Shown: positions 1 to 64,000 of the stretch, in pieces
Position numbering within the stretch: the stretch's first letter is position 1
How the letters are laid out: every line of letters starts with the position of its first letter
Origin: Candidatus Woesearchaeota archaeon
GTDB lineage: Archaea; Nanobdellota; Nanobdellia; Woesearchaeales; GW2011-AR4
Direction: 5' to 3'
Length of the DNA: 64,000 nucleotides
Assembly: GCA_016192985.1 (NCBI GenBank)
Contig: JACPTC010000017.1
Location: 1,182-65,181, forward strand
Program-made: the position numbers and the translations under genes
Notes under the pieces: model-generated
Databases searched by the model: none
Seen by the model: only the letters and a program-made list of their open reading frames with translations
Told to the model about the DNA's origin: nothing

Positions 1-458
1 TCTTCCGTCTTTGTTTCTTCAACTTCTTTAACCTCTTCCTTCTCCTCTTCCACCAACCCAGTCTTCTCCTCCAAAGTCGCTTCTTTTTTCTCTTCAGCTT
101 TTTCCTCCTTTTTCTTGAACTTGAATAGGTCTCTTAATCTTCTTTTCTCTTCCTTCTGCACTCTCAATTGCTCTGGCGTCTTTCTTTTCTTTCTTGGCTT
201 CTCTGTTTTTAGCTTTGGCTTTGTTGCTCTTGTCTTTATTCCTAACTCTTCCAAGGCTTTAGCAACCTCTTCATGAGAAGCGTTTTTTTCTATCTTTAGG
301 ACTTGGTTTAAGGGTTCTAGATGAAGTATGTTTACTTTTCTCCTTCTTGTTTCGCCGTCAAGAAGAACATATTTATCATCTAATATATCTACAATGATTG
401 CCTTTTTTCCTGCATCGCGCCCTGCTATTTTTACAACGAGTCGGCCTATTTCTATCAT
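1..458 (-). CDS. rpl14e: 50S ribosomal protein L14e (eL14); C-terminal end cut by the window edge
   Basis: Not in the ORF track because it runs off the left edge. Reverse translation from the ATG at 458-456 gives MIEIGRLVVKIAGRDAGKKAIIVDILDDKYVLLDGETRRRKVNILHLEP..., the KOW-type L14e signature. A long K/E-rich tail follows and continues past position 1. Confidence 0.8.
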   Translation of the reverse strand, partial: MIEIGRLVVKIAGRDAGKKAIIVDILDDKYVLLDGETRRRKVNILHLEPLNQVLKIEKNASHEEVAKALEELGIKTRATKPKLKTEKPRKKRKTPEQLRVQKEEKRRLRDLFKFKKKEEKAEEKKEATLEEKTGLVEEEKEEVKEVEETKTE

Positions 459-459
459 G

Positions 460-657
460 TTAGTCTACCTCCAAAATTTTTAAATCTATCAGTTCTTTTA
501 TAAATTCTTTACCTTTCTCAGTTGGAATCACTGCCTTATCTTTAACTAAGACTAAATTATTCTTAACCAAATCGCCGCCTTTATTAGCGTAGAAAAATGA
601 AGGGGTTTTACTTCCAAATTTACCGCTTAAAGCAATAGGATTAAAGTTTGATTTCAA
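460..657 (-). CDS. hypothetical small protein (65 aa)
   Basis: ORF-track entry. The start codon is TTG with no in-frame ATG. It lies 7 nt downstream of the AbrB-like ORF. The C-terminal ...VIPTEKGKEFIKEL resembles a winged-helix tail, but I recognise no family. Confidence 0.3.
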   Translation of the reverse strand: MKSNFNPIALSGKFGSKTPSFFYANKGGDLVKNNLVLVKDKAVIPTEKGKEFIKELIDLKILEVD

Positions 658-663
658 TATCTA

Positions 664-831
664 TCAGGCTATATAAGTTTCCACACTTTTTATTTCAGCG
701 GCTATTTTATCGTCGTGTTTGAGTTGTAAGCGTTTGGCTACTTCTATTGGAACGTATATTTCCTGATAGTTAGAAGTATTCTTGTCAAACCATTCATTTT
801 CCAAATTTTTTAGTTTATTTGTTAATTTCAT
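664..831 (-). CDS. small AbrB/SpoVT (MazE-like) swapped-hairpin DNA-binding protein, 55 aa
   Basis: Below the ORF-track size cutoff; translated by hand as MKLTNKLKNLENEWFDKNTSNYQEIYVPIEVAKRLQLKHDDKIAAEIKSVETYIA*. The segment IYVPIEVAKRLQLKHDDKIAAEI matches the AbrB/SpoVT pattern (v.IPkev.ekLgl.eGD.v.ie). A GGAG lies 11 nt upstream of the ATG. Confidence 0.5.
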   Translation of the reverse strand: MKLTNKLKNLENEWFDKNTSNYQEIYVPIEVAKRLQLKHDDKIAAEIKSVETYIA

Positions 832-930
832 TTTTAATTATCTCCAAGAAAAAATGATGATTTAAAGATAAAAAATTGATTAAGTTAATCAGAAAATGGT
901 TTTGAATATCCTATCATTTTGTTTCCTCCG

Positions 931-970
931 ATCACTTGAAGCAAGCGGTGTTGCCATCCGCTCAAGTGAT
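931..970 (-). other. stem-loop immediately downstream of rpl34e (possible 3' end or terminator structure)
   Basis: ATCACTTGA (931-939) pairs with TCAAGTGAT (962-970). An inner stem pairs GCGG (945-948) with CCGC (958-961) around a 9-nt loop. The structure starts 11 nt after the L34e stop codon. Confidence 0.4.
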
Positions 971-981
971 TTCAACGTTGT

Positions 982-1266
982 TTATTGTGATGTATTGTAA
1001 TATTGTCTAGCTTTGTCTATTATTCCTTCTCTCATGCATTTGCTGCACAAAACGCCGCCAAACGGCCTTTCTGGCCTCTTCTTTGTCTTTGCCATGGATC
1101 TCATCCTGAAAGGCAGTGCTCTTGGGATTCCCTTCAAAACAGCGCCGCAATTGCCGCATTTAGCAGATTTCGGCTTTTTTTTCTTGTACTGTAGGCTAAC
1201 TACTCCGCCAGATACTTTTCTGAATACTTTCCTTAAACTTCTTGACCTTAATCTGGGCGCTGGCAT
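982..1266 (-). CDS. rpl34e: 50S ribosomal protein L34e (eL34)
   Basis: MPAPRLRSRSLRKVFRKVSGG...CGNCGAVLKGIP...RPFGGVLCSKCMRE is typical of eL34. I prefer the ATG at 1266 over the track start at 1341. A palindromic TATA box (1289-1296) lies 22 nt upstream of 1266. Confidence 0.85.
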   Translation of the reverse strand: MPAPRLRSRSLRKVFRKVSGGVVSLQYKKKKPKSAKCGNCGAVLKGIPRALPFRMRSMAKTKKRPERPFGGVLCSKCMREGIIDKARQYYNTSQ

Positions 1267-1288
1267 GTCTGCTGGAAAAGCATGTTCA

Positions 1289-1296
1289 TTTATAAA
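1289..1296 (-). promoter_or_regulatory. TATA box (TTTATAAA) for rpl34e; leaderless spacing
   Basis: TTTATAAA lies 22 nt upstream of the ATG at 1266. The same spacing recurs at other first-in-operon genes in this window. Confidence 0.45.
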
Positions 1297-1309
1297 GCTT
1301 ATCATAATC

Positions 1310-1317
1310 TTTAAATA
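1310..1317 (+). promoter_or_regulatory. TATA box (TTTAAATA) for the pilin-like gene
   Basis: TTTAAATA lies 27 nt upstream of the ATG at 1345. Confidence 0.4.
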
Positions 1318-1344
1318 CAAATACTTTAAATCGATTAGCACAAC

Positions 1345-1833
1345 ATGCTCAGATTTTTTAAATATAAAAAAGGGGTATCTCCGCTAGTGGCCACTATCCT
1401 TTTGATAGCTTTTGCTGTTGCGCTTGGCTCTGTTGTTATGAACTGGGGATTGAATCTTGAATTGGGAAAGTCTGATGACAAGTGCAGGAATATTGAAATC
1501 AAAATAAGGAGCATGGGCGTTGCAGAAGTCTGTTTTGGCGGCGTTAATCAGAACGGCTACATAAATTTTATATTGGACAATACAGGCTTAGTGGATGTAA
1601 ATGGACTTGCCATATGGATAATAGGCGACAAAGGAACAAGGCTTTATGAATTAGACAATGTAACCATCAAGAAAGGCTCCTTGTTTGACAAAAAGGATAA
1701 GCAGGTCACTTACGATTTCTTGACATACGGCAGCATAAAACAGGTTCAGTTTATACCAAAAATCAAGGCGCAGAACATAGAAATATGCTCAAGATACGCA
1801 GTCAAGGCAGAGAAGATAGGCGTATGCTCGTGA
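1345..1833 (+). CDS. archaeal type IV pilin-like protein with class III signal peptide
   Basis: The N-terminus MLRFFKYKKG|VSPLVATILLIAFAVALGSVV matches the archaeal prepilin peptidase site ([KR]G followed by a hydrophobic helix; Pilin_N/DUF361 type). The remainder is predicted to be extracellular and contains four Cys. Confidence 0.7.
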   Translation: MLRFFKYKKGVSPLVATILLIAFAVALGSVVMNWGLNLELGKSDDKCRNIEIKIRSMGVAEVCFGGVNQNGYINFILDNTGLVDVNGLAIWIIGDKGTRLYELDNVTIKKGSLFDKKDKQVTYDFLTYGSIKQVQFIPKIKAQNIEICSRYAVKAEKIGVCS

Positions 1834-1884
1834 TTCGTTAAAAACTGCCATTCATAGTAATAGTGAAATTTCACGTTTAGATTA

Positions 1885-2631
1885 TCAGTAAATTTTAAGT
1901 ATTTTTCTTAGAGCCATTGTGAATATAATGGAGAAGATGATATAAGTTCCAAGCCATCCAAGCTTCCATCCGAAAAGGTTTAATATTTTTTTTGGCTTGT
2001 AGCCAATCTGAATAAGATTAATAGCGCCATTTGTTTTTTTGGTGGGTTCAATGTATTTGTCGTCATTGGTTATAAGAATGCTTTTCTGCTGCTTTTCTGC
2101 GTTATAAATAAACTCCAGAATATGTTCACCTGCTTCTCCCTTTAATGTCCATTCAGCTCTGCCGTCTTCTATTTCCTGTATTTTGCTCTCCATTATTGCT
2201 ATTCCATCTGGAGCAATCAGCTCAGCATTTCCATGCGTATTTTCTTCAAAAAATACAGTAACTTTGAATTCTTGCTGTGGCTTGATGCCTTCATATGCAA
2301 AAGTTGAGCTCATCCATCCAAACAGGAGTATGATCGGGATAAAAGTGATTAAGGTTGGCTTTAGCGAATGCATCATATACTTCATGTTGACTTCCATTGT
2401 TTTTTTCTGCATTTCCAAGGCTTTTGCCGGGTTGCCTTTCAGCTCTTTGATTTGTTTTTGGTATTCTTTCATCTCCTCTTTCAGTTTTTTCATCAGAGCT
2501 TGATCTGTCATGTATTTTGTTATGATAATTATAACCAATGATATAAAAAAGGATAAGAGTATAACCGACCATAGTGTAGGCAGCTTAAGCAAAGGCGCAA
2601 ACACGATGTTCAAAAAATCAAAAAAAGCCAT
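1885..2631 (-). CDS. DUF106 / EMC3-YidC-like membrane insertase homolog (Mj0480 type) with an extra C-terminal domain
   Basis: After TM1 comes a coiled region, KKLKEEMKEYQKQIKELKGNPAKALEMQKKTMEVNMKYMMHSLKP, followed by a further TM segment. This is the DUF106 pattern. The position directly after secY is conserved in archaea. About 110 additional residues and a final TM follow. Confidence 0.7.
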   Translation of the reverse strand: MAFFDFLNIVFAPLLKLPTLWSVILLSFFISLVIIIITKYMTDQALMKKLKEEMKEYQKQIKELKGNPAKALEMQKKTMEVNMKYMMHSLKPTLITFIPIILLFGWMSSTFAYEGIKPQQEFKVTVFFEENTHGNAELIAPDGIAIMESKIQEIEDGRAEWTLKGEAGEHILEFIYNAEKQQKSILITNDDKYIEPTKKTNGAINLIQIGYKPKKILNLFGWKLGWLGTYIIFSIIFTMALRKILKIY

Positions 2632-4047
2632 TTAACCACCCATAAATTTTCTAAGCATTGGATTCATGTCCATCATATGCTGCCTTGCTATATCCTCGTA
2701 AAGCCTGTAAATAATCATTACTGCGAGCAAAATGCCCGTGCCTCCGCTTAAAGCTCCTGTTAAATCCGCAAGTGACGCTAAAAAACCCACAGTTATTCCT
2801 CCCATAATAGTCAAAGGCCATATGTATCTGTTCAGCAATCGTTCTAAAATACGTTCATCTTTTCTAAATCCCGGAATCTGAAGACCGCTGGACATCATCT
2901 GCTTGGCTTGGCTTTTTGCGTCCATTCCTGCTGTCTGAACCCAGAAAATGCTGAAAACTACGCTGCCAACAATAAAAAACAGCATATAAAACAAAGCCTG
3001 CAGATACGGAGCGATACCAATAAATAGAGTATGCTGCTGTATAACACTCCTTACAATGTCAGGCCCTTGCAACCAATAAACAAATCCTGAAATCGGCTGT
3101 CCGGTTGAAGAGCTAAATGTTCCAAGCAATGGATAGCCTATGTTCTGCAAAAGGCCCCCCCAGAGCTGGAAATTCGCAATAAGCGCAGCTACCAGTATTA
3201 CCGGAATATTTGATGTATAAATAAAAGACAAAGGCCATCTTATGCCGTGTCCCCTTACCATTCCAAAAGAAAGCGGAATTTCAACTTTCATGGCCTGTGC
3301 ATAAACTGCAATGGCAAAAACAAGTATTGTGGAAAGGATTGCAGACATCATTATCAGCGCTGTTGTAACATCCCCATTAACCAAGCTTTGAAAAAAAGCA
3401 GGAACAGCCCCTGCTGAATAAGTTACCCCTGCCAAGCCGCTTGGACCTGGCAGCCAGTTAAATGCCTGTATAAAAACGCTTTTGCTGACTCCAGCTGCGA
3501 TAAACAGGCTTATGCCTGAGCCAAACCCCCATTTGCTTACTACCTCATCTAAAAAAAGGATAAGCAAGCCGCCTAAGAATAATTGAAATATTAAAACTAG
3601 CTGCAGTTGAAAGTAAAAGATTGAGCCCTTAAATTGCTCTGCTGGCGCCAAGCCGCCTAAGAATACATATATTGCGCTCTCAAAAATAATAAAAAACAAA
3701 GACAAAAACTTCTGGGTGCCTTGAAAGGATTTTTTACCTTCAGATGTTGTTAAATCAAATTTCCATATGCCTGAGCCGTTAAGCAGCTGCAAGACTATAG
3801 AAGCTGTAACTATTGGGCCTATGCCAAGTGATATCAAAGAGCCTATTTCCGCCCCAAGAATTATCGACAATGTCTCAAATCTCTGCAAGGCATTTATGCC
3901 AAGCCCGAACAAAGGCATCAAACCCAAAATAAAAAAAATAACAAGTACAATGCCCGTCCATTTTAATTTTTCCCGGAAAGACAGCATTTTTTGGGTTGGG
4001 CCTTCAACTTCCGGAAGATTTGAGATTATCGTTTTCCAAACAGACAT
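2632..4047 (-). CDS. secY: preprotein translocase subunit SecY
   Basis: A 471-aa protein with about 10 TM segments; its sequence pattern and its position after L15 are as in all archaea. Confidence 0.95.
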   Translation of the reverse strand: MSVWKTIISNLPEVEGPTQKMLSFREKLKWTGIVLVIFFILGLMPLFGLGINALQRFETLSIILGAEIGSLISLGIGPIVTASIVLQLLNGSGIWKFDLTTSEGKKSFQGTQKFLSLFFIIFESAIYVFLGGLAPAEQFKGSIFYFQLQLVLIFQLFLGGLLILFLDEVVSKWGFGSGISLFIAAGVSKSVFIQAFNWLPGPSGLAGVTYSAGAVPAFFQSLVNGDVTTALIMMSAILSTILVFAIAVYAQAMKVEIPLSFGMVRGHGIRWPLSFIYTSNIPVILVAALIANFQLWGGLLQNIGYPLLGTFSSSTGQPISGFVYWLQGPDIVRSVIQQHTLFIGIAPYLQALFYMLFFIVGSVVFSIFWVQTAGMDAKSQAKQMMSSGLQIPGFRKDERILERLLNRYIWPLTIMGGITVGFLASLADLTGALSGGTGILLAVMIIYRLYEDIARQHMMDMNPMLRKFMGG

Positions 4048-4069
4048 TTTGTGTAGTAAAATTTAATGA

Positions 4070-4077
4070 TTTTTAAA
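4070..4077 (-). promoter_or_regulatory. TATA box (TTTAAAAA on the minus strand), possible internal promoter for secY
   Basis: It lies 22 nt upstream of the secY ATG (4047), within a 136-bp AT-rich spacer after rpl15. Confidence 0.4.
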
Positions 4078-4183
4078 TGTATTGTATATTTAATTTATTT
4101 TTCAATTTCTAAGAAATGTCTCTTGTATATAAATTTTATTCGTCTTAAAATTTCTAAGTTTTATATTTTTTAATTTATTAGAA

Positions 4184-4645
4184 TTATCCTGAGCTTTCTG
4201 CTTCAACTAACCCAATCACTTCTCCGCCAGCTTCCTTTACTTTTTCAATTGCCATTTTTGAGGCATAGGGAGTTTTTATCCTAAATTTAGTAGATACTTT
4301 TCCATCTCCAAGAAGCTTGTTAAATCCAATCTTTTCCAATTCAACATAATAAAAGCCGTTATCTTTAGAGACTAACCCGTTGGAGACAAGATTATCAAGA
4401 TGTTGCTCAATGAATCTTACATTAACCGGATTAATTCTTAGTTTCTGCGTCTTGCTTACAAAACCGTGTTTGCCAAAATAATCAGTTTTCCATATACTTG
4501 GCTTTTTGCTATCTGCTCTCTTTCCCGTGCCAGCCATTCCCCTACCGCCTCTATGACCTTGGCCGCGATGCTTTTTTTTCGCACCCCATCCATGTGTTTT
4601 TGAGCCCCTGAGCTTTACGACCTTTTTTCTCCTGTTGACTGTCAT
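4184..4645 (-). CDS. rpl15: 50S ribosomal protein L15 (uL15)
   Basis: KLRGSKTHGWGAKKKHRGQGHRGGRGMAGTGKR is a typical uL15 N-terminus; operon position also fits. Confidence 0.9.
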   Translation of the reverse strand: MTVNRRKKVVKLRGSKTHGWGAKKKHRGQGHRGGRGMAGTGKRADSKKPSIWKTDYFGKHGFVSKTQKLRINPVNVRFIEQHLDNLVSNGLVSKDNGFYYVELEKIGFNKLLGDGKVSTKFRIKTPYASKMAIEKVKEAGGEVIGLVEAESSG

Positions 4646-5082
4646 TATATCATCCTCTTGATTAAATCATTCACGGCTTTTCCCCTGTAGCCTAGAGCCC
4701 CGCCTTTCTGATAGGGGTATTTTATTCCTTTTCTTCCATAGCCTTTCTTTGGTGGGCTTAAGCGAAAGTATTTTTTTATTTTTTTATTGGAGAGTGTCAC
4801 AAAATTGTTGTACCTTATCTTTCTTTTCGAGTCAGTTTCCCTGCCTGTAAATTCCTCTTTTCTCTTTTCAACAAGAATATTAAAAGTCTCATCGTCTATC
4901 TCCCCCCATGTAATGTAATCTTTTGCTTGTTTAAGCATGCCTAAATAGATGGGCGTGGCTGGAACCACAATGCAGTAGTTTGCCTTGTAGAGCTTAAGCA
5001 TGTTTAAAGTATCTTTGATATCACGCCTCAATCCAGTTATTCCTCTTACCCTAATTGCAGCCAGCCTAGTATTCTGCTCCAT
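4645..5082 (-). CDS. rpl30: 50S ribosomal protein L30 (uL30)
   Basis: MEQNTRLAAIRVRGITGLRRDIKDTLNMLKL. I prefer the ATG at 5082 because the track start at 5115 is TTG and overlaps S5. Confidence 0.9.
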   Translation of the reverse strand: MEQNTRLAAIRVRGITGLRRDIKDTLNMLKLYKANYCIVVPATPIYLGMLKQAKDYITWGEIDDETFNILVEKRKEEFTGRETDSKRKIRYNNFVTLSNKKIKKYFRLSPPKKGYGRKGIKYPYQKGGALGYRGKAVNDLIKRMI

Positions 5083-5083
5083 A

Positions 5084-5959
5084 TTACACCTTTGTTTTAA
5101 GCGAGCCTTCAACAATGCTCAAAATCTCGACATTCTTTTGGTTTATCTTTGACTGCATCAGCTTTTGTAATGCCTCAAAGCAAGCATAAAGCACATTAAG
5201 CTTGCTTCTTGTTTGCCCTTCTGTTCTTGACCAAACATCCTTGACACCTGCAAGCTTCAATATTCTTTGACATTCTTTCTCAACTATCAGCCCTGTTCCC
5301 TTTGGGGCAGGCATGAGTGTTATTTCCACAGAGCCACACTTTCCGCTGACTTTGAATGGTATTGTGTGTGGCTCTCCGCAACCGCAACGCCAATTTCCAC
5401 AACCGCGCCGTACTTTTATTATGTTTAATTTTGCATGTCTTATCGCTTTTTCCCTTGCAGGCACAGTCTCTTTAGATTTGCCATAGCCAATGCCCACATA
5501 ACCGTCTTCGTTTCCAACAACTGCAAAAGTAGCGAATTTTGGCTTATTTCCTTCCTGAGTTTTTTTTTGTGTTTGCTTAAAAATTCTTTTTTGACCGCCG
5601 CCAAACTTCCCTTTTGATTGGCCTACCATCAGCAAATCTGTCGTTATGTTAGGCAACAAAGCGTCTACTATCTCCGGCTCTAAAATTTTTATCCTAGTGT
5701 CAAGCGCATAATCTATGCTTGCAATTTCTCCATTTTTTACTTTAATGCCTAAGGAGGTTCTTGGCTTCCACGCTTCCTTTTCAAAACCACCTTTCTTCTT
5801 TATTTCTTCTACTATCTCCTCTTCAAGCTCCTTAACCTCGCCAAGCTCAACTGCCAAGCCTTCCGCAGGTTTTTCTATTAATGCTTCTTCCTCTGTTATT
5901 TCTTCGTGCTTCTCGGCTTCTTTGACTTCCGTTTTTTCTTCAATTTTTTTCTTAGCCAT
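5084..5959 (-). CDS. rps5: 30S ribosomal protein S5 (uS5) with an N-terminal K/E-rich extension
   Basis: The core FAVVGNEDGYVGIGYGKSKETVPAREKAIRHAK...GTGLI matches uS5. The first roughly 70 aa are acidic/basic low complexity. Confidence 0.9.
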   Translation of the reverse strand: MAKKKIEEKTEVKEAEKHEEITEEEALIEKPAEGLAVELGEVKELEEEIVEEIKKKGGFEKEAWKPRTSLGIKVKNGEIASIDYALDTRIKILEPEIVDALLPNITTDLLMVGQSKGKFGGGQKRIFKQTQKKTQEGNKPKFATFAVVGNEDGYVGIGYGKSKETVPAREKAIRHAKLNIIKVRRGCGNWRCGCGEPHTIPFKVSGKCGSVEITLMPAPKGTGLIVEKECQRILKLAGVKDVWSRTEGQTRSKLNVLYACFEALQKLMQSKINQKNVEILSIVEGSLKTKV

Positions 5960-6530
5960 TAATCTTGACCTTTACTTCGTTAAAATGATTTATAATATCC
6001 TCTGGATCTAGTCCTTTTTTTATGTAGCTAGAAAACTCCTTTTCGAACGCTGGCTTGTCACTCTTGATTGATTGGGCATATGCCGCTATATGGGTGCCTG
6101 AAATTCTGTCTTTTGTCGGCAAAATTTTTGGATCAAATGGTATTTTTAAGCCTGCGTCAATTGCTCCTGCAAGTGCTGCGTAAATCCTTGAGCCCTTTGT
6201 TGAGTTATTAAATCCTAAGTCCAAGATTGCTTCCTTAACACCATTTTCAACTGCTCTTTTGCCTGCCAATAGTCCGACTAGATAAGCGCTTGGCAAATTT
6301 CCTGTATACCCTTTCCAGCCCAACTTGGTTAACATCTTGGAATTTACAGTGAAAAGAATTTTATCACCTTTCTCATGGTAAGCTATGACTGAAGCCTGAA
6401 TGTTGCTGAGAGATTTTCTTACTACAAACCTAAATTTGTTTGAAAGCAATATCTTTAGTCTCTTTTTGTAATAGGTTCTCCCTTCTTTCTTCCTCCTAAA
6501 TGGCACAGTAAAGGTCTTACCGCTTCTCAT
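5952..6530 (-). CDS. rpl18: 50S ribosomal protein L18 (uL18)
   Basis: FRRKKEGRTYYKKRLKILLSNKFRFVVRKSLSNIQASVI; operon position also fits. Confidence 0.9.
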   Translation of the reverse strand: MRSGKTFTVPFRRKKEGRTYYKKRLKILLSNKFRFVVRKSLSNIQASVIAYHEKGDKILFTVNSKMLTKLGWKGYTGNLPSAYLVGLLAGKRAVENGVKEAILDLGFNNSTKGSRIYAALAGAIDAGLKIPFDPKILPTKDRISGTHIAAYAQSIKSDKPAFEKEFSSYIKKGLDPEDIINHFNEVKVKING

Positions 6531-6972
6531 TTTTTATCATACCCCTCTCGCTTACATATAGCTTTAAGTGTCTCAAACTCCTAAAAAATCCCCCTTTGCT
6601 TTTCATGTAAAGCTCATGAAAATCGGGTGGGTTTATCTTACCGTTATCTCTTAATAACTTGATAAAACTTCTCTGTAGCCTTATTTTATTAATCCATGTC
6701 CTTTTGGGATTGAGCCTGACGGTTTTCTTGCCTTTCCTTGAGCCAAATCCTTTCTGTTTGCCGTAGCTCTTCTGCTTCTTTCTCTTTCTAGCCCAAAATT
6801 TTGATGTATTGAGTGCCCTGCTTTTGGATATTGCGCCATTATTTGCCAATACCCTTATATCATTTTTTGTTATTGCTTCCTTGACTTCGTCCAGCCGTTC
6901 AGGATCAAACCTTACCCTATTCCTGCCGCATTTCAAAACATTGGCTGCCAACCTTCTTTGTACTTTCAGCAT
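6517..6972 (-). CDS. rpl19e: 50S ribosomal protein L19e (eL19)
   Basis: MLKVQRRLAANVLKCGRNRVRFDPERLDEVKEAITKNDIR is a typical eL19 N-terminus. Confidence 0.9.
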   Translation of the reverse strand: MLKVQRRLAANVLKCGRNRVRFDPERLDEVKEAITKNDIRVLANNGAISKSRALNTSKFWARKRKKQKSYGKQKGFGSRKGKKTVRLNPKRTWINKIRLQRSFIKLLRDNGKINPPDFHELYMKSKGGFFRSLRHLKLYVSERGMIKNEKR

Positions 6973-6973
6973 T

Positions 6974-7552
6974 TTACACCTTTTTTATCAATACCTTGTC
7001 TTTTTCCGCCTTTTCAGATTCTTTCCTTTCTTCTTCACTCAATTGCGGCTTTTCTTTTTCATCTATGCCTTTTTCTTTTCCTTTTTCCCTTATATCTTCT
7101 TTTCTAGACTCTTTCAAATCTTTTTTCTTTTTTAAACTCATAAAACTTTCAATTTTTCCTATATATTCATCAACATTTAGGTTCAGTATATTGACATCAA
7201 GCTCTTTAGCTTTTTTTAAAATTTTCAACCTTTTTTTCATTCCAACATTTTTTGAAATAACTGCGCCTTCATTTTCTTTTTTTATGTTAAGTAAATCATC
7301 AACAGATTGAACTACAATCATTTTTAGCCCTGAATTATGGAGGCATTTGACTTTCCTTGGAGATTTATACCCTGGGGACGGCATCTTTCTTCTTCCCTTA
7401 AAGCTATGCCTTATTTTTGAGTGTATTCCTTTTGGCTTTCTCCATTTGTCATTAAGCTTCATTCTTTTAGGATTGTCCTGCCTGATGAATTCTGGTTTCT
7501 TGTATTTGATTCTTGTTCGCAATTCCAATAATGTGCTGATTTGTTGGGTCAT
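6974..7552 (-). CDS. rpl32e: 50S ribosomal protein L32e (eL32) with a C-terminal K/E-rich extension
   Basis: KWRKPKGIHSKIRHSFKGRRKMPSPGYKSPRKVK matches the eL32 core. The last roughly 60 aa are K/E-rich. Confidence 0.9.
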   Translation of the reverse strand: MTQQISTLLELRTRIKYKKPEFIRQDNPKRMKLNDKWRKPKGIHSKIRHSFKGRRKMPSPGYKSPRKVKCLHNSGLKMIVVQSVDDLLNIKKENEGAVISKNVGMKKRLKILKKAKELDVNILNLNVDEYIGKIESFMSLKKKKDLKESRKEDIREKGKEKGIDEKEKPQLSEEERKESEKAEKDKVLIKKV

Positions 7553-7593
7553 TTTAACTAGTACATTTTATTTAATATCTTCAAAAGTAAAAT

Positions 7594-8697
7594 TTATGTT
7601 ATATTTTTTGAGTGATTATAAGCAGCTGATGTTGATATATCCAATTCTTTAGCTATACTAGGGAAACTTAAACCATTTTTTCGTAATTCAATGATTTTAG
7701 GTTTAAGTTTTAATATTTCTTTCTCAGGTGTTTTCCAAACTTTGTAATTATTGAGTATTGTAGCTAATCTTTCTCTTTTGTAAGAAATATTAAAATTAAT
7801 TAATTCATTAAAAATTTCAATATTTTTTCTATTGCATAAGATTACCCCATTTTTATTATAACTTATATTCTTGATTCCAATATTACTTAGTAATTCTTCT
7901 ATTTCCTTTAACCCTTTAAAATTTTGATTACAAAGAATAATTTGTTTTGGATTTAAAGAGACGCTACCTTGAGAGTCAGCAAAACCTTGAAGATATTTTG
8001 ATTTAATTTCTTTTGACGCATTTTTAATTGCCAAAGGGATTGTCCAAGTTTTTTCCTTAAAATCTGCATTGTAGCTTAAAATATCTTCTACTACTTGTTT
8101 TGAGCTTAATCTAACTCTAAAAGTATCATTAATGCCAAAACCTCTAAACTTAAGCGATTTTACTTTAGCACTCATTCCATAAACTTTTTCTAAACAAAAT
8201 ATAAAATATTTGATAAAATTCAAATCAACTGCTTCAAGAACAATCCTATAAACTCCATTATTTTTCCTATATTCAATAAATCCGTCTCCTGGCCCAACAA
8301 CTCCCAAAATGTAGGATTTTTCTAAAGTTAGTTCTTTGTAATTTTGATTTTTAATTAAAGCTGGATTGCCTCTTTTCTTTAAATTTGTATTAGATTTAAT
8401 TAAATGTCTTTGAACTGTACTAAAGGAAATATTACATATTTGAGCTATTTGTTTGATTGACTTATCTTTGTGATATAAATTAATAAATCTATTATGTTGA
8501 GAAATAGAAAATTTGTCTTTAGAGGCTTTTCTGAACTTTACACCAGCTTTTAATAAGTAATCCCTAGTTGTAGTTACAGCTAAATTAAATTTCTTAGCTA
8601 TCTTTTTAGTTCCATAGCCTTCTATATAAAATTGTTTCATTTCTCTTAACATTTTATTATTAATTTGTATCATTTTATTTTTTAGTTGATAGTTCAT
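7594..8697 (-). CDS. free-standing double-motif LAGLIDADG homing-endonuclease-like protein flanked by three HTH modules
   Basis: Motif 1 is YILGVVGPGDGFIE and motif 2 is YLQGFADSQGSVS. The HTH-like segments are GYGTKKIAKKFNLAVTTTRDYL, KSIKQIAQICNISFSTVQRHL and GLSFPSIAKELDISTSAAYNH. The gene lies between rpl6 and rpl32e and looks AT-richer than its flanks by eye. Confidence 0.75.
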   Translation of the reverse strand: MNYQLKNKMIQINNKMLREMKQFYIEGYGTKKIAKKFNLAVTTTRDYLLKAGVKFRKASKDKFSISQHNRFINLYHKDKSIKQIAQICNISFSTVQRHLIKSNTNLKKRGNPALIKNQNYKELTLEKSYILGVVGPGDGFIEYRKNNGVYRIVLEAVDLNFIKYFIFCLEKVYGMSAKVKSLKFRGFGINDTFRVRLSSKQVVEDILSYNADFKEKTWTIPLAIKNASKEIKSKYLQGFADSQGSVSLNPKQIILCNQNFKGLKEIEELLSNIGIKNISYNKNGVILCNRKNIEIFNELINFNISYKRERLATILNNYKVWKTPEKEILKLKPKIIELRKNGLSFPSIAKELDISTSAAYNHSKNIT

Positions 8698-8718
8698 TTA
8701 GTTAATTTTCTTTTAGTC

Positions 8719-9285
8719 TTATTTTAACTCTTTACCATCTTTTGAAATTATATAACAACCATCCTGAAAGATTCTTGTGTCGTATCTTGGTCTTCTTGTT
8801 AATTGCTCAATATCTGCGCTTATTTGGCCTGCTATTTCCTTGTTAGGGCTTGTAACATAAATCAAGTCGCCCTCTATTTTTACATCGGCAGCCTGCTTTA
8901 ACTGCAATATCCTCGGCACTTTTTCTCCCAAAAAATTTTTAACTGTCAGCTTGTTGTTGGCAACACTCACGTTCATTGGGAAATGCCCAGAGCATATTTT
9001 CAAGGTGTAAACATGGCCCTTAAGGCTACCTTTCACCATATTATTCAGATGTGCTGTCAAAGAGCCCATTAGTTTTTTATCTTCTTTTTTCCCGTTTTTT
9101 GATTCTAGTGTTATCTTATTGTTGCTAGTTTTTATGGAAATATTCTTCTGTTTAAATTTCCTCCTTACTTCTCCTGCAGGACCTTTGATTGACAAAAATC
9201 CGTCTTGAAAAGATATTTCTATGTTATTTGGCATTTCTAGTTCCTTGACTATTTTATCGTTCCGCTTGTTTTTTTGGTTTGGCAT
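8719..9285 (-). CDS. rpl6: 50S ribosomal protein L6 (uL6)
   Basis: IEISFQDGFLSIKGPAGEVRRKF...LKICSGHFPMNV matches the uL6 pattern. The track start at 9306 is TTG and overlaps S8. ATG candidates are 9285 (chosen) and 9234. Confidence 0.85.
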   Translation of the reverse strand: MPNQKNKRNDKIVKELEMPNNIEISFQDGFLSIKGPAGEVRRKFKQKNISIKTSNNKITLESKNGKKEDKKLMGSLTAHLNNMVKGSLKGHVYTLKICSGHFPMNVSVANNKLTVKNFLGEKVPRILQLKQAADVKIEGDLIYVTSPNKEIAGQISADIEQLTRRPRYDTRIFQDGCYIISKDGKELK

Positions 9286-9296
9286 TTGATTATGAC

Positions 9297-9686
9297 TTAA
9301 TAGCAATAAGCCAGCAATCTTCCCCCTATTTTTTTTGATTTGGCGTTATAATGAGTTATTATTCCGTTTGGTGTTGACACAAATAATATTCCCAAATCTT
9401 TGGCTGGTAAGTATCTCTTCTCAAATTTTTCGAATTCTTTATTTTTAACGCTGTACCTTGGCTTGATTACCCCGCACTTGTTTATGTTCCCCGTCAAAAT
9501 AAGTTTGATGTAGTTTCCCTTGCCGTCTTCTATTTCTTTGAAATCACCGACGTAGTCGTTTTCTTTCATGACCTTCAATATGTCTTTTATCACTTTTGAC
9601 ACTGGCTTTATGGTGCATTCCGAAGTTCCGACTGCTTGGTTGTTTAGTATTAGAGACATTACATTTGCCAAAGGGTCATTGAGCAT
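9297..9686 (-). CDS. rps8: 30S ribosomal protein S8 (uS8)
   Basis: MLNDPLANVMSLILNNQAVG...GIITHYNAKSKKIGGRLLAYCY. Confidence 0.9.
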   Translation of the reverse strand: MLNDPLANVMSLILNNQAVGTSECTIKPVSKVIKDILKVMKENDYVGDFKEIEDGKGNYIKLILTGNINKCGVIKPRYSVKNKEFEKFEKRYLPAKDLGILFVSTPNGIITHYNAKSKKIGGRLLAYCY

Positions 9687-9694
9687 TTTACCAC

Positions 9695-9925
9695 CTAGTT
9701 ATATTTTTTAAATCCCAAATTTGTCGCAGTTTCTCTAAAGCATGTCCTGCAAAGCGACAGGCCATATTTGCTTATGTGGGCTCCAGGTCTGCCGCATCTT
9801 CTGCATTTGTTTATTATTCTGCCATATTTCCTTGATTTTGGAGAATTATGCTTTAGGTATTTCTGAAGCTTAACTGGCTTTGCTTTTAGCTGCTTGAACA
9901 CTTTCTTGTAATCACTGTATGTCAT
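9695..9925 (-). CDS. rps14: 30S ribosomal protein S14 (uS14), zinc-ribbon type
   Basis: [25 protein letters not shown] (CxxC...CxxC) and operon position. Confidence 0.9.
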
Positions 9926-9926
9926 T

Positions 9927-10439
9927 TCATTCTGCCTCCACTTTGGTGTTGAATTTTTTGGTCATAAAATCTATGGCTTCTATCTTTGATATTCTGTGCC
10001 TTGTGGGTATCCTTCTTGCGAGTAGCCTCCTTCTCTTTATTCTATAGCCGGGCCTCTCAAGAGTGATGCAAACTTCAAGACCCATAATTCCAATTTTTGG
10101 ATCATACTTCACTCCAGGAATTTCTATATATTCATGTATTCCGAATGCTATGTTGCCATTGCTATCAAACTGGTTTTCGCTCAGCTTGTTATCTACTGCC
10201 TCAAGCAGTCTGTGGAGAAGGTTGGATATTCTTTCTTTTCGCAAAGTGATTTTACACCCAATCGGCAACCCAGGCCTTAAACCCCACTCCTGTATTCTTT
10301 TGTTTGTAACGGTCTTTATTGGAGTTGCATTCGCTATTGATTTAAGAAGGGTAATTCCTTTTTCTAACCTGGACTGGTCTTTTCCTGCACCTATGTTCAA
10401 TGTCACTTTCTCTATTCTTATGTTTTTCATCATATTCAT
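9927..10439 (-). CDS. rpl5: 50S ribosomal protein L5 (uL5)
   Basis: [22 protein letters not shown]...[25 protein letters not shown]. Confidence 0.9.
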
Positions 10440-10441
10440 CT

Positions 10442-11131
10442 TTATCTCAGCGCGATTGATGGCTTATCCTCACCAACAACAAAAGCGTATTTTTTTGAGG
10501 TTTCTATTAAATTTCCTTGCTCATCTTTGTAAATTACTTTGTCTCCAAAGACATTTTCAATAGTTCCTATTTCTCCTATGTGTCTCCCCCCCGTCAGGAA
10601 CACTGTTGATTTCTTATCGAGCTTTAGGTGCTTGCTGATTTTCTGCTCGGGCAATGATAAAAGAATAGTGTCGCCTACTTTGTAGGAATTTTTATCAACC
10701 AGCACATTCCTGCCGTCGAACAGGTTTAATTGCAGCTTTCCATTTGTCATGATTTTGTTTATGATTTTGCAGGGTTTCAGCGCAGATTCTTCTTTTCCTA
10801 TTTTTATTAGGTTAAGCTTGCCTTTTCTGTTTAACATCACTCTAAAAAACTCTTTTGTGCCCGTAAATTCAAAAATATCAAATATTCCGACAGGGTGTCT
10901 GAAATCTTTTCTTGTCTTTCCGTCTATTTTTACTTCGCCGGCATTTAATATTTTTTTAGCCTCTCTTGTTGTGTTTGCATAGCAGAAAATCTCTTTTAGA
11001 AACGTGTCTAAAGGCATTCCTGTGTTTAAGCTGTGCGGACCAGGCAATGGTTTGATGATGAACTTTATCCCTTTTCTCTTTACATTCCATGTTTTAGGCG
11101 CCGCAAGTCTTTTTAGGTGAGATTTTCCCAT
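10442..11131 (-). CDS. rps4e: 30S ribosomal protein S4e (eS4)
   Basis: HLKRLAAPKTWNVKRKGIKFIIKPLPGPH is a typical eS4 N-terminus. Confidence 0.9.
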   Translation of the reverse strand: MGKSHLKRLAAPKTWNVKRKGIKFIIKPLPGPHSLNTGMPLDTFLKEIFCYANTTREAKKILNAGEVKIDGKTRKDFRHPVGIFDIFEFTGTKEFFRVMLNRKGKLNLIKIGKEESALKPCKIINKIMTNGKLQLNLFDGRNVLVDKNSYKVGDTILLSLPEQKISKHLKLDKKSTVFLTGGRHIGEIGTIENVFGDKVIYKDEQGNLIETSKKYAFVVGEDKPSIALR

Positions 11132-11132
11132 T

Positions 11133-11519
11133 TTATTTCCTCCCTAAATCTTCTAGCCTGAGTTTATCATCCGAGTTTAATTCTGTGATCATGAGATTAG
11201 ACGGGTGCAAAGCAAGAGGTTTTTTTGATCCATCTTTTTTTGTTGTTTCTATGCCACTCACAAAAATACGGGTTTTTTTCAGGAAAATAGCTTCTACTTT
11301 GCCCTCATGCTTCTTGAATTCTCCTTTCATTATCTTCACCTTATCACCTTTTCTTAGCCCAATCTTCCTTTTGCCATATTTTTTCCTAAGCTCTTTTGAA
11401 AGGTGAGAGTTCACAAACTTATGTTTTATGTGGAGCGGCGACGCAAATCTATATTTTCTCTGCTTTCTGGGTTTTTTGCTGCTTTTCCAGACTATTGAAA
11501 ATTTTTTCATGTCGTTCAC
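11133..11519 (-). CDS. rpl24: 50S ribosomal protein L24 (uL24)
   Basis: KOW motif LRKGDKVKIMKGEFKKHEGKVEAI. The track start at 11519 is GTG; an ATG at 11510 is an alternative. Confidence 0.9.
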   Translation of the reverse strand: MNDMKKFSIVWKSSKKPRKQRKYRFASPLHIKHKFVNSHLSKELRKKYGKRKIGLRKGDKVKIMKGEFKKHEGKVEAIFLKKTRIFVSGIETTKKDGSKKPLALHPSNLMITELNSDDKLRLEDLGRK

Positions 11520-11921
11520 TCATACCACTATACTTGCTATTTTTGCAATACCTGGCCATCTTTCACATGCTTCCTTTGCAATCGCACCTTTGAAGATTGT
11601 GCCTTTTGGGTTTCCTTTGTCGTCTTTCAGAATAATTGCTGAATTGTCTTCAAACTTTATTCTTGTGCCGTCAGCTCTTCTATACTCTTTCTTCTGTCTG
11701 ACTATAACTGCGTGGACTACTTGCTTCCTCATATCGGGTTTACCGCTTATCACAGATGCCATCACTAAATCACTTACACCGCAACTTGCTATCCTTCCCT
11801 TGACTGTTTTCAAGCCCATTACAGTGAATATCTTGATTATCTTTGCTCCTGAATTATCGCAGGTTTCAATCTTGCTGTAAACAGGAAGCGCTCTTGTTAC
11901 ATGGGCTTTTAATGGTTGCAT
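11520..11921 (-). CDS. rpl14: 50S ribosomal protein L14 (uL14)
   Basis: CDNSGAKIIKIFTVMG...AIILKDDKGNPKGTIFKGAIAKE. Confidence 0.9.
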   Translation of the reverse strand: MQPLKAHVTRALPVYSKIETCDNSGAKIIKIFTVMGLKTVKGRIASCGVSDLVMASVISGKPDMRKQVVHAVIVRQKKEYRRADGTRIKFEDNSAIILKDDKGNPKGTIFKGAIAKEACERWPGIAKIASIVV

Positions 11922-11922
11922 T

Positions 11923-12354
11923 TTAGTTTTCCTCCTGGGGTTTCTCTTCCTCCTCTTTACTTATTTTATCTGTTTTTGCTGCCGCTCTTGCCTCCATTTT
12001 TTCTTTAAATCCCTTCTTAAAGCCCAATTTTTGTATTATGACGAAGTTCTTTGTCTTGCTTAATGGTCTGCATTCCATTATCTTAACAACTTCGCCCTCT
12101 TTTGCATTGACACAGTCTGGATTATGCACCTTGAGTCTTGTTCTTCTTTTTTCATATCTTTCATATTTTTTTAAAAATTGCTGCCTCTCAAATTCTATAA
12201 CGGCAGTTTTCCTCATTTTGGTTGTTACAACTATTCCTACAAGTTGCCTTCCCCTAATGCTTAGTTTCCCGTGGAAAGGGCATTTTGCATCACTACACCC
12301 TTGTTTTGGAGTATATGCTGCTACTCCAATGTTTCTAGATTGGGTTTTTGCCAT
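11923..12354 (-). CDS. rps17: 30S ribosomal protein S17 (uS17) with an acidic C-terminal tail
   Basis: GRQLVGIVVTTKMRKTAVIEFERQQFLKKYERYEKRRTRLKVHNP. The tail is KTDKISKEEEEKPQEEN. Confidence 0.9.
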   Translation of the reverse strand: MAKTQSRNIGVAAYTPKQGCSDAKCPFHGKLSIRGRQLVGIVVTTKMRKTAVIEFERQQFLKKYERYEKRRTRLKVHNPDCVNAKEGEVVKIMECRPLSKTKNFVIIQKLGFKKGFKEKMEARAAAKTDKISKEEEEKPQEEN

Positions 12355-12358
12355 TTTA

Positions 12359-12667
12359 TTACTTTAGTTCTATTGTGTTTGGAGTGAACCCATAATCAAT
12401 CAGTATCTTCTTGACTTTCTGCTTATGCTCTCCCTGCAACTCAATTTTTCCTTCTTTGGCTGTACCGCCGCATGCAAGCTCTGACTTGAGCCTTTTTGCA
12501 AGGTCCTTAAGAGCTATTTCTTTCTCGTCTATTCCTTCTACAACAGTATAGTTTTTGTTGAATTTTTTCCTCTCAGTATAAACCAAAATTTTTTGGCTTT
12601 CTTTTGCTATGGTTTCGCATACACATAGCTCCTTCACCAAGCCGCATATAGCACAGACTTCACCCAT
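12359..12667 (-). CDS. sui1: translation initiation factor aSUI1 (eIF1 homolog)
   Basis: An N-terminal Cys knuckle (CAICGLVKELCVCE) plus the SUI1 core ...LACGGTAKEGKIELQGEHKQKV. Confidence 0.85.
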   Translation of the reverse strand: MGEVCAICGLVKELCVCETIAKESQKILVYTERKKFNKNYTVVEGIDEKEIALKDLAKRLKSELACGGTAKEGKIELQGEHKQKVKKILIDYGFTPNTIELK

Positions 12668-12881
12668 TCCTTTTTACTTCCTCCTTTTTGCTTGAATTCT
12701 TATCCATTTTTACAGTCAATATCTTGGCAATTGTTCTTTTTATCTCTTTTACCTTGCCTGGGTTTTTCGGAACCGTGCCTATTGCAATCTGGGAGTTGAT
12801 TTTCATCAATTCTTTTTTCAGCTCTAATGACTTATTCTCCAAGTCGACTTCACTCATTGACAGCAGTTCTTTCACTTTCAT
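12660..12881 (-). CDS. rpl29: 50S ribosomal protein L29 (uL29)
   Basis: MKVKELLSMSEVDLENKSLELKKELMKINSQ; operon position also fits. Confidence 0.85.
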   Translation of the reverse strand: MKVKELLSMSEVDLENKSLELKKELMKINSQIAIGTVPKNPGKVKEIKRTIAKILTVKMDKNSSKKEEVKRNG

Positions 12882-13575
12882 TTTTCTTTTTTCTTTCTCT
12901 CTTCGGTTTTTCTTTCTTTATCTTTATTTCTTCTTTTGTCTCCTTTATCTCTTCAGCTATAATCTCCTTATGCTCAACCAACTCTATCTCGTCAGGCAAT
13001 TTGATGTCAGGTGGCATTATCTTGACTTTTATTCCTATAACGCCAGTCTTCAAAAGAGCCTGCGCATCAGCTTTTCTGACATCAGTTACAGCTATATCGC
13101 CGCATTTTTTCAGATATCCTGAGTAAAAACGCCACGATTTTGCTCTGGCGCTTGGCACTTTGCCGCTAACAGATATCTCGATTCCAAGAGCTCCTGCCCT
13201 CATAACATCGGTCATTATTTTATGGCCTATAGCCTTAAACTTTTCCGAGCCAAATCTTTCCAACGCGTCTACAATTTTCTCCGCTACTATATTTGCATCT
13301 AAATTTGGGTTCTCAACTTCACTTATTTCTATCTGTGGATTTTCCAAATCAAATTTTTTCTTCAGTGTCCTGGTCAGCTGCTTTATATTTTGTCCTTTTC
13401 TGCCAACTATTAAACCCGGTCTTGAAGCATAAATTATTATTTTTTCTCCCAATGGGGTTTTCATCATTTTTGTATGGCTATGCCCCACATTTTCAAGATT
13501 GTGTGTTATATATTCCTGAATCTGAAACTCCTTCATTTTCTGAGCTACAAATTTCCGTTCAATCATTTTTATCAC
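12850..13575 (-). CDS. rps3: 30S ribosomal protein S3 (uS3) with a K/E-rich C-terminal tail
   Basis: KH domain ...IIYASRPGLIVGRKGQNIKQLT... and the S3 C-domain. The tail is EIKETKEEIKIKKEKPKRERKKKNE. Confidence 0.9.
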   Translation of the reverse strand: MIKMIERKFVAQKMKEFQIQEYITHNLENVGHSHTKMMKTPLGEKIIIYASRPGLIVGRKGQNIKQLTRTLKKKFDLENPQIEISEVENPNLDANIVAEKIVDALERFGSEKFKAIGHKIMTDVMRAGALGIEISVSGKVPSARAKSWRFYSGYLKKCGDIAVTDVRKADAQALLKTGVIGIKVKIMPPDIKLPDEIELVEHKEIIAEEIKETKEEIKIKKEKPKRERKKKNESERTAVNE

Positions 13576-14047
13576 TGTTTTTTACCAAATTTTTATCTTT
13601 TTTATTTTCAGTTCTTGCCTTTTCCCCTATAACTATCTCCACATTTGTCCTCTTCATCTTTCTTCTCGATTTTCTTCCATAGTGCCATGATTTTGCTGAT
13701 TTATGCGCGCTTATATGCGATATAACAAGGTTTGAGGTACTCATGCCTTTAAACTGTGCATTGGCTTCTGCGTCTTCAATCAACTTGATTAAGTATTTTG
13801 AGGATTTTTCTGGGTATCTTCCAGGGCCTATCTTCTTTTTGTGACCTAAATCCCAATTGTATCTTCTGAACGGTATGGCTAATTTTTTGTCAATAACGTT
13901 CTGCAATATTTTCTTTGCATCAATTACGTTCCTGTTTTTGATGAAGTTGCATATCTCTACGCTCTGCTTTAGTGAAATGGGTAAACCTAATCCAACCGCC
14001 CTTGCCATGTGCTCTGAATTGTAGTTTATGAATGTGTACCCTTTCAT
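13559..14047 (-). CDS. rpl22: 50S ribosomal protein L22 (uL22)
   Basis: ARAVGLGLPISLKQSVEICNFIKNRNV...HISAHKSAKSWHYG. Confidence 0.9.
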   Translation of the reverse strand: MKGYTFINYNSEHMARAVGLGLPISLKQSVEICNFIKNRNVIDAKKILQNVIDKKLAIPFRRYNWDLGHKKKIGPGRYPEKSSKYLIKLIEDAEANAQFKGMSTSNLVISHISAHKSAKSWHYGRKSRRKMKRTNVEIVIGEKARTENKKDKNLVKNSDKND

Positions 14048-14049
14048 TT

Positions 14050-14433
14050 TTATTTTACTGATAAACTTGCGCTAGATCTTGTTGCGCCTATTCCTGGTGC
14101 GCTGTGTGCAACTTTTTTCCTAGTCAATGAAAATTCACCCAAGTAATGCCCCACCATATCCGCTTCTATCATGACTGGCACAAATTCCTTGCCGCGATGA
14201 ACCTTTATTGTTTTTCCTACCATCTCAGGCAAAATTATCATATCTCTGCAATGGGTTTCAATGCTTTTCTCATCGGCTCTTAGTTTTTTAAGTAAGATCT
14301 TTTGCTGATCGGTAAATCCCCTCTTGATTGTTCTTCTTTGTCTTGCTGGCAACAGCTGGGCAAGCTCATTTATACCCATGCCCTTTAACTCTTCAACTGT
14401 TTTACCTTTAAAAGTAAATTCTTTCTTTGCCAC
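14050..14433 (-). CDS. rps19: 30S ribosomal protein S19 (uS19)
   Basis: VHRGKEFVPVMIEADMVGHYLGEFSLTRK. The start codon is GTG. Confidence 0.9.
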   Translation of the reverse strand: MAKKEFTFKGKTVEELKGMGINELAQLLPARQRRTIKRGFTDQQKILLKKLRADEKSIETHCRDMIILPEMVGKTIKVHRGKEFVPVMIEADMVGHYLGEFSLTRKKVAHSAPGIGATRSSASLSVK

Positions 14434-14435
14434 TT

Positions 14436-15155
14436 TTACCTCTTGTGCCTGCCTGTTCTCTTTGGTGCTATTTTGCCGACTTTTCTGCCCGGAGGCGCAT
14501 TTCTGTTAGACTGTGTTGGAATCCCTTTTGCATGTGAACTGGAGCCGCCAAATGGGTGGTCAACTGAATTCATTGATGTTCCGCTTACCTGCGGCCACAT
14601 TTTGTTCTTTGCTCTCATTGCATAAAACCTGCTGCCGGCTTTCAAAAAAGGCTTTTCTGTTCTTCCTGAGCCCGCGACTATGCCAACAGCCGCTCTACAT
14701 TCTGGTGAGAATGCTCTTCTTTTGCTTGATGGGAGCTCTACAACTATTTGGTTGTCCATCTTTGTGATTATCTTAGCAAATGTGCCAGATGCCCTCACAA
14801 ATTTTCCCCCATCACCTGGATTTGATTCTATGTTATAGATTGATGTTCCTTCTGGTATGAATTTCAAAGGTAATGTATTTCCTGCTTTCAACTCAACATC
14901 ATTTCCTGTCTCTATTCTATCTCCAACGCGTATTCCTTCGGGAGCCTGAAGCAGCCCAACTTCACCATTGCTGTATTTTAATTCCATCAACGGAGCGCTA
15001 TGGCCGCTGCTATGTACTATATCAGTTATATGGGCAGTCATGGTTTTGCCCTCTTCATATCTTCCAAAGATAGACTTTCCCTTGTACCTAAAGCTTGGTG
15101 CTCTATATCTTGGGCTTCCCTTACCACGTTTTTGCTGGATCAAGCTTTTACCCAT
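14436..15155 (-). CDS. rpl2: 50S ribosomal protein L2 (uL2)
   Basis: NSVDHPFGGSSSHAKGIPTQSNRNAPPGRKVG is a typical uL2 C-terminus. Confidence 0.95.
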   Translation of the reverse strand: MGKSLIQQKRGKGSPRYRAPSFRYKGKSIFGRYEEGKTMTAHITDIVHSSGHSAPLMELKYSNGEVGLLQAPEGIRVGDRIETGNDVELKAGNTLPLKFIPEGTSIYNIESNPGDGGKFVRASGTFAKIITKMDNQIVVELPSSKRRAFSPECRAAVGIVAGSGRTEKPFLKAGSRFYAMRAKNKMWPQVSGTSMNSVDHPFGGSSSHAKGIPTQSNRNAPPGRKVGKIAPKRTGRHKR

Positions 15156-15170
15156 AGTTTACCATCATCT

Positions 15171-15431
15171 TTACATTAATCCCATCTTGGTTGCAATGTC
15201 GATTGCTGGATTTTTCGCTGAAAATTTTATGTATGCCCTTTTCTCTCCATTTGAATTTACAAAGGTGTTGATGTTTTTGACTTCCACTTTGAACATATCT
15301 TCAATGGCATTCTTTATCTCTTTCTTTGTTGATGTTTTATTAACTACAAAGATGAGTTTGTTTTCTGCCTCCATCAGTCTTATTGACTTTTCGGTTGATA
15401 GGGGATATTTTATTATGGTATAAGGGTCCAT
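15171..15431 (-). CDS. rpl23: 50S ribosomal protein L23 (uL23)
   Basis: MDPYTIIKYPLSTEKSIRLMEAENKLIFVV. I prefer the ATG at 15431 because the track start at 15476 is TTG inside rpl4. Confidence 0.9.
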   Translation of the reverse strand: MDPYTIIKYPLSTEKSIRLMEAENKLIFVVNKTSTKKEIKNAIEDMFKVEVKNINTFVNSNGEKRAYIKFSAKNPAIDIATKMGLM

Positions 15432-15432
15432 T

Positions 15433-16239
15433 TTAGTTAAATAAATCTTCTTTCTGTAAAGTGTTGATTGCTCCAACTGTCCAAAGAGTTAATCTTCCTG
15501 CTTTTGCTCCTGGTGCGAGCAGTTCTGCATTCAAGCTTCTTACACTTGCCACATCAACGCCCGGTATGTTGGCAAACGCTTTGCTTAATTTGCTTGCTTC
15601 TGACACAACTATCAACGGGCCTTTTCTCTTTTTGTATTTCCTTCCTCGCGCCTTGCCTTTTCCTGCTCTAACTTTCTTGATGTTTGCCCTTTCCAATTCG
15701 CTTTCAAAACCGAGTTTCACCAAGATATCTGTGACATCTTTCGTTTTATTTAATGATTCAAATTTATCATCCAAAACAAATGGGTATTCTTTTGGAAGAA
15801 TGTGTCCTCTTGCTGTAACTAAATCGCGCAATATGGTGGAGGAAATCGCGCTTCTTATAGCTTTTAGCCTCTCTTTAGTGTTGATTTTAAGCTCCCACAA
15901 TTTTTCTGATTTTGGTGGGTGCGCCCTTCTGCCTCCGACTGTGCCCGGAGCAAATGCTCCTACCCAATTCATTCTTGTTCCTCTTTTTGTCATTATCTTT
16001 CTTGGCACTCTTGAAATCCCAAAACCGTAAGACCCTTTGTAATCCCTCCTTCTTCTTGATAATTTCGCTGATGCCCTTTTTCCAGCAAGTGGGCTTGCTG
16101 CATAGGACTGTCTTTTACGGCTTTGTATTGATAGTACTGCTCTTTGTATTATGTCCGGGCGGAATTCTTCATAAAATTGGGATGGCAACTCTATTTCTCC
16201 CACTTTACTTTTTGTGTAGTCAAAAATGTCGAGTTTCAT
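15433..16239 (-). CDS. rpl4: 50S ribosomal protein L4 (uL4)
   Basis: GKRASAKLSRRRRDYKGSYGFGISRVPR...AGKGKARGRKYK. Confidence 0.9.
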   Translation of the reverse strand: MKLDIFDYTKSKVGEIELPSQFYEEFRPDIIQRAVLSIQSRKRQSYAASPLAGKRASAKLSRRRRDYKGSYGFGISRVPRKIMTKRGTRMNWVGAFAPGTVGGRRAHPPKSEKLWELKINTKERLKAIRSAISSTILRDLVTARGHILPKEYPFVLDDKFESLNKTKDVTDILVKLGFESELERANIKKVRAGKGKARGRKYKKRKGPLIVVSEASKLSKAFANIPGVDVASVRSLNAELLAPGAKAGRLTLWTVGAINTLQKEDLFN

Positions 16240-16240
16240 T

Positions 16241-17212
16241 TTACCTTCCTTGTTTTGATTCTGTGCTTATGTAGGATATTTGCGGCGCTTCAAGCGTTTC
16301 CCTTTTTACTCTTGCCGGTGCTGTGAGCCTGATTATCCTTTTTCTAGCTCCTGCGACAGACCCTTTAAGCAGAACGTATTGATTGGTTACAAGACCGTAA
16401 TTGACAAAACCGCCTTTTACATTTATCTCATCTGCTTTGTTTCCAATTTTAACAAGATGTTTGTTGTACTCTGTCCTTAAATGATAGCCCATCTTGCCTG
16501 CGTGAGCAACGCGCCACATTACATGTCCCTGTCCTCGCCACGGGCCTAACGAACCTGGATTTCTCCTGCTTTTCTCTGATTTGTGCTGCCTTAGCTGTAT
16601 TCCAAACCTTTTAACTGGGCCTTGAAACCCTTTGCCCTTTGTAATAGAATGAACATCAAGAAACTGGCCGTCTTTAAACACTTCAGCCACACTTATTTCT
16701 TTCCCAATTTTTTCTTTCGCATAACTTAATTGCTGATCTTTTGTGCCCCCTATGGCAATCTCGAATATTTCCGGTTTCTTCTTGCCGATGCCTGTCAATT
16801 TTGGCTGAGTGAAACATGATAACCTTACAAAATCATAACCGCTTGGCTCTTTTCCTTTCTTTTTTGGAAGTGTAATTTTTCTTTCCAAGTCTTTATCAAG
16901 AGAATCAGCAATCGTTTCCCCAACAAGCATTAAGCCGTCTTTGGTTTTTTTGTAAAATCTTATAGAAGCAGTCTTTAGTGGTGGGCACTCAATGACAGTA
17001 ACAGGACAAAAAATATCTGTCCCTTTTGTTAGTGAGTATGGCCTGTTATCATTAATCAGCAGGTGGGTCATACCGACCTTGTAGCCAGCAAACCCCAAAG
17101 GTTTTGCTTCAGTGCTGTGGGACCAGTTTCTGATTCTTGCATAACTATGCCTAGCCCTGACTCGCGGCCAAAATTGCATGCTTCCTGCTCTCGGCTTTCT
17201 TGTTCTTGGCAT
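16241..17212 (-). CDS. rpl3: 50S ribosomal protein L3 (uL3)
   Basis: PRAGSMQFWPRVRA...FAGYKVGMTH...KGKGFQGPVKRFG. Confidence 0.95.
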   Translation of the reverse strand: MPRTRKPRAGSMQFWPRVRARHSYARIRNWSHSTEAKPLGFAGYKVGMTHLLINDNRPYSLTKGTDIFCPVTVIECPPLKTASIRFYKKTKDGLMLVGETIADSLDKDLERKITLPKKKGKEPSGYDFVRLSCFTQPKLTGIGKKKPEIFEIAIGGTKDQQLSYAKEKIGKEISVAEVFKDGQFLDVHSITKGKGFQGPVKRFGIQLRQHKSEKSRRNPGSLGPWRGQGHVMWRVAHAGKMGYHLRTEYNKHLVKIGNKADEINVKGGFVNYGLVTNQYVLLKGSVAGARKRIIRLTAPARVKRETLEAPQISYISTESKQGR

Positions 17213-17288
17213 AGATATGTCACGGATTACTACATCTATTACTCTATTTTTGTGAAATAAGCCTTTTATTGAGTGCCTTTTGTAGAAA

Positions 17289-17327
17289 ACAGTTTAATCA
17301 ACTGTACTGAAAAGGCAATCTTTTCAG
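17289..17327. other. two adjacent small hairpins in the rpl3 upstream spacer
   Basis: ACAGTT(17289-17294)/AACTGT(17300-17305) form a stem with a 5-nt loop. CTGAAAAG(17307-17314)/CTTTTCAG(17320-17327) form a second stem with a 5-nt loop (GCAAT). Confidence 0.4.
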
Positions 17328-17456
17328 GCTAGTATAATTTTTGTCTGATTAATTCCAACAAAAATTATAGAATTGAGAAATGATTGCAGCTTTATAAAGG
17401 TTGCGGAAAAAACTCGGGAAAAATTATATTCTGCGGATCAAGGAGTTTACTATAAT

Positions 17457-17501
17457 ATAGACAATTGCGTTGATTTGTTATATTTGTACGCAATTGTCTA
17501 T
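17457..17501. repeat. perfect 14-bp inverted repeat (ATAGACAATTGCGT-N17-ACGCAATTGTCTAT)
   Basis: The arms are 17457-17470 and 17488-17501, read directly from the sequence. The repeat shares an AATTGCG core with the neighbouring inverted repeat. Confidence 0.6.
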
Positions 17502-17502
17502 C

Positions 17503-17547
17503 TCGTAAATTGCGGCTATTTATTAAACCAATTACCGCAATTTACGA
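17503..17547. repeat. perfect 13-bp inverted repeat (TCGTAAATTGCGG-N19-CCGCAATTTACGA), 3 nt after the DRG stop codon
   Basis: The arms are 17503-17515 and 17535-17547. It could be a transcript 3' hairpin for the GTPase gene or a protein-binding palindrome upstream of the r-protein operon. Confidence 0.6.
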
Positions 17548-17549
17548 TA

Positions 17550-18686
17550 TCATCTCAAATGAATCTCAACAATATCATTGTCCTCAACAACATGCTCTAA
17601 TTTTCTTAAAACCATTCCATCAAACTTAACACTTTTTCCCCATATTCTAGCAAATTTGAATTTATTTATAAAATCCTTATGCAGTTTCATGCAAACCTCC
17701 CTTAATGTGCTCCCTTTCCTCATTATCAATGGAATACCTATATCGGCTTTTTTCCCCACTTCCTTGCAATAAATCCTCATAAATTCCAATTTTTTAAAGA
17801 TAAGCCCTTTCAAATCTTCCGTATTCATCCTTTTTTCAGCTGAAATGCAGATGTCTGGTTTTACAATAGATTTCACTCTTCCCAACTCTTCTGAATCAAC
17901 CATATCTATCTTGTTTAGTACTGTAATCGCAGGAACATATTTTCTGTTGCATTCTATAGCATCTATCAATTGGTCATCTGTAATGTCTTCCCTTATGACA
18001 ACGCTGGAATTATCAAGCCTGAACTCCTTCAGAATTGTTTTTATTGTATCTTCATTCAGCTTTGTCAATCTTACTGTGTAGCCAATGTCAATGCCGCCCT
18101 TTTCCTTTTTTGATATCCTGATAAGAGGAGGCTTTTGGTTTATTCTCAACCCAGTCTCGAATATTTCATTTTTGACAACTTCCAGATGCCCTGGGTGGAA
18201 CACATCAAGCAAAATGATTACAAGGTCTGTGCTTTGCGCACATGCAAGCACTTCTTTGCCTCTTCCTCTGCCGGTCGCTGCACCTTCAACAATCCCAGGC
18301 ACGTCCAGAACCTGTATCTTTGCATGATTATACTCCATCAAGCCAGGAATGCATGTCAATGTGGTGAAAACATACGCTCCAACAGGAGAATTTGCGTTTG
18401 TTATGGCATTCAACAAAGTTGATTTTCCTACTGAAGGAAAACCAACCATTATCACAGTTGCGTCTCCGCTTCTTTTGACTGAAAATCCTTCGCCCTTGCC
18501 TTTAGAAGAAGTTTTTTTTTGATATTCCTCCTTTATTTTAGCAAGCTTTGCCTTGACTAATCCTATATGCCCCTGAGTTTTTTTATTGTATTTTGTAGTC
18601 CTTAGCTCTTCTTCCAGCTCTTTTACTTTTCTATCGTATGAAGACTCATGATGCTTTGCATCTTTCAAATTCAGTTGCTGCGCCAT
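17550..18686 (-). CDS. DRG/Rbg-family (Obg-like) GTPase with a C-terminal TGS domain
   Basis: G1 motif GFPSVGKSTLLN, G3 motif DVPGIVEGA, G4 motif NKID, and a C-terminal TGS-like region ...IWGKSVKFDGMVLRKLEHVVEDNDIVEIHLR. Confidence 0.85.
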   Translation of the reverse strand: MAQQLNLKDAKHHESSYDRKVKELEEELRTTKYNKKTQGHIGLVKAKLAKIKEEYQKKTSSKGKGEGFSVKRSGDATVIMVGFPSVGKSTLLNAITNANSPVGAYVFTTLTCIPGLMEYNHAKIQVLDVPGIVEGAATGRGRGKEVLACAQSTDLVIILLDVFHPGHLEVVKNEIFETGLRINQKPPLIRISKKEKGGIDIGYTVRLTKLNEDTIKTILKEFRLDNSSVVIREDITDDQLIDAIECNRKYVPAITVLNKIDMVDSEELGRVKSIVKPDICISAEKRMNTEDLKGLIFKKLEFMRIYCKEVGKKADIGIPLIMRKGSTLREVCMKLHKDFINKFKFARIWGKSVKFDGMVLRKLEHVVEDNDIVEIHLR

Positions 18687-18707
18687 AGAATAAGGATATC
18701 AGCATAG

Positions 18708-18715
18708 TATAAAAA
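18708..18715 (-). promoter_or_regulatory. TATA box (TTTTTATA on the minus strand) for the DRG GTPase gene
   Basis: It lies 21 nt upstream of the ATG at 18686. Confidence 0.4.
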
Positions 18716-18744
18716 TGTTTAATTTTCAACAACCTTTAGTGGAA

Positions 18745-19554
18745 CTATTTACTCTTCTTTATTAGCGGCCCAAATGCAGTGAAATCCGGCCAGTTACCAA
18801 GCACTTGACCGCCGTCAATAGCGATTATCTGGCCAGTTATAAAATCAGCACCGCTTGAAGATAGGAAAGCAACACAATTAGCTATCTCTCCAGGACCAGC
18901 AAATCTTTGCAATGGTATTGTTGCTTTGAGCTGCTCTATCATCTTTTTATTATTAACCATCTCCTCATTAAAACCCTGTGTTGCTGTAATGCCAGGGGCA
19001 ATTGCATTGACATTGATTTTGTGCTTTGCAAGCTCCAAAGCCAAGCTCTTTGTCAGATTTATTACGCCTGCCCTTGCAGCGCCTGAATGGGCAAGTCCAG
19101 GAGCAGCCCTTATAGCATATATATGCACAATGTTTATTATCTTGCCGCCATTATTCTTCATGTACTTAACAGCTTCTCTGCAGCAAAACCAGGTGCCATA
19201 AAGATTGGTTTTCACAACAGCATCAAGCCCATTTGTCGAAATTTTTTCAAAAGGCGCAATAAACTGCCCGCCTGCATTATTTACAAGAATGTCTATACCG
19301 CCAAATTTTTCTTTTGTTTGCCTAAACAGATTTTCAACTTCTTGCTCATTTCTTATATCAGTTTTAATTGCCATGATGTTTCTTGTTATTTTTCTAAGCT
19401 CTCCGTAACCACTTTTCAAATGCCCCTCTTTTCTTCCAGCAATCACTATTTTAGCTCCTAATCTGGCAAGCCTAGCTGCAATCTCTTTTCCAATGCCTGT
19501 TGCTCCTCCAGTTATTACAGCAACTTTCCCTTTGAATAATTTTTTTTCAAACAT
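18745..19554 (-). CDS. SDR of the 2,4-dienoyl-CoA / trans-2-enoyl-CoA reductase (DECR/PECR-like) type
   Basis: TGGATGIGKEIA (TGxxxGxG). The segment LAHSGAARAGVINLTKSLALELAKHKINVNAIAPG closely follows the PECR/DECR pattern (HSGAARAGVxNLTKSLALEW) as I recall it. I prefer the ATG at 19554; the track start at 19563 is TTG. Confidence 0.7.
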   Translation of the reverse strand: MFEKKLFKGKVAVITGGATGIGKEIAARLARLGAKIVIAGRKEGHLKSGYGELRKITRNIMAIKTDIRNEQEVENLFRQTKEKFGGIDILVNNAGGQFIAPFEKISTNGLDAVVKTNLYGTWFCCREAVKYMKNNGGKIINIVHIYAIRAAPGLAHSGAARAGVINLTKSLALELAKHKINVNAIAPGITATQGFNEEMVNNKKMIEQLKATIPLQRFAGPGEIANCVAFLSSSGADFITGQIIAIDGGQVLGNWPDFTAFGPLIKKSK

Positions 19555-19570
19555 CTTAATCAATTAAAAA

Positions 19571-19987
19571 TCAAATATCCAATATCTTGACCAAAAATTC
19601 AGCTTTTACAACCTCTGTTCCATCTTGTTTTTTGACAGAACAGTCGCAAAGCAATCTCAGCTTTTCAGGATACTTTTCCTTTACATTAACTGTTGCAGTT
19701 ATTGTATCTCCTATAAACACAGGCGCTAAAAGCTTAATTTCTTTCTTTAACGCAATAACAATTGTATTGTCTGATGTGAACATATGCACCAATGCTGCTC
19801 CGATAGTGCTCTCTGTCAAAAAGCCATTTGTAGCCCTTCTTCCAAAGATTGATTTTTTCATCCTTTCTTCATCAAAATGCACGGGGTTGAAATCCTCAAC
19901 CAGTTCGCCAAATTTTCTGTTTACCTCTTCGGTTATAGTCTTTGTAAAAGTGCCCTGAAATCCAATTTTAAAATCATTGTACTTCAC
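19571..19987 (-). CDS. MaoC-like (R)-specific enoyl-CoA hydratase / hotdog dehydratase
   Basis: Hydratase-2 motif EDFNPVHFDEERMKKSIFGRRATNG (D.NP.H). The GTG start overlaps the DUF35 stop codon (GTGA). Confidence 0.75.
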   Translation of the reverse strand: MKYNDFKIGFQGTFTKTITEEVNRKFGELVEDFNPVHFDEERMKKSIFGRRATNGFLTESTIGAALVHMFTSDNTIVIALKKEIKLLAPVFIGDTITATVNVKEKYPEKLRLLCDCSVKKQDGTEVVKAEFLVKILDI

Positions 19988-20298
19988 TTTATCACCCTGA
20001 ATTTTGTTCCGTAATGCACTAGCCCATCATCACCATCAACATATATCCTTCTTATGCAGGGCTCAACTTCCATCCCTATTGAAATTTCATCGCTCTCCAC
20101 AATCTGAGATATAATTTTTTTCCCACTATCAAGACTTATAAGGGCAATAACATAAGGGGTATTTTTGTCAAACCCTTTTGGCGCAACATTCATTATAGTA
20201 AAGGATTCTACCTTGCCTTTGATATCAGCAATACTCCTGAATAATTTATATCTTTCTATTGACAATCTCCAAGCCAACGGGCTGCTTTCTTTGTGCAT
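19984..20298 (-). CDS. DUF35 OB-fold protein (thiolase/HMGCS scaffold type) lacking the zinc ribbon
   Basis: GKVESFTIMNVAPKGFDKNTPYVIALISLDSGKKIISQIVESDEISIGMEVEP matches the DUF35 OB-fold pattern. The N-terminus has no CxxC pairs. The gene lies directly downstream of the thiolase-like gene. Confidence 0.7.
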   Translation of the reverse strand: MHKESSPLAWRLSIERYKLFRSIADIKGKVESFTIMNVAPKGFDKNTPYVIALISLDSGKKIISQIVESDEISIGMEVEPCIRRIYVDGDDGLVHYGTKFRVIK

Positions 20299-20299
20299 T

Positions 20300-21412
20300 T
20301 TATCTGCTCCCGAATATGTTAACTGCTGAGACTGCTCCTGTTCCAGCCAAGGTATGAGTTAACCCAAAATACAACTTATTGGCATTTAGTCTGTTAATAA
20401 CATCTACAGCCTGCCTTACACCAGTTGCGCCAATGGCATGACCGCATGCCTTCAAGCCACCGCTCAAATTTATTTTTTTTGAATTTTTCTTGGCAAATTT
20501 AATGCCTTCCCCTTTTTTTGCAAACCCGAGGTCCTCAACAGCAATCACTTCAGAAATCGGAGTCACATCATGTAATTCCATCAAATCTATTTTTTCGCAG
20601 CTTACTCCAGCAATCCTGAATGAGTTTGCAGCGGCATTTATCGTTGAATGCATTGCAGTTATTGATTTTCTTTCAGACAAAGATAGCGAATCAGAGCTTG
20701 AGCAGCCCGCTAAAAGATAGCCCTTAACATCAGCATTTAACTTCCTTGCTGTTTCCTCACTGCACATAATCAATGCTGCAGCACCGTCACAATAAGATGC
20801 ACAGTCAAATACCCTTACCGGGTCAGAAAGCATAGGGCTTGAATTTATTTTTTCTTCTGAAAGCTCAAACCTATACTGGGCATTCAGATTATCCAATGCA
20901 TTCTTGTGGCTAGCTGATGGTATGAATGACAAGTCTTCTGGCGATAGTCTGAAATCATGCAAGTATCTTCTTGTCATAATTGCAAACTGACTAAAGATGC
21001 TTGCGCCTGCAGATGCCTCTTCCTCGCTTAAAAGCTCCGAGCTTAACAAAGCCAGCTCATTTGTTTTAAGGTCACTTACCTTCTCAACACCCAGAACCAT
21101 TGCCATTTTGCTCTCTCCTGCCAAAATAGAATTTGCAGCCTCTTTTATCGCAAGTGCTCCCGAAGCATCACCGGCATTTACACATATTCCATTGCTTATG
21201 CCCAGCTCCTCATACACCATTGAGCTTAGCAAAGCTTGTCCACCTGCTTTTGATGAAAATACATTTGAGATATACAATTCACCTATTTCATCTGGTTTTA
21301 ATTTTGAGTTGTCCAATGCATTTATCCCTGCTTCTCTTATAAGATCTCTAATGCCCTTGTCCCACAGCTCGCCAAATCTAGTTTGAGAAGTCGCAATTAT
21401 TGGAATCTTCAT
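20300..21412 (-). CDS. thiolase-family protein (SCP-x / archaeal acetoacetyl-CoA thiolase type) with Asp at the expected nucleophile position
   Basis: The C-terminal motifs ELHDVTP and GGLKACGHAIGATG are present. The N-terminal motif reads VNAGDASGALAI where thiolases have VxxxCA(S/T)G. Confidence 0.75.
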   Translation of the reverse strand: MKIPIIATSQTRFGELWDKGIRDLIREAGINALDNSKLKPDEIGELYISNVFSSKAGGQALLSSMVYEELGISNGICVNAGDASGALAIKEAANSILAGESKMAMVLGVEKVSDLKTNELALLSSELLSEEEASAGASIFSQFAIMTRRYLHDFRLSPEDLSFIPSASHKNALDNLNAQYRFELSEEKINSSPMLSDPVRVFDCASYCDGAAALIMCSEETARKLNADVKGYLLAGCSSSDSLSLSERKSITAMHSTINAAANSFRIAGVSCEKIDLMELHDVTPISEVIAVEDLGFAKKGEGIKFAKKNSKKINLSGGLKACGHAIGATGVRQAVDVINRLNANKLYFGLTHTLAGTGAVSAVNIFGSR

Positions 21413-21413
21413 A

Positions 21414-22445
21414 TTAAAAAACCCCTGTCATTTTGCAGTACTCCGCATATCCAATATATTTTTTATCATTGATGTAGTTTTTTGTTGCTCTTGCTTTTTT
21501 CAGTTTTTTTATATTTGGAGTCACTTTCAATAAAAATGAGTCGCTTCCGGCACCACTCCCAAATGATGTTACTAATATCTTCTGATTTGGCTTGGCTTTG
21601 TCAAGAATGTCTGTAAGTGCGAGCATTGAAGCAGCTGAATATGTATTGCCTATTTTTGACACAATCAAATTGCTTTCAAGCTTTTCCTCTGTAAATCCAA
21701 GAATCCTGCCGGCTCTTGTTGGAAACTTTCCATTAGGCGTGTGGAAAGCCACATGGTCTATTTCCTCTGGCTTGATTTTTGCCTTTTCCATCAAAAGCTT
21801 TGTGCATTTTACCAAATGGCTGAAATAAGCGGGCTCGCCTGTAAAGCGCTCTGCATGTTTTGGGTACTTTTGCATATTCCTCCTCCAGAAATCAGGCGTG
21901 TCAGACGATATAGAATGCATTGATTCTAGCTCTGCTATAACCTCTTTATTATCATTCCCAATAATGAAAGCTGCAGCTCCGGCTGACGCTGTGTACTCAA
22001 GAATGTCTCCAGGCATTGATTGCGATGTGTCTGCGCCAATAGCCAAGCCATAATCAACAAATCCTGATTTTGACAAGCCAAAAACCATCTGCATAGCAGC
22101 TGTGCCGGCTTTGCATGCAAATTCCACATCTGCTGAAGTATAATGACTTATTCCAAGAATCTCTCCAAGAATTGAAGCATTTGGCTTGACAGCGTATACA
22201 GGGCTTTCGGAACCAGAATACACCGCGCCTATTTTTGTTTTGTCAATATTAACCCTTTTTAGCGCATTTAAAGAGGCTTCAACACTCATTGTCAGGCTGT
22301 CTTCATCGTAGTCCGGCACGGATTTTTCTTCAATCATTAATTCTTTTTTTATAAATTCAGGATTCCTGCGTTGAATTCTGGCTATTTCCTCTACTTTAAT
22401 CCTATACATAGGTACGTACGCGCCATAGCTTACAATTCCAACCAT
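21414..22445 (-). CDS. hmgS: hydroxymethylglutaryl-CoA synthase (archaeal type)
   Basis: MVGIVSYGAYVPMYRI..., catalytic Cys context VEFACKAGTAAM, and the canonical HMGCS-thiolase-DUF35 gene order. Confidence 0.85.
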   Translation of the reverse strand: MVGIVSYGAYVPMYRIKVEEIARIQRRNPEFIKKELMIEEKSVPDYDEDSLTMSVEASLNALKRVNIDKTKIGAVYSGSESPVYAVKPNASILGEILGISHYTSADVEFACKAGTAAMQMVFGLSKSGFVDYGLAIGADTSQSMPGDILEYTASAGAAAFIIGNDNKEVIAELESMHSISSDTPDFWRRNMQKYPKHAERFTGEPAYFSHLVKCTKLLMEKAKIKPEEIDHVAFHTPNGKFPTRAGRILGFTEEKLESNLIVSKIGNTYSAASMLALTDILDKAKPNQKILVTSFGSGAGSDSFLLKVTPNIKKLKKARATKNYINDKKYIGYAEYCKMTGVF

Positions 22446-22468
22446 GTCAACCTCAAACTTAAAGTAGT

Positions 22469-23425
22469 TTAGCTATATTTAAGAATGTTTCCCGTATTAA
22501 ATTGACGATTAAATGCGACAAAAACACTTTTAGCGCCATCAACTGCAGCCCATTTTAATAGTTCCTTATTTTTTGTCAAACGAGTTAATCTAAACTTATC
22601 GTCAGGAAGTATAGTTGCTATATTCATATTATCAATTTTTATCTTTCCGGTAGAGATATTAAAAATATGCTTATAATCTTCAAAGCCCGTCAAATAACCA
22701 CCAAATAAGTTTTTGCTAAGCTTTGACAGAGCTTTTTTTAACAAAAATTTTTCTAAAAAACTTAAATATTTCTTAGGCTTTGGCTCGGTTAAGAGCACTA
22801 AAACATCCGTACAGCCGTCTTTAATCGCATCCTCTAATGGCACTGCTTTCTGGATGCCCCCATCCAAGAAACCTTTGTGATTAATTAAGACTGGTTTATT
22901 GTAATAAAGCGGTAATGCACAACTTGCTTTGAGCAATTTCAAAATATTTTTAGATTTGGAATTGCATCTTACAGCTCTACCAGTTTCTATATCAGTCGCA
23001 AAAAAATAAAACGGCGTTTTAGACTTTATAACTTTATATGTATCTAGTGGTTTTTTATTAATTACAACATTATCAAATAAATAATCAATGTCAACTATTT
23101 TATTTACTCTAAGTAAATTTATAAAATTAGAATTATTTATATCTTCGTAATAAATGCTTGTTCCAAATTGAGGTTGATCAGACAAAAAATAAGCAACGTT
23201 CATAGCCCCTCCAGACGAGGCGTATATTGCATCAAAAGCATTTCTTAATCCCAGATTATGAAGGGCAATTAGGGAGCCTGCACTAAAAATACCCCTCATA
23301 GCACCACCCTGCACTACCAAAGCAGATTTAATCCCTCTTTTTGAAATGTTTTTGCTCTTTATTCTTTCCTTATTTCTTATAATGATATTTCTTAATGATG
23401 TTTCTGGATTTATACCACACACCAT
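22469..23425 (-). CDS. patatin-like phospholipase/acyl hydrolase
   Basis: Oxyanion loop VVQGGAMRG, nucleophile elbow ASSGG (GxSxG-like), and catalytic Asp context FLDGG. Confidence 0.75.
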   Translation of the reverse strand: MVCGINPETSLRNIIIRNKERIKSKNISKRGIKSALVVQGGAMRGIFSAGSLIALHNLGLRNAFDAIYASSGGAMNVAYFLSDQPQFGTSIYYEDINNSNFINLLRVNKIVDIDYLFDNVVINKKPLDTYKVIKSKTPFYFFATDIETGRAVRCNSKSKNILKLLKASCALPLYYNKPVLINHKGFLDGGIQKAVPLEDAIKDGCTDVLVLLTEPKPKKYLSFLEKFLLKKALSKLSKNLFGGYLTGFEDYKHIFNISTGKIKIDNMNIATILPDDKFRLTRLTKNKELLKWAAVDGAKSVFVAFNRQFNTGNILKYS

Positions 23426-23448
23426 ATTAGACCTCTATTTATTTAGTT

Positions 23449-24183
23449 CTAATAAGACAATCCGCCATCTATGCGAATTACTTCCCCGGTTATATAACCT
23501 GCTTTGTCAGAAGCCAAGAAAGCAACCAACCCTGCGATATCAAAAGGAGTGCCTGCCCTGCCAATGGGTATCATTGCCAAAATTATTTTTCTTCTTATAA
23601 ACGGTATTGCCTTTGTCATGCTTGTATCTATAAAACCAGGAGCAACTGCATTTACAGTAATCCTTCTTTTGCCAAGCTCTCTTGCCAAAGACTTTGTGAA
23701 TCCAATTACCCCTGCTTTTGAAGCAGCATAATTTGTTTGCCCAAAATTGCCAAGCACGCCTGCAATAGAGCTTATGTTTATAATCCTACCATTGTCCCTC
23801 ATTATTGTGAGCGCATTTTTTGTCACATTAAAAGTTCCGTCAAGATTCGTTCTCATGACTCTATCCCATTGCTCTTTTGTCATATTTTTCAATGTCTTAT
23901 CTGCAAGCGCACCTGCGTTATTTACCAATATGTCAAGACAGCCGAACCTCCTCTTCACAAACTCAATCATTGAGGCGCATTGCTCAAAGCTTGAGACATC
24001 CGCCTTAACAGCAATTCCTTCAACCCCATTTTTTTTGATTTCTTCAACAACCTCGATGGACTCTTTCTCGTCTCTGTTGTAATTGACAATAACATTTGCA
24101 TTATTTTCGGAAAGCTCAATAGCAATAGCCTTTCCAATGCCTTTTGATGCTCCGGTTACCAATGCGACTTTTCTTATTGACAT
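23449..24183 (-). CDS. fabG: 3-oxoacyl-(ACP/CoA) reductase, FabG-like classical SDR
   Basis: VTGASKGIGKAIA; NISSIAG...YAASKAGVIGFTKSLA (S-Y-K triad); C-terminal GEVIRIDGG. Confidence 0.85.
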   Translation of the reverse strand: MSIRKVALVTGASKGIGKAIAIELSENNANVIVNYNRDEKESIEVVEEIKKNGVEGIAVKADVSSFEQCASMIEFVKRRFGCLDILVNNAGALADKTLKNMTKEQWDRVMRTNLDGTFNVTKNALTIMRDNGRIINISSIAGVLGNFGQTNYAASKAGVIGFTKSLARELGKRRITVNAVAPGFIDTSMTKAIPFIRRKIILAMIPIGRAGTPFDIAGLVAFLASDKAGYITGEVIRIDGGLSY

Positions 24184-24189
24184 TTTTAT

Positions 24190-25179
24190 TTAACTTTTCA
24201 TTGCGCTAACATATGCACATTCAACTGTAAAGGATTTATCATCCGCGAGCGGATTATTCATTTTTAATTCCTTGAAAAGCTTAAGTGCAGACATTGTAAT
24301 CAATTCGTCTCTCCCTTTTTCTATCTCTGGGTTTGGCTCTTTGCCTCCAATTTCAGGCAAGATGCCTGCTTGCAGCCTTCTAACCCTTAAGAAATTCAAC
24401 CAGTCGCTATAAGTGACTTTTACCGGCAGATAGCGTATAGATGCACACTCCAAGCCAGCTGACTCCAAGGCGTTTAAGTAAGATTTTATATGTCTGGGCT
24501 TCGGAAATACAAGCCTGCGCTGCGCCGCCTCGGTTTTTACCCTATCCTCAATATTTTTGCTGTAAGACCTGAACTTGGGATCTTTACGCACAATATCAAG
24601 GGCTATGTCATGCACATACTCAATGGTGTCATCAATCATTAGTGCGCCGTCTGGCTTACCCTCTCTCACAAAATTTCCGGTTTGAAATATGAAATCCCCG
24701 CCTTTTTTCAGAGCAACCGAAATATCACAAAATGTTTCATTTATATCCGGAATGAGGTGGACAGTATTCGCAGATATAACATGGTCTACCACATCTTGCC
24801 CAACTACTTCAAATAAAGCGGCATATTTATCGCCTCTCCTCTCAAGTATAAAACACTCAACATTTGGCGGATCGCTCAAGATTTCGTAAGCTTTTCCCAG
24901 CCAGGAAGGAGAGTTGTCAACCAGCCACATTCTTATCTTCTTTTGCAAATATTTAAGCAAAAGCTGCGCCGATGTTCCGGTTCCAGCGCCAAAATCAACA
25001 ATGACATCTCCGCTTTTGATTCTCGGATCTGCAATAACTGCCAATTCGTGCATTATATCTTTTATCCAAGAAGAGTTGGCTACAGCCTCATGAAATGCAG
25101 TAGCCCCTTTGGAAGTCGGTTTATCAGGATGCCATGGCTTATTTATAATCTCACATCCTTTTTCTATTAATTTTGACAT
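24190..25179 (-). CDS. class I SAM-dependent methyltransferase
   Basis: Motif I VIVDFGAGTGTSAQ, with the post-I acidic residue in WLVDNS. The substrate is unknown. Confidence 0.65.
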   Translation of the reverse strand: MSKLIEKGCEIINKPWHPDKPTSKGATAFHEAVANSSWIKDIMHELAVIADPRIKSGDVIVDFGAGTGTSAQLLLKYLQKKIRMWLVDNSPSWLGKAYEILSDPPNVECFILERRGDKYAALFEVVGQDVVDHVISANTVHLIPDINETFCDISVALKKGGDFIFQTGNFVREGKPDGALMIDDTIEYVHDIALDIVRKDPKFRSYSKNIEDRVKTEAAQRRLVFPKPRHIKSYLNALESAGLECASIRYLPVKVTYSDWLNFLRVRRLQAGILPEIGGKEPNPEIEKGRDELITMSALKLFKELKMNNPLADDKSFTVECAYVSAMKS

Positions 25180-25242
25180 TTGAAAAAAGTTGAACCAATT
25201 CTTTATAAACTTTCTTATATTAACTAGTTTACATGCCGCGAA

Positions 25243-26358
25243 TTATGCTACAATCCCTTTGTCAATAAATTCTTTTATAGAGCCTTTGCTGTAGCCGATT
25301 GATGCAAGAATCTCTTTTGAGTTTTCGCCCAATTTAGGCGCCCTATTATAATTCATTTTTTTAAATGATGAAAAAATCATAGGCATTGCAACTTGTTTTA
25401 CACCATCAAGCTGAATAATCACCTTTCTCTTATTCAAATCCTTATCATTAACCACATCTTTAATCTTGCTGACTGGCTCGCAGCAAAAGTCATGTTTCTT
25501 GTTTAGTCTTACCCATTCTGTTGATGTCTTACTTTTGAAGATACTCTTCATTTCTTTCATAATTGAGCTGTCCATTTGCCTTTTAAGAAAATCTTTTCTG
25601 TTGAGCGCATTGCAAAATGCCTGCCAGAATTTTTGCTCTACTGCACCGAGGCTTACGTATCTCTTGTCTTTTGTCCTGTATACATTATAACAGGGTGTAT
25701 TGTTGGATGAAAGCAAGGTTTTTGCACCTCCGGCAATAGAATAATGTGCAATATGGATCCCAATCAACGAAAGAGCGCTGCTAAATATTGGCACATCAAT
25801 ATAATTTCCATTCCCGCTTTTTTCCCTGTAAAATAATGATGAGGCAATTGAGAAGGCTGCTGTAACCGCACAACTTGTATCAGCAATTTGTATGCATGGC
25901 ACATAAGGCTTAAGAGATAAAGCCTCAAGCAGTCCGCTTGAAGCTATGTAATTCAAATCATGGCCAGCCCTGTTTTTATATTTAGCGTATTGCCCATAGC
26001 CGGATATTGAGCAGTAGATTATTTTTGGATTTATTTTTCTAATATTCTTGTAGCCAATGCTCAATGAGTCGGCTTTCCCAGGCCTGAAGCTTTCTATAAT
26101 CACATCCGCCTTTTTTGCAAGCTTCATGAAAATTTCTTTTCCTTTGCTTTTTTTAAGGTCTATTGCTATGCTCTTTTTGTTTCTGTTTAATGCGGAAAAA
26201 TAAGTCTGCGTATTTCTGAATACAACACTTCTCATAAAGTCCCCATGCAAGCCCTCTATCTTAACCACCTCAGCTCCCAGATCAGCAAGAAACAAAGAGC
26301 ACATTGGACCTGGCAAAAGAGTTGTTAAATCCAGAACTCGTATGCCTTTTAATAGCAT
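25243..26358 (-). CDS. family III CoA-transferase (CaiB/BaiF/AMACR-like)
   Basis: LKGIRVLDLTTLLPGPMCSLFLADLGAEVVKIEGLHGDFMR is the family III N-terminal signature. I prefer the ATG at 26358, which is preceded by AGGTGG; the track start at 26367 is GTG. Confidence 0.8.
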   Translation of the reverse strand: MLLKGIRVLDLTTLLPGPMCSLFLADLGAEVVKIEGLHGDFMRSVVFRNTQTYFSALNRNKKSIAIDLKKSKGKEIFMKLAKKADVIIESFRPGKADSLSIGYKNIRKINPKIIYCSISGYGQYAKYKNRAGHDLNYIASSGLLEALSLKPYVPCIQIADTSCAVTAAFSIASSLFYREKSGNGNYIDVPIFSSALSLIGIHIAHYSIAGGAKTLLSSNNTPCYNVYRTKDKRYVSLGAVEQKFWQAFCNALNRKDFLKRQMDSSIMKEMKSIFKSKTSTEWVRLNKKHDFCCEPVSKIKDVVNDKDLNKRKVIIQLDGVKQVAMPMIFSSFKKMNYNRAPKLGENSKEILASIGYSKGSIKEFIDKGIVA

Positions 26359-26531
26359 ATTTCCCACCTTAATTTCCTTAATTTAAATTCTTGAAGATGT
26401 GCACTGTTGCCATAGCACCCACACCCCCAATATTATGTGTTAATCCATATTTTGGCTTTTTTACTTGTCTTTCTTCAGCATTGTTCCTCATTTGCTTGAC
26501 AATTTCATAAACCTGCGCGAGTCCAGTAGGA

Positions 26532-26672
26532 CTTATCGGATGGCCTTTTGCTTTTAATCCGCCGCTTGTGTTGACAGGAAGCTCTCCATTTAACTCAGTC
26601 ACGCCTTTCCGTATTAAGCCTGAACCTTCCCCCTGCCTGCAAAATCCAAGGTCCTCGTAAGAAATAATCTCT
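26532..26672. repeat. 141-bp tract 100% identical to 29127-29267 (the 3' parts of the two thiolase paralogs)
   Basis: Base-by-base comparison of the two regions. Identity ends exactly at the disruption site in both copies. Confidence 0.85.
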
Positions 26673-26979
26673 AAATAATCTCTAAGGGAGTGAAAGCATC
26701 GTGCACTTCTGCAATGTCAATATCTTCAGGGCAAATTCCTGCCTCTTTGTATGCATTCGCCGCAGCCATTCTTGTTGCCTCCAATGAAGTCATATCCTCT
26801 CTTTCAAAAGGGCCAAGGTAATCATTGGATTCACCGGAGCCAGCTATCTCCACACTTCCTTTTTCTTTTGATATTATCAAAGCTGCTGAGCCATTGCATG
26901 AAATGCTGCAGTCAAAAAGCCTTAACGGAGACGCTACGACAGGCGAACTTTTAATCTCTTCAAGTGAAACTTTCTTGTG

Positions 26980-27132
26980 ATAGAACCTTGCCTTTGGGTT
27001 AAAGTATGCGTTCTTGTGGTTTTTGTATGCGACTAAGGCAAAATCATCAGTTGTAGCGCCGTGCTTCATCATGTATTGCTGCGCCACCAAGGCATTCTGG
27101 GCAGGGAAGTTAAGCCCTTCTGTCTGCTCATA
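26980..27132. repeat. 153-bp tract identical, except for one mismatch (27001 vs 29530), to 29509-29661
   Basis: Direct comparison. The tract encodes the shared peptide YEQTEGLNFPAQNALVAQQYMMKHGATTDDFALVAYKNHKNAYFNPKARFY. A further 32-bp identical block lies at 26906-26937 and 29435-29466. Confidence 0.85.
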
Positions 27133-27521
27133 AATGCGTTCGCCGCCCATGAGGATTTCGTCCGTCACTTTCTTGCTTATATTTGCAACAATCTTATCAA
27201 AGGCAACAGCCAGCACATTATCATAGTTGCTGGATCTTTGTAATTTTACCGCTGTCCATAAGGCTGTGCCGCCGCCAGCGCAACCTGCAGGCAGAGCAAG
27301 TATTGGCATTTTTTTCTGAAAAAGGCTGCTGAGCATTGAAGCACTATGCTTTTGCCTTTCGCCATTGCTCGTTACTTCAATGCTTGAAACAAAAACTGCA
27401 TCAATCTCATTCATAGTCATATCAGCATCATTCAGCGCTTCCATTACAGATTCATAAGCCATGTGGTATGATGCATCCTCTTGTGTGCCAAATCTTGTCA
27501 TGCCAACTCCCTTGACAAATA

Positions 27522-28973
27522 TCATCTAATCACCTTTGAAAGAAGCTTTGTCATCTTTGACTTTACTTTGTCAATAGGCGTTATTTTCGGTCTGCCTTGC
27601 GTTATAAGCAATTTTTTCAATAGGACAAGCTGCTCAAACTGGTCAATATTCTCTTCTATTTCTGCCATAGGCTCAAATTTCATACTTTGCAGCTTTTTTA
27701 TTGCACAGCCGCCTAACGCAACCAGCCTTTCTTTTCCTTTTAGCATATCTTCTGTCAGCATAGAGCCTATGATCAAATTTAATTCCTCTCCCCTTAATCC
27801 TATCAGCTTAGAAGTCAAATTATAGAGCAGGTTTAAGCATGCAGGACAGCTCTTGCCATCTATCACCTTTATATCAGGATGCGGCGTGTCGTGAGGCACA
27901 GCTGGCAATATGCTGTATTTTAATGCATCCACTTCATTACCAACCACTTCTATATGCTTTGAATCAAGGCATTTGCCATAAGCATCAATATAAGGTGGAA
28001 TTTCAAGCAACGTTACTTCGCAAAAGATTGCATCGACAGCAGCAAAGTTTTTGCCAGCTAATACCAAATTTAAGAAAGCAGGCTCACCTGACGCAAGAGG
28101 GCCTTGCCCCTGCATAGCTTTGGTTGCATCGGCTATGGTAAACACATTAGGAATAACTTTTGCTAGTTTAGCTATAATCTTGTCAAAGCCTACATAATAC
28201 ATCTCCCGCTGCGTTTTTTCATCCGCAAACCTTGCTAAATTTTCCAAAGCGCCAGAAAATCCAAGCTGAAAATTTGTCTTCATAATAGGCGCATTTATGA
28301 CCTTTCTATTCAAAGCTTCCTTGAATATTTTAAATGAAAACCCTTCTGATTCAATTTCCTCAAAAGGGCCCTTAGATATATCAAAAAAATTTACTCCATT
28401 CTTTTTGCAAACCTCAAGAATGCCGGCTTTTGCAGCAGCATCGTTTACATCTGAGCCAATCAAGGCTTGCTCAGCTACAACAACATCTTCCTTTTTTACG
28501 CCAAGCTCAAATAAAACCTTAAGCAATGCATCAAAAAATTCAGGATCTGTGTTTACTGCTTGATATGGGTAAGCTGCAGCTATTATGCTCGGCTTTACAA
28601 GAACTTTGTCGTTTGGGCTTAGCTCAAATTTCAGCAAGCCAAGTGTTTCTTTTATTGCCTCATATACATCATACTTCACTTTTGCTATAGAAACAGCATC
28701 TTCAGTTTTTGCCTTTTCTTGAATGTAATTGTCTCCTAGTTTATAATCTTTCATTGTTTTTTTTGGCATTCTGTTGCCAAACTCATCCTGTAAAAGAATA
28801 ATGTTATAAGGTATGATTGGATGCATTGGAGATTGAATAGAAACTTTTGTAATTCCGACTACTTTCAGCTTAGAGCCTTTTTGCTTGGTAATTTCTCCTT
28901 TGCAATAAACACATTTCTCAACAGGATAAATCCACTTCTTGTTGCATCTATCACATATCCATCTTATTATCAT
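27522..28973 (-). CDS. fusion protein: N-terminal DUF35 (Zn ribbon plus OB fold) and C-terminal DUF362 domain
   Basis: N-terminus: [20 protein letters not shown], then an OB fold ([31 protein letters not shown]). C-terminus: [33 protein letters not shown] and [21 protein letters not shown]...[13 protein letters not shown] match the DUF362 pattern as I recall it. It overlaps both flanking thiolase ORFs by 4 bp. Confidence 0.65.
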
Positions 28974-30039
28974 GAGCCCACCTTCTTCAATATACTCACT
29001 GCTACTGTACTTCCAGCTCCGCCTATGTTTTGAGCCAAAGCATATCTTATATTGCTAATTTGCCTGCCGTCAGCATCATTCCTCATTTGCTTCACCAACT
29101 CATAAATCTGGCTAATGCCAGTAGCGCTTATCGGATGGCCTTTTGCTTTTAATCCGCCGCTTGTGTTGACAGGAAGCTCTCCATTTAACTCAGTCACGCC
29201 TTTCCGTATTAAGCCTGAACCTTCCCCCTGCCTGCAAAATCCAAGGTCCTCGTAAGAAATAATCTCTCTGCCTGCTTATAAGCCTCATTTGCAGCCAGCT
29301 TTGTAGCTTCCCATGAGGTCATATCTTCACTTTCAAAAGTCGAAAGTCTGTCAACAAACAACGAGGAGCCAACAAGTTCAATGTCAGTCTTGTCTTTTGT
29401 TACAACAGCCGCAGCAGCACCATTTACAGACAAGCTGCAGTCAAAAAGCCTTAACGGAGACGCTACAACAGGTGAGTTTTTTATTTGCTTAAGTGTAACC
29501 TCTTTTTTATAGAACCTTGCCTTTGGGTTGAAGTATGCGTTCTTGTGGTTTTTGTATGCGACTAAGGCAAAATCATCAGTTGTAGCGCCGTGCTTCATCA
29601 TGTATTGCTGCGCCACCAAGGCATTCTGGGCAGGGAAGTTAAGCCCTTCTGTCTGCTCATATACTCTTTCAGCAGCCATCATTATCTCATCAGTAATTTT
29701 CATAGAATTATTAGTCAGCAATCTTTCTACCCCAACAACAAGTATATTCTCATAATCTAGTTTGTTGGCTGTCCATAAAGCTGCACCGCCACCGCCACAA
29801 ACCGCTGCTGTAGTAATTATCGGAATCTTTTTTCTGAATATGCTGCTTATAATGGAAGCAAATCCTCGTTGCCTTTCTCCGCTGTTTTCTGTATCCACAA
29901 TTGAAGAAACAATAGCATCTATTTTATCAATTCCAAAATCCGCATCATCCAGAGCTTCTAAAGTCGCATTGTAAACAAGCTCTTGGCTTGTATCAAGCTG
30001 CGCTCCAAAATTAGTCATTCCAACTCCCTTAATATACAT
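28970..30039 (-). pseudogene. SCP-x-type thiolase paralog 2, interrupted by a roughly 55-nt deletion that removes the HDAF catalytic-His segment
   Basis: The ORFs 29209-30039 and 28970-29197 together form one thiolase. Compared with paralog 1, the sequence between ...AATCTCT (ends 29267) and CTGCCT... is missing, which shifts the frame. The N-terminal ORF ends in the out-of-frame peptide [19 protein letters not shown]. Confidence 0.7.
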
Positions 30040-30051
30040 AGTAGAACCACC

Positions 30052-30543
30052 TTACTTAGTGAATTTAGCTCTAAACTCAGTTTTGCTGACTATTGCCAGC
30101 ATTAGCAGAGCTTCTGCCACTAAGTTTTCTTTTACATATGCTTTTCCCTGCAGGATAGCTCCTTTTTCATCTTGTGCTATTAAACTTACCTCAAACCTAA
30201 TCTGATTATTGGGAAGTATCGGTGCAGTAAACTTGACTTCCTTTAGTCTGTAAGCCAGTATATCCTTTTCCTCATGATTTGGGATATTGCTTCTTACAAG
30301 CAAAGTCGCTGCTTGCCCTATACCTTCAACTGTCAAGGCACCAGGCATAATAGGAAAGCCAACAAAATGCCCCTTAAAGAAATCCTCTTTTCCACTTAAG
30401 TCTTTAATCGCGGTAATCTTGCCGTTGCCTAAGCTTGTGACTTTATCTATAAATAAAAATGGCTCATCATAGGGTATAATCTTTTTTATATCAGGCTTGT
30501 CTATTTCTCCCTTTTCTTTCATAAGTTCATTTATCTGGCTCAT
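30052..30543 (-). CDS. fabZ: FabZ-like 3-hydroxyacyl dehydratase (FabA/FabZ hotdog)
   Basis: IIPYDEPFLFIDKV...AIKDLSGKEDFFKGHFVGFPIMPGALTVEGIGQAA follows the FabZ pattern (PHRyPfLLvD...nE.fF.GHFP..PvMPGvL.iEa.aQ). Confidence 0.8.
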   Translation of the reverse strand: MSQINELMKEKGEIDKPDIKKIIPYDEPFLFIDKVTSLGNGKITAIKDLSGKEDFFKGHFVGFPIMPGALTVEGIGQAATLLVRSNIPNHEEKDILAYRLKEVKFTAPILPNNQIRFEVSLIAQDEKGAILQGKAYVKENLVAEALLMLAIVSKTEFRAKFTK

Positions 30544-30664
30544 TTTGCTCTTTTTTTTAATTTTAGATTAATTTAAATAACTTTCTACCTTAATATATCT
30601 TAATATATATCTTCTGAAATATTTAATTTATTATCTATCTTGTGATAATTAAATGTCCAAAATG

Positions 30665-30672
30665 TTTAAATA
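30665..30672 (+). promoter_or_regulatory. TATA box (TTTAAATA) for accC
   Basis: It lies 22 nt upstream of the ATG at 30695. This supports that start codon and a leaderless mRNA. Confidence 0.45.
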
Positions 30673-30694
30673 AGGCTGTGCAAATTTATATTTT

Positions 30695-32605
30695 ATGTTA
30701 AAAAGCAAAAAGGGAAAGCTAAATGTAAGTCTAACTCGAAAACTGATTGTAGACACAATAAACAAAGCCCTAAGTCCGGTTGAAGAAGCCTACGTTTTCT
30801 TTAAAAAATACGTATTAAGTGTAAAAGAAAAATTCCCGGCTTTTTACAAGTCCTTTGAAGGAATTATAAATCAACAAATAATGGCCCCAAGCAAAGAATT
30901 ATTTAAGTCTTCAAAAATAAGTGACATGGGTGGCTTTATCACTGCTAATGTGATAAAAAGACTTCCCCATATTGATGAATCTCATGTTGAAGAAATCCTG
31001 CATAATCCATCCAGTAAATCCTTTTTGGAAGTTCTTACCATGGGATTCGGGATAAATAAGGAGAAAGAAAAGAGCTTTACTGTTTTAGGCAATGGAGGCT
31101 TTAAGAGAATTTTGATCGCTAATAGGGGTGAGATAGCTCTTAGAGTCATAAGGGCTTGCAGGGAGTTAGGCATAGAAAGTGTTGTTATCTATTCTGAAGA
31201 GGAGAAAGATTCTCTTGCCGTAAAGTTTGCTGACAAGTCCTATAACATAGGCAAACCGAAAAACTACCTTCATATAAAGAGAATTGTAAAAATTGCAAAG
31301 CAAAGCGGCTGCGATGCAATCCATCCTGGCTATGGTTTCTTGGCAGAGAACCCAAAATTTGCCAAAATTTGTGAGAAAAAAGGGATAAAGTTTATAGGCC
31401 CTTCTTTCAAGATGATAAAAAAACTTGGCGATAAGGTAGATGCAAAAAAAGCTATGCTCAAAGCAAACATCCCTATTCTTGAAGGTTTGAAGGAAGACCT
31501 GAAGAGCAGCAGGCACGCTTTGAAGGTTGCAAGAAGAATAGGACTTCCTGTTATACTGAAAGCGTCTGCTGGCGGCGGCGGCAAAGGTATGAGGATTGTT
31601 GCTAATGAGGAAGAATTGTCTATGGCTTATGAAAGCGCAAAGAAAGAAGCATTGAACGCGTTTGGAGATGGCTCATTATATATGGAAAAATATCTTGAAG
31701 AACCTAGGCATATAGAGTTCCAGATACTTGCAGACAGATACGGAGATGTAATCCATTTGGGTGAAAGGGACTGCAGCGTGCAAAGAAGGCATCAAAAGCT
31801 GGTAGAAGAAGCGCCAAGCCCTGCTTTAACCAACGAGATGAGGGAAACAATGGGAAATGCCGCTGTAAATGCAATAAAAGCAATCGGATATGATGGAGCA
31901 GGCACAGTAGAATTTCTACTTGACAAAAACAGGAACTTCTATTTCATTGAGATGAACACAAGGATTCAGGTTGAACACGGCGTGACAGAAATGGTAACTA
32001 ATGTTGATTTAGTTAAAGAACAGATCAAGCTTGCAGAAGGTGCAAAGCTTGCTTACAAACAGGAAGATATCAAAATAGGTGGGCATGCAATTGAATGCAG
32101 GATTAATGCAGAGGACCCAAGCAGCAATTTTACACCATCCCCTGGAACAATTGTTAATTACTTGCCACCTGGAGGCCCTGGCATCAGGATAAGCAGCTCA
32201 GCACATGTTGGATACAAGATACTCCCCCAGTTTGATTCATTGATAGCTTTGCTTATCTGCTATGGAAGGACAAGGCACGAGGCAATTGCAAGAATGAAAA
32301 GAGCCCTAGACGAGTTCATAATAGAGGGAGTCAAAACAACCATACCTTTCCATAGAATTGTACTGGGCAAAAGGCAGTTTACGAGGGGAAATGTCACAAC
32401 CTCTTTCATAGAAAACAACAACATAATAGAGGAGCTTAAATACTTAAAGCCAAAGAAAGAGGCGCTTACAAAAGAGAAAAAGGTCATAATAGTAACAACA
32501 GCTGTTGCGCAATATCTTTCAAAGAAGAAATCCAGAATCAAAGTAAATCCATGGGTAATGGCTGCACGGCAGGAAGCAATGAATGAGGGTACTGTAGAGG
32601 AATAG
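30695..32605 (+). CDS. accC: biotin carboxylase (AccC/PycA-type ATP-grasp) with an unusual roughly 135-aa N-terminal extension
   Basis: From residue ~137: KRILIANRGEIALRVIRACRELGI... The glycine-rich loop is ASAGGGGKGMRIV, followed by EKYLEEPRHIEFQILAD and NTRIQVEHGVTE. An alternative internal start is M116 (31040). Confidence 0.9.
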   Translation: MLKSKKGKLNVSLTRKLIVDTINKALSPVEEAYVFFKKYVLSVKEKFPAFYKSFEGIINQQIMAPSKELFKSSKISDMGGFITANVIKRLPHIDESHVEEILHNPSSKSFLEVLTMGFGINKEKEKSFTVLGNGGFKRILIANRGEIALRVIRACRELGIESVVIYSEEEKDSLAVKFADKSYNIGKPKNYLHIKRIVKIAKQSGCDAIHPGYGFLAENPKFAKICEKKGIKFIGPSFKMIKKLGDKVDAKKAMLKANIPILEGLKEDLKSSRHALKVARRIGLPVILKASAGGGGKGMRIVANEEELSMAYESAKKEALNAFGDGSLYMEKYLEEPRHIEFQILADRYGDVIHLGERDCSVQRRHQKLVEEAPSPALTNEMRETMGNAAVNAIKAIGYDGAGTVEFLLDKNRNFYFIEMNTRIQVEHGVTEMVTNVDLVKEQIKLAEGAKLAYKQEDIKIGGHAIECRINAEDPSSNFTPSPGTIVNYLPPGGPGIRISSSAHVGYKILPQFDSLIALLICYGRTRHEAIARMKRALDEFIIEGVKTTIPFHRIVLGKRQFTRGNVTTSFIENNNIIEELKYLKPKKEALTKEKKVIIVTTAVAQYLSKKKSRIKVNPWVMAARQEAMNEGTVEE

Positions 32606-32637
32606 TTTTATTACTCCTTCACGCCAGCAATTATGTT

Positions 32638-33360
32638 ATGAAATACACATTTTATCCTTTCAAATCTTTGACTTCAACTCAAGATAAAGCCAAAGAATTC
32701 TCCAAAAAAGCATCAAGCAGCATAGTTGTAATTGCAGATACACAAACAGAAGGAAGAGGCCGCTTTAAGAGAAAATGGCATTCTGCCAAAGGCGGCATAT
32801 GGATGTCAATATTGTTAATTCCAAGCAATATTGAAAAGTTGCAATACCTCACATTTATCGCAGCCATATCGGTAGTCAGATCAATAAAAAAAACTACAAA
32901 ATTAAAAACAAATATCAAATGGCCCAATGACGTTCATTACAAAGGCAAAAAACTGTGCGGCATTCTTACAGAAGGGATTTTTGGCAGAGAAAATTATGTA
33001 GTTGTTGGAATAGGATTAAACGTAAACCAAACAGAATTTTCTGATGATGTTAAGGATACAGCAACATCATTAAAGATAGTCAAAAAAAGAACAATTAATA
33101 TTGAAAAAATTAAAAAAACCCTAATTAGCGAATTTTTTATTTTATATGAAAAATACTATAATAAAAATAAACTAAAAGACATATCAAAAATCTGGAGAAA
33201 GCATTGCGACACATTAGGCAAAAATGTAACAATCATAACAAAAACAAAAATATTTACCGGAAAAGCAATTGGAATTGACGAAAACTGCAATCTATTGCTA
33301 AAACAAAAAAACAATGAAATAACAAGGATTGTGGAAGGGGACGTAAATGTAAGATATTAG
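32638..33360 (+). CDS. birA: biotin-protein ligase (BirA catalytic type, no N-terminal HTH)
   Basis: DTQTEGRGRFKRKWHSAKGGIWMSILL (the GRGRxGRxW motif) and KWPNDVHYKGKKLCGILTE. Confidence 0.85.
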   Translation: MKYTFYPFKSLTSTQDKAKEFSKKASSSIVVIADTQTEGRGRFKRKWHSAKGGIWMSILLIPSNIEKLQYLTFIAAISVVRSIKKTTKLKTNIKWPNDVHYKGKKLCGILTEGIFGRENYVVVGIGLNVNQTEFSDDVKDTATSLKIVKKRTINIEKIKKTLISEFFILYEKYYNKNKLKDISKIWRKHCDTLGKNVTIITKTKIFTGKAIGIDENCNLLLKQKNNEITRIVEGDVNVRY

Positions 33361-33460
33361 CCTATCTTAATCTTTTTTCTTATATCAGCCGGAATTTTGC
33401 AATTCAGGAGAGAGATTATTTCCCGCAACCTTTAAAAAAGATACAGTATAACCCTGTAAG

Positions 33461-33688
33461 ATGGCAATTCTGGGAAGCATACCAATATTAAGAAAACTTG
33501 TCGATACAACATATGCAATTCTGATAGTCATTATACTGAGCGCACTAGTAGGCTTGATTCTTGCGTTTCCCGTGATGTGGCTATGGAACTATGTATTCGG
33601 CAGCTTCCACAAAATAAGCGTTTTTCAGGCATGGGCTTTGAACGTTTTGGCAGGTATTTTGTTCGGGCATAAAAACTCTGGAAAGTAA
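33461..33688 (+). CDS. small two-TM membrane protein, hypothetical
   Basis: Two hydrophobic helices (AILIVIILSALVGLILAFPVMWLW and AWALNVLAGILFG). I recognise no family. Confidence 0.4.
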   Translation: MAILGSIPILRKLVDTTYAILIVIILSALVGLILAFPVMWLWNYVFGSFHKISVFQAWALNVLAGILFGHKNSGK

Positions 33689-33689
33689 A

Positions 33690-34364
33690 CTACAGAATTT
33701 TATCCAAATCCAAGAACTTCTCAAAATTTTTTGCTAAACTGCCCAAATCCTTAGAAAAAGGCACAACTCCTGCCAGCTCCGCTTTGCTAAAATTTTGTAT
33801 CACTTTTTTATTGTCTTCTTCAATTTTACCTCCTTTATAATAATTTACTATCACTCCCTTTACTTTCACACCGTTTTGGTATAAGGCTCTCAAAGTCAAG
33901 CTTGTGTGGTTGATTGTCCCAAGACCGGACCTCGCTACAACAATCACTTCAGATTTTAAATCTTTTATCAAATCGAGAACCGAATAATGCCTTGTCAATG
34001 GAACAAGCAAACCGCCGGCGCCTTCTATAATAACATAATCAAACATTCTGCACAATTCTTCATAATGCGACCTTATCATCTTTGGTCTTACTTTCCTATT
34101 TTCCAGCTCAGCAGCCAAATGCGGTGAGGATGCAAATTTGAAGCTATAATCGTTGAACAGACACTCATTAGAAATTCCGCTTAATTTTTTAACTAATGCA
34201 AGATCCGGAGAAGCAATCCTTCCTTTCAATAGGTTGCCGCACTGCACAGGTTTATAAACTGCAACATTCTTTTTGTTATCGAGAAGAATTTTCGCAAGAC
34301 CACAGGCTATTACAGTCTTTCCAACTCCTGTGTCAGTGCCGGCTATAAAAATCCCTTTTCCCAT
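33690..34364 (-). CDS. bioD: dethiobiotin synthetase
   Basis: GIFIAGTDTGVGKTVIACGLAK (the GTdTgVGKT P-loop) and EGAGGLLVPL. Confidence 0.85.
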   Translation of the reverse strand: MGKGIFIAGTDTGVGKTVIACGLAKILLDNKKNVAVYKPVQCGNLLKGRIASPDLALVKKLSGISNECLFNDYSFKFASSPHLAAELENRKVRPKMIRSHYEELCRMFDYVIIEGAGGLLVPLTRHYSVLDLIKDLKSEVIVVARSGLGTINHTSLTLRALYQNGVKVKGVIVNYYKGGKIEEDNKKVIQNFSKAELAGVVPFSKDLGSLAKNFEKFLDLDKIL

Positions 34365-34409
34365 CTCTTAATCTCTTACAAACCAATTTTAATCTATTTC
34401 AACATATGG

Positions 34410-35378
34410 TCATTTTACAAACATTGGCATGAATTCGGTTGAGCCGAAAACCCCGTAAATCCCATTTTTTTTCAGCCATATCGCCCTTTTTAAATAGCCA
34501 AGCGCAGGTCCTAAAACATTTGAGGCCATTGTGGTTTCATCACCCAGCATAAATTTATGTGAGCTTATTTTCCCATCAAATGTTCTCCCTGTCAATCTCA
34601 TTGTTGTTGTCACCGGCTTTTTGGCGTGCCTTGTGTCCATTACACCACCAACCGAAACTTGGCTGAGCTTATCAACAATTCCGATTTTTTTTAGCAAAAT
34701 ATCGTCGGCATGTTCCATATCCCTAAACCTAAGAATTCCATTTGTTCTGTCCAGCAATTTTTCAATTTGCTCATTGCTCATTGCTCTTGCTTTTTTTAAA
34801 CTGTAACCCGGTAAGTTAGCTATATCCTCCCGTATGGTTCCTTTATACTCTTCCCAGTTCTCTATTCCAACGCCCCAGAAAATATCAACTTTGTTTATTT
34901 TTATAAAAGATTGCGCTGCAATTACGGCAGCGGCAGTCAACAAGCCGGGTGTTGCGCCTGTTCCTGTTATGTAAGCTGATTTTTTCTTCTTGAAGAAAGC
35001 ATGCATCTTAAACATGATTTTCATTGCCTGCGTTTTTTTCAATGGGTCAGAAAAAGCGCCTTCATAACCATTCTGTAAAAACCTTTTTGCAACAGACGGT
35101 ATAAACTCATTTGGAAGGTTCGGCAATGTAATTAAAATGCCGTCTATAATCCTTGATTTTTTAATTATCTCGCCTATGGCGTCAAATGATTTTTTTCCAA
35201 TACTGGCAACTGACTCGTTTTTTTTCAAATTGTAAACGTTCTCAGGCTTGATGCCTTTTTCATCTATAGCAAAACCACTGTTGTCGCACGCGGCAACTAT
35301 TCTGATTTCCTTTTTCTGCTCAATGATTCGAGCGGCAGCTTTTCCAAGACCGCCAGCCCCCAAAATCGCTATTTTCAT
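34410..35378 (-). CDS. Rossmann-fold NAD(P)-binding protein of unknown function in the bioD operon (candidate BioA substitute)
   Basis: MKIAILGAGGLGKAAARII is a GxGxxG motif. No aminotransferase or PLP features are present. It lies upstream of and co-oriented with bioD, and divergent from bioF. Confidence 0.5.
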   Translation of the reverse strand: MKIAILGAGGLGKAAARIIEQKKEIRIVAACDNSGFAIDEKGIKPENVYNLKKNESVASIGKKSFDAIGEIIKKSRIIDGILITLPNLPNEFIPSVAKRFLQNGYEGAFSDPLKKTQAMKIMFKMHAFFKKKKSAYITGTGATPGLLTAAAVIAAQSFIKINKVDIFWGVGIENWEEYKGTIREDIANLPGYSLKKARAMSNEQIEKLLDRTNGILRFRDMEHADDILLKKIGIVDKLSQVSVGGVMDTRHAKKPVTTTMRLTGRTFDGKISSHKFMLGDETTMASNVLGPALGYLKRAIWLKKNGIYGVFGSTEFMPMFVK

Positions 35379-35395
35379 ACTATATGGAAAAATTT

Positions 35396-35417
35396 ATGAA
35401 TATTTAAAAATATTCAT
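35396..35417. promoter_or_regulatory. palindromic bidirectional promoter/operator between the bioD operon and bioF (ATGAATATT-TAAA-AATATTCAT)
   Basis: A perfect 9-bp inverted repeat, 35396-35404 / 35409-35417. It contains TTTAAATA (minus strand, 35408-35401) 22 nt upstream of the ATG at 35378. TTTATGAA (35393-35400) lies 22 nt upstream of the bioF ATG at 35423. Confidence 0.5.
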
Positions 35418-35422
35418 TGCTT

Positions 35423-36556
35423 ATGAAAGAAAAACTGAAAGAATTGAAAAATAAAAATCTTTTTCGGGATTTCAGGACAATAACTGGTTCTTGCAGTAAT
35501 ACCTCAACATACAATGGCAAAGAATATATCATGCTGGCGTCAAACAACTATTTCGGTTTGAACACTAACCATAAGGTCATTGCGGCAGCTAAGAAATCAA
35601 TAGACAAATATGGCACAGGAAATGAAGCTTCTCGTCTTATTGTAAACCTTGATTTGCATGCAAAGCTTGAAAAAGAAATTGCGAGCTACAGAAAATGCAG
35701 CGCTGCAATGGTTTTTTCAAGCGGATACGCAGCTAACACAGGAATAATAAGCAGCATTGCTGGAAAAGGGGACATAATTCTTAGCGACCAGCTTAACCAT
35801 GCAAGCATAATAGACGGATGCAGGCTCAGTAAAGCAACAACCCATATCTACCAGCACTGCAATGTCGAACACTTAAAAACTATCCTAAAAAAAGTCAAAA
35901 AAAACAATAAGAAAATTTTGATTGTTACTGACACTGTTTTCAGTATGGATGGAGACATTGCACCGTTAAATCAAATAATTGAGTTAAAGGATAAATACAA
36001 TTTTATGCTTATGGTAGATGATGCCCATGCTATAGGGGTCTTAGACACAAACTTCAAGGAGATAGATATACATATGGGAACTTTGTCAAAGGCGCTCGCT
36101 TCACAAGGCGGCTATGTTGCTGGAAGCAAAGAGCTTATAGAATTCCTAAGAAATTTCTCAAGGCCATTCATTTACTCAACAGGCTTAGCGCCACCAAATG
36201 CTGCAGCCGCTTTGGCTGCACTGAAAATTCTAAGAAATGGAAAAAAACTAAGGAGAAAATTGCTCGATAATTCAAATTACATGCGGAGTAATCTTAATAA
36301 GCTGGGCTTTGACGCATTAGGGGAGCTTCAAATTATACCTTTAATAATAGGCGAAAACAAAAAGACAATGCAATTCCAGAAATCGCTTGAAATAGAAAGA
36401 ATTTTTGTTACTGGAATAAGGCCGCCAACAGTTCAAAATGCAAGACTGCGCATTTCTATAATGGCAACACATACAAGACAGCAATTGGACAAATCATTAA
36501 AGGCTTTCAATAAAATCGGCACTAAGATGGGATTAGTTCCTCATGCCCAAAGATAA
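35423..36556 (+). CDS. bioF: 8-amino-7-oxononanoate synthase
   Basis: Alpha-oxoamine synthase pattern: ...GTGNEASRLI..., DDAHAIGV, and the PLP lysine context GTLSKALASQGGYVAG. I prefer the ATG at 35423; the track start at 35417 is TTG. Confidence 0.85.
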   Translation: MKEKLKELKNKNLFRDFRTITGSCSNTSTYNGKEYIMLASNNYFGLNTNHKVIAAAKKSIDKYGTGNEASRLIVNLDLHAKLEKEIASYRKCSAAMVFSSGYAANTGIISSIAGKGDIILSDQLNHASIIDGCRLSKATTHIYQHCNVEHLKTILKKVKKNNKKILIVTDTVFSMDGDIAPLNQIIELKDKYNFMLMVDDAHAIGVLDTNFKEIDIHMGTLSKALASQGGYVAGSKELIEFLRNFSRPFIYSTGLAPPNAAAALAALKILRNGKKLRRKLLDNSNYMRSNLNKLGFDALGELQIIPLIIGENKKTMQFQKSLEIERIFVTGIRPPTVQNARLRISIMATHTRQQLDKSLKAFNKIGTKMGLVPHAQR

Positions 36557-37211
36557 CCTGCACGCCTCTGAGGCCCCTTATCATTTCATAGCATTCAATT
36601 ATCTTATCAGGGTTCCATAATATGCCAGGCAGGCAATTATATTTAAGATTTTCAGAAGAGTAACAAGCGTCGCCGGCAATAAAAATTCTTTTGCCGTTCA
36701 GGTTTATAAAAACGGATTGATGACCTTCTGTGTGCCCCGATGTAGGGATTATGATTATCTTGCCGTCACTGAACAAATCCAATCTGCCTTCTATAATCCT
36801 ATATTTTAAGTTCCCGTTAAAATTATCCTGATAAGCGAGTTTCTGATAAATCTTCGGACTTATTGCAGATTCATACTCTTTTTTTTGAATTATTATATCT
36901 GAGCCAATAAATGAGCTGTTATTTTCACAATGGTCAATATGCAAGTGGGTGTTTATAATAAAATCAATTTTTATGCCTCTTAAATATTTAATTACATCAG
37001 TTTCCAAAATTGGTTGGTAAAACTTCAGCCTTTTTCCCCAAGTCTCTTGAAAGTCTGATGAGAAACCTGTGTCAACAAGCACATTGCCTTTTTCATGTTT
37101 TACAAGAAAGCAAAATACAGGTATTTTAACTTTGTTTCCCATACCTCTTCCAAGAGTCACAAATCCCTTGTCACATTCCAAATACCCGTTCTTTATAATG
37201 TCCAACTCCAC
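36522..37211 (-). CDS. metallo-beta-lactamase-fold hydrolase (lactonase/esterase-like)
   Basis: The HxHxDH motif is INTHLHIDHC, with a later HTEGH. I chose the start GTG at 37211. The in-frame ATG at 37283 would put the N-terminus across the promoter and 5' end of the divergent methyltransferase gene. Confidence 0.7.
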   Translation of the reverse strand: MELDIIKNGYLECDKGFVTLGRGMGNKVKIPVFCFLVKHEKGNVLVDTGFSSDFQETWGKRLKFYQPILETDVIKYLRGIKIDFIINTHLHIDHCENNSSFIGSDIIIQKKEYESAISPKIYQKLAYQDNFNGNLKYRIIEGRLDLFSDGKIIIIPTSGHTEGHQSVFINLNGKRIFIAGDACYSSENLKYNCLPGILWNPDKIIECYEMIRGLRGVQVIFGHEELIPS

Positions 37212-37214
37212 GCT

Positions 37215-37232
37215 TGGTAAGATATTTAAATT
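37215..37232 (+). promoter_or_regulatory. BRE/TATA promoter element TGGTAAGATATTTAAAT(T) for the LCMT-like methyltransferase gene
   Basis: TTTAAATT lies 20 nt upstream of the ATG at 37253. The 17-mer TGGTAAGATATTTAAAT is identical to 50230-50246, upstream of ugd. Confidence 0.5.
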
Positions 37233-37252
37233 AAATAAAAACTTTATGGAAT

Positions 37253-37942
37253 ATGAAAGAGACAAAAATTTCAAATACAGCATCGCTCACAGCAGTGTGG
37301 CGCTATATGGGAAATGTGGATAGCATTTCAATCAAGGAAGTGCCACTTTACCAAAAATTGGTGGCATACACTCTAGGGTTACTCGACAAAGCGAGCGTAC
37401 GAACAATTACACAAAGGACAAAAATTATTGACTCATTGATATATAAAATAAAACCAAGAACAATTGTTGAGATAGGCGCCGGATATTCATCGAGGTCAAA
37501 GCGCTTTCCACAGATAAAATTCTATAATCTAGATTTGCCAGAAATAGCATATAACAAAAAAGACGTAGTGTCATTTGACATAAGCAAAGAATCTTTGGAA
37601 ATTGACGTAGGAAAAGCCTTGTTCATTGTTGAAGGAGTTGCAATGTACTTGAACGATAATGAAGTGATTAAACTGCTAAAAGAAATTAAAAAATACAAAG
37701 GCCATTTGATCATAGATTTTTTTGACAAGGAAAAGTCAACAAGGCAAAAGACAATAAAAGAGAATATTTACAAACTTATTTTCAAGCTATTCATAGGTAA
37801 GAACCATATTTTTGATTTTAGGATAGAAAATTTGGAATCGGGGAAAATGCTGCTGGAGAGATTCGGGTATAAAAACATAAAATATTATGATTACAATCTT
37901 GAAAAAACGCTTGACTGCTTATTTTATGCGGAATTCAATTGA
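37253..37942 (+). CDS. LCMT/TIGR00027-type SAM-dependent O-(carboxyl) methyltransferase
   Basis: [13 protein letters not shown] (tAl..A..Ra), [15 protein letters not shown] (LGaGlDtRa.R), [14 protein letters not shown] (.EvD.P.v...K) and [15 protein letters not shown] (.EGvl.YL) all fit the family pattern. Confidence 0.65.
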
Positions 37943-38918
37943 TTTGGAGATTTTCAGATTCTTTGAATGCTTTTCTCGTCCTTAACCCAAATAAATTTAA
38001 CATCTTCATGTCATCGTTAAACTCAGGGTTTGGTGTTGTGAGCAACTTGTCTCCAGCAAATATGGAGTTTGCCCCAGCCAAAAAACAGAGGGCTTGAGCT
38101 TCCTTACTCATTTGCAATCTCCCAGCCGACAGCCTCACCATAGATTTTGGCAGCATAATCCTTGCTGTGGCTATCATTCTTACCATCTCCCAGACTTGAA
38201 TAATGCCCCTATTCCCAAGAGGCGTCCCTTTTATTGGAACAAGCGCGTTTATAGGCACAGATTCCGGATGTGGGTGCAGATATGACAACGTAAGAAGCAT
38301 TTTTATCCTGTCTTTTACTGATTCCCCCATCCCAATAATGCCGCCACAGCAAACTGTTATTCCAGCTTTTCTTACATTTTCTAAAGTTCTCAAACGGTCT
38401 TGAAATGTTCTGGTAGTAATTATTCTCTCATAAAACTCCTCTGAAGTGTCTATATTGTGGTTGTAAGCGTAAAGGCCCGCTTCTTTGAGTCGTCTTGCTT
38501 GGCTTTCGGTCAGCATGCCAAGAGTGCAGCACACTTCCATTCCGAGATCATTCACAGCTTTAACCATTTCTAGTACATTCTCAAAATCATCATTGTCCTT
38601 TATCTCACGCCATGCTGCACCCATGCAAAATCTTGTAGAGCCATTCAATTTAGCATTTTTTGCAGACTCAACAACTTTTTCTATTGGCAACAATGACTCA
38701 ATTTTGATTCCTGTGCTATAGCGGGCAGCTTGAGGGCAATAAGCGCAATCTTCGCTACAAGCGCCTGTTTTTATTGACAATAAAGAGCTTAATTGAACCT
38801 CGCTTGGATCATGAAATTGCCTATGAACGGTCGCAGCCTTGTAAATCAATTCAAGCAAAGGCATGTTATAAATTTTAAGCGCTTCTTCCTCAGCCCAATC
38901 ATACCTTACAATTTGCAT
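37935..38918 (-). CDS. bioB: biotin synthase (radical SAM)
   Basis: [14 protein letters not shown] (CxxxCxxC), together with family length and further motifs (GGIIGMGES). Confidence 0.9.
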
Positions 38919-38947
38919 AGTATTTTCATATTGTTCTATCCAAAAAA

Positions 38948-39337
38948 TCAGCCTATCACTACCAAAACATCCCCCTTACCGACATTGCCATCTTTCTTAA
39001 CTTTTATCTCTTTCACAACACCATCTCTTGGCGAAGTAATATCATTTTCCATCTTCATTGCCATCAAAGTAAATAAGCTTTGGCCTTGTTTTACTTCATC
39101 GCCTTCCTTTACCTTCACATCATAAACAATCCCAGGCAAGGGAGATGTTATCTCAATTTTTCCTACTTCTGTTGCATGCTTTTTATGCAGCCTCTCTACA
39201 GCTGACGGTTCAGCGTCTTTCTTTGTCTCAACTTCGTAAACATCACCTTCGCAGTGGACTAATATCTTGCCTTCTTCTGTTTCTTCTACAAATACCTTGT
39301 ATTCTTTACCGTCAACCTTAACAAAAAGCTCTTCCAT
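38948..39337 (-). CDS. accB: biotin carboxyl carrier protein (biotinyl/lipoyl domain)
   Basis: [41 protein letters not shown] contains the AMKM biotinylation motif. Confidence 0.85.
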
Positions 39338-39339
39338 GT

Positions 39340-40860
39340 CTACAAAGGCATGTTGCCATGCTTTTTAGCAGGCCTTTTTTCTCTTTTAGCAAGCATCATT
39401 TCAAGGCATTTAACCAAAGCGATCCTTGTATTTCTTGGCTCAATTATCATATCCACCTTGCCAAGCTTTGCAGCAACGTAAGGATTAAGGTATTTTTCAG
39501 CGTATTCCTTAACAATCTCATCTTTTGCTTTAGTATTTTTGCTTATTTCGTCCCTGTTGATTATACTGACAGCCTGCTCAGCACCCATAACTGCAATCTC
39601 GGCAGAAGGCCATGCGAGCACTTTGTCAAATCCCATCTCTTTTGATACAAGGGCAATATAAGCGCCGCCGTACGCTTTTCTCATAACAAGCGATATTTTT
39701 GGCACAATAGCTTCAGAATAAGCATAAATCACTTTTGCGCCATGCCTTATAATCCCATTATGCTCCTGCTCACTTCCTGGCAGATACCCTGTTACATCCA
39801 CAAGATTAATCAAGGGTATGTTAAAGCAGTCACAAAATCTCACAAATCTGGCAATCTTATCTGAGGAATTAATGTCTAAGCATCCTGCCAGCACTTTTGG
39901 CTGGTTAGCTACAATGCCTACAACATCCCCATTAAGTCGCGCAAATCCTACAACAATATTAGAGGCAAAATTGCCCTGAACTTCAAAAAACGATTTTTTG
40001 TCGAAAACTTCATTAACCACCTCTTTTATGTCATATGTTTTTTTAGGGTCTTCTGGAACAATATATTCGAGCCTCTTTGTGTCTCTCAATGCATTGTCAT
40101 TAGAGTTATGGGGAGGATTCTCCAGATTGTTCTGGGGAAGATAGGCAAGCAAGGCCTTAATCATGTCCATGCATTCTTTCTCATTGTCAGCCACGAAATG
40201 AGCCACACCGCTCTTCTCATGAGCAAAAGCGCCGCCAAGCCCTTCAAAGTCTATTGTCTCACCAGTTACCGTTTTAATAACTTCCGGCCCTGTAATGAAC
40301 ATGTGGCTAGTTTTCTTAACCATAAAAACAAAGTCTGTCAATGCAGGGCTATAAACAGCGATTCCTGCGCAAGGTCCGAGTATAGCAGATATCTGCGGTA
40401 TAATGCCTGATGACAATGTATTGAGCTGAAATATTCTGCCGCCTGTATCCAAGGCTTCTACACCTTCCTGTATTCTTGCGCCTCCTGAGTCTAGCAATCC
40501 AATTATTGGGCATCCTGTTTTTAAGGCAAGTTCTATCACATCAGCTATCTTTTTATTATGCATCTCACCCATTGAGCCACCCATAAAAGAGAAGTCTTGG
40601 GCATAAACATAAACAGGCCTTTTGTGTATTGTCCCATAGCCTACTATAACACCATCTCTGGAGCTCTTTTTTGCTCCTATCTCATTGCTTTGCAGCTCAG
40701 CAAAAGCATCAAGCTCTGTGAAAGAATCAGGATCAAGCAAATACCTCAAGCGCTCCTTGGCAGTTAGCTTTCCTTTCTTGTGTTGCAACTCAACAGCTTG
40801 CTTATCATCTTGCAATTCTTTAACCTTATCAAGAAATTCCTTCAGCTTATTGCTAGTCAT
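39340..40860 (-). CDS. pccB: acyl-CoA carboxylase carboxyltransferase subunit (PccB/AccD-type)
   Basis: HKKGKLTAKERLRYLLDPDSF..., FMGGSMGEMH and LLDSGGARIQEG fit the carboxyl_trans family. Confidence 0.85.
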   Translation of the reverse strand: MTSNKLKEFLDKVKELQDDKQAVELQHKKGKLTAKERLRYLLDPDSFTELDAFAELQSNEIGAKKSSRDGVIVGYGTIHKRPVYVYAQDFSFMGGSMGEMHNKKIADVIELALKTGCPIIGLLDSGGARIQEGVEALDTGGRIFQLNTLSSGIIPQISAILGPCAGIAVYSPALTDFVFMVKKTSHMFITGPEVIKTVTGETIDFEGLGGAFAHEKSGVAHFVADNEKECMDMIKALLAYLPQNNLENPPHNSNDNALRDTKRLEYIVPEDPKKTYDIKEVVNEVFDKKSFFEVQGNFASNIVVGFARLNGDVVGIVANQPKVLAGCLDINSSDKIARFVRFCDCFNIPLINLVDVTGYLPGSEQEHNGIIRHGAKVIYAYSEAIVPKISLVMRKAYGGAYIALVSKEMGFDKVLAWPSAEIAVMGAEQAVSIINRDEISKNTKAKDEIVKEYAEKYLNPYVAAKLGKVDMIIEPRNTRIALVKCLEMMLAKREKRPAKKHGNMPL

Positions 40861-40970
40861 ATGAGCAAGCTTATGAATGAGTGTTTAAAAAGGTTTTTGT
40901 GAGCCCTTGGTTAATCATAAACTAAATCCCATGAGAGCCTGTTTAATTTTCTAAGTTTGTAATTTACAAT

Positions 40971-41696
40971 TTAAAACAACTTGAACCCTTTGCTTTCCTT
41001 TGTCCCGATAACCCCGCCTTCGACTATTTTGAACAATATCTCTTTTTCCTCTGCAATGCTACGGTGCTTTCGTAAGATACATCTGCGATTGCCATTTGGA
41101 GTTATCTGAAGCTCCAGCAGGCATTTGCTTCCGTACTTAAGGATGTCCCCCCCTACAATATTCACCTTGTCTTTCTCGCCAAAGTCTGTATAGACTTGAT
41201 TGGTTATGAGGACGGGTATCAAATTTTTCCTTGCGATTTCGGTAAGGTATGCTATTTGCTTGCTTAGTTCTCTGTTAACTTCGTATACCTCTTCATTTTT
41301 GCCAAGCTCGAGCCTGTAAAGCATTGCTATCGTATCAACAACTATCAATCCTATTTTTTCATTCACAATACCCCTTAATTTTTCAAATGATTTTTTCTGC
41401 TCATCAAAGCTGGTTGGCATTAAAAATATTATAGTATCAAGCACTTTTTTGTAATCTTGGCCCATATGAGATGAGATCTGCTTGAGCCTCTCAATTGAGA
41501 ACCCGCCCTCAGAATCAACATAAATAACTTTCTTACCACTTATTGATACATTTAAGGTGCAAAGCAGGCAAAGCACTGTCTTGCCTGAACCTGCAGGACC
41601 GTAGATGGTAGTCACTATATCTTTTTCATAACCTCCCTCAAGCATAACATCAAGTATTCTGCTTCCTGATGGCAACTTGTTGTCAGATTCTCCCAT
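40971..41696 (-). CDS. radB: RadB-like RecA-superfamily ATPase
   Basis: LDVMLEGGYEKDIVTTIYGPAGSGKTVLCL (Walker A) and LIVVDTIAMLY (Walker B); about 240 aa with no N-terminal HhH domain. Confidence 0.75.
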   Translation of the reverse strand: MGESDNKLPSGSRILDVMLEGGYEKDIVTTIYGPAGSGKTVLCLLCTLNVSISGKKVIYVDSEGGFSIERLKQISSHMGQDYKKVLDTIIFLMPTSFDEQKKSFEKLRGIVNEKIGLIVVDTIAMLYRLELGKNEEVYEVNRELSKQIAYLTEIARKNLIPVLITNQVYTDFGEKDKVNIVGGDILKYGSKCLLELQITPNGNRRCILRKHRSIAEEKEILFKIVEGGVIGTKESKGFKLF

Positions 41697-41826
41697 AAAT
41701 GCCGAATAATTTAAGTTTGCTTATTAATTTTTTTATAATATCTCCACTATAACAAAACATAAGAAAAAGATTTATATTTATATACCTTAACTTCAAAAAA
41801 TGGCGTATTTAAAATGAATACTAACA

Positions 41827-42336
41827 ATGATCACTAGAAATATACGAAAAGGACTTAGTGTAATTTCCAATCCCGATAAAGCATTTATAGAGTTAAAACA
41901 ACTCACTTTAGAAGACGTTGCAGGTTATTACATAGTATTGCTTGTTTTAGCATCAGTCGCAGCAGGCGTAGCTAACTTTTTGTTTTCGCTTGGCAAAGCG
42001 TTTTATCTCGAGATGTTTTTTAATACTGAGATAAAGTACGGAAGAATGATCAATTACTCTATTGGAAGCTCTACTGCACTTATATTTTTCTATATGTTTG
42101 CAGGGACATTCTTCATTTTTTTAATAAGCGCAATATTAAGCTCACTAATCCGCAAAATGAGGTACATTGATTTATTGAAGATTCTGTTATATTCATTGAC
42201 GCCTGTACTCTTGTTTGGCTGGACTCCTTTAACACCTTTCCCGCTTATGATTTGGAGCATCTTCCTGCTAATAAATGGTATCAAATCTTATCGGGCTTCA
42301 AGTGTAAGAAAGGGATCCATAAGCCAAAGGTATTGA
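41827..42336 (+). CDS. Yip1-domain-like multi-TM membrane protein
   Basis: An N-terminal soluble segment followed by 4-5 TM helices; the layout resembles YIP1/DUF1282 proteins. The family call is tentative. Confidence 0.4.
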   Translation: MITRNIRKGLSVISNPDKAFIELKQLTLEDVAGYYIVLLVLASVAAGVANFLFSLGKAFYLEMFFNTEIKYGRMINYSIGSSTALIFFYMFAGTFFIFLISAILSSLIRKMRYIDLLKILLYSLTPVLLFGWTPLTPFPLMIWSIFLLINGIKSYRASSVRKGSISQRY

Positions 42337-42337
42337 T

Positions 42338-43090
42338 ATGGGGCAACAAAAAATATTCCAAAAGAGAAGAAGGATAATGATTGTTGCTATAATCGCATCA
42401 GTATTCCTTTACATGGCTGGTGTATTTAGCGGCATTTATGCAAATAAACTTGTGAAGGAAGAAACCAAGCAGGATATAATGGTCCTCAAGCGAGAAACCA
42501 AACAGGACTTAGGGCACCTTCAAAAGTATATCAGCTTTCTTGACACGAATCTCAAAGATATACAGCTTGAGCAGACATTTGCAGAGACTCTTAGCGCTGA
42601 ACAAATGTGCAATTTTTCATCCATATCCATGAATGAGCTTGTAAATCAGCTGCGTTACTATTGGGACAAATTGCCATACAGGCTAGAAGAGTATGAAAGA
42701 AATAACCAAGTCTCAGATGAGTATCTTCTTCTTAAGGAGCAGTATGCGCATCTCTCAATAAGGACATGGATTCTTGCTAAGAGCCAGTTTGACAGATGCA
42801 ACATGAGCGTAGTGCATGGATTATACTTCTATTCTGCTGAATGCTCCATTTGCGTCAAGCAGGGGGAGCAGATAGACAGGCTAAAACAAATGGTATCGGC
42901 TAACGCAGGCAACCTTATAATGTTTCCGATAGATTTCAACTCAACCCAGGCAATTGTCAAAAACCTGAAGAATTATTACGGTCTTAAATCCACTCCCGCA
43001 ATAGTAATAAACGACAGGGTTTTTCAGGGCAGATTATTCAAGGCAGAAGAGCTAATCAATAACTCAAAAAGGCAAATAAGAAATGCTTAA
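42338..43090 (+). CDS. membrane-anchored coiled-coil protein with a C-terminal thioredoxin-like CxxC domain
   Basis: An N-terminal TM, then a heptad-like middle region, then ...YFYSAECSICVKQGEQID...YGLKSTPAIVINDRVFQG (Trx/Grx-like fold with CSIC). Confidence 0.55.
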   Translation: MGQQKIFQKRRRIMIVAIIASVFLYMAGVFSGIYANKLVKEETKQDIMVLKRETKQDLGHLQKYISFLDTNLKDIQLEQTFAETLSAEQMCNFSSISMNELVNQLRYYWDKLPYRLEEYERNNQVSDEYLLLKEQYAHLSIRTWILAKSQFDRCNMSVVHGLYFYSAECSICVKQGEQIDRLKQMVSANAGNLIMFPIDFNSTQAIVKNLKNYYGLKSTPAIVINDRVFQGRLFKAEELINNSKRQIRNA

Positions 43091-43811
43091 ACTAAACAAA
43101 TCTAAGGTATTTTTGTATTCCGTCTTATTTGTTGTGATGACGTTTATCGCGCTCAATATTCACGGGTTTTATAAAAAAGAATTTTTAGACAACCCTTTAA
43201 TCAAAGAAAGCATAATCTCGCCAAATGCCAATTATTTTTATAGCTTTTACTTAACAGGAACACCCAGCATACAAAACGTAGGCTATTATGGCAGCCCGAA
43301 TGCCAGCATCACAATAATCGCTTTTCTTGATATAGGGTCAGATGCTTCAAAGTATTTTGTGAACACTGTCCTTCCACAACTCGATGAGGAATTTATAATG
43401 GCAGGAAAAGTCAAGTTTTATCCTAAGCACTACCTGACATCACAAGATATCATCGAGAAAAATGATAAGTTTTTATATGCCGCGAACCTGCTTTGCGTGG
43501 AGTCCCTGAAAAAAGATGTTTACTATCGGTTTTATTTTGATTTGCTAAATCTGACAGGGCTTGAAGAGTTCAAGAGCATAATGGAAAAGTTTAATATTAC
43601 AAAAGAAAACTTAAGCAGATGTTTGCAGGAATTAAGTCTTGACAGGCTTAAAATTGACGTTTCAGAAGTGGAAAATTTTGATATACTGGGCATAAACCCG
43701 AGGTTTTATATTGGCATGCACGGAAGAGACAATACGATAATTGATGGCGTTCCTAGTTACACAAAGCTCAGGAGGACAATAAGGCAATATGAGGTTTTGC
43801 TAGGAGATTAA
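43083..43811 (+). CDS. DsbA-like thioredoxin-fold protein with the active-site CxxC replaced by SDAS
   Basis: GSPNASITIIAFLDIGSDASKYFVNTVLPQLDEEFIMAGKVKFYPKHY aligns with the DsbA/Thioredoxin_4 pattern (G.p.A.vtivEFsDfqCPyC..f). An N-terminal TM anchor is present. Confidence 0.6.
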   Translation: MLKLNKSKVFLYSVLFVVMTFIALNIHGFYKKEFLDNPLIKESIISPNANYFYSFYLTGTPSIQNVGYYGSPNASITIIAFLDIGSDASKYFVNTVLPQLDEEFIMAGKVKFYPKHYLTSQDIIEKNDKFLYAANLLCVESLKKDVYYRFYFDLLNLTGLEEFKSIMEKFNITKENLSRCLQELSLDRLKIDVSEVENFDILGINPRFYIGMHGRDNTIIDGVPSYTKLRRTIRQYEVLLGD

Positions 43812-43812
43812 A

Positions 43813-45078
43813 ATGGCATTTACACTCTATGATTTAACGCTATTTATTTATAACTTGTCCCTATTCCCGATAATCTTCTTTTCAGTTTTGTTTATAATAT
43901 TTGCATTGATAAACATATTTATGGGTAACGATAAAAACAACAGGGTGAGATACAGAAATTTAAATGAGCTGCCCTTCATCACTGTGCAGATTCCCACATA
44001 TAATGATCCGGTGGCAGAGCGCTGCTTGAAACAATGCATGAATTTTAACTATCCTAGGAATAAATACGAGATTGTCGTAGCTGATGACAGCACTAGTATA
44101 GAAACCCAAAAGCTTCTAAAATCTTATGCTGACAAAAATCCCAATTTCATAAAGTACGTACACCGCGATAATCGTGAAAATTTTAAGCCAGGAGCATTGA
44201 AAAATGCTTTGAAAGAAAGCCGAGGAGAAATTATAGTTATTTTTGACTCTGACTGGGTTCCTGCGGAGGATTTTATCAAAAAAATCATAAAGCCGTTCTC
44301 AGACCCGAAAGTTGCGATTGTTCAAGCGAGGCAGGGAATCTATAATAAAAACACCAATCTGATCACAAGATTCGCGGCTTATGTAATGACAATTTACCAT
44401 ACAATAATAATGCCGATAAGCAACAAAATAAACTGCGTCTTTTTCTGCGGCACAGCAGGTGCAGTGAGAAGGTCTGCATTGGAAGAGGCTGGCAGTTGGA
44501 ATGTTGAAAGCATAACAGAAGACGCTGACCTGACAGTGAATCTTCTCTTAAGAGGGTATAAAACAGTTTACATGGATTTTGAGACGCCCAGCGAAGTGCC
44601 TGATAATTTTGAGGGTTTTATAAAGCAGCAGATGAGGTGGTGCTATGGCAATGCGAGGGTATTTATCGACAATGCTTCTGGAATCTTATTCAGCAAAGAT
44701 TTAAACATAAAACAGAGGCTTATGATAAGCTACATCACTTTAGGAAATGCAGTGGCACCGGTTGTTGTAATCATGACCTTTTTTGGGCTTTTAGGATGGT
44801 TTTTGGGTGAATTAACGCTGTTTGACATGAATGATGTGATAACCTTTTTTATCAGATTCCTATACACTTCTGGCTTCCTTTTAATGGGAATACTCACCCT
44901 ATACAAGAAGCAGCAATTGAATGAGCTGCCATACCTAATCTTGTCGGCTCTAACTATAGGGATTATCACAGCTGTTGCAATCAGCATAGCATTTTTCCGT
45001 GCAGTGACAAACAGGAAATTGCGTTGGTTTTGCACGCCAAAGATTGCAAATGAGAATTTTATTAAAAATATATCTTAA
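43813..45078 (+). CDS. processive family 2 glycosyltransferase (cellulose/chitin/hyaluronan-synthase-like)
   Basis: VQIPTYNDP, VADDSTS, FDSDW, TEDADL and QQMRWCYG (the Q(Q/R)xRW motif), flanked by TM segments. Confidence 0.8.
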   Translation: MAFTLYDLTLFIYNLSLFPIIFFSVLFIIFALINIFMGNDKNNRVRYRNLNELPFITVQIPTYNDPVAERCLKQCMNFNYPRNKYEIVVADDSTSIETQKLLKSYADKNPNFIKYVHRDNRENFKPGALKNALKESRGEIIVIFDSDWVPAEDFIKKIIKPFSDPKVAIVQARQGIYNKNTNLITRFAAYVMTIYHTIIMPISNKINCVFFCGTAGAVRRSALEEAGSWNVESITEDADLTVNLLLRGYKTVYMDFETPSEVPDNFEGFIKQQMRWCYGNARVFIDNASGILFSKDLNIKQRLMISYITLGNAVAPVVVIMTFFGLLGWFLGELTLFDMNDVITFFIRFLYTSGFLLMGILTLYKKQQLNELPYLILSALTIGIITAVAISIAFFRAVTNRKLRWFCTPKIANENFIKNIS

Positions 45079-46148
45079 GATTTATCAAGATTTAGTTTTT
45101 CCGATATCTTATGCCCTTTAAAATAACTAACTAAGTACTCTCCAACAATTCTGTTGCCAGCAAAGTTCCAATGCCTGTCATTTATCACATAAGGATTTAC
45201 CCCTTCTTTTATCTTATTCTCCATATGTTTTGTCAGTCCAGGTATGTAGGTTATATTGTTATGAAAACTAATATACTCTTCATATTTTTTAAGTCTATCA
45301 TCAGCGCTAAACAAATAAATTGGCGTATTTCCTGATCTTACTTTAACCAAAGCAAAAATTTTATCAGTAGTATTAAGGGTTCTGCCAAATTTCCCTTTCC
45401 AAATCAGCGCATCCGAAAAATCCCTTTTCCAAAACTCATGACCATACACTCTACTATAGAATATGTCTTTTTTCCCATTAACCCACATATTTCGCTGAAC
45501 AGCATCATAACTATCCATCAACAAATCAAATATTCTCGATTTGTCCCTGTATCTGCCCAATGGCAACGGCAATCTATATACAATTTTGCCGTTTTGGAGG
45601 TATGGCCTGTAGCCATGATTATTAAATGGATACTCTCCAAGGTCGGCTTCATAATCGTTATTAATAAAATCGTTAAAATAAAATTGCCACAATATTGCAT
45701 CAGGCTTGATAATATCAATAAAACTGTCTAAAATCATATACTCCTGCAACGACCCAAAACCGCCAGCCCCATAAACAAACAGTTCGATGTTGTCAAACTC
45801 TTTTTCCATATCCGCGTACCACTCTTCACCATTTGAGACAAACCTCATGTCAGTAAAAGAATCTCCTATGATAAATATCTTAATCTTTGAAGTGCTTGCA
45901 TTACCCCATCTCTTAAATCCGTTATTGTAGTAGGCTATGGTAATATTTCTGGTATTGTTAATATCATCATCTACAGTTTTATACTCTAAAAATGGCTTAT
46001 CCCATGCCCAGCCATATTTTGTGTGAACATGTATAGGGGGAAAAGCTATTCTAAGTATAATCTCAATAATTATCAGGCTAATCAATAGTGAAACGACCAA
46101 TAGCAAAAATTCCTTTCTTCCATTTTTAATAAACTGAGCTAGGACCAT
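45075..46148 (-). CDS. membrane-anchored SGNH/GDSL-like protein of the AlgJ/AlgX type (polysaccharide O-acyl transferase/esterase-like)
   Basis: An N-terminal TM; block I FIIGDSFT; YGAGGFG; and NDRHWN, which resembles the D.HW motif of AlgJ/AlgX-type SGNH proteins. Confidence 0.55.
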   Translation of the reverse strand: MVLAQFIKNGRKEFLLLVVSLLISLIIIEIILRIAFPPIHVHTKYGWAWDKPFLEYKTVDDDINNTRNITIAYYNNGFKRWGNASTSKIKIFIIGDSFTDMRFVSNGEEWYADMEKEFDNIELFVYGAGGFGSLQEYMILDSFIDIIKPDAILWQFYFNDFINNDYEADLGEYPFNNHGYRPYLQNGKIVYRLPLPLGRYRDKSRIFDLLMDSYDAVQRNMWVNGKKDIFYSRVYGHEFWKRDFSDALIWKGKFGRTLNTTDKIFALVKVRSGNTPIYLFSADDRLKKYEEYISFHNNITYIPGLTKHMENKIKEGVNPYVINDRHWNFAGNRIVGEYLVSYFKGHKISEKLNLDKS

Positions 46149-46188
46149 CTTTACAAGAGCGTCATCAGAGCATTTTTAAAACTAAACA

Positions 46189-46196
46189 TTTAAATT
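46189..46196 (+). promoter_or_regulatory. TATA box (TTTAAATT) for the second GT2 gene
   Basis: It lies 25 nt upstream of the ATG at 46222. Confidence 0.4.
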
Positions 46197-46221
46197 TATT
46201 GTGCAATTAATTTATATGTAA

Positions 46222-47481
46222 ATGCCGCTTGTAACATTACTATCCAATATAATAACGACAATTTTTTTACTTGTAGTCTTATCATACTATGTCCTAATAT
46301 TCATCAAAGCAAGGAAACATAAAGCAGAGAAAAAATTTAACTCAATTACGGTTTTAGTTCCTGCACACAATGAAGAGCGCTATATAGGCGCATGCATCAA
46401 GTCAATAAAGAATGCTGAATTTAATGGCACAAAGAAAATAATAGTCATAAATGACGGCAGTACGGATAAAACAGAAGAAGAAATAAAAAATGAGATGGAT
46501 AACTTGGTTACACTTATCAATACTTCCCATAAAGGCAAAGCAAATGCCATTAATAAAGCTCTAAAATATGTAAAAAGCGAGATAGTAGTTATTGTAGATG
46601 CTGACAGCACCATAGACAGATACGCTCTTGCGGAGTTAGCTAAAACAATGTCATCCGGCAGGTTTGCTGCAGCAACTGGGGTTGTTAAAGTAAAAAACAG
46701 GAAACTGTTTTTTGGCATGTGGCTGCATATAGAGCAAACATACAATTCCTTAATGAGGAGCGTATTCTCAAAAATTAATGCAAACATAGTTACACCAGGG
46801 CCACTTAGCATCTATAGAAAATCTGATTTGAGGGATGTGGGGGGATTTAGCGATAAAGGCTTCTCAGAAGATGTAGACATTGCAGTTAGACTGATTAGAA
46901 AAGGTCACAAAATAGGTTTTAATGAAAAAGCTGTGGCAGAGACTAATATGCCTTCCACTTTCAAAGGATTTTTTAAACAAAGATCACGTTTTGCAAAAGG
47001 CTGGATTAATATATTCAAAAAACATCTGCAAATTAACACATCTGTAATAGATGTTTATTCTCTGCCTTTGGCTTTATTCACTTATATTCAAGCAGTTATA
47101 ATGGGTATAATAACTATTTACAACATTTTGAGCGGATATTTTATTTATTTTTATTCAAAAGGAATGTACTTAAACATACAGGTTATAATGTATTTCATTG
47201 ACTGGCTTTCAATTGTAGGCGCAATAAAGTGGATTTTAAGCATAATTCATGGCACCACTCCGCTGACATTCATAACAGCGATAAGCTTAATCATCTTTTT
47301 GCTGTCATACCCGCTGTACTTAGTTGCCATTATTAAGCTTGATAAAAAAATTGACATATGGCACTTTATTCCGCTCTTCTTCATGTTCCCGTTTTGGCTG
47401 TTAGTAATGATAATCTACATCATTTCACTTCCTGAATCATTAAAGAGCAAACAATACAACATATGGGAAAAAAGCGAGTAA
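46222..47481 (+). CDS. processive family 2 glycosyltransferase (PgaC/IcaA-like)
   Basis: VLVPAHNEERYI, INDGSTDKT, VDADS, SEDVD and QRSRFAKGW (a QxxRW variant), with C-terminal TM helices. Confidence 0.75.
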   Translation: MPLVTLLSNIITTIFLLVVLSYYVLIFIKARKHKAEKKFNSITVLVPAHNEERYIGACIKSIKNAEFNGTKKIIVINDGSTDKTEEEIKNEMDNLVTLINTSHKGKANAINKALKYVKSEIVVIVDADSTIDRYALAELAKTMSSGRFAAATGVVKVKNRKLFFGMWLHIEQTYNSLMRSVFSKINANIVTPGPLSIYRKSDLRDVGGFSDKGFSEDVDIAVRLIRKGHKIGFNEKAVAETNMPSTFKGFFKQRSRFAKGWINIFKKHLQINTSVIDVYSLPLALFTYIQAVIMGIITIYNILSGYFIYFYSKGMYLNIQVIMYFIDWLSIVGAIKWILSIIHGTTPLTFITAISLIIFLLSYPLYLVAIIKLDKKIDIWHFIPLFFMFPFWLLVMIIYIISLPESLKSKQYNIWEKSE

Positions 47482-47490
47482 AAAGTCAAA

Positions 47491-48870
47491 ATGAAAACTC
47501 GGTTTAATTATGACACCATAATCATTATAGCTCTTTTTTCTTTTTTTAGCATGAAAATAGCCTCATTGTTCGTTCACCAAGACCTGTGGTGGGACTCTTC
47601 TGTTTATGCCAATATGGGCAAATACCTTTACTCTTTTGGGAAATCCGGCTTGTGGGAGGCTTCCAGACCATTAATTTGGCCTTTAATGCTGGGTTTTTTA
47701 TGGAAAATAGGAATCGACTTTATTTTTTTCGGCAAGCTTCTTGTCATCCTGTTTAGCTTAGGCTGCTCTGTTATGACTTACCTCATTTCATCACATTTAT
47801 TCTCAAAAAAAACTGCGTTTTACTCAGCACTTTTATTCACATTTTCACCTACTTTTTTCCTTTTTAACAATATACTTTACTCTGACATACCATCCACATT
47901 CTTTTTGCTTATAGGTGTATACTTTTTTATTAAAAAAAAGCACAATTATGCGGGGCTTTTTTTCGGAATATCTTTTATGACAAGATTTTTCCAGATTTTT
48001 TTCATATTTCCGGTTCTTTTATCATATGCATATCAAATTTACAAAAAGAAAATTAACATAGACAAACTTGTCATTTTCTTATTGTTTTTTTTAATTCCAG
48101 TTGCTCCGTTTCTCTTATTTAACCTTTATCTATACAAAAACCCTTTCTACCCGTTCATTTTGCAATCTTTTATGACAAAATACACTGGCTGGATTTTTTA
48201 CCAACCGTCATATTTTTACCTTGTGAGCCTTATTAAGGAAAATCTTTTAGCTGTATTCTTGCTGGCAGGCTTCTATATTGTGATAAAAAAAGGAAATTTT
48301 CAAAAAAAATTCATCTTAACAGTTTTTATAGCACCTTTTATCCTTTACAATCTCTCAAAGCACAAAGAGATGAGGCTATTGATGCCTCTTTTTCCATTCT
48401 TTTACATTCTGGTGAGTGCCGGAATGCTGTATTTTGCAGGACTTTTCAAGAAAAACAAAAATATTATACTGGCTTTATTGCTGCTACTTTGGCTTGCTCA
48501 AACAGCAACTCAATTAAGGTTTGACAGATATGAGGACAGTTTGGACGCTTTTTATAATTATGCAGGTTCAATAAAAACAAATGACGGGATCTGGATATCC
48601 AACCCTTCATTTATCATTTTCTCAGACAAAAAAGCAGAGGAGCTGATGTACTACCCATTATATGATTCAAAGAAGGCAAAAGAGCTGCAGGCAAAAGCTG
48701 ACAGGGCCAATAATGTGATGATCAATACTTGCGATATTCTGCCGTGCCCTCCTGACGACAATAAATGTTTGGATGAAACCGACAAACTAATCGGCTTACT
48801 GAGCCAAAAACTAAAGTTGAGATACAATATGGAGAAAAACAAATGCAAATACCTTATTTTTGAGAAATAG
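47491..48870 (+). CDS. GT-C fold membrane glycosyltransferase (ArnT/PMT_2-like) with a Cys-containing C-terminal soluble domain
   Basis: About 11 TM helices; a first-loop acidic motif LWWDSSVY; overall ArnT/GT39/GT83-like architecture. Confidence 0.6.
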   Translation: MKTRFNYDTIIIIALFSFFSMKIASLFVHQDLWWDSSVYANMGKYLYSFGKSGLWEASRPLIWPLMLGFLWKIGIDFIFFGKLLVILFSLGCSVMTYLISSHLFSKKTAFYSALLFTFSPTFFLFNNILYSDIPSTFFLLIGVYFFIKKKHNYAGLFFGISFMTRFFQIFFIFPVLLSYAYQIYKKKINIDKLVIFLLFFLIPVAPFLLFNLYLYKNPFYPFILQSFMTKYTGWIFYQPSYFYLVSLIKENLLAVFLLAGFYIVIKKGNFQKKFILTVFIAPFILYNLSKHKEMRLLMPLFPFFYILVSAGMLYFAGLFKKNKNIILALLLLLWLAQTATQLRFDRYEDSLDAFYNYAGSIKTNDGIWISNPSFIIFSDKKAEELMYYPLYDSKKAKELQAKADRANNVMINTCDILPCPPDDNKCLDETDKLIGLLSQKLKLRYNMEKNKCKYLIFEK

Positions 48871-48872
48871 GA

Positions 48873-49331
48873 TTATTCCTTCAGTTTTATAAAATCGCCT
48901 AATGTGAATCCCTCTAATTTTTTGCCTTTGAAAATATCGCGTTTCTCCTGATGTTCTTCGATAAGCTTTACACCCAGTGCCTTTTCCAGCTTTTTTGCAA
49001 GCGATAAAGACGGCTCTAAAGTGCCAATCTCGAGCTTATGTATTGTGGATTCCTTTTCCCTTATTGCAGCGGCAAAATCTTTTTGCGTTAACCCCATTGC
49101 TTCACGCTTCCTTTTTATCACATCTGCAAAATTCTCGATTACTAATTCAAAATTTTCCACTTTATTTTCTACTTGCCTAACTTTAGCTTTTGGAATTTCG
49201 GTTTTGACAGGACCTATCACTCTCCCAAATTTGCTGCATTCAAGACAAACCTGCAGCTCAACCTCCTCAATCAGAGCCTTGTTTAGCCTGTCGCCAACTT
49301 TTCCGCACAGGTCGCAGTTAATCTTTATCAC
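48873..49331 (-). CDS. mbf1: archaeal multiprotein bridging factor 1 (aMBF1): zinc ribbon plus XRE-type HTH
   Basis: CDLCGK...CLECSKFG and GLTQKDFAAAIREKESTIHKLEIG. The start codon is GTG, with a stop codon immediately upstream. Confidence 0.8.
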   Translation of the reverse strand: MIKINCDLCGKVGDRLNKALIEEVELQVCLECSKFGRVIGPVKTEIPKAKVRQVENKVENFELVIENFADVIKRKREAMGLTQKDFAAAIREKESTIHKLEIGTLEPSLSLAKKLEKALGVKLIEEHQEKRDIFKGKKLEGFTLGDFIKLKE

Positions 49332-49379
49332 CTATCATTGTTACGATAATCTCACGATTTATCAAAGTATTGATTAAAA

Positions 49380-50180
49380 TTATCCTAATTTTTCCAAATC
49401 TTTTTTGCTGTGTATGTGCAACTCTTTCTCGGAGCTCAAATGCCCATAGAGCAGCCCTCTGTCAGCAAGTTGTTGAAATACATCAAATTCCAAGCTTGAC
49501 CCCGCATAGTCAAAAATCTGTAGCTCTGTAACAAAAATTGGAGAGAACACAAGATAAATGTCCGATTTCTTGGGCTTTTGCGTGAAAGCAAGAACCCTGT
49601 TGCCTTCTACCTTGACAGTGCCTTTTTCGCTGGGTTTTGAGGATGTGGTGAGCATTATTGTCGCTATCGCATTCTGCTTGATATGATCATTCCACAGCTC
49701 TTCAATGCTTATCTTGCTGAAGATAACATCGCCGTAAACCACAAGAAAATTTGAATTAATCTTCCCTTTCAGTAATCTCAAGGAATCTGCAGTGCCGTTT
49801 GCTGATTTTTCCTCAATATAATTTATCTTCACGCCGTAATCAGTGCCGTCTTTCAACATCTCAAACAATTTTGTTAGCATATGATGCCTTGCAACAACAA
49901 AAATTTTTTTGAAATTGTTTTCCCTCAATTTTTTCAATGCAAGTTCAATAACGGTGCTGTTTCTTATCCCAGCAGTTGGCCTGTACACATTTTTTGATAT
50001 CCTTAGTTTATCTTCAGGGCCGCCAAGAAGAATTGCAGCTGTTTTGTTCTCCCCCAAAGCGCTGTTTGCCAAGTGTTCAATAGCTTGGCTTCTGTTGCGT
50101 ATGTAAACATTGTCTATAATTGAATCTATCCTATTCAAAGTTTTTTCATTGATAGTTATGGAAATTTTTGTTTTTGTCAT
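49380..50180 (-). CDS. fusion of a ribbon-helix-helix (CopG-like) DNA-binding domain with a sugar-nucleotidyltransferase-like domain
   Basis: RHH domain: KISITINEKTLNRIDSIID...NRSQAIEHL. NTP_transferase-like domain: AAILLGG..., ANGTADSL, LVVYGDVIF. The GxGTRL signature loop is degenerate (GGPEDKLR). Confidence 0.6.
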   Translation of the reverse strand: MTKTKISITINEKTLNRIDSIIDNVYIRNRSQAIEHLANSALGENKTAAILLGGPEDKLRISKNVYRPTAGIRNSTVIELALKKLRENNFKKIFVVARHHMLTKLFEMLKDGTDYGVKINYIEEKSANGTADSLRLLKGKINSNFLVVYGDVIFSKISIEELWNDHIKQNAIATIMLTTSSKPSEKGTVKVEGNRVLAFTQKPKKSDIYLVFSPIFVTELQIFDYAGSSLEFDVFQQLADRGLLYGHLSSEKELHIHSKKDLEKLG

Positions 50181-50229
50181 TTATTTACCACTCTCATTTT
50201 TCCATTTTTGGTAGCATAAAGTAGGATAA

Positions 50230-50247
50230 TGGTAAGATATTTAAATA
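50230..50247 (+). promoter_or_regulatory. BRE/TATA promoter element TGGTAAGATATTTAAATA for the ugd operon
   Basis: TTTAAATA (50240-50247) lies 21 nt upstream of the ATG at 50269. The 17-mer is identical to 37215-37231. Confidence 0.5.
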
Positions 50248-50268
50248 ACTTTCTATTAATGCAGGCTT

Positions 50269-51570
50269 ATGAGAATTGCAGTTGTAGGAGCTGGATATGT
50301 TGGATTGGTGACAGCAGCCTGCTTTGCAGAGCTTGAAAATGATGTGGTATGTGTTGATATAGATAAAGAAAAGATAAAAAATCTGAACAGCAACATTGTT
50401 CCAATATACGAGCCGGGCTTGGAAGAGTTTGTGGCAAGGAACAAAGAAAGGCAAAAGCTAAAGTTTACTGACGATTTAAGAAAAGCCATAGCAAAATCTG
50501 AGATTGTATTCATTTGTGTTGGAACGCCTCCAAAGGAAAATGGAGAGGCGGATTTGAGCTATGTGGAAGGCGTAGCAAGAGCAATTGCCGAAGTAATGAG
50601 CTCTTATAAGGTAATTGTTGAGAAAAGCACAGTGCCTGTTGAAACTGGGGAGAAAGTGGCAAAAGCAATAAAATCCTACAACTCGCACAATGTGGATTTT
50701 GATGTTGTGAGCAACCCGGAATTCTTGAGGGAAGGAAGTGCTGTAAAGGACTTTATGCAGCCAGATAGAATAGTTGTAGGATGCGAGAGTGAGAGGGCAA
50801 AGCAAATAATGGCTGAACTGTACAAGCCATTAAAGGCGCCAATAATCTTTACAGACATAAAAAGTGCAGAAATAATAAAGCATGCTTCGAATTCTTTCCT
50901 AGCAACAAAAATCTCTTTCATAAACGCAATAGCAAACATATGCGAGCTGGCAGGGGCTGACGTAGGCAAGGTGGCAGAAGGCATGGGCTACGATAAAAGA
51001 ATCAGCAGGGCGTTTTTGAATGCAGGCATAGGTTATGGCGGCTTTTGCTTTCCAAAAGATGCCGAGGCATTTATAAGGATAGCTGAAAAATTTGGCTATG
51101 ACTTTAAGCTCCTCAAATCAGTTCAGGAAATAAACAAAGCCCAGAGAAAACATTTTGTAAACAAGATAGAAAAAGCGTTATGGGTTGTCAAAGGCAAAAC
51201 AATCGCAATTTTAGGGCTCTCTTTCAAGCCTGATACAGATGATATGAGGTTTGCGCCTTCTATAGACATAATAAATCAGCTGCAATCAGAAGGAGCTAAG
51301 ATAAAAGCTTATGACCCTGCTGCTATGGAAAAAGCAAAAAGCGTTCTGCGAGATATAACCTATTGCAATAATCCATATGAAGCTGCAAAAGATGCGGATG
51401 CTTTGGCAATAGTGACAGAGTGGAACGAATTCAAAAATCTTGATTTCAAAAAAATAAAGTCTTTGATGAAGCACCCATTGATAGTTGACGGCAGGGATAT
51501 CTATAATCCCGAATCGCTCAAAAAAGAAGGATTTGCCTACATAAGCATAGGAAGAAAAGATGTGTTTTAG
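50269..51570 (+). CDS. ugd: UDP-glucose 6-dehydrogenase
   Basis: MRIAVVGAGYVGLVTAACFAE..., GFGGxC context GYGGFCFPKD, and family length. Confidence 0.9.
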   Translation: MRIAVVGAGYVGLVTAACFAELENDVVCVDIDKEKIKNLNSNIVPIYEPGLEEFVARNKERQKLKFTDDLRKAIAKSEIVFICVGTPPKENGEADLSYVEGVARAIAEVMSSYKVIVEKSTVPVETGEKVAKAIKSYNSHNVDFDVVSNPEFLREGSAVKDFMQPDRIVVGCESERAKQIMAELYKPLKAPIIFTDIKSAEIIKHASNSFLATKISFINAIANICELAGADVGKVAEGMGYDKRISRAFLNAGIGYGGFCFPKDAEAFIRIAEKFGYDFKLLKSVQEINKAQRKHFVNKIEKALWVVKGKTIAILGLSFKPDTDDMRFAPSIDIINQLQSEGAKIKAYDPAAMEKAKSVLRDITYCNNPYEAAKDADALAIVTEWNEFKNLDFKKIKSLMKHPLIVDGRDIYNPESLKKEGFAYISIGRKDVF

Positions 51571-52305
51571 ATGGACGCAATAATCTTGGCAGCCGGATAC
51601 GCAACCAGGCTTTACCCGTTAACAGAAAAGATTCCAAAGCCGCTGTTAAGTGTCGCAGGAAAGCCAATCATTGAGCATATAATGGGAAAATTAGGACACA
51701 TAGACTTGCTGAATAAGATATATATCATAACAAATGACAGATTTGAGCCGCATTTCCGGCAATGGCTTGGCAATTTTGAGGCAGAAAAGCCAATTGAAAT
51801 AATAAATGACCAAACTAAAAGCAATGAAGACCGCTTAGGGGCGATAGGCGATATTCATTATTTAATAAATCTAAGAAATCTTAATGACGACCTTTTAGTC
51901 ATTGCAGGCGATAATCTTTTTGAAATGCACTTGCTTGAAGTTATTAATTATTTCAAAAAAAGAAAATCCAATGTTGTTGTGTTGTATGATGTAAAAGATA
52001 ATGATCTGGCAAAGCATTATGGCATTGTTGAAATTGAAAATGATATTGTCATAAATTTTGTGGAGAAACCTACTGCGCCAAAATCAACTTTGGCATCAAC
52101 AGGCATTTATCTGTTTTCAAAAAAGACAATATCCCTAATTAAAAAATATATCGCCCAGGGCAATAACCCGGACAAAACTGGAGGCTTTATTGAGTGGCTC
52201 CACAAGAGGGATGTTGTTTATGCCTATACAACTAATAAGAAATGGTACGATATAGGGAACTTTGGCCAATTAAAAAATGCTGGCAAGAGTTACAAAGAAA
52301 AATGA
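51571..52305 (+). CDS. sugar-phosphate nucleotidyltransferase (glucose-1-phosphate uridylyl/thymidylyltransferase-like)
   Basis: [36 protein letters not shown] and VIAGDNLF. Confidence 0.8.
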
Positions 52306-53231
52306 AAACAGCATTGGTTACAGGCGGGGCTGGCTTTATTGGCAGCCATTTATGTGAGTTTCTTCTAAGCAGAAAATTTCAGGTAATTGCCATGGACAAT
52401 TTGATTACCGGTGAGATGAGCAATATTGATAACCTAAGAGGCAACAGCAATTTCAAATATATACACCATGACGTAAGTAAGCACATTGTTGTAAATGAAC
52501 ACTTGGATTTTGTGTTTCACTTTGCATCTCCAGCAAGCCCTGTGGATTACCAGAAAATACCTATTCAAACGCTGAAAGTTGGAAGCTTGGGCACACATAA
52601 TGCGCTTGGACTAGCTTTGGCAAAAAAGGCAAAATATATTCTAGCCTCAACATCTGAAGTTTACGGCGACCCATTGATAAATCCCCAGCCTGAAAGCTAT
52701 TGGGGAAATGTAAATCCCGTAGGAATAAGAGGCTGCTACGATGAAGCAAAAAGGTTTGCTGAGGCACTTGCAATGGCTTATCATAGGATTCACAGGCTTG
52801 ACACAAAGATTGTCAGGATTTTCAATACATACGGGCCAAAAATGAGAAAAAATGACGGCAGGGCTGTCCCAAACTTCATCAATCAAGCCTTAAAAAATGA
52901 GCCAATCACTGTTTATGGCAATGGCAAACAAACAAGAAGCTTCTGCTATATAAGTGATTTGATAGATGGGATATACAAACTGGCTATGTCAACTATAAAT
53001 GGCCCTGTTAATATGGGCAATCCTGAAGAGCATACAATTCTTGAGTTTGCTGAAAAGATAAGGGAACTGGCAAAAAGTAAGAGTAAACTCGAATTTAAGC
53101 CTCTGCCTATTGATGATCCACATGTAAGATGCCCGGACATATCCAAAGCAAGGAAAGCGCTCAATTGGAAACCAAAAATTGAATTGGGGGAAGGATTATC
53201 AAAGACAATTGAATGGTTCAAGCATAATTAA
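52302..53231 (+). CDS. uxs: UDP-glucuronate decarboxylase (UDP-xylose synthase), extended SDR
   Basis: [40 protein letters not shown] prefer the ATG at 52302 (ATGA overlap with the previous stop) over the track start at 52242. Confidence 0.8.
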
Positions 53232-53233
53232 AC

Positions 53234-54358
53234 TTAAAACCTAAGCTTATCCAGTAAATTAAGTATGAAATTATTAATTCCAGATTTGTTTCTATACCCG
53301 AAGTCAAAGAATGCTGCAAAATCAGAGTGCTTAAGATTTAATGCAAGCCCCGCTTGCTTATTTAATATTTTTATCCTTTCTTTTAATATATCTCTATTCT
53401 TCAATTCATATTCAAGCTTATCTTTCAGGTTATTTTTTATATAACAACTAATCAACCCGCCATATTTTGAATATTCCTTTAACTGGGCTGCAAGCTCTAT
53501 TGGAAGCATGGTGGATTGCTTTTCTTTTCTTTTTGCATTTTTGACCATATAGTTCAGGGCATTTTCCTTGCTCCAGTTTTTTATGAAAATGGATCTATTT
53601 TTTATCCCTTCATATTTTGCAGTACTGCCGGGGCTTATTTTAGCAATGTCCTTCTTTGCAATAAAATCAGCAAATTTTCCGATTATTTCAAGTGAAGTGT
53701 TCAAGCCATCCTCGTTCAATTTAGCAAGCATCAGATAGTCTTCACTTCCAAACCATTTTTTCCTTAAATGATCGATCAAATCAAGCTTTTCATTCCATTC
53801 CGGATTTTTTTCTTTTGTGAGGAATTCTAATGCTTGTATGCTGTATTTCAGTGAGTTCAGCCTAAGCATAGTGTCTCTTGCATTTATCTGCTTTGAAACC
53901 TGCTGCCAGAGAAAATCTCTAGGATAATGCCTTATTATTATGTCGTTCAAAGCAGCAATGCTCGAGTAATATTCTTCGAATTTTGAAAGTTTCTTTATTT
54001 TTACGTCTTTTCCATATATCAGTTTAAGACTTGATTTTGGATAAATGTACCTTATATTTTTAAATGACTCTTTATCTATGAAAATGAATGGATGCCTGGC
54101 AATATACCTCAAATTTGAATCAAGAAAGTAGAAACTTCTATAAAGAAAAGGAAGAGCATTTTGAAATTCATTTTCAAAAACAAGCACAATATCAATATCC
54201 GAGATTCCATAAACAGAGGGCTTTCCCCAGTCGTATATTGAGACAAGCCCTTTTATTTTTGAATATTTTTTTATTATCCTGCTTATTGCATTATCATAGT
54301 CAGCAGCGGTGTATTTTTTTGGTATATTATAAAAGCTATAATTTTCTATTTTTGACAT
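53234..54358 (-). CDS. hypothetical protein with a Pol-beta-type nucleotidyltransferase-like motif
   Basis: IYDWGKPSVYGISDIDIVLVFE resembles the hG[GS]-x9-13-D.D NTase signature. The remainder is helical and unassigned. Confidence 0.4.
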   Translation of the reverse strand: MSKIENYSFYNIPKKYTAADYDNAISRIIKKYSKIKGLVSIYDWGKPSVYGISDIDIVLVFENEFQNALPFLYRSFYFLDSNLRYIARHPFIFIDKESFKNIRYIYPKSSLKLIYGKDVKIKKLSKFEEYYSSIAALNDIIIRHYPRDFLWQQVSKQINARDTMLRLNSLKYSIQALEFLTKEKNPEWNEKLDLIDHLRKKWFGSEDYLMLAKLNEDGLNTSLEIIGKFADFIAKKDIAKISPGSTAKYEGIKNRSIFIKNWSKENALNYMVKNAKRKEKQSTMLPIELAAQLKEYSKYGGLISCYIKNNLKDKLEYELKNRDILKERIKILNKQAGLALNLKHSDFAAFFDFGYRNKSGINNFILNLLDKLRF

Positions 54359-55640
54359 TTTTCTTTACCTTGCTCCATGCATATTCGGAAAGCTGATAAA
54401 TCCCATCTATTATTTTTCCAATGTTTATATTGTTTATTCTGCTTGCGTCTTTAAATAAATCAATAATCCTTGAATTTAGTTGATAGCACAAGACCGGATT
54501 TATTTTTGAGAATAAAGCTACAAATGGAAGGCTTCCATAAGATTTCCACCTTTCTCTTATCGAACTTGCTTCATCAATAACCTTCCATCTTTCTCTGCTG
54601 AAGCTCCTTTTTGCGATTCCAAAAGAAAACTTTTTGTAAACAAAAATGCCGTTTGCCTGCAAGTAAACTGATGGAAAAAGCATAATACTATGCAGCAAAT
54701 TCTTAATTTCATAGCTGCCAAAGCTTTGCTTTTCAAACTTGAGCATTCTAAAATAATTGACAAACCAAAACATTTTTACGAGAGCTTCGCTTGAGGATTC
54801 CCTGATATTAAAACCGCTTATCTTGTCTAAATCAAAAAATGATTTTGAATATTTAAAAATTGGAACTGGGAAATATGACTGGCAGTAGCTTTTAACGTCA
54901 TATTCGCTTATTGCAATGCTGCCATGATGTTGCAATGGGTCTATTCTACAGAGAAAACTCCTCATCATGTACATCTTTTCCCTAAGTCTGAGCAATTTTT
55001 TTGGCTCAGCAATAGTGTCTCTTGAAATGATGCATAATGTATCAATATCACTCCAACCTTTGATATAATCTCTAGTTGCAAAGCTTCCGTGGAGATAAAA
55101 TCCGGCAAGATATTGGCGCAGGTTTTTCTCTGCATAATGTTTTAATTCTTTCAGCGGCATCAAATAATCCTTATCCCCTTTTTTGTACTCTGAAAAATCC
55201 AATTCCCTGCATTTCGGCTTTTTCGTTTGCTTTGTCTTGTTATTCTTAATAGAAGAAAAGTCTAGATAAAGGGAAGACAATATGCTGGCGAAATTACCCG
55301 CTGTCACTCCATATTTACATTCATTCAAACTTGCAGAAAAATCATAGCCATTTTCATTCAGCAAATCCAAAATTCTCTTTATCCTTGTTATTCTTTCTAT
55401 ATTGGTTTGAGAAACATCTTTTATAATAGGATATAATGCAAAGCCAGCATTAGAAAATCCTCCATTTGTAAATGAATGCAATGCAGCATTCATCTCGTTC
55501 TGCAGGAATCTTAATGCATAATCAACATCTATTTTTTTATCTATATTGAGCTCCACATAGTGCCACGGCAGTATATGCTCAAGCAGCGGATTTTCATCCT
55601 CAGCGATATAAAAATCACGTATTTTCTGGCAGTTTTTCAT
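54336..55640 (-). CDS. hypothetical protein with a central Pol-beta-type nucleotidyltransferase motif
   Basis: FYLHGSFATRDYIKGWSDIDTLCIISRD is a good match to the minimal NTase signature (hGS...SDiD). It overlaps the downstream paralog-like gene by 23 nt. Confidence 0.45.
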   Translation of the reverse strand: MKNCQKIRDFYIAEDENPLLEHILPWHYVELNIDKKIDVDYALRFLQNEMNAALHSFTNGGFSNAGFALYPIIKDVSQTNIERITRIKRILDLLNENGYDFSASLNECKYGVTAGNFASILSSLYLDFSSIKNNKTKQTKKPKCRELDFSEYKKGDKDYLMPLKELKHYAEKNLRQYLAGFYLHGSFATRDYIKGWSDIDTLCIISRDTIAEPKKLLRLREKMYMMRSFLCRIDPLQHHGSIAISEYDVKSYCQSYFPVPIFKYSKSFFDLDKISGFNIRESSSEALVKMFWFVNYFRMLKFEKQSFGSYEIKNLLHSIMLFPSVYLQANGIFVYKKFSFGIAKRSFSRERWKVIDEASSIRERWKSYGSLPFVALFSKINPVLCYQLNSRIIDLFKDASRINNINIGKIIDGIYQLSEYAWSKVKKNVKNRKL

Positions 55641-57075
55641 TTTTGAAAATGCTTCGTATTATTTGATAATCCTTTCCGTCCAAAGTTTTTAAAATAAGAA
55701 CCACTAAACCGTAAGTAAGGGATGAGACAAATATTGTTCCAAATAATCCATAACTTCCATAGCTTGAAAAATCAAAAAATTTTATGGACAAAACCATTGC
55801 AATAACTGCAATAAAAGGCTTCAATAATATACTAAAAAAATTGTAATAGTAAAGATTTTTTGACAGACTAAAATAGTATATACCAAATAAAAACACCTCG
55901 GTTACTAATGTAGCCCAAGCTGCTCCGATGTAACCATGTTTTGGAATCAAAAACAAATTTAACAAAACATTAAAGCCGGCAGTAACGCCTTGCCCAAGCA
56001 TCCTGTCATTCTGCCTGTCTATTGAAGAGAGCATTGCTCCAAGAAGGAAGTTAATAAACTTGATTACAAGGTAAAATGAAATTATCTGCAGTGCAATAAT
56101 ACTTTCAGAGTAAACGCTGCCATAAAAGAATATTATCAGCTTTTCTGCAAAAATATACAATCCAGCAGATATTGGCAATCCAATGATGTAAAGATACTTG
56201 AAAGACCTTTCGTACAATGTCTTTAGCCCTTTTTTGGAATGTTTAAAATACCTTGAAAGAACAGGATAAATTGCGTTTGTATAAACAGTTGGCACAAATA
56301 ATATTGCAAGCGCCAGATTGTAAGCAACGCTGTATACTGCCACCTCAGCATCCCCCCTCATCTTAGAAAGCATGACACTTCCAATGTAAAAGTAAATGCT
56401 GCCAAAAACAATAGCCAAGCCAAAAGGAAGGGATTTTTTAAACAGACGCTTGGCAAATGAAAAATCAAAAATCAATTCAAGCTTGATAAAATTTTTCAAA
56501 GCTATGGCCAAGGCAATAAGCACAACAATTATTTCGGTAAAAACAAAAGAATAGCTGAATAACAATATTCCATAGCCATTGGACAAAATATAAAGGCTTG
56601 AAATTGTCAGCAAGACCATCCTTAAAATCTTGAGAAATGCGTCGTACTGCATCATTTCAAATGCCCTGAAAATTGAATAGAACAGCTCGGTAAATGTGGA
56701 TATTATGGTAAACAGCCAGACAGCATAAACAATCTGCTTGGTGTCATTTGGGTAGTTCAGCAAATTCAAAGCCCAAACAACCACAAAAAAAGTTATGAAG
56801 GACAATGCACTTTTAATCACAAAAGCATTGGCAAAATACCTTGACGCAATGCCCTTGTTTCTTGAAATTTCTCTTACCAGCAATGTGTTTATGCCCAAAT
56901 CAGCTAATACAATGGCTATTAAAGACAAGGACAATGCAAAACTGAATTTGCCAAAATGCTCTTTGCTCAAAAGCCTAGCAGCATATAGCATAACTATAAA
57001 CAGCAGTATCTTTGAAACAATTTCCGCAACTCCAAGGTAAAGGCCATTTCTGTATATCCTTCTTGCAGTTCCCAT
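55615..57075 (-). CDS. MOP-superfamily polysaccharide flippase (Wzx-like)
   Basis: About 12-14 TM helices, with N-terminal RRIYRNGLYLGVAEIVSKILLF typical of Wzx/PST proteins. I prefer the ATG at 57075; the track start at 57126 is TTG. Confidence 0.7.
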   Translation of the reverse strand: MGTARRIYRNGLYLGVAEIVSKILLFIVMLYAARLLSKEHFGKFSFALSLSLIAIVLADLGINTLLVREISRNKGIASRYFANAFVIKSALSFITFFVVVWALNLLNYPNDTKQIVYAVWLFTIISTFTELFYSIFRAFEMMQYDAFLKILRMVLLTISSLYILSNGYGILLFSYSFVFTEIIVVLIALAIALKNFIKLELIFDFSFAKRLFKKSLPFGLAIVFGSIYFYIGSVMLSKMRGDAEVAVYSVAYNLALAILFVPTVYTNAIYPVLSRYFKHSKKGLKTLYERSFKYLYIIGLPISAGLYIFAEKLIIFFYGSVYSESIIALQIISFYLVIKFINFLLGAMLSSIDRQNDRMLGQGVTAGFNVLLNLFLIPKHGYIGAAWATLVTEVFLFGIYYFSLSKNLYYYNFFSILLKPFIAVIAMVLSIKFFDFSSYGSYGLFGTIFVSSLTYGLVVLILKTLDGKDYQIIRSIFKNEKLPENT

Positions 57076-57128
57076 ACCTGAACCCAACGAAGGACAATAT
57101 AAAAACCTTTCCCAAAAAAACAACAAGC

Positions 57129-57136
57129 TTTATATA
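57129..57136 (+). promoter_or_regulatory. TATA box (TTTATATA) for the GT4-methyltransferase operon
   Basis: It lies 22 nt upstream of the ATG at 57159. Confidence 0.45.
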
Positions 57137-57158
57137 CAAACCAGACAAAACTTGAGGC

Positions 57159-58367
57159 ATGAAAAAGGTGCTGGTAACGGCAACAACTTTCCCTAGATGG
57201 AAGAATGACACAGAGCCTGATTTTGTCTTTAAGCTCTGCCAATTATTGGCTGAAAAAGGCCATAAGATAATAGTGCTGGTTCCTCACAGCCATAAATCAA
57301 AAAAATCTGAGACAATGGGCAAATTGAAGATTTATAGATTTCCATATTTTTACCCTTCAAAACTGCAAAGACTTTGCTATGATGGCGGTGTTCTTGAAAA
57401 TCTCAAGAAAAGCTTTTTGGCCAAAATTCAAGTGCCATTTTTGCTGATTTCAGAGTATCGCCATATAATAAAAATAACAAAAAAAGAGAAGATTGACTTT
57501 ATTCATGCCCATTGGATTGTTCCGCAAGGTTTTATAGCCGCTTTAATTAAAAAAACCTGCAAGCTGCCGTTTATATCAACAGCCCATGCAGCTGATGTTT
57601 TTACGCCAAAAAATTACATTACAAAGATGTTTGCAAGATTTGCTGTAAAAAATTCCTCATATGTAACATCAAACAGCAGCTTCACAAAAAGCTCCATATT
57701 GCAGATTTGCAGAAATGCCCAAGTCAATGTTATTCCGATGGGAGTGGATTTAAGCAGCTTCAATCCAAAAAAGAAAAATACATCCTTAAAAAAACAGCTC
57801 GGCATAAAAAACAAATTCATACTTTTTGTCGGCAGGCTTGTTGAGAAGAAAGGCGTTGAGTACCTGATAAAATCAATGCCGATAATATTAAGCAAAATGC
57901 CAAAATCAAAGCTGGTAATCATAGGGGATGGCCCTGAAAAAGAGCGGTTGGTAAATTTAACAGAAGAGCTGAATTTAAAAAGCAATGTTGAATTCCTTGG
58001 AAAACTCACGAATAAGGATTTGCCAAAATTTTATGCAAGTGCGGATGTTTTTGTAGGGCCCTCAATAGTAACAAAAAACGGCGACACAGAGGGGCTTGGC
58101 GTTGTATTTCTTGAAGCAATTGCATCAGGCACTTGTGTTCTAGGTAGCAACGTAGGAGGCATTCCTGATATTATAAAACATAAAAAAACAGGAATCCTTG
58201 TTGAGCAAAAGGACCACGTTGCGCTGGCAAGCGCCATCATAAATTTATTGAAGAATAAAAAATTGCAAGTGCAATTGGCGAAGAATGCAATCAGTCACAT
58301 CAAAAATTCTTACTCTTGGAATACGGTTGCTGAGAAGTTTGACGAAATCTACAGGAATATGAAATGA
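57159..58367 (+). CDS. family 4 glycosyltransferase (GT-B, Glycos_transf_1)
   Basis: EGLGVVFLEAIASGTCVLGSNVGGIPDII (the EX7E region), with an N-terminal GT4 domain. Confidence 0.8.
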   Translation: MKKVLVTATTFPRWKNDTEPDFVFKLCQLLAEKGHKIIVLVPHSHKSKKSETMGKLKIYRFPYFYPSKLQRLCYDGGVLENLKKSFLAKIQVPFLLISEYRHIIKITKKEKIDFIHAHWIVPQGFIAALIKKTCKLPFISTAHAADVFTPKNYITKMFARFAVKNSSYVTSNSSFTKSSILQICRNAQVNVIPMGVDLSSFNPKKKNTSLKKQLGIKNKFILFVGRLVEKKGVEYLIKSMPIILSKMPKSKLVIIGDGPEKERLVNLTEELNLKSNVEFLGKLTNKDLPKFYASADVFVGPSIVTKNGDTEGLGVVFLEAIASGTCVLGSNVGGIPDIIKHKKTGILVEQKDHVALASAIINLLKNKKLQVQLAKNAISHIKNSYSWNTVAEKFDEIYRNMK

Positions 58368-59110
58368 GCGCTTACAAAGCTTATAAAGACTGGGGAGAGC
58401 AAAAGCTTGTTATAGACAGCGTCGAGCCCACACATTATGTAAGAAATTTTTTAGTGCTCTCAACAATTAAAAATTTGTCAAGAAAATATAAAATAAGGAA
58501 CATCTGCGAGCTAGGTTGCGGAGTCGGGATACTATCTTCAAGACTGGCTGTATGCGGGTTTAAAGTGGATGCTTTTGATTTGGACAAATACGCCGTTAAA
58601 CTGGCAAAAAAATTCAATAAAGGCAAAAATGTTAGTTTTTTTATTAAAAATATTCTTGCTTTGAAATCAAATAAAAAATATGACTTGGTTTTAGCTGTGG
58701 AGGTTATTGAGCATATAAAAAAGGATGTTCAGGCGATTGAAAAAATAACCAATATACTGAAACCTCATGGATTTTTACTTATAACAGTCCCGATTAATGA
58801 AAAATACAGAAGAGAATTCGATAACCGCTCGGGGCATGTAAGAAGATACTCAGAATCAGACCTGAAATCAAAACTGGAAAAAAATGGATTTATAATAATA
58901 AAAACCAAATACTTCAGCTTTCCCCTGCTTTGGCTTTGGTATTTCTATTTTTATCTTCCCTACAGTGCCAGAAAGAGCATAAGAAAAGAGAAAAAGCTGC
59001 CATTTTATGTGCATTTACTTAAAATCTTTAATAAAGTATTTTTAGCTGATTTGCTTTTCAACAGTAAGAAGGCAACCAACATCATGGTTTTAGCGCAAAA
59101 AACAAATTAG
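58364..59110 (+). CDS. class I SAM-dependent methyltransferase
   Basis: Motif I ICELGCGVGILS, followed by VDAFDLD and LAVEVIEHI. Confidence 0.7.
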   Translation: MSAYKAYKDWGEQKLVIDSVEPTHYVRNFLVLSTIKNLSRKYKIRNICELGCGVGILSSRLAVCGFKVDAFDLDKYAVKLAKKFNKGKNVSFFIKNILALKSNKKYDLVLAVEVIEHIKKDVQAIEKITNILKPHGFLLITVPINEKYRREFDNRSGHVRRYSESDLKSKLEKNGFIIIKTKYFSFPLLWLWYFYFYLPYSARKSIRKEKKLPFYVHLLKIFNKVFLADLLFNSKKATNIMVLAQKTN

Positions 59111-59131
59111 GCAAATAATAACCTTAGAAAA

Positions 59132-60223
59132 TCAATTATTCCTTATAACTTTATCTAACTTTTTAGCCATGTTGTCCCATGAGTATCTTTCAGCTATTTT
59201 CCTGAAACTCGGCTTTGATTTGGAATTGAGCATAAATCTTATTTTTTGTGCCAGAGCATCTGTGCTGTCAGGCTTGCAGAGGCACTCCTTTGGGGTTATA
59301 TCTGCCACATCACCAACTTCTGTTGCAACAATCTTCGCATTGCATGCCATATACTCGATTATTTTGTATGGAAAGCAGTATTTTGTGAACTCATTGGCAG
59401 GATTAGGCATAACCGCTACATCAGCGGCATTTATCAAATCAACAACTTCCTTTTGATTCAGATTTTTTAGCCAGACTATCCCTTTTTTATCAAGCTCCAG
59501 GATTTCTCCTTTGACTTTTCTTATCCTGCCTGCCAAAACCAATAGCAAGCCGTTAATATCATTTTTCAGGCTTTCAAATGCCTCTACAAGCAAAGGAATT
59601 CCTTGCATTCTTTGCAGTGTTCCAGAATAGGCAATTATTTTTGCATTTAAAGGCAACCTTAATTTTTTTCTCGATTCGATTCGGTCTCTGGGCTTGAATA
59701 ATGCCAAATCCGCGCCATTTTCTATTACAAACACCTTTCGGTTTCTTATTCTCCCTACCTTTTTTTTTAGAGAGTTGCTAACAGTTATTATAATATCGGC
59801 TTTATTTATCACCAACCTGTCCATTAACCAGAAAAAAGGAATACTATAAATCAGGTAAGTCTCGTAATTATCGTGCAAATCATATGCAAACTTTACATTG
59901 TATTTTTTGGCATAATAATACCCAAAAATTCCCCATAATGGGTCGCTTGTTGCCATCAATAAATCATATTTTTTCTTTTTTAGCGCTTCATTCAAATCAC
60001 GGATGAAACTAAAAAAATGCGTGAATCCAAATGCCCTTATAAATACATTAATCCCGTGAAGCTTTACATCTTTATTCTCGAGCTTTCTGTAATCCGCGCA
60101 AAAAAAATCTATATCATGTTTAAATTTCCTCAATGCCTCAAAAAGCCTTGTCTGCCTGCCAAAATCCTCTCCAATAATGTCGCGGGTTGCAGTATACCTG
60201 CTTGTAAGAACTAGAATTTTCAT
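59132..60223 (-). CDS. family 4 glycosyltransferase (GT-B)
   Basis: A C-terminal Glycos_transf_1-like region (IIAYSGTLQRMQGIPLLVEAF...PYKIIEYMACNAKIVATEVGD). Confidence 0.7.
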   Translation of the reverse strand: MKILVLTSRYTATRDIIGEDFGRQTRLFEALRKFKHDIDFFCADYRKLENKDVKLHGINVFIRAFGFTHFFSFIRDLNEALKKKKYDLLMATSDPLWGIFGYYYAKKYNVKFAYDLHDNYETYLIYSIPFFWLMDRLVINKADIIITVSNSLKKKVGRIRNRKVFVIENGADLALFKPRDRIESRKKLRLPLNAKIIAYSGTLQRMQGIPLLVEAFESLKNDINGLLLVLAGRIRKVKGEILELDKKGIVWLKNLNQKEVVDLINAADVAVMPNPANEFTKYCFPYKIIEYMACNAKIVATEVGDVADITPKECLCKPDSTDALAQKIRFMLNSKSKPSFRKIAERYSWDNMAKKLDKVIRNN

Positions 60224-60224
60224 G

Positions 60225-61106
60225 TTATTTCCTATTCATATCAGCAATAAACCCAAATATTATTATCTGCAGCCCTATGCTTAAAATAAGTATGTCCAGC
60301 ATCATCAAAGCAAAATGCCCTATAATGCCGGTTGTGAAGTGCAAATACACAAGATAAACCCCTATCACAAATCCTATGCTAAACATTAAAGTTCCGATTG
60401 TGCCAAAGAACTTTAAAGGCTCATAGTCCCTGTATGTCCTTATAATGTTGATTAAAGCTCTGGCTGCGTACCCAAGGACGCTTGTTACAAGCCTGCTTTT
60501 GCCATCCCTTTTTGCGAAATAAATCGGGACTTCCTTGACATTGAGCTTTTGCTTTATAGCCCTTATAATCTGCTCCTGGGTATAAGTGTGGTTAGAGTTT
60601 ATTGGAATTTTTTCAGCCACCTTTCTTGTGAATGCCCTAAATCCAGTCTGCGCATCGCTTATATACATACCTGCAACTTGGGAAACAACCTTTGAAAAAG
60701 CGATGTTTCCAACTCTTTTAATAAAAGGCATATGCTCTATCTTGCCTTTAAATCTGCTTCCCAAGACAAGATCATATCCTCTTTTAATCTCCTTAAGCAG
60801 CTTTGGAATTTCCTCCGGCTTGTACTGAAAGTCGGCATCTATATGGACTATCACATCAGCACCGTGCTCCAAGCATTTTTCAATTTCTGTCTTAAAGCAT
60901 TCTGCCAGCCCATAATTTTTTGGATGGGAGTAGACAATAGCGCCTGCTTTTCTTGCAATCTCTGCAGTCCTGTCGCTGCTGCCGTCATCTACCACTAGGA
61001 CTTTATAATTATAGCTGCCAGAACTCATTGCTTTCTTTACACCATCTACGACCCTTTTAATGCCCTTCTCCTCGTTAAAAGCAGGTATGGTTACTATTAC
61101 TTTCAT
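60225..61106 (-). CDS. GT2 polyprenyl/dolichyl-phosphate hexosyltransferase (DPM1/GtrB-like) with two C-terminal TM helices
   Basis: VTIPAFNEEKGI, VVDDGSSDRT, HIDADFQ, and a C-terminal TM pair. Confidence 0.75.
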   Translation of the reverse strand: MKVIVTIPAFNEEKGIKRVVDGVKKAMSSGSYNYKVLVVDDGSSDRTAEIARKAGAIVYSHPKNYGLAECFKTEIEKCLEHGADVIVHIDADFQYKPEEIPKLLKEIKRGYDLVLGSRFKGKIEHMPFIKRVGNIAFSKVVSQVAGMYISDAQTGFRAFTRKVAEKIPINSNHTYTQEQIIRAIKQKLNVKEVPIYFAKRDGKSRLVTSVLGYAARALINIIRTYRDYEPLKFFGTIGTLMFSIGFVIGVYLVYLHFTTGIIGHFALMMLDILILSIGLQIIIFGFIADMNRK

Positions 61107-61128
61107 AGTGCAGAATAATAGTGATACC

Positions 61129-61136
61129 TTTAAATA
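61129..61136 (+). promoter_or_regulatory. TATA box (TTTAAATA) for the second GT-C gene
   Basis: It lies 32 nt upstream of the ATG at 61169 and downstream of the GTG (61121) used in the ORF track, which argues for the 61169 start. Confidence 0.4.
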
Positions 61137-61168
61137 TATTACTGATTTGCAATACTCGTGAAATAAGA

Positions 61169-62893
61169 ATGTTTAAGGAATATTCAAGGCTTCAGCTGGC
61201 TATTATAATGCTCCTATTTTTCTCCTTATTTGTACAAGCCATAATTGGAGTACTGCATAATTCTGCTGCTTGGGATGAGCTTTGCTTTGTCGGAGCAGGT
61301 AAGGCAATTTTCAGTACAGGCTATATGAGATACATGCTGCTAGCAGACCATCCTCCTTTGTCGTACTACCTCAATAGCATTCCCTTAATGCCTCTTAAAT
61401 TTGACGAGAAAATATGGCAGAGCAATTCATGCTGGCAGATTGGCCACGATGTTCTTTTTAAGTCAAGCTATGATTCAAATAAAATACTTTTTATTTCAAG
61501 ATTTCCATTTATAATCTTATCCATCATACTTGCCATATACATCCTAAAATGGTCCACAGAGCTTTTCGGAGCAAAAAGCGGGATAATGGCTTTATTTCTT
61601 TATTCATTTAACCCTTCAATTATAGCTTATTCCGGCTTGGCAACAGCGGATTTTACGGTTGCGGCAATGATTTTCATTGCAGCTTATTATTTTCACAACC
61701 TTATTAAGAACCCTTCCATAAAGAATCTTGTCTTAGCGGGAATCTTTTTTGGTTTAGCAATGCTCACTAAGCTGACTGCTGTAATATTGTTACCTTTGTT
61801 TCTAATCATTGGGATTATGGCAGTATATTCAAGTAAAATTGGACTTAAACTGAAAAACTTAATAAAAAATTTGCTCGTTATTTTTTTGATAACTTTTGTT
61901 CTGGTCATGATTTTTCACAAATTCCAGTTTGGAACTCTAAAAGATTCATTGCCTCCTGGGTATTATTCTGATAAAGCTAGAGAAGAAATTGGCAAGGCGC
62001 CTTACTTTTCAGATTCTTTGCTATATTTCTATGATAATGTGCCAATTCCAGCGCCAATTTATGTCGGCATGGTTGGCAATATATTCTATCTTTCGCTTCA
62101 GGAAAAGGAAGGCTTTGTATTTGGCAAAATAACGCATGATGTTGTCTGGTATTTTTCTTTGCTTGCCTTTATTTTAAAGACACATTTGTCATTGCTCTTA
62201 ATGCTTTTTTTGGTTTTTATTCTGCGCAGAAAACTTCCTAAGAAAGACATTTTGACAAATTTGACTCTTATTCTGCCAATAATATTTATCCTTTTGATAT
62301 TTTCGAACACGAGCAAACTCGCTGGAATAAACCATCTGCTTGGAATTTATCCTTTTTTGTTTGTGTTGACAAGCAATTTAATAAATATCAGGATAGAAAG
62401 AAAAAATATTTTTAATGCGGCAGCATTTGTTTTGCTGTTTTCGTACTTAATTTCTGCCTTATTTACAGCTCCGTATTACTTATCCTATGTAAGTGTGATT
62501 GGAGGCGGTCCAAGCAAGTCTTACAAAATAATTGTTGGATCCAATCTGGATCAAGGCCAAGATTTGCTCGAATTAAAGGAGTATATGGCAAAAAATAGGA
62601 TCGATAAAATTAAATTAAGCTATTGGGGCTCGGTTGACCCTAAAGACTATGGAATAAACTATGAATACCTGCCGTCCCCCTATTTCCAGCCTTGGCAAAA
62701 TAATTATACACATATAGTTTTAAATACAAAAAACATATATGAAGACTGCTCTGAAAGGAAGGGGTTAATAGCAATAAGCATCACGAATTTGCAAAACGTG
62801 CATTTGCTCAACAAAACCTGCTACAATTGGCTGAAAAGTTATGAGCCTGTGCACAGAATAGGATACTCAATTTTTGTGTATGACATTAAGTAA
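61169..62893 (+). CDS. GT-C fold membrane glycosyltransferase (ArnT/PMT_2-like)
   Basis: Many TM helices; first-loop motifs AAWDELCF and ADHPPLSYYL are typical of the PMT_2/ArnT family; a C-terminal soluble domain follows. Confidence 0.6.
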   Translation: MFKEYSRLQLAIIMLLFFSLFVQAIIGVLHNSAAWDELCFVGAGKAIFSTGYMRYMLLADHPPLSYYLNSIPLMPLKFDEKIWQSNSCWQIGHDVLFKSSYDSNKILFISRFPFIILSIILAIYILKWSTELFGAKSGIMALFLYSFNPSIIAYSGLATADFTVAAMIFIAAYYFHNLIKNPSIKNLVLAGIFFGLAMLTKLTAVILLPLFLIIGIMAVYSSKIGLKLKNLIKNLLVIFLITFVLVMIFHKFQFGTLKDSLPPGYYSDKAREEIGKAPYFSDSLLYFYDNVPIPAPIYVGMVGNIFYLSLQEKEGFVFGKITHDVVWYFSLLAFILKTHLSLLLMLFLVFILRRKLPKKDILTNLTLILPIIFILLIFSNTSKLAGINHLLGIYPFLFVLTSNLINIRIERKNIFNAAAFVLLFSYLISALFTAPYYLSYVSVIGGGPSKSYKIIVGSNLDQGQDLLELKEYMAKNRIDKIKLSYWGSVDPKDYGINYEYLPSPYFQPWQNNYTHIVLNTKNIYEDCSERKGLIAISITNLQNVHLLNKTCYNWLKSYEPVHRIGYSIFVYDIK

Positions 62894-62920
62894 AGATGGC
62901 AAAAATAAAAGCAAAAATCT

Positions 62921-63934
62921 TTACTTAGAATTATTATTCCATTTCCACATCTTGTCTTCTTCCACAAACTTCTTTTCCCAAATCCACTGGCTGCCGTTTG
63001 CCTTGAACCATTCAATAGTCTTTTTCAATCCTTCTTCTAGGCTTGTTGTGGGCTTCCATCCAGTAAGCCTGTTCATTTTTGAATAGTCAGCTTGCAACCG
63101 CTCCACATCCAAAGGTCTTAGCCTCTTTTGTACAATCTCAAACTCAACAGATTTATGCCCCATTAAAGAGCCAATAATCTCTGCCAGCTCTTTAATGCTC
63201 CAGTCTTTGCCTGAGCCCATATTCACAACCTCGCCAACAGCTGCGTCACATTTCATCAAAGAGATTGCGCCCTTTGCAGCATCACCTACATAAGTAAAAT
63301 CCCTGCTTGCATTTATATTGCCAAGCTTTAGCTTGTTGCTCTTTGACAATTGCTTAATGACCTCTGCAATTACATAAGGCTGGGTTATTCTAGGCCCGTA
63401 TACATTAAACTGCCTAAGAATTATAACGGGAATTTTTTGCTCGTGATGCAATGTAAAGCACAGCCTGTCTGCAGCCAGCTTGCTTACAGCATAAGTCGAG
63501 CAAGGCAAAGTGGGGTGATTTTCGTCCATGGGAACATATTTGGCAGTCCCATAAACCTCAGATGTTGAGTATTGCAGTATCCTTTTTACACCTGTTTCTT
63601 TGGCTGCAAGCATGATGTTAAGCACCCCTCGTGCGTCAACATCAAAGAATTCCTGCGGCTTGTCGTAGCACTCCGGTATGAAAGGAAATGCAGCAAGGTT
63701 GAATATGTAATCTACCCTGTGTTTTTTAAGGATTTTTGGCAAATCGCTGTCTCTTATATCGCCGTTAATAATCTCAATCTTGTCTTTGATTTCTTCTATA
63801 TTGGCCAAATCGCCGCTAGTGAAATTATCCAGTATTACTACATTTGCGCTTTCTTTTATTAGTTCCCTGACTAATTTAGAGCCGATAAAGCCAGCGCCCC
63901 CTGACACCAGCACACTATTACCTTCAAAGCTCAT
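62921..63934 (-). CDS. NAD-dependent sugar-nucleotide epimerase/dehydratase (extended SDR)
   Basis: [33 protein letters not shown] (YxxxK). I prefer the ATG at 63934; the track start at 63949 is TTG. Confidence 0.8.
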   Translation of the reverse strand: MSFEGNSVLVSGGAGFIGSKLVRELIKESANVVILDNFTSGDLANIEEIKDKIEIINGDIRDSDLPKILKKHRVDYIFNLAAFPFIPECYDKPQEFFDVDARGVLNIMLAAKETGVKRILQYSTSEVYGTAKYVPMDENHPTLPCSTYAVSKLAADRLCFTLHHEQKIPVIILRQFNVYGPRITQPYVIAEVIKQLSKSNKLKLGNINASRDFTYVGDAAKGAISLMKCDAAVGEVVNMGSGKDWSIKELAEIIGSLMGHKSVEFEIVQKRLRPLDVERLQADYSKMNRLTGWKPTTSLEEGLKKTIEWFKANGSQWIWEKKFVEEDKMWKWNNNSK

Positions 63935-64000
63935 CAAAATCAGGCTCAAGGCTTGGACAAAGATATATAAATGTTTCGTTGTTATTCTCTTTAAATACCA

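Follow-up and report, generated by a model that had tools for sequence, protein, structure and literature searches.

How an archaeon that encodes BioF, the consumer of a pimeloyl thioester, obtains that thioester is a question with few answers, as no archaeal route to pimelate is known apart from BioW in Methanococcales (PMC6138646). The question is raised here by a 64-kb window, the whole stretch of DNA analysed, from the genome of a member of the Woesearchaeota (DPANN), an uncultured tiny archaeon. Positions 18745-40860 are filled by 23 ORFs, whose families were assigned with Pfam and NCBIfam (Table 1); ribosomal, SecY and glycosylation genes occupy the remainder of the window. The first-pass annotation had read the whole 22-kb block as a pimeloyl-CoA pathway. 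Pfam and NCBIfam agree with the families that it named (SDR, MaoC, DUF35, FabG, FabZ-like, CoA-transferase, the two SAM methyltransferases, MBL hydrolase, accC, BCCP, carboxyltransferase, birA, bioD, bioF and bioB), and the 29-nt gap between BCCP and bioB is confirmed, although a BioU homologue, a patatin gene and a 483-aa DUF362 protein had been overlooked. As it had also stated, BioW, BioC, BioH, BioI, BioZ, FabD and FabH/F are not found by family models in the window; a rough ACP profile, run on the window and on 11 related loci, gave no match. Comparison with ~20 related loci, from which the division into modules was drawn, indicates that the region is a composite locus of a fatty-acid-type module, a biotin supply slot and a mevalonate trio. 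This reading, combined with a pimeloyl source formed by a methyltransferase and a hydrolase of the slot, is the best single explanation that we can offer, and we give it about an even chance.

Table 1. Features of the locus, in order of position in the window
Feature	Position	Strand	Evidence
SDR, candidate enoyl-CoA reductase	18745..19563	-	top NCBIfam 2,4-dienoyl-CoA reductase, 232 bits vs cut-off 318
MaoC-type (R)-specific enoyl-CoA hydratase or dehydratase	19571..19987	-	MaoC_dehydratas domain
DUF35 OB-fold protein	19984..20298	-	OB_ChsH2_C domain, E 5.7e-15
Thiolase-like HMGCS partner	20300..21412	-	top PDB match M. thermolithotrophicus thiolase 6ESQ
Archaeal HMG-CoA synthase, mevalonate entry	21414..22445	-	NF003274 490 bits vs 244; TIGR00748 449 vs 353
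Patatin-like lipase or acyl hydrolase	22469..23425	-	Patatin domain, E 2.3e-20
FabG-type 3-ketoacyl reductase	23449..24183	-	TIGR01830 300.1 bits vs cut-off 297.75
Class I SAM methyltransferase-like protein	24190..25179	-	Pfam family match
Family III CoA-transferase	25243..26367	-	CoA_transf_3 322 bits
Ketothiolase B	26368..27525	-	disrupted: 11-nt tandem duplication (tagagattatt) near 26671-26692
DUF35-like/DUF362 fusion, 483 aa	27522..28973	-	DUF362 domain; sits between two ketothiolases
Ketothiolase A	28975..30039	-	disrupted: 55-nt deletion and frameshift near 29258
FabZ-like hotdog dehydratase	30052..30543	-	FabA domain; FabZ NF000582 104 bits vs cut-off 113
accC, biotin carboxylase	30695..32605	+	TIGR00514 656 bits vs cut-off 626
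birA, biotin-protein ligase without repressor domain	32638..33360	+	TIGR00121 182 bits vs cut-off 83
tm75, 75-aa hydrophobic protein	33461..33688	+	edge of supply slot on birA side
bioD, dethiobiotin synthase	33690..34364	-	TIGR00347 154.8 bits vs cut-off 83.3
BioU homologue	34410..35378	-	NF047886 392.8 bits, E 1e-117, full length; below cut-off 600
bioF, 8-amino-7-oxononanoate synthase	35417..36556	+	TIGR00858 399.8 bits vs cut-off 426; Aminotran_1_2
AiiA/AttM-type metallo-beta-lactamase-fold (MBL) hydrolase	36522..37211	-	Lactamase_B domain
LCM-family SAM methyltransferase, 229 aa	37253..37942	+	Pfam LCM 26 bits (weak); TIGR00027 E 3.5e-9
bioB, biotin synthase	37935..38918	-	TIGR00433 408.7 bits vs cut-off 225; Radical_SAM and BATS domains
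BCCP, biotin carboxyl carrier protein	38948..39337	-	Biotin_lipoyl domain; top NCBIfam match a BCCP model
Acyl-CoA carboxyltransferase, PccB/MmdA type	39340..40860	-	Carboxyl_trans 594 bits; TIGR01117 717 bits, below cut-off

The supply slot is situated between BCCP and birA and holds bioB, the LCM-type methyltransferase, the MBL hydrolase, bioF, bioU and bioD. This cassette is bounded by bioB, which adjoins the methyltransferase in all related loci, and at the opposite end by bioD; bioF is kept within it in related loci. The BioU homologue is 45-50% identical to cyanobacterial BioU, that of Synechocystis included, carries an invariant lysine (K114), and takes the place of the missing bioA. 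The ring-assembly steps past the pimeloyl thioester all have an enzyme (bioF, bioU, bioD and bioB), leaving pimeloyl supply as the only step with no candidate. At the edge of the slot, tm75, for which no Pfam hit is on record, is kept beside the cassette, beside BioY, or beside neither across related loci.

The relation of the cassette to its neighbours is revealed by six DUF362-anchored loci, which make up the sample of the fatty-acid cluster from other genomes (L049, L050, L051, L055, L056 and L057). The gene order carboxylase, birA, FabZ, thiolase, DUF362, thiolase is kept in all six, and the slot is filled by the six-gene biotin cassette in L051, by BioY in L050, by BioY with the Trx10, ABC and CbiQ genes of an ECF-type transporter in L055 and L057, and by an unrelated gene in L049 and L056. 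Despite the presence of the carboxylase, birA and the fatty-acid-type set, no biotin synthesis genes occur at the locus in L049, L050, L055, L056 and L057; the set is therefore found in relatives both with and without them. In L008 and L010 the cassette adjoins purL/purQ and rpS15, and no carboxylase or fatty-acid genes lie beside it within the recovered flanks (mostly 5-9 kb, ~0.5 kb after bioD in L008). In L045 the cassette is inverted as one block, and among related loci other genes have been gained or lost around and within it. The linkage is kept in many Woesearchaeal genomes at protein identities of 45-80% and is not due to chance, but the fatty-acid-type set and the cassette also occur apart. 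The linkage is best explained by the carboxylase, which consumes biotin and so accounts for the location of the biotin genes.

The ACP-independent fatty-acid-type set consists of the FabZ-like dehydratase, two Cys-bearing ketothiolases on either side of the DUF35-like/DUF362 fusion, FabG, MaoC, the SDR reductase, the CoA-transferase and the class I methyltransferase-like protein; together with the carboxylase and the ligase, it is the lineage's general fatty-acid module. Sulfolobus has been shown to possess an ACP-independent fatty-acid synthase, made up of a ketothiolase that does not use malonyl-CoA, a ketoreductase, a dehydratase, a DUF35 protein and an enoyl reductase (bioRxiv 10.1101/2024.07.05.601840). 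The FabZ-like gene is the first of the module and adjoins accC, whose N-terminal extension (~135 aa) has no family match, in all related loci. Both ketothiolases are frameshifted in this assembly and intact in relatives: the deletion in ketothiolase A takes out the HD(A/C)F motif, its orthologues being intact with the cysteine retained, and ketothiolase B without the duplication is a 378-aa thiolase (PDB 7YVY, E 1.5e-66). The presence of three thiolase genes, as first described, holds, but the third has no catalytic cysteine; if the lesions in ketothiolases A and B are real and not errors of assembly, the strain would be left without an intact ketothiolase. The fusion protein between the two ketothiolases, which has >331 Woesearchaeal homologues, consists of an N-terminal DUF35-like zinc ribbon and OB fold and a DUF362 (LarA-like) body. 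In its AF2 model (pLDDT 78) the body resembles LarA-type racemases (Foldseek, E 1e-7) and the N-terminus matches DUF35 partners of thiolase-like enzymes (E 1e-3 to 5e-2), a DUF35 domain that is undetected by Pfam. The class I methyltransferase-like protein of the module is fused to an SDR in L050 and L051 (570-573 aa); it was considered as BioC and rejected (BioC model 20 bits vs cut-off 185). We also note that GpsA and two PlsC-type acyltransferases are encoded nearby in some relatives.

The HMG-CoA synthase, its thiolase-like partner and the DUF35 protein are a mevalonate trio interleaved in the locus. The synthase, the sole KAS III-like gene, was rejected as a free condensing enzyme on the basis of equivalog models. 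Its partner has Asp at the position of the nucleophilic Cys ('NAGDASG' vs 'EAACASG' in 6ESQ, and 'ELHDVT' vs 'EVHDCF'), and the same change is observed in L049 and in the distant L057. The DUF35 protein of the trio lacks the zinc-ribbon cysteines. The patatin gene has no call in L049, L050, L051, L056 and L057, the loci that cover that region.

These data bear directly on the reading of the whole 18.7-40.9 kb block as a dedicated ACP-less pimeloyl-CoA pathway, in which the family III CoA-transferase would form glutaryl-CoA and thiolase/DUF35 would condense this, as in a BioZ/CaiB route, to 3-oxopimeloyl-CoA. The genes are co-localised, a CaiB succinate-glutarate transferase is among the top NCBIfam matches of the CoA-transferase, and fatty-acid-synthase-like genes within a biotin cluster have a precedent in Desulfovibrio (PMC10102598). 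Nevertheless, all specific NCBIfam models match the CoA-transferase far under their cut-offs (CaiB 158 bits vs 750), and its gene is found with the fatty-acid-type cluster in the cassette-less loci L049, L050 and L056 and is missing from L051, which has the cassette. It does not track the biotin genes and belongs to the fatty-acid-type module, and the glutaryl-CoA entry is not supported. Together with the cassettes that have no fatty-acid genes in their recovered flanks, the assignment of the KAS III-like gene to HMG-CoA synthase and the missing cysteine of the DUF35-adjacent thiolase, the comparative data largely refute this reading, which we consider highly improbable. The neighbouring fatty-acid-type genes thus appear not to form a dedicated biotin-precursor pathway.

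The two remaining genes of the cassette differ from that module in their distribution. In each of ~12 non-redundant contexts, bioB and bioF enclose the methyltransferase and the MBL hydrolase as a divergent pair; the methyltransferase, at identities down to 45%, always lies between bioB and the MBL gene. Homologue and representative-cluster searches found neither clade outside the cassette, and the two genes are cassette-specific members of the biotin unit. Likewise, neither was observed in the BioU loci of bacteria, cyanobacteria and haloarchaea (mostly 5-10 kb recovered on each side). This is in contrast to the Woesearchaeal cassette, which has both, and as bacterial and haloarchaeal bioB-bioU-bioF-bioD operons do without the pair, it is not required for BioU chemistry.

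Carboxyl methyl esters are products of the LCM family, for instance of PPM1/LCMT1, TYW4 and TcmP. The LCM match of the methyltransferase is weak (26 bits, with no single stretch significant alone), every one of its nearest outgroups belongs to LCM (PF04072), and the BioC model gave nothing at E<=1. The AF2 model (pLDDT 93.7) has a class I O-methyltransferase fold, for which Foldseek returned the generic fold only (TM ~0.5). Across 33 homologues the SAM motifs do not vary, and the clade comprises only ~34 proteins with identities of 50% or more; among 1.84 billion representatives, two full-length clusters are followed by ordinary LCM proteins at <=60 bits. The protein is a candidate carboxyl O-methyltransferase with a BioC-like role. 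The MBL hydrolase, which probably starts at 37211 (229 aa) rather than at 37283, scores 128 and 106 bits with AHL-lactonase models, under their cut-offs, and aligns with AHL lactonases of the PDB (E ~1e-21) at the HxHxDH motif, the further His and the Asp..Tyr positions, so that their dinuclear-metal ester-hydrolase site is retained. Its clade of ~70 proteins (227-232 aa) has at least 58% identity, and the next homologue, 38% identical, lies in an unrelated bacterial cluster. Although its likeness is to lactonases and not to known methyl esterases, it is a candidate methyl-ester esterase with a BioH-like role.

Gene context and family chemistry, the two grounds for this assignment, lead us to infer that the pair may act as non-homologous analogues of BioC and BioH, with chain elongation left to the resident CoA-based enzymes. 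The methyltransferase would methyl-esterify the free carboxyl of malonyl-CoA supplied by the adjacent carboxylase. The masked primer would be extended in two rounds by the resident enzymes, each round using ketothiolase with a DUF35-like partner, FabG, FabZ or MaoC, and then the SDR. The MBL hydrolase would take off the methyl ester, and pimeloyl-CoA would pass to BioF. Two observations count against this scheme, namely that malonyl-CoA is no substrate of the Sulfolobus ketothiolase and that all three thiolases are defective in the present assembly. A methyl-ester entry had been suggested in the first-pass annotation; the context, with an invariant and cassette-specific pair, favours it, but elongation would not fall to the dedicated set that it was joined to.

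The pair could instead be true cassette members with another role, on a different intermediate, in BioU protection or recycling, or in vitamer salvage, the pimeloyl thioester being provided from elsewhere in the genome (e.g. BioW), by promiscuous fatty-acid metabolism, or by a host or the environment. Strict cassette linkage points to biotin metabolism and does not specify the step, dependence on partners for metabolites is common among DPANN archaea (PMC10936187), and the hydrolase looks like a lactonase. Pimeloyl supply is, however, the only step that lacks a candidate enzyme, the pair is missing from the other BioU loci recovered, and the pairing of a methyltransferase with an ester hydrolase fits BioC/BioH logic, which makes such a role somewhat unlikely. 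It is very unlikely that the two genes are passengers with no link to biotin, such as a quorum-quenching lactonase and some stray O-methyltransferase, that were fixed by chance and co-inherited. The hydrolase is labelled 'N-acyl homoserine lactonase family protein' by NCBI, and the cassette-bearing genomes all belong to one lineage, so that shared ancestry could account for part of the conservation. Against this, the position and orientation of the pair survive inversion (L045), relocation (L008 and L010) and divergence down to 45% identity, the pair stays while other genes come and go, its catalytic motifs are invariant, and neither clade is found beyond the cassette.

The preferred reading, in which the methyltransferase and the MBL hydrolase mask and unmask a primer, suggests that two cassette-specific genes may provide a new way to the biotin precursor. 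It would share its logic with the BioC/BioH strategy and differ in its non-homologous enzymes and in the use of CoA thioesters. As in E. coli, the elongation is proposed to be carried out by general fatty-acid-type enzymes rather than by a dedicated set.

The interval 18745-40860 is coding throughout and holds 23 ORFs. Profile searches recover most of the families named in the first-pass annotation, and the 29-nt gap between bioB and BCCP is correct; that account stands as to gene families and linkage and is corrected here for HMG-CoA synthase (HMGCS), BioU and the details of the thiolases. The fatty-acid-type genes comprise an SDR, MaoC, a DUF35 OB domain, FabG (above the TIGR01830 cut-off), a class I methyltransferase, a family III CoA-transferase and a FabZ-like dehydratase. 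The carboxylase is represented by accC, BCCP and a PccB/MmdA-type carboxyltransferase, and the biotin group by the birA ligase, bioD, bioF and bioB (above the TIGR00433 cut-off). Two further genes, for an MBL hydrolase and an LCM-like methyltransferase, separate bioF from bioB. The flanks of this interval carry RadB, a DRG GTPase, ribosomal proteins, SecY and glycosylation genes. Neither the pimeloyl-CoA synthetase BioW nor the P450 BioI turns up, be it in the related loci or among the ORFs annotated across the 64-kb window, and a rough ACP profile gives no match. The 75-aa ORF adjoining bioD (tm75) was considered as an ACP and rejected, since it is a hydrophobic membrane protein. The positions of the features discussed are collected in the table, where L0xx handles denote related genomic loci compared with the window.

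Positions of features in the window and in related loci
Locus	Feature	Position	Strand
Window	SDR	18745-19563	
Window	Thiolase-like gene adjacent to HMGCS	20300-21412	-
Window	HMGCS	21414-22445	
Window	Patatin-like lipase gene	22469-23425	-
Window	329-aa methyltransferase	24190-25179	
Window	Thiolase B	26368-27525	-
Window	Tandem duplication in thiolase B	26671-26692	
Window	DUF362 protein	27522-28973	-
Window	Thiolase A	28975-30039	-
Window	Deletion in thiolase A	near 29258	
Window	N-terminal extension of accC	30695-31099	+
Window	Interval between birA and tm75	33360-33461	
Window	tm75	33461-33688	+
Window	Biotin cassette	33690-38918	
Window	BioU homologue	34410-35378	
Window	MBL hydrolase, longest ORF	36522-37283	-
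Window	Cassette methyltransferase (LCM type)	37253-37942	+
L007	Extra methyltransferase	10966-11688	
L047	4HBT thioesterase	5782-6180	
L049	4HBT thioesterase	5141-5587	
L049	Thiolase-like gene with Cys-to-Asp change	16790-17899	
L057	Thiolase-like gene with Cys-to-Asp change	14371-15510	
L050	Methyltransferase-SDR fusion	14422-16143	
L051	Methyltransferase-SDR fusion	13307-15019	
L050	GpsA and two PlsC	18223-20494	
L051	GpsA and two PlsC	16815-19070	
L056	GpsA and two PlsC	17904-20147	

Six Woesearchaeal loci anchored on the DUF362 protein, at 61-71% identity, reveal the modular organization of this region (L049, L050, L051, L055, L056 and L057). All six contain carboxyltransferase, BCCP, a variable slot, tm75, in some cases a 4HBT gene, birA, accC, FabZ, thiolase, DUF362 and thiolase, and all six bear further fatty-acid-type genes. 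The slot, termed here the biotin supply slot, holds the biotin cassette in L051, BioY in L050, BioY with Trx10, ABC and CbiQ genes in L055 and L057, and a Beta-lactamase2-like gene of 764-855 aa in L049 and L056. A second set of loci, anchored on BioU or on the LCM methyltransferase, shows that the cassette of bioB, methyltransferase, MBL hydrolase, bioF, bioU and bioD is constant across about 12 non-redundant contexts. The whole cassette is inverted as one block in L045, and in L008 and L010 its neighbours are purL/purQ and rpS15, and the DNA recovered around it contains neither carboxylase nor fatty-acid genes. The earlier proposal that the entire block is a pimeloyl-CoA pathway is not borne out, because the same cluster occurs without biotin genes and the cassette occurs without the cluster in the flanking DNA recovered; the linkage between fatty-acid-type and bio genes is uncoupled in the synteny comparison, in which the slot also holds BioY or an unrelated gene. 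This modular pattern argues that the biotin genes are located here because the carboxylase needs biotin. The locus has no dedicated elongation pathway: its elongation genes are not devoted to biotin, and the cluster is ordinary for this clade.

We also note several features of the slot edge and its surroundings. tm75, which is without family assignment, is conserved at the slot edge in nearly all loci covering it, regardless of whether the synthesis cassette, BioY or neither of them occupies the slot, and is absent in L008 and L010. In most relatives tm75 and birA are separated by a gene for a YbgC/FadM-type 4HBT acyl-CoA thioesterase, irrespective of the presence of the biotin cassette (L047 and L049 are examples); the window, where only about 100 nt separate the two, is without this gene. 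AccC has an N-terminal extension of ~135 aa without family match, which is kept in most relatives (636-658 aa), the protein being shorter in L055 and L056 (552-562 aa). The patatin-like lipase gene lies between HMGCS and FabG in the window; none is called in L049, L050, L051, L056 or L057, all of which cover that region, and in L049 FabG directly abuts HMGCS with no gene between.

The neighbours of the cluster in L050, L051 and L056 include a bacterial-type, NAD-dependent glycerol-3-phosphate dehydrogenase of the GpsA type and two PlsC-type acyltransferases, situated a few kb away. This points to a general role of the fatty-acid-type cluster in fatty acid and lipid synthesis, and suggests bacterial-style acyl-glycerol-phosphate lipid synthesis in these archaea. 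The presence of FabG, FabI and FabZ in DPANN and Woesearchaeota MAGs has already been noted (PMC10936187). The 329-aa methyltransferase-like protein is fused to an SDR in some relatives (570-573 aa), an arrangement reminiscent of the didomains of methyltransferase and ketoreductase in polyketide and fatty-acid megasynthases; the window has the two as separate genes, with the HMGCS trio, patatin and FabG between them.

The ORF between bioD and bioF encodes 322 aa and matches NF047886 over residues 3-322 with 392.8 bits (E 1e-117; cut-off 600). It is 45-50% identical to cyanobacterial BioU, with which it shares a full-length alignment, although the archaeal score is below the NCBIfam equivalog cut-off. 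Cyanobacterial BioU is a suicide enzyme that replaces BioA, and bioA is absent from the window and from the cassette loci examined; the BioU homologue would explain the missing gene. The nearest BioU loci belong to Woesearchaeota or Nanoarchaeia MAGs, and a DUF362 protein identical to that of the window is on record from a Woesearchaeota archaeon, which places the window in the DPANN archaea. The closest non-archaeal homologues are in Omnitrophota and Planctomycetia MAGs (L011-L016, L041) at 58-64% identity, compared with only 45-50% for the cyanobacterial proteins, which suggests that bioU may have been transferred between domains. The Omnitrophota and Planctomycetia operons read bioU-bioF-bioD, preceded by bioB in L014-L016, and all bacterial and haloarchaeal BioU operons with bioB (L014-L016, L038, L039, L044) are ordered bioB-bioU-bioF-bioD. 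Neither the cassette methyltransferase nor the MBL hydrolase occurs in the non-Woesearchaeal BioU loci recovered (5-10 kb to each side in most). Since bioF, bioU, bioD and bioB are assigned, pimeloyl supply is the sole step left without an enzyme.

The cassette methyltransferase scores 26.0 bits against Pfam LCM (cut-off 22.3), with no single stretch significant, and matches TIGR00027 with an E value of 3.5e-9, below the model cut-off. A profile search of 1.84 billion representatives returns two full-length clusters and fragments; the scores run from 257 bits (full-length) to 98 bits (last fragment) and then drop to 60 bits or less, where the nearest outgroups are ordinary LCM proteins (PF04072) in nine of the nine tested. 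The clade numbers ~34 proteins, all at least 50% identical, in which the class I SAM motifs (E/DxGxGxxxR, an acidic residue after beta-2, EGxxxYL) are represented by VEIGxGxSxR, D94 and EGVxMYL, all invariant. Judged by these comparisons, the protein is a divergent member of the LCM/TIGR00027 family (PF04072). LCM-family enzymes characteristically form carboxyl methyl esters. The AF2 model (pLDDT 93.7) displays a class I O-methyltransferase fold; the PDB sequence search gives no specific structural neighbour, and Foldseek gives only generic O-methyltransferases with TM about 0.5. No match to the BioC model TIGR02072 (cut-off 184.95 bits) is obtained at E<=1. Two other methyltransferases were considered as BioC and rejected on the same model, namely the 329-aa protein of the window (20.3 bits) and a 240-aa class I enzyme between bioU and bioD (37.4 bits), which is present in L007 alone.

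The MBL hydrolase belongs to a clade of ~70 proteins with at least 58% identity, and the next homologue, at 38%, is in an unrelated bacterial cluster. Alignment to solved AHL lactonases (E 6e-22) finds HxHxDH, the further His/Asp ligands and Tyr in place, and the AHL-lactonase equivalogs give 128 bits against 390 and 106 against 375. The hydrolase appears to share the fold and active site of AiiA/AttM lactonases while falling outside the characterised lactonase subfamilies, and retention of the metal-binding and catalytic positions makes ester hydrolase activity chemically plausible. Its longest ORF (253 aa) overlaps the start of the methyltransferase gene. All homologues are 227-232 aa long, so the true start is probably at 37211, which leaves a divergent gap of 41 nt between the two genes; the divergent bioU/bioF gap is 38 nt. 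The alpha/beta-hydrolase fold with Ser-His-Asp of the BioH, BioG, BioK, BioJ and BioV type is not found in the cassette hydrolase, which has the MBL fold with HxHxDH. The scan of window ORFs, which took in those of 18.7-45 kb and, outside the ribosomal stretch at 4-16 kb, most others of at least 100 aa, yields no alpha/beta-hydrolase gene.

The gene at 21414-22445, next to the patatin-like lipase, encodes archaeal HMGCS, above both equivalog cut-offs (NF003274, 490.3 bits versus 244; TIGR00748, 449.3 versus 353.35). HMGCS, thiolase and DUF35 form the usual archaeal mevalonate-entry trio, and HMGCS, the adjacent thiolase-like gene and DUF35 repeat the gene trio and order of the archaeal complex (PDB 6ESQ/6ET9). 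In contrast to the thiolase of that complex, which has catalytic Cys85 and HDCF, the thiolase-like protein has neither: Asp replaces the nucleophilic Cys ("NAGDASG" versus "EAACASG" in 6ESQ), and HDVT in "ELHDVT" replaces HDCF, so that the HDCF Cys is absent. The Cys-to-Asp change is shared by three diverged Woesearchaeal genomes (the window, L049 and L057) down to 39% identity, and the protein may act as a scaffold or carry out some other activity. The order thiolase-like, DUF35, MaoC recalls the Ltp2-ChsH2 aldolase system.

No intact canonical thiolase is present in the window as assembled. Thiolase B carries an 11-nt tandem duplication and thiolase A is missing 55 nt, the His motif included; each lesion sits right at the 5' edge of a ~140-nt stretch identical between the two genes. 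The orthologues are intact in L005, L047, L049, L051, L056 and L057 and fragmented in two other MAG assemblies, L050 and L055, while the independent Logan contigs L001 and L054 stop before the lesions. The repeat-edge position, the intact orthologues and the fragmentation in other MAGs raise the suspicion of assembly errors, and misassembly at a gene-conversion tract is likely, real pseudogenes being the alternative. The motif "HDAF" in place of "HDCF" had raised the idea that thiolases A and B are malonyl-CoA-using decarboxylative condensers, which would explain the linked carboxylase; this was dropped because the solved acetyl-CoA acetyltransferase 7YVY also has HDAF.

The 483-aa DUF362 protein is always located between the two ketothiolases. 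Its beta-rich N-terminus with CxxC...CxxC is matched by Foldseek to DUF35 partners of thiolase-like enzymes and has no Pfam match to DUF35; the predicted DUF35-like identity comes from the structure model and Foldseek. The body is matched by Foldseek to LarA-type racemases, which use a nickel-pincer cofactor. There are more than 331 homologues, and the 120 listed are from Woesearchaeota or Nanoarchaeota wherever the source is named.

On these assignments there is a somewhat less than even chance that the pimeloyl moiety of biotin is built in Woesearchaeota through a variant of the BioC/BioH-type "masked malonate" strategy that is independent of ACP and runs on CoA thioesters. The LCM-family carboxyl methyltransferase and the AiiA-type metallo-hydrolase, homologous to neither BioC nor BioH, would bracket elongation, and two rounds would be carried out by the thiolase-based archaeal fatty-acid synthase. 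The resident ACP-free steps would employ the Cys-bearing ketothiolases flanking the protein with the DUF35-like N-terminus, FabG, FabZ or MaoC, and the SDR. Context and family chemistry suggest the BioC/BioH logic for the pair. The methyl-ester option of the first-pass annotation survives in this narrower form, as two cassette-specific candidate genes and without its dedicated elongation set. The other entry it had offered, through glutaryl-CoA, has a parallel in the BioZ/CaiB route of alpha-proteobacteria (PMC7645780), where BioZ is a KAS III that joins glutaryl-CoA to malonyl-ACP and CaiB a succinyl-CoA:glutarate CoA-transferase. Here too the bio genes have a family III CoA-transferase and a KAS III-fold gene in their vicinity. 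Unlike in that route, the KAS III-fold gene is HMGCS, with no BioZ-like KAS III besides it, and no ACP is found; the CoA-transferase matches no specific model, scoring 157.9 bits against 750 for the CaiB model NF052585, and does not co-occur with the cassette, being present without it in L049, L050 and L056 and absent from the cassette locus L051. The glutaryl-CoA entry is set aside on these grounds. The masked-malonate proposal concerns one lineage and is based on synteny; in the literature searched, pimeloyl synthesis is not connected with any MBL hydrolase or LCM methyltransferase, and biotin synthesis in DPANN archaea is not described.

The proposal offers two specific, directly testable candidate genes, confined to one lineage, for the archaeal pimeloyl question. 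If true, it would give archaea their first candidate pimeloyl route besides BioW, and BioC itself would for the first time be seen replaced by a methyltransferase unrelated to it. Should the candidates act like BioC and BioH, unrelated enzymes would have arrived at the methyl-ester disguise on at least two occasions, and the disguise would also operate on CoA thioesters in combination with a thiolase-based archaeal fatty-acid synthase. The contents of the biotin supply slot show that certain DPANN archaea produce biotin themselves for a carboxylase linked to fatty-acid-type genes, which is notable because DPANN are usually described as metabolically dependent on partners; in other genomes the slot has the BioY importer in place of the synthesis cassette. 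This holds regardless of the BioC/BioH-like reading.

According to a 2018 study, the archaeal pimeloyl source was unresolved outside the BioW-carrying Methanococcales (PMC6138646), and the present proposal differs from the BioW route. In Desulfovibrio vulgaris DVU2558-2565, biotin genes are interleaved with FabZ-like and FabG-like homologues in the absence of BioC, BioH and BioW; mutant fitness shows that these fatty-acid-synthase-like genes are dedicated to biotin; they include a special ACP and a FabF, and methyl esters play no part (PMC10102598). Bio genes are physically interleaved with fatty-acid synthesis homologues in the window as well, but in this lineage the fatty-acid-type genes are kept even where bio genes are lacking, neither ACP nor KAS occurs, and the bio genes come with a methyltransferase/esterase pair.

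The ACP-independent fatty acid synthase demonstrated in Sulfolobus acidocaldarius comprises a ketothiolase that does not use malonyl-CoA, a ketoacyl-CoA reductase, a hydroxyacyl-CoA dehydratase, a DUF35 scaffold and an enoyl-CoA reductase (bioRxiv 10.1101/2024.07.05.601840). All component types are present by family in the window, thiolases A and B being frameshifted as assembled, and both systems have Cys-bearing archaeal-type ketothiolases, a DUF35-like partner, an SDR ketoreductase, hotdog dehydratases, a reductase and no ACP. The Woesearchaeal set is unlike that of Sulfolobus in several ways. Its DUF35-like domain forms one protein with a DUF362 (LarA-like) body, its ketoreductase is of the bacterial FabG type and its dehydratase of the bacterial FabZ type, and its genes are closely linked to those of an acyl-CoA carboxylase; in some relatives GpsA and PlsC-type acyltransferases are added.

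The shared logic proposed is that of E. coli BioC/BioH, malonyl-ACP O-methyltransferase and pimeloyl-ACP methyl ester esterase acting with FAS II. In both cases the bio genes are accompanied by genes for a SAM methyltransferase and an ester hydrolase, and elongation falls to the general fatty-acid enzymes of the organism. The unrelated esterases BioG, BioK, BioJ and BioV are known to stand in for BioH (PMC3494674, PMC4751477). In contrast to E. coli, the methyltransferase here is of the LCM family rather than BioC and the hydrolase has the MBL fold rather than that of an alpha/beta-hydrolase; with no ACP here, the substrates would be CoA thioesters, and the condensing enzymes would be thiolases instead of KAS.

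Follow-up and report, generated by a model that had tools for sequence, protein, structure and literature searches.

A carboxyl-methyltransferase and metallo-β-lactamase gene pair in an archaeal biotin cassette as candidate BioC/BioH analogues acting on CoA thioesters

In the stretch of DNA analysed here (the window, 64,000 nucleotides), from a small DPANN archaeon, a metallo-β-lactamase-fold hydrolase (MBL) and an LCM-fold methyltransferase (LCM) lie between bioF and bioB, within a biotin cassette of six genes. We favour, with a probability only a little above one half (about 0.55), the reading that the two enzymes are analogues of BioH and BioC that would work on CoA thioesters, the acyl chain being elongated by the ACP-free enzymes encoded next door. 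The wider proposal stands at about even odds. It holds that DPANN archaea may possess an ACP-independent, CoA-based route to pimelate that joins an LCM-fold enzyme and a dizinc MBL enzyme to a thiolase-type synthase, that neither family has been seen before in the BioC or BioH role, and that the cassette turns a biotin auxotroph possessing acetyl-CoA carboxylase into a prototroph. The archaeal source of pimelate for biotin is an acknowledged gap, for which the cassette offers two concrete candidate genes.

Organization of the biotin cassette

The gene order of the cassette is bioD←, bioU←, →bioF, ←MBL, →LCM, ←bioB (Table 1). The identities of bioD, the BioU-type gene, bioF and bioB were confirmed by NCBIfam models. 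The BioU-type gene scored 392.8 bits against NF047886, below the equivalog cut-off of 600, and bioF scored 399.8 bits against TIGR00858, slightly below the cut-off of 426. The BioU-type protein is 69–79% identical among all cassette loci.

A sequence-only reading of this DNA had placed the MBL-LCM pair between bioF and bioB with overlapping 3' ends, and the ORF coordinates bear this out. The 3' ends of bioF and MBL converge and overlap by 35 nt (36522-36556), and those of LCM and bioB converge and overlap by 8 nt (37935-37942). The layout, the two enzyme families and the divergent arrangement seen in that reading are confirmed. The ORFs were called at 36522-37283 on the minus strand, an ATG form of MBL, and at 37253-37942 on the plus strand, LCM. 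The ATG form of MBL, 253 aa in length, would run into the methyltransferase start. Because an equivalent M-E-[FL]-x-I-I-K-N-G opens all 79 of the 79 MBL homologues, we place the true start at the GTG at 37211, which yields a protein of 229 aa.

The left boundary of the cassette is marked by a conserved hydrophobic ORF of 75 aa, for which a Pfam search gave no match and which adjoins birA in relatives both bio-positive and bio-negative. At the right boundary lie the BCCP and carboxyltransferase genes of an acyl-CoA carboxylase, which is likely both the source of malonyl-CoA and a client for biotin. Orthologues of the carboxyltransferase occur in 18 of the 201 genomes sampled from the order.

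Table 1. Coordinates of the biotin cassette, its boundaries and the neighbouring elongation genes in the window.
Feature	Position	Strand	Remarks
SDR	18745-19563		
MaoC dehydratase	19571-19987		
Thiolase	20300-21412		
HMG-CoA synthase	21414-22445		
FabG	23449-24183		
Class I methyltransferase	24190-25179		
CoA-transferase III	25243-26367		
Twin thiolases	26671-27525 and 29209-30039		
DUF362 protein	27522-28973		
FabA-like dehydratase	30052-30543		
Biotin carboxylase	30695-32605		
75-aa hydrophobic ORF	33461-33688	+	conserved; left cassette boundary
bioD (dethiobiotin synthase)	33690-34364	-	cassette gene 1; TIGR00347 154.8 bits, cut-off 83.3
BioU-type gene	34410-35378	-	in place of bioA; NF047886 E 1e-117, full length
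bioF (8-amino-7-oxononanoate synthase)	35417-36556	+	TIGR00858 E 8.6e-120
MBL, AiiA-type dinuclear-zinc hydrolase	36522-37211	-	229 aa, GTG start
Predicted divergent promoter spacer	37212-37252	.	back-to-back TATA-like boxes
LCM-fold carboxyl O-methyltransferase	37253-37942	+	229 aa; short, divergent, PF04072/TIGR00027-like
bioB (biotin synthase)	37935-38918	-	final cassette gene; TIGR00433 408.7 bits, cut-off 225
BCCP of acyl-CoA carboxylase	38948-39337	-	Pfam Biotin_lipoyl; right cassette boundary
Carboxyltransferase of acyl-CoA carboxylase	39340-40860	-	Pfam Carboxyl_trans, 594 bits

Linkage and phyletic distribution

In every close relative whose contig is long enough (loci L001-L010, L012, L087, L088 and L090), bioF and bioB enclose MBL and LCM, and the cassette order holds even where carboxyltransferase/BCCP, birA and biotin carboxylase have been rearranged around it. 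In the window, the six cassette genes occupy exactly the junction between the 75-aa ORF and the BCCP gene. Five genomes from the same taxonomic order that keep the flanking synteny present this site empty, with only 65–205 bp at the junction between DUF362-thiolase-FabA-like-BC-BirA-75aa on one side and BCCP-CT on the other. The segment bioD-bioU-bioF-MBL-LCM-bioB behaves as a single presence/absence unit at a fixed point of synteny.

The phyletic profile was tested for four genes, BioB, BioF, MBL and LCM. All four occur together in 7/7 cassette genomes, against 0/11 relatives that have acetyl-CoA carboxylase (ACC) but are bio-less, absences that are soft because the genomes are MAGs, the window's own being 77% complete. 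With the conserved position, this contrast of 7/7 with 0/11 means that the linkage to bio genes in other archaeal genomes, which the sequence-only reading had put forward as a check, passed strongly. Orthologues of MBL are confined to bio-positive genomes. A true BioB was found in one of the 201 genomes sampled from the order, and LCM also in one of the 201. Genome G205 keeps BioB, BioF, MBL and LCM on four different contigs, with non-bio neighbours for both LCM and MBL. Locus L011, where LCM sits beside riboflavin genes, was rejected as an exception to the linkage, as it belongs to G205, in which the bio genes are dispersed yet present. The search of 74 more distant LCM loci in bacterial and methanogen genomes found no bio genes.

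The spacer between the two start codons is also conserved. The divergence from a shared AT-rich promoter, claimed from the letters of the window, was substantiated by a spacer of 41 bp with 80% A+T. Its core of ~30 nt, GAAAAGATATTTAAAT..AATAAAAA.CTTTTG, is near-identical in eight related loci, where the proteins share just 46–74% identity. Both the core and the ~40-bp spacing are kept in L001, L004, L009, L010, L012, L087 and L088, and the core is retained beside the LCM gene of L007 despite an insertion of ~150 bp.

Could MBL and LCM be hitchhikers without a part in biotin synthesis, for example a lactonase for quorum quenching or detoxification and a methyltransferase of small molecules, co-inherited by physical linkage only? 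We judge this very unlikely. NCBI and JGI both annotate MBL as an AHL lactonase, and remote homologues of the two proteins do stand in non-bio contexts: the nearest MBL outgroup (P0105) has TRAP-transporter, SDR and PrpD genes as neighbours, the nearest LCM outgroup (P0121) adjoins genes for a serine beta-lactamase and for an alkyl-sulfatase-like protein, and the bacterial LCM loci are of the same kind. However, the linkage is broken in G205, yet both genes stay alongside bioF and bioB in that genome, and a search of the bio-less relatives gave neither an MBL nor an LCM orthologue. Position and spacer are conserved over loci of considerable protein divergence, and the catalytic residues of both enzymes, described below, are all strictly conserved.

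The metallo-β-lactamase hydrolase

The description of MBL as an HxHxDH metallo-beta-lactamase hydrolase was upheld by a Pfam Lactamase_B score of 65.5 bits together with the conserved metal ligands. The best NCBIfam models were the AttM and AiiA lactonases and 4-pyridoxolactonase, with the equivalog level reached neither for AttM (NF045700, 128.3 bits, cut-off 390) nor for AiiA (NF045699, 106.3 bits, cut-off 375). A search of PDB sequences with the MBL profile matched AiiA at 1.8e-47. The AF2 model of MBL (pLDDT 96.1) was compared with solved structures using Foldseek, which gave a TM of 0.92 and an rmsd of 1.7 Å to AhlX, a TM of 0.82–0.84 to AiiA and a TM of 0.85 to 4-pyridoxolactonase.

H91, D93, H94, H160, D181, Y184 and H223 are kept in 67/67 MBL homologues, and H89 is kept in 66/67. 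The residues H89, H91, D93 and H94 align with H104, H106, D108 and H109 of AiiA, H160, D181 and H223 align with its H169, D191 and H235, and Y184 aligns with its catalytic Y194. The AiiA-type dinuclear metal site HxHxDH...H...D...H and the catalytic Tyr are complete in MBL, which has both the fold and the metal site of the AiiA-type lactonases. Judged by sequence identity (26–28%), MBL is a clade separate from the AiiA/AttM lactonases. W58 and R61 are invariant and specific to this clade, and their loop aligns with AiiA residues ~64–73. The conserved catalytic residues point to carboxylic-ester hydrolysis as the chemistry of MBL, and we propose it as a candidate pimeloyl-CoA methyl ester esterase, that is, a BioH analogue.

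It has been documented that unrelated enzymes (BioG, BioK, BioJ, BioV, BtsA and EstN1) repeatedly fill the esterase step of biotin synthesis, sometimes inside bio clusters, and that EstN1 is an archaeal pimeloyl methyl esterase (PMC6138646). Whereas the known pimeloyl methyl esterases are all alpha/beta hydrolases with a Ser-His-Asp triad (PMC6138646), the protein described here has a dinuclear-zinc MBL fold and falls outside the alpha/beta-hydrolase group of BioH, BioG, BioK, BioJ, BioV, BtsA and EstN1. Its closest characterised relatives are lactonases, not methyl esterases. MBL shares its fold with AiiA, AhlX, AttM and 4-pyridoxolactonase (TM 0.82–0.92), with metal ligands and catalytic Tyr aligned, but its context is archaeal biotin synthesis and not the quorum quenching of AiiA, AhlX and AttM.

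The resemblance to lactonases raises the possibility that the pair takes part in biotin synthesis by other chemistry, with MBL as a true lactonase. It might, for instance, clear a lactone formed as a by-product when SAM is used, or the pair might have a modification or repair function linked to the single-turnover BioU or to BioB. MBL is structurally a lactonase, with AhlX as its closest structural match and 4-pyridoxolactonase among its best ones, the cassette contains a SAM-consuming BioB, and co-inheritance links the pair to biotin and to no particular step. We nevertheless hold this to be quite unlikely. We know of no lactone intermediate or by-product in the BioF-BioU-BioD-BioB chemistry, LCM would be left without a role in spite of its carboxyl-methyltransferase residues, and the source of pimelate would go unexplained, given the absence of BioC, BioH and BioW.

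The LCM-fold methyltransferase

LCM matched Pfam LCM (PF04072) at 26 bits, above the cut-off of 22.3, over residues 48-106 only, and TIGR00027 (COG3315) at 36.5 bits, below the cut-off of 93.55, over residues 121-211 only. Of the label given at first reading, an LCMT/TIGR00027-type O-methyltransferase, the LCM half holds above its Pfam cut-off and the TIGR00027 half falls short. A family assignment drawn from these model scores is a weak one. The ten nearest remote relatives of LCM all match PF04072 (10/10, E 1e-10 to 1e-42). The clade itself is isolated, with only two full-length clusters at 50% identity and the next relatives at E 3e-11 or weaker. A profile of the clade alone (A1) gave no meaningful match among PDB sequences, and a joint profile of the clade and the remote LCM relatives (A3) matched the solved structures of ML2640c (3.2e-19), Rv0731c (2.4e-17) and LCMT1 (9e-11), as well as PPM1. 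ML2640c and Rv0731c, the closest relatives with a solved structure, are demonstrated small-molecule carboxyl methyltransferases. With the AF2 model of LCM (pLDDT 91.8), the Foldseek matches were confined to generic class I O-methyltransferases at a TM of ~0.5 and gave no help in placing LCM in a family. LCM did not match the BioC family TIGR02072.

T9, R17, R55, G75/G77, D94, E127 and Y132 of LCM are kept in 32–33 of 33 homologues, and D109 is V in one homologue and D, E or N in the rest. In the alignment with ML2640c, which has a numbering offset of +3 that was checked on ten residues, R17, R55, D94 and E127 correspond to the SAM contacts Arg28, Arg90, Asp135 and Glu189, G75/G77 and D109 to the SAM contacts Ala113/Gly115 and Asp164, and T9 and Y132 to the carboxylate clamp Thr20/Tyr194. 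The roles of the SAM-contact and clamp residues were taken from the work on ML2640c, in which Thr20 and Tyr194 hold the carboxylate and mutation of both leaves the enzyme inactive (PMC10193983). LCM has both the ML2640c-type SAM contacts and the Thr/Tyr clamp. These conserved catalytic residues suggest carboxyl O-methylation as its chemistry, and we propose LCM as a candidate malonyl-CoA O-methyltransferase, an analogue of BioC. The family signature R..ID, GAGxxxR, (E/L)D.P and EGVxMYL is common to LCM, ML2640c, Rv0731c, MnMT4 and LCMT1/PPM1. Compared with the OPCMT-like enzymes and LCMT1, LCM is short (225–229 aa against about 300–334), its N-terminal helical domain is reduced, and it is presumed to act on a small polar thioester in place of a steroid acid or a protein C-terminus.

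Since the OPCMT-like LCM enzymes characterised so far accept free acids and not thioesters (PMC10193983), a free dicarboxylate is a possible acceptor for LCM as well. The same masking might then be applied to another substrate, LCM methylating a free dicarboxylate such as malonate or glutarate that is later activated with CoA. In a late-ester variant, MBL would cleave the methyl ester of KAPA, dethiobiotin or biotin. We consider such a scheme unlikely, although the cassette and phyletic evidence would fit it equally well and a family III protein resembling succinate-glutarate CoA-transferase (2.7e-46) is encoded in the neighbouring cluster. L090 lacks the CoA-transferase in its equivalent cluster, so the gene is not cassette-linked, and the cassette is without a dedicated CoA ligase. 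In addition, characterised biotin systems remove the ester before BioF acts.

Missing canonical genes and the proposed pathway

A complete archaeal biotin pathway has been described as unknown, and bioC, bioH and bioW are without annotation in most archaeal lineages (PMC6138646). None of BioC, BioH and BioW was found at cut-off in any of the seven cassette genomes, where the best BioC score was 72.5 bits against a cut-off of 184.95. PP-binding/ACP is absent from five of the seven, the window's genome included, again with the softness that MAGs lend to absences. Because ACP, BioC, BioH and BioW are absent, a CoA-based route would be required. In a single biosynthetic cassette, the opposed activities of a carboxyl methyltransferase and of an ester hydrolase would amount to a futile cycle unless other steps intervene. 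Methylation, intervening steps and ester hydrolysis make up precisely the BioC/BioH design (PMC6138646).

In the preferred reading, the acyl-CoA carboxylase encoded next door would supply malonyl-CoA. With SAM as methyl donor, LCM would methylate malonyl-CoA, or a closely related malonyl thioester, at its free carboxyl, giving a product that would resemble an ordinary short acyl primer. Two rounds of C2 addition by the neighbouring ACP-independent enzymes (thiolase-type condensing enzymes, a FabG-type ketoreductase, FabA/MaoC-type dehydratases and an SDR-type enoyl reductase) would then yield pimeloyl-CoA methyl ester. The AiiA-type dizinc hydrolase would strip the methyl group to give pimeloyl-CoA for BioF, and BioU, BioD and BioB would complete biotin. 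What we infer in this scheme is which substrates MBL and LCM take, that CoA esters are used and that the elongation enzymes encoded nearby are recruited.

The proposed logic is that of E. coli BioC/BioH, in which a malonyl thioester is masked by SAM methylation, extended by two C2 units and unmasked by an esterase for BioF. As in E. coli, there would be just two biotin-specific early genes, and here the proposed early pair travels with bioF, bioD and bioB. Unlike in E. coli, both proteins fall outside the BioC (TIGR02072) and BioH (TIGR01738) families, the carrier would be CoA, ACP being absent, and elongation would be archaeal and thiolase-based instead of FAS II. If the proposal is true, a new fold joins the already polyphyletic esterase step, the methyltransferase step gains its first LCM-fold replacement from outside the BioC family, and the methyl-ester disguise proves workable on CoA thioesters in combination with archaeal fatty-acid enzymes of the thiolase type. 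DPANN archaea are usually viewed as vitamin-dependent symbionts, and it would follow that some genome-reduced members make their own biotin for acyl-CoA carboxylase. Engineered production of odd-chain diacids and biotin would also benefit from an O-methyltransferase specific for malonyl-CoA and an esterase to match.

The neighbouring elongation cluster

The ACP-free cluster spans 18745-32605 of the window. A block of FabA-like, thiolase, DUF362, thiolase, FabG and methyltransferase-SDR genes is kept beside the cassette in L087 and L090, and part of it is also found in bio-less relatives. An archaeal CoA-based fatty-acid synthase made of ketothiolase, ketoacyl-CoA reductase, dehydratase and enoyl-CoA reductase has been shown experimentally (bioRxiv 10.1101/2024.07.05.601840). 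In principle, thiolase routes could also yield pimeloyl-CoA from glutaryl-CoA without masking, and the family III CoA-transferase lies nearby.

The class I methyltransferase of this cluster had been offered at first reading as an alternative BioC. That it is the real BioC analogue, with another role for LCM, appears highly improbable. It sits among the elongation genes, occurs in six of the seven cassette genomes and gives a weak match to the BioC model (TIGR02072, 20 bits), but the match is generic, and higher scores are common among the class I methyltransferases of these genomes. The gene is colinear with a methyltransferase-SDR fusion, the SDR being of the fatty-acid set and the two fused in G015, G201, G205, G206 and L090. 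It was not found in the cassette-bearing G204 and is present in G015, and its presence in this bio-less genome disfavours it as BioC.

Two domain assignments in the cluster were rejected. The ORF at 19571-19987 is a MaoC dehydratase and not a DUF35 protein, and a DUF35 N-terminus of the DUF362 protein was without Pfam support. Two thiolase paralogues next to the cassette look truncated in the assembly of the window.

Linkage of the hydrolase and methyltransferase genes to the biotin genes

The window lies within a 131-kb contig of a 1.26-Mb assembly in 65 contigs (~37% G+C, estimated completeness 77%). Its closest homologues carry the labels Woesearchaeota, Nanoarchaeia or Nanoarchaeota, which makes the host a DPANN archaeon. 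A sequence-only reading had placed a metallo-beta-lactamase-fold hydrolase gene (MBL) and an LCM-type methyltransferase gene between bioF and bioB and proposed the two enzymes as analogues of BioH and BioC. The ORF coordinates and family matches confirmed every observed element of this arrangement. The tail-to-tail overlaps are 35 nt for bioF and MBL and 8 nt for LCM and bioB.

Features of the biotin locus in the window
Feature	Coordinates	Strand	Remarks
birA	32638-33360	+	
Hydrophobic 75-aa ORF	33461-33688	+	without Pfam match
bioD	33690-34364	-	
BioU-type gene	34410-35378	-	NF047886, E 1e-117
bioF	35417-36556	+	
MBL hydrolase	36522-37211	-	GTG start, 229 aa
LCM-type methyltransferase	37253-37942	+	
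bioB	37935-38918	-	TIGR00433, 409 bits
BCCP	38948-39337	-	
Carboxyltransferase	39340-40860	-	

The hydrolase gene itself stands as first called, but not with an ATG start at 37283; the start common to all homologues is the GTG at 37211, which leaves a divergent spacer of 41 bp (37212-37252, 80% A+T) between MBL and LCM. The length of this spacer and a near-identical core of ~30 nt (GAAAAGATATTTAAAT..AATAAAAA.CTTTTG) are kept across the cassette loci. The core is almost invariant although the proteins of those loci share just 46-74% identity, and in locus L007, where ~150 bp are inserted in the spacer, it still lies beside the LCM gene. This invariance suggests that the back-to-back promoters, or an operator common to both, are under tight constraint.

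Homologous loci were compared on marine TARA and JGI metagenome contigs and in GTDB species genomes. In every close relative with enough contig (L001-L010, L012, L087, L088 and L090), bioD and bioU are followed by bioF in the opposite direction, then by the divergent MBL and LCM genes and by bioB facing LCM, so that the pair is linked to bioF and bioB in all of these loci. The block is intact even in L004-L006, where the carboxyltransferase/BCCP and birA/biotin-carboxylase pairs have swapped sides. Two relatives carry an extra 0.7-1.2 kb between bioF and MBL (L010, 8055-9271; L012, 6203-6974).

A sample of 201 genomes from this order included 18 with an orthologue of the carboxyltransferase (62-73% identity), and the LCM gene and a true BioB each occur only in the window's genome (1/201). 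The carboxylase loci of eight relatives that lack bio genes were also compared. Five of the eight share the order DUF362, thiolase, FabA-like, biotin carboxylase, birA and 75-aa ORF, then BCCP and carboxyltransferase, with RadA next in three of these five. In all five the 75-aa ORF and BCCP are separated by just 65-205 bp, and the six genes of the window sit exactly at this junction. As they exactly fill a site that is near-empty in these five relatives, the six genes are, judged by gene order, one presence/absence cassette made of four recognised late-step genes plus MBL and LCM. The 75-aa ORF, which borders the insertion point of the cassette on the left, lies beside birA in biotin-producing and bio-less relatives alike (54-76% identity); one idea is that its product is a small membrane protein that assists in biotin uptake or ligation. 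Most relatives have a 4HBT-type thioesterase gene between birA and this ORF (L001, 3782-4180; L004, 10017-10418; L087, 13810-14247). It is missing between 33360 and 33461 of the window, and tblastn found no copy in the assembly.

Orthologues of BioB, BioF, MBL and LCM occur together in all seven LCM-bearing genomes (the window's own, G000, and G201-G206) and in 0/11 carboxylase-positive relatives without bio genes. G205 was considered as an exception to the bio association and rejected, since all four genes are present but dispersed: LCM adjoins riboflavin genes, MBL lies between an aminotransferase and a glutamine synthetase gene, bioF adjoins the 75-aa ORF, and bioB is on a fourth contig. 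Hitchhiking would explain the pair by its position beside the bio genes; that G205 has lost the linkage and yet kept all the genes argues for functional dependence instead.

Predicted activities of the two enzymes

Against solved structures, the MBL clade profile matched AiiA AHL lactonases over the full length (1.8e-47) and 4-pyridoxolactonase (2.8e-42). The AlphaFold model (pLDDT 96.1) superposed on AhlX with a TM-score of 0.92 (rmsd 1.7 Å) and on AiiA with a TM-score of ~0.83. In the alignment, AiiA H104, H106, D108, H109, H169, D191, Y194 and H235 correspond to H89, H91, D93, H94, H160, D181, Y184 and H223 of MBL, each of which is kept in 66-67 of 67 full-length homologues. With the metal-site residues and the Tyr of AiiA conserved, MBL is predicted to be a dizinc hydrolase of carboxylic esters (lactone type) with a complete catalytic site. 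Orthology to a named lactonase was rejected, given identities of 26-28% and NCBIfam scores of just 128 and 106 bits against equivalog cut-offs of 390 and 375. The loop aligned with AiiA residues ~64-73 carries the clade-invariant W58 and R61 (TWG[KR]RL); AiiA, in contrast, has no basic residue there. A contact of this loop with an anion (CoA phosphate) is possible.

The LCM protein gave weak and partial model scores, 26 bits for PF04072 (residues 48-106) and 36.5 bits for TIGR00027 (residues 121-211). A clade-only profile found no match among solved structures, and Foldseek with the LCM model returned generic class I O-methyltransferases and nothing closer. When 1.84 billion cluster representatives were searched exhaustively by HMM, the clade proved to be isolated, with two full-length clusters and the next matches starting at E 3e-11; the ten outgroup proteins closest to it all belong to PF04072 proper. 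The joint alignment with this outgroup retains the family motifs R..ID, GAGxxxR, (E/L)D.P and EGVxMYL, and its profile reaches ML2640c (3.2e-19), Rv0731c (2.4e-17), LCMT1 and PPM1.

ML2640c and Rv0731c are small-molecule carboxyl methyltransferases by experiment. In ML2640c the carboxylate of the substrate is fixed by Thr20 and Tyr194, so that a T20V/Y194F double mutant has no activity, and SAM is bound by Arg28, Arg90, Asp135, Asp164 and Glu189 (PMC10193983). ML2640c chain indices were converted to the numbering of that paper by an offset of +3, checked on ten aligned residues. In LCM these seven positions align, in the order named, with T9, Y132, R17, R55, D94, D109 and E127. All but D109 are kept in 32-33 of 33 homologues; at the position of D109, a single homologue departs from D, E or N. 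The conserved SAM-contact and carboxylate-holding residues thus make carboxyl O-methylation a well-supported prediction for LCM. Compared with ML2640c, the protein is ~80 residues shorter and its N-terminal helical domain is smaller, which fits a smaller substrate.

Canonical genes and the alternative BioC candidate

No ORF reached the cut-off for BioC, BioH or BioW in the seven cassette genomes, with control genomes giving the expected results, and no PP-binding/ACP domain was found in five of the seven, the window's genome included. These absences are provisional because the genomes are MAGs. By family matches, the neighbours of the cassette are a FabA-like dehydratase, FabG, a class I methyltransferase, a family III CoA-transferase, a MaoC dehydratase, two thiolase paralogues flanking a DUF362 protein, and an SDR resembling dienoyl-CoA/enoyl reductases; the three subunits of an acyl-CoA carboxylase are encoded around it. 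L087 and L090 have the same neighbouring set, and the bio-less relatives retain the elongation genes and the carboxylase. FabG, FabI and FabZ were noted previously in Woesearchaeota (PMC10936187), and an archaeal CoA-based fatty-acid synthase of ketothiolase, reductase and dehydratase is known from reconstitution (bioRxiv 10.1101/2024.07.05.601840). Given the neighbouring genes and this synthase, ACP-free elongation of a masked malonyl primer, encoded next door, is plausible.

The class I methyltransferase at 24190-25179 had been put forward as an alternative BioC. In the window, this gene and the FabG-type SDR gene next to it form two distinct ORFs (23449-25179, minus strand). The pair is colinear with single methyltransferase-SDR fusions of 570-635 aa in L090 (13307-15019), G015, G201, G205 and G206, an arrangement that we take to be reminiscent of the methyltransferase-like/ketoreductase pairing in megasynthases. 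This colinearity with the fusions, the presence of the gene inside the fatty-acid cluster of the bio-less G015 and the failure to find it in the cassette-bearing G204 together disfavour it as BioC.

A proposed methyl-ester masking route

The cassette holds all late steps, namely BioF, BioU (replacing BioA), BioD and BioB, plus exactly two further enzymes, one carrying carboxyl-methyltransferase residues and one carrying ester-hydrolase residues. A methyltransferase and an ester hydrolase within one pathway are sensible only if other steps separate them. E. coli BioC and BioH follow such a protecting-group design; they are the sole biotin-specific genes of pimelate synthesis there, and fatty-acid enzymes do the rest. 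At the locus studied here, biotin producers differ from bio-less relatives by the cassette alone. By the logic of BioC and BioH, LCM would methylate the carboxyl of malonyl-CoA or a similar malonyl thioester, the neighbouring ACP-free fatty-acid enzymes would extend the masked primer to pimeloyl-CoA methyl ester, and MBL would hydrolyse the methyl ester after extension, as BioH does. The comparative evidence, namely the late-step genes, the predicted chemistry of the pair and the cassette-only difference, makes the BioC/BioH reading the best explanation, to which we assign a probability of about 0.55 with these specific substrates; the broader claim, that a methyl ester masks some intermediate on the way to pimelate or biotin, appears somewhat more probable. 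The exact substrates could differ from those proposed, since the characterised relatives of MBL are lactonases and those of LCM act on free acids. In the literature searched, neither a pimeloyl methyl esterase of the MBL fold nor an LCM-fold substitute for BioC was described, and no paper dealt with the synthesis of biotin by Woesearchaeota or Nanobdellota. The pathway logic is already known; novelty would lie in its enzymes, its carrier and its host lineage.

Other features of the neighbouring genes

The thiolase paralogues (26671-27525 and 29209-30039, minus strand) have 284 and 276 aa, compared with 367-378 aa in L087 and L090, and both seem to be without the C-terminal domain; they are probably assembly or frameshift artefacts of the MAG. 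The biotin carboxylase (30695-32605, plus strand) has 636 aa, a length conserved in relatives (638-639 aa), and its Biotin_carb_N domain begins at residue 136 after an N-terminal extension of ~135 aa that has no Pfam match. DUF35 is the usual partner beside a thiolase/HMG-CoA synthase pair. The ORF in this position (19571-19987, minus strand) was rejected as DUF35, being a MaoC-type dehydratase (57 bits), and a Pfam search gave no DUF35 match at the N-terminal end of the DUF362 protein (27522-28973). The window's genome also encodes a bacterial-type glycerol-3-phosphate dehydrogenase (GpsA) adjoining two PlsC-type acyltransferases (contig C49, 5102-7372), as does L090 (16815-19070). These genes and those for ACP-free fatty-acid synthesis together suggest a capacity of these DPANN archaea for fatty-acyl ester lipids.
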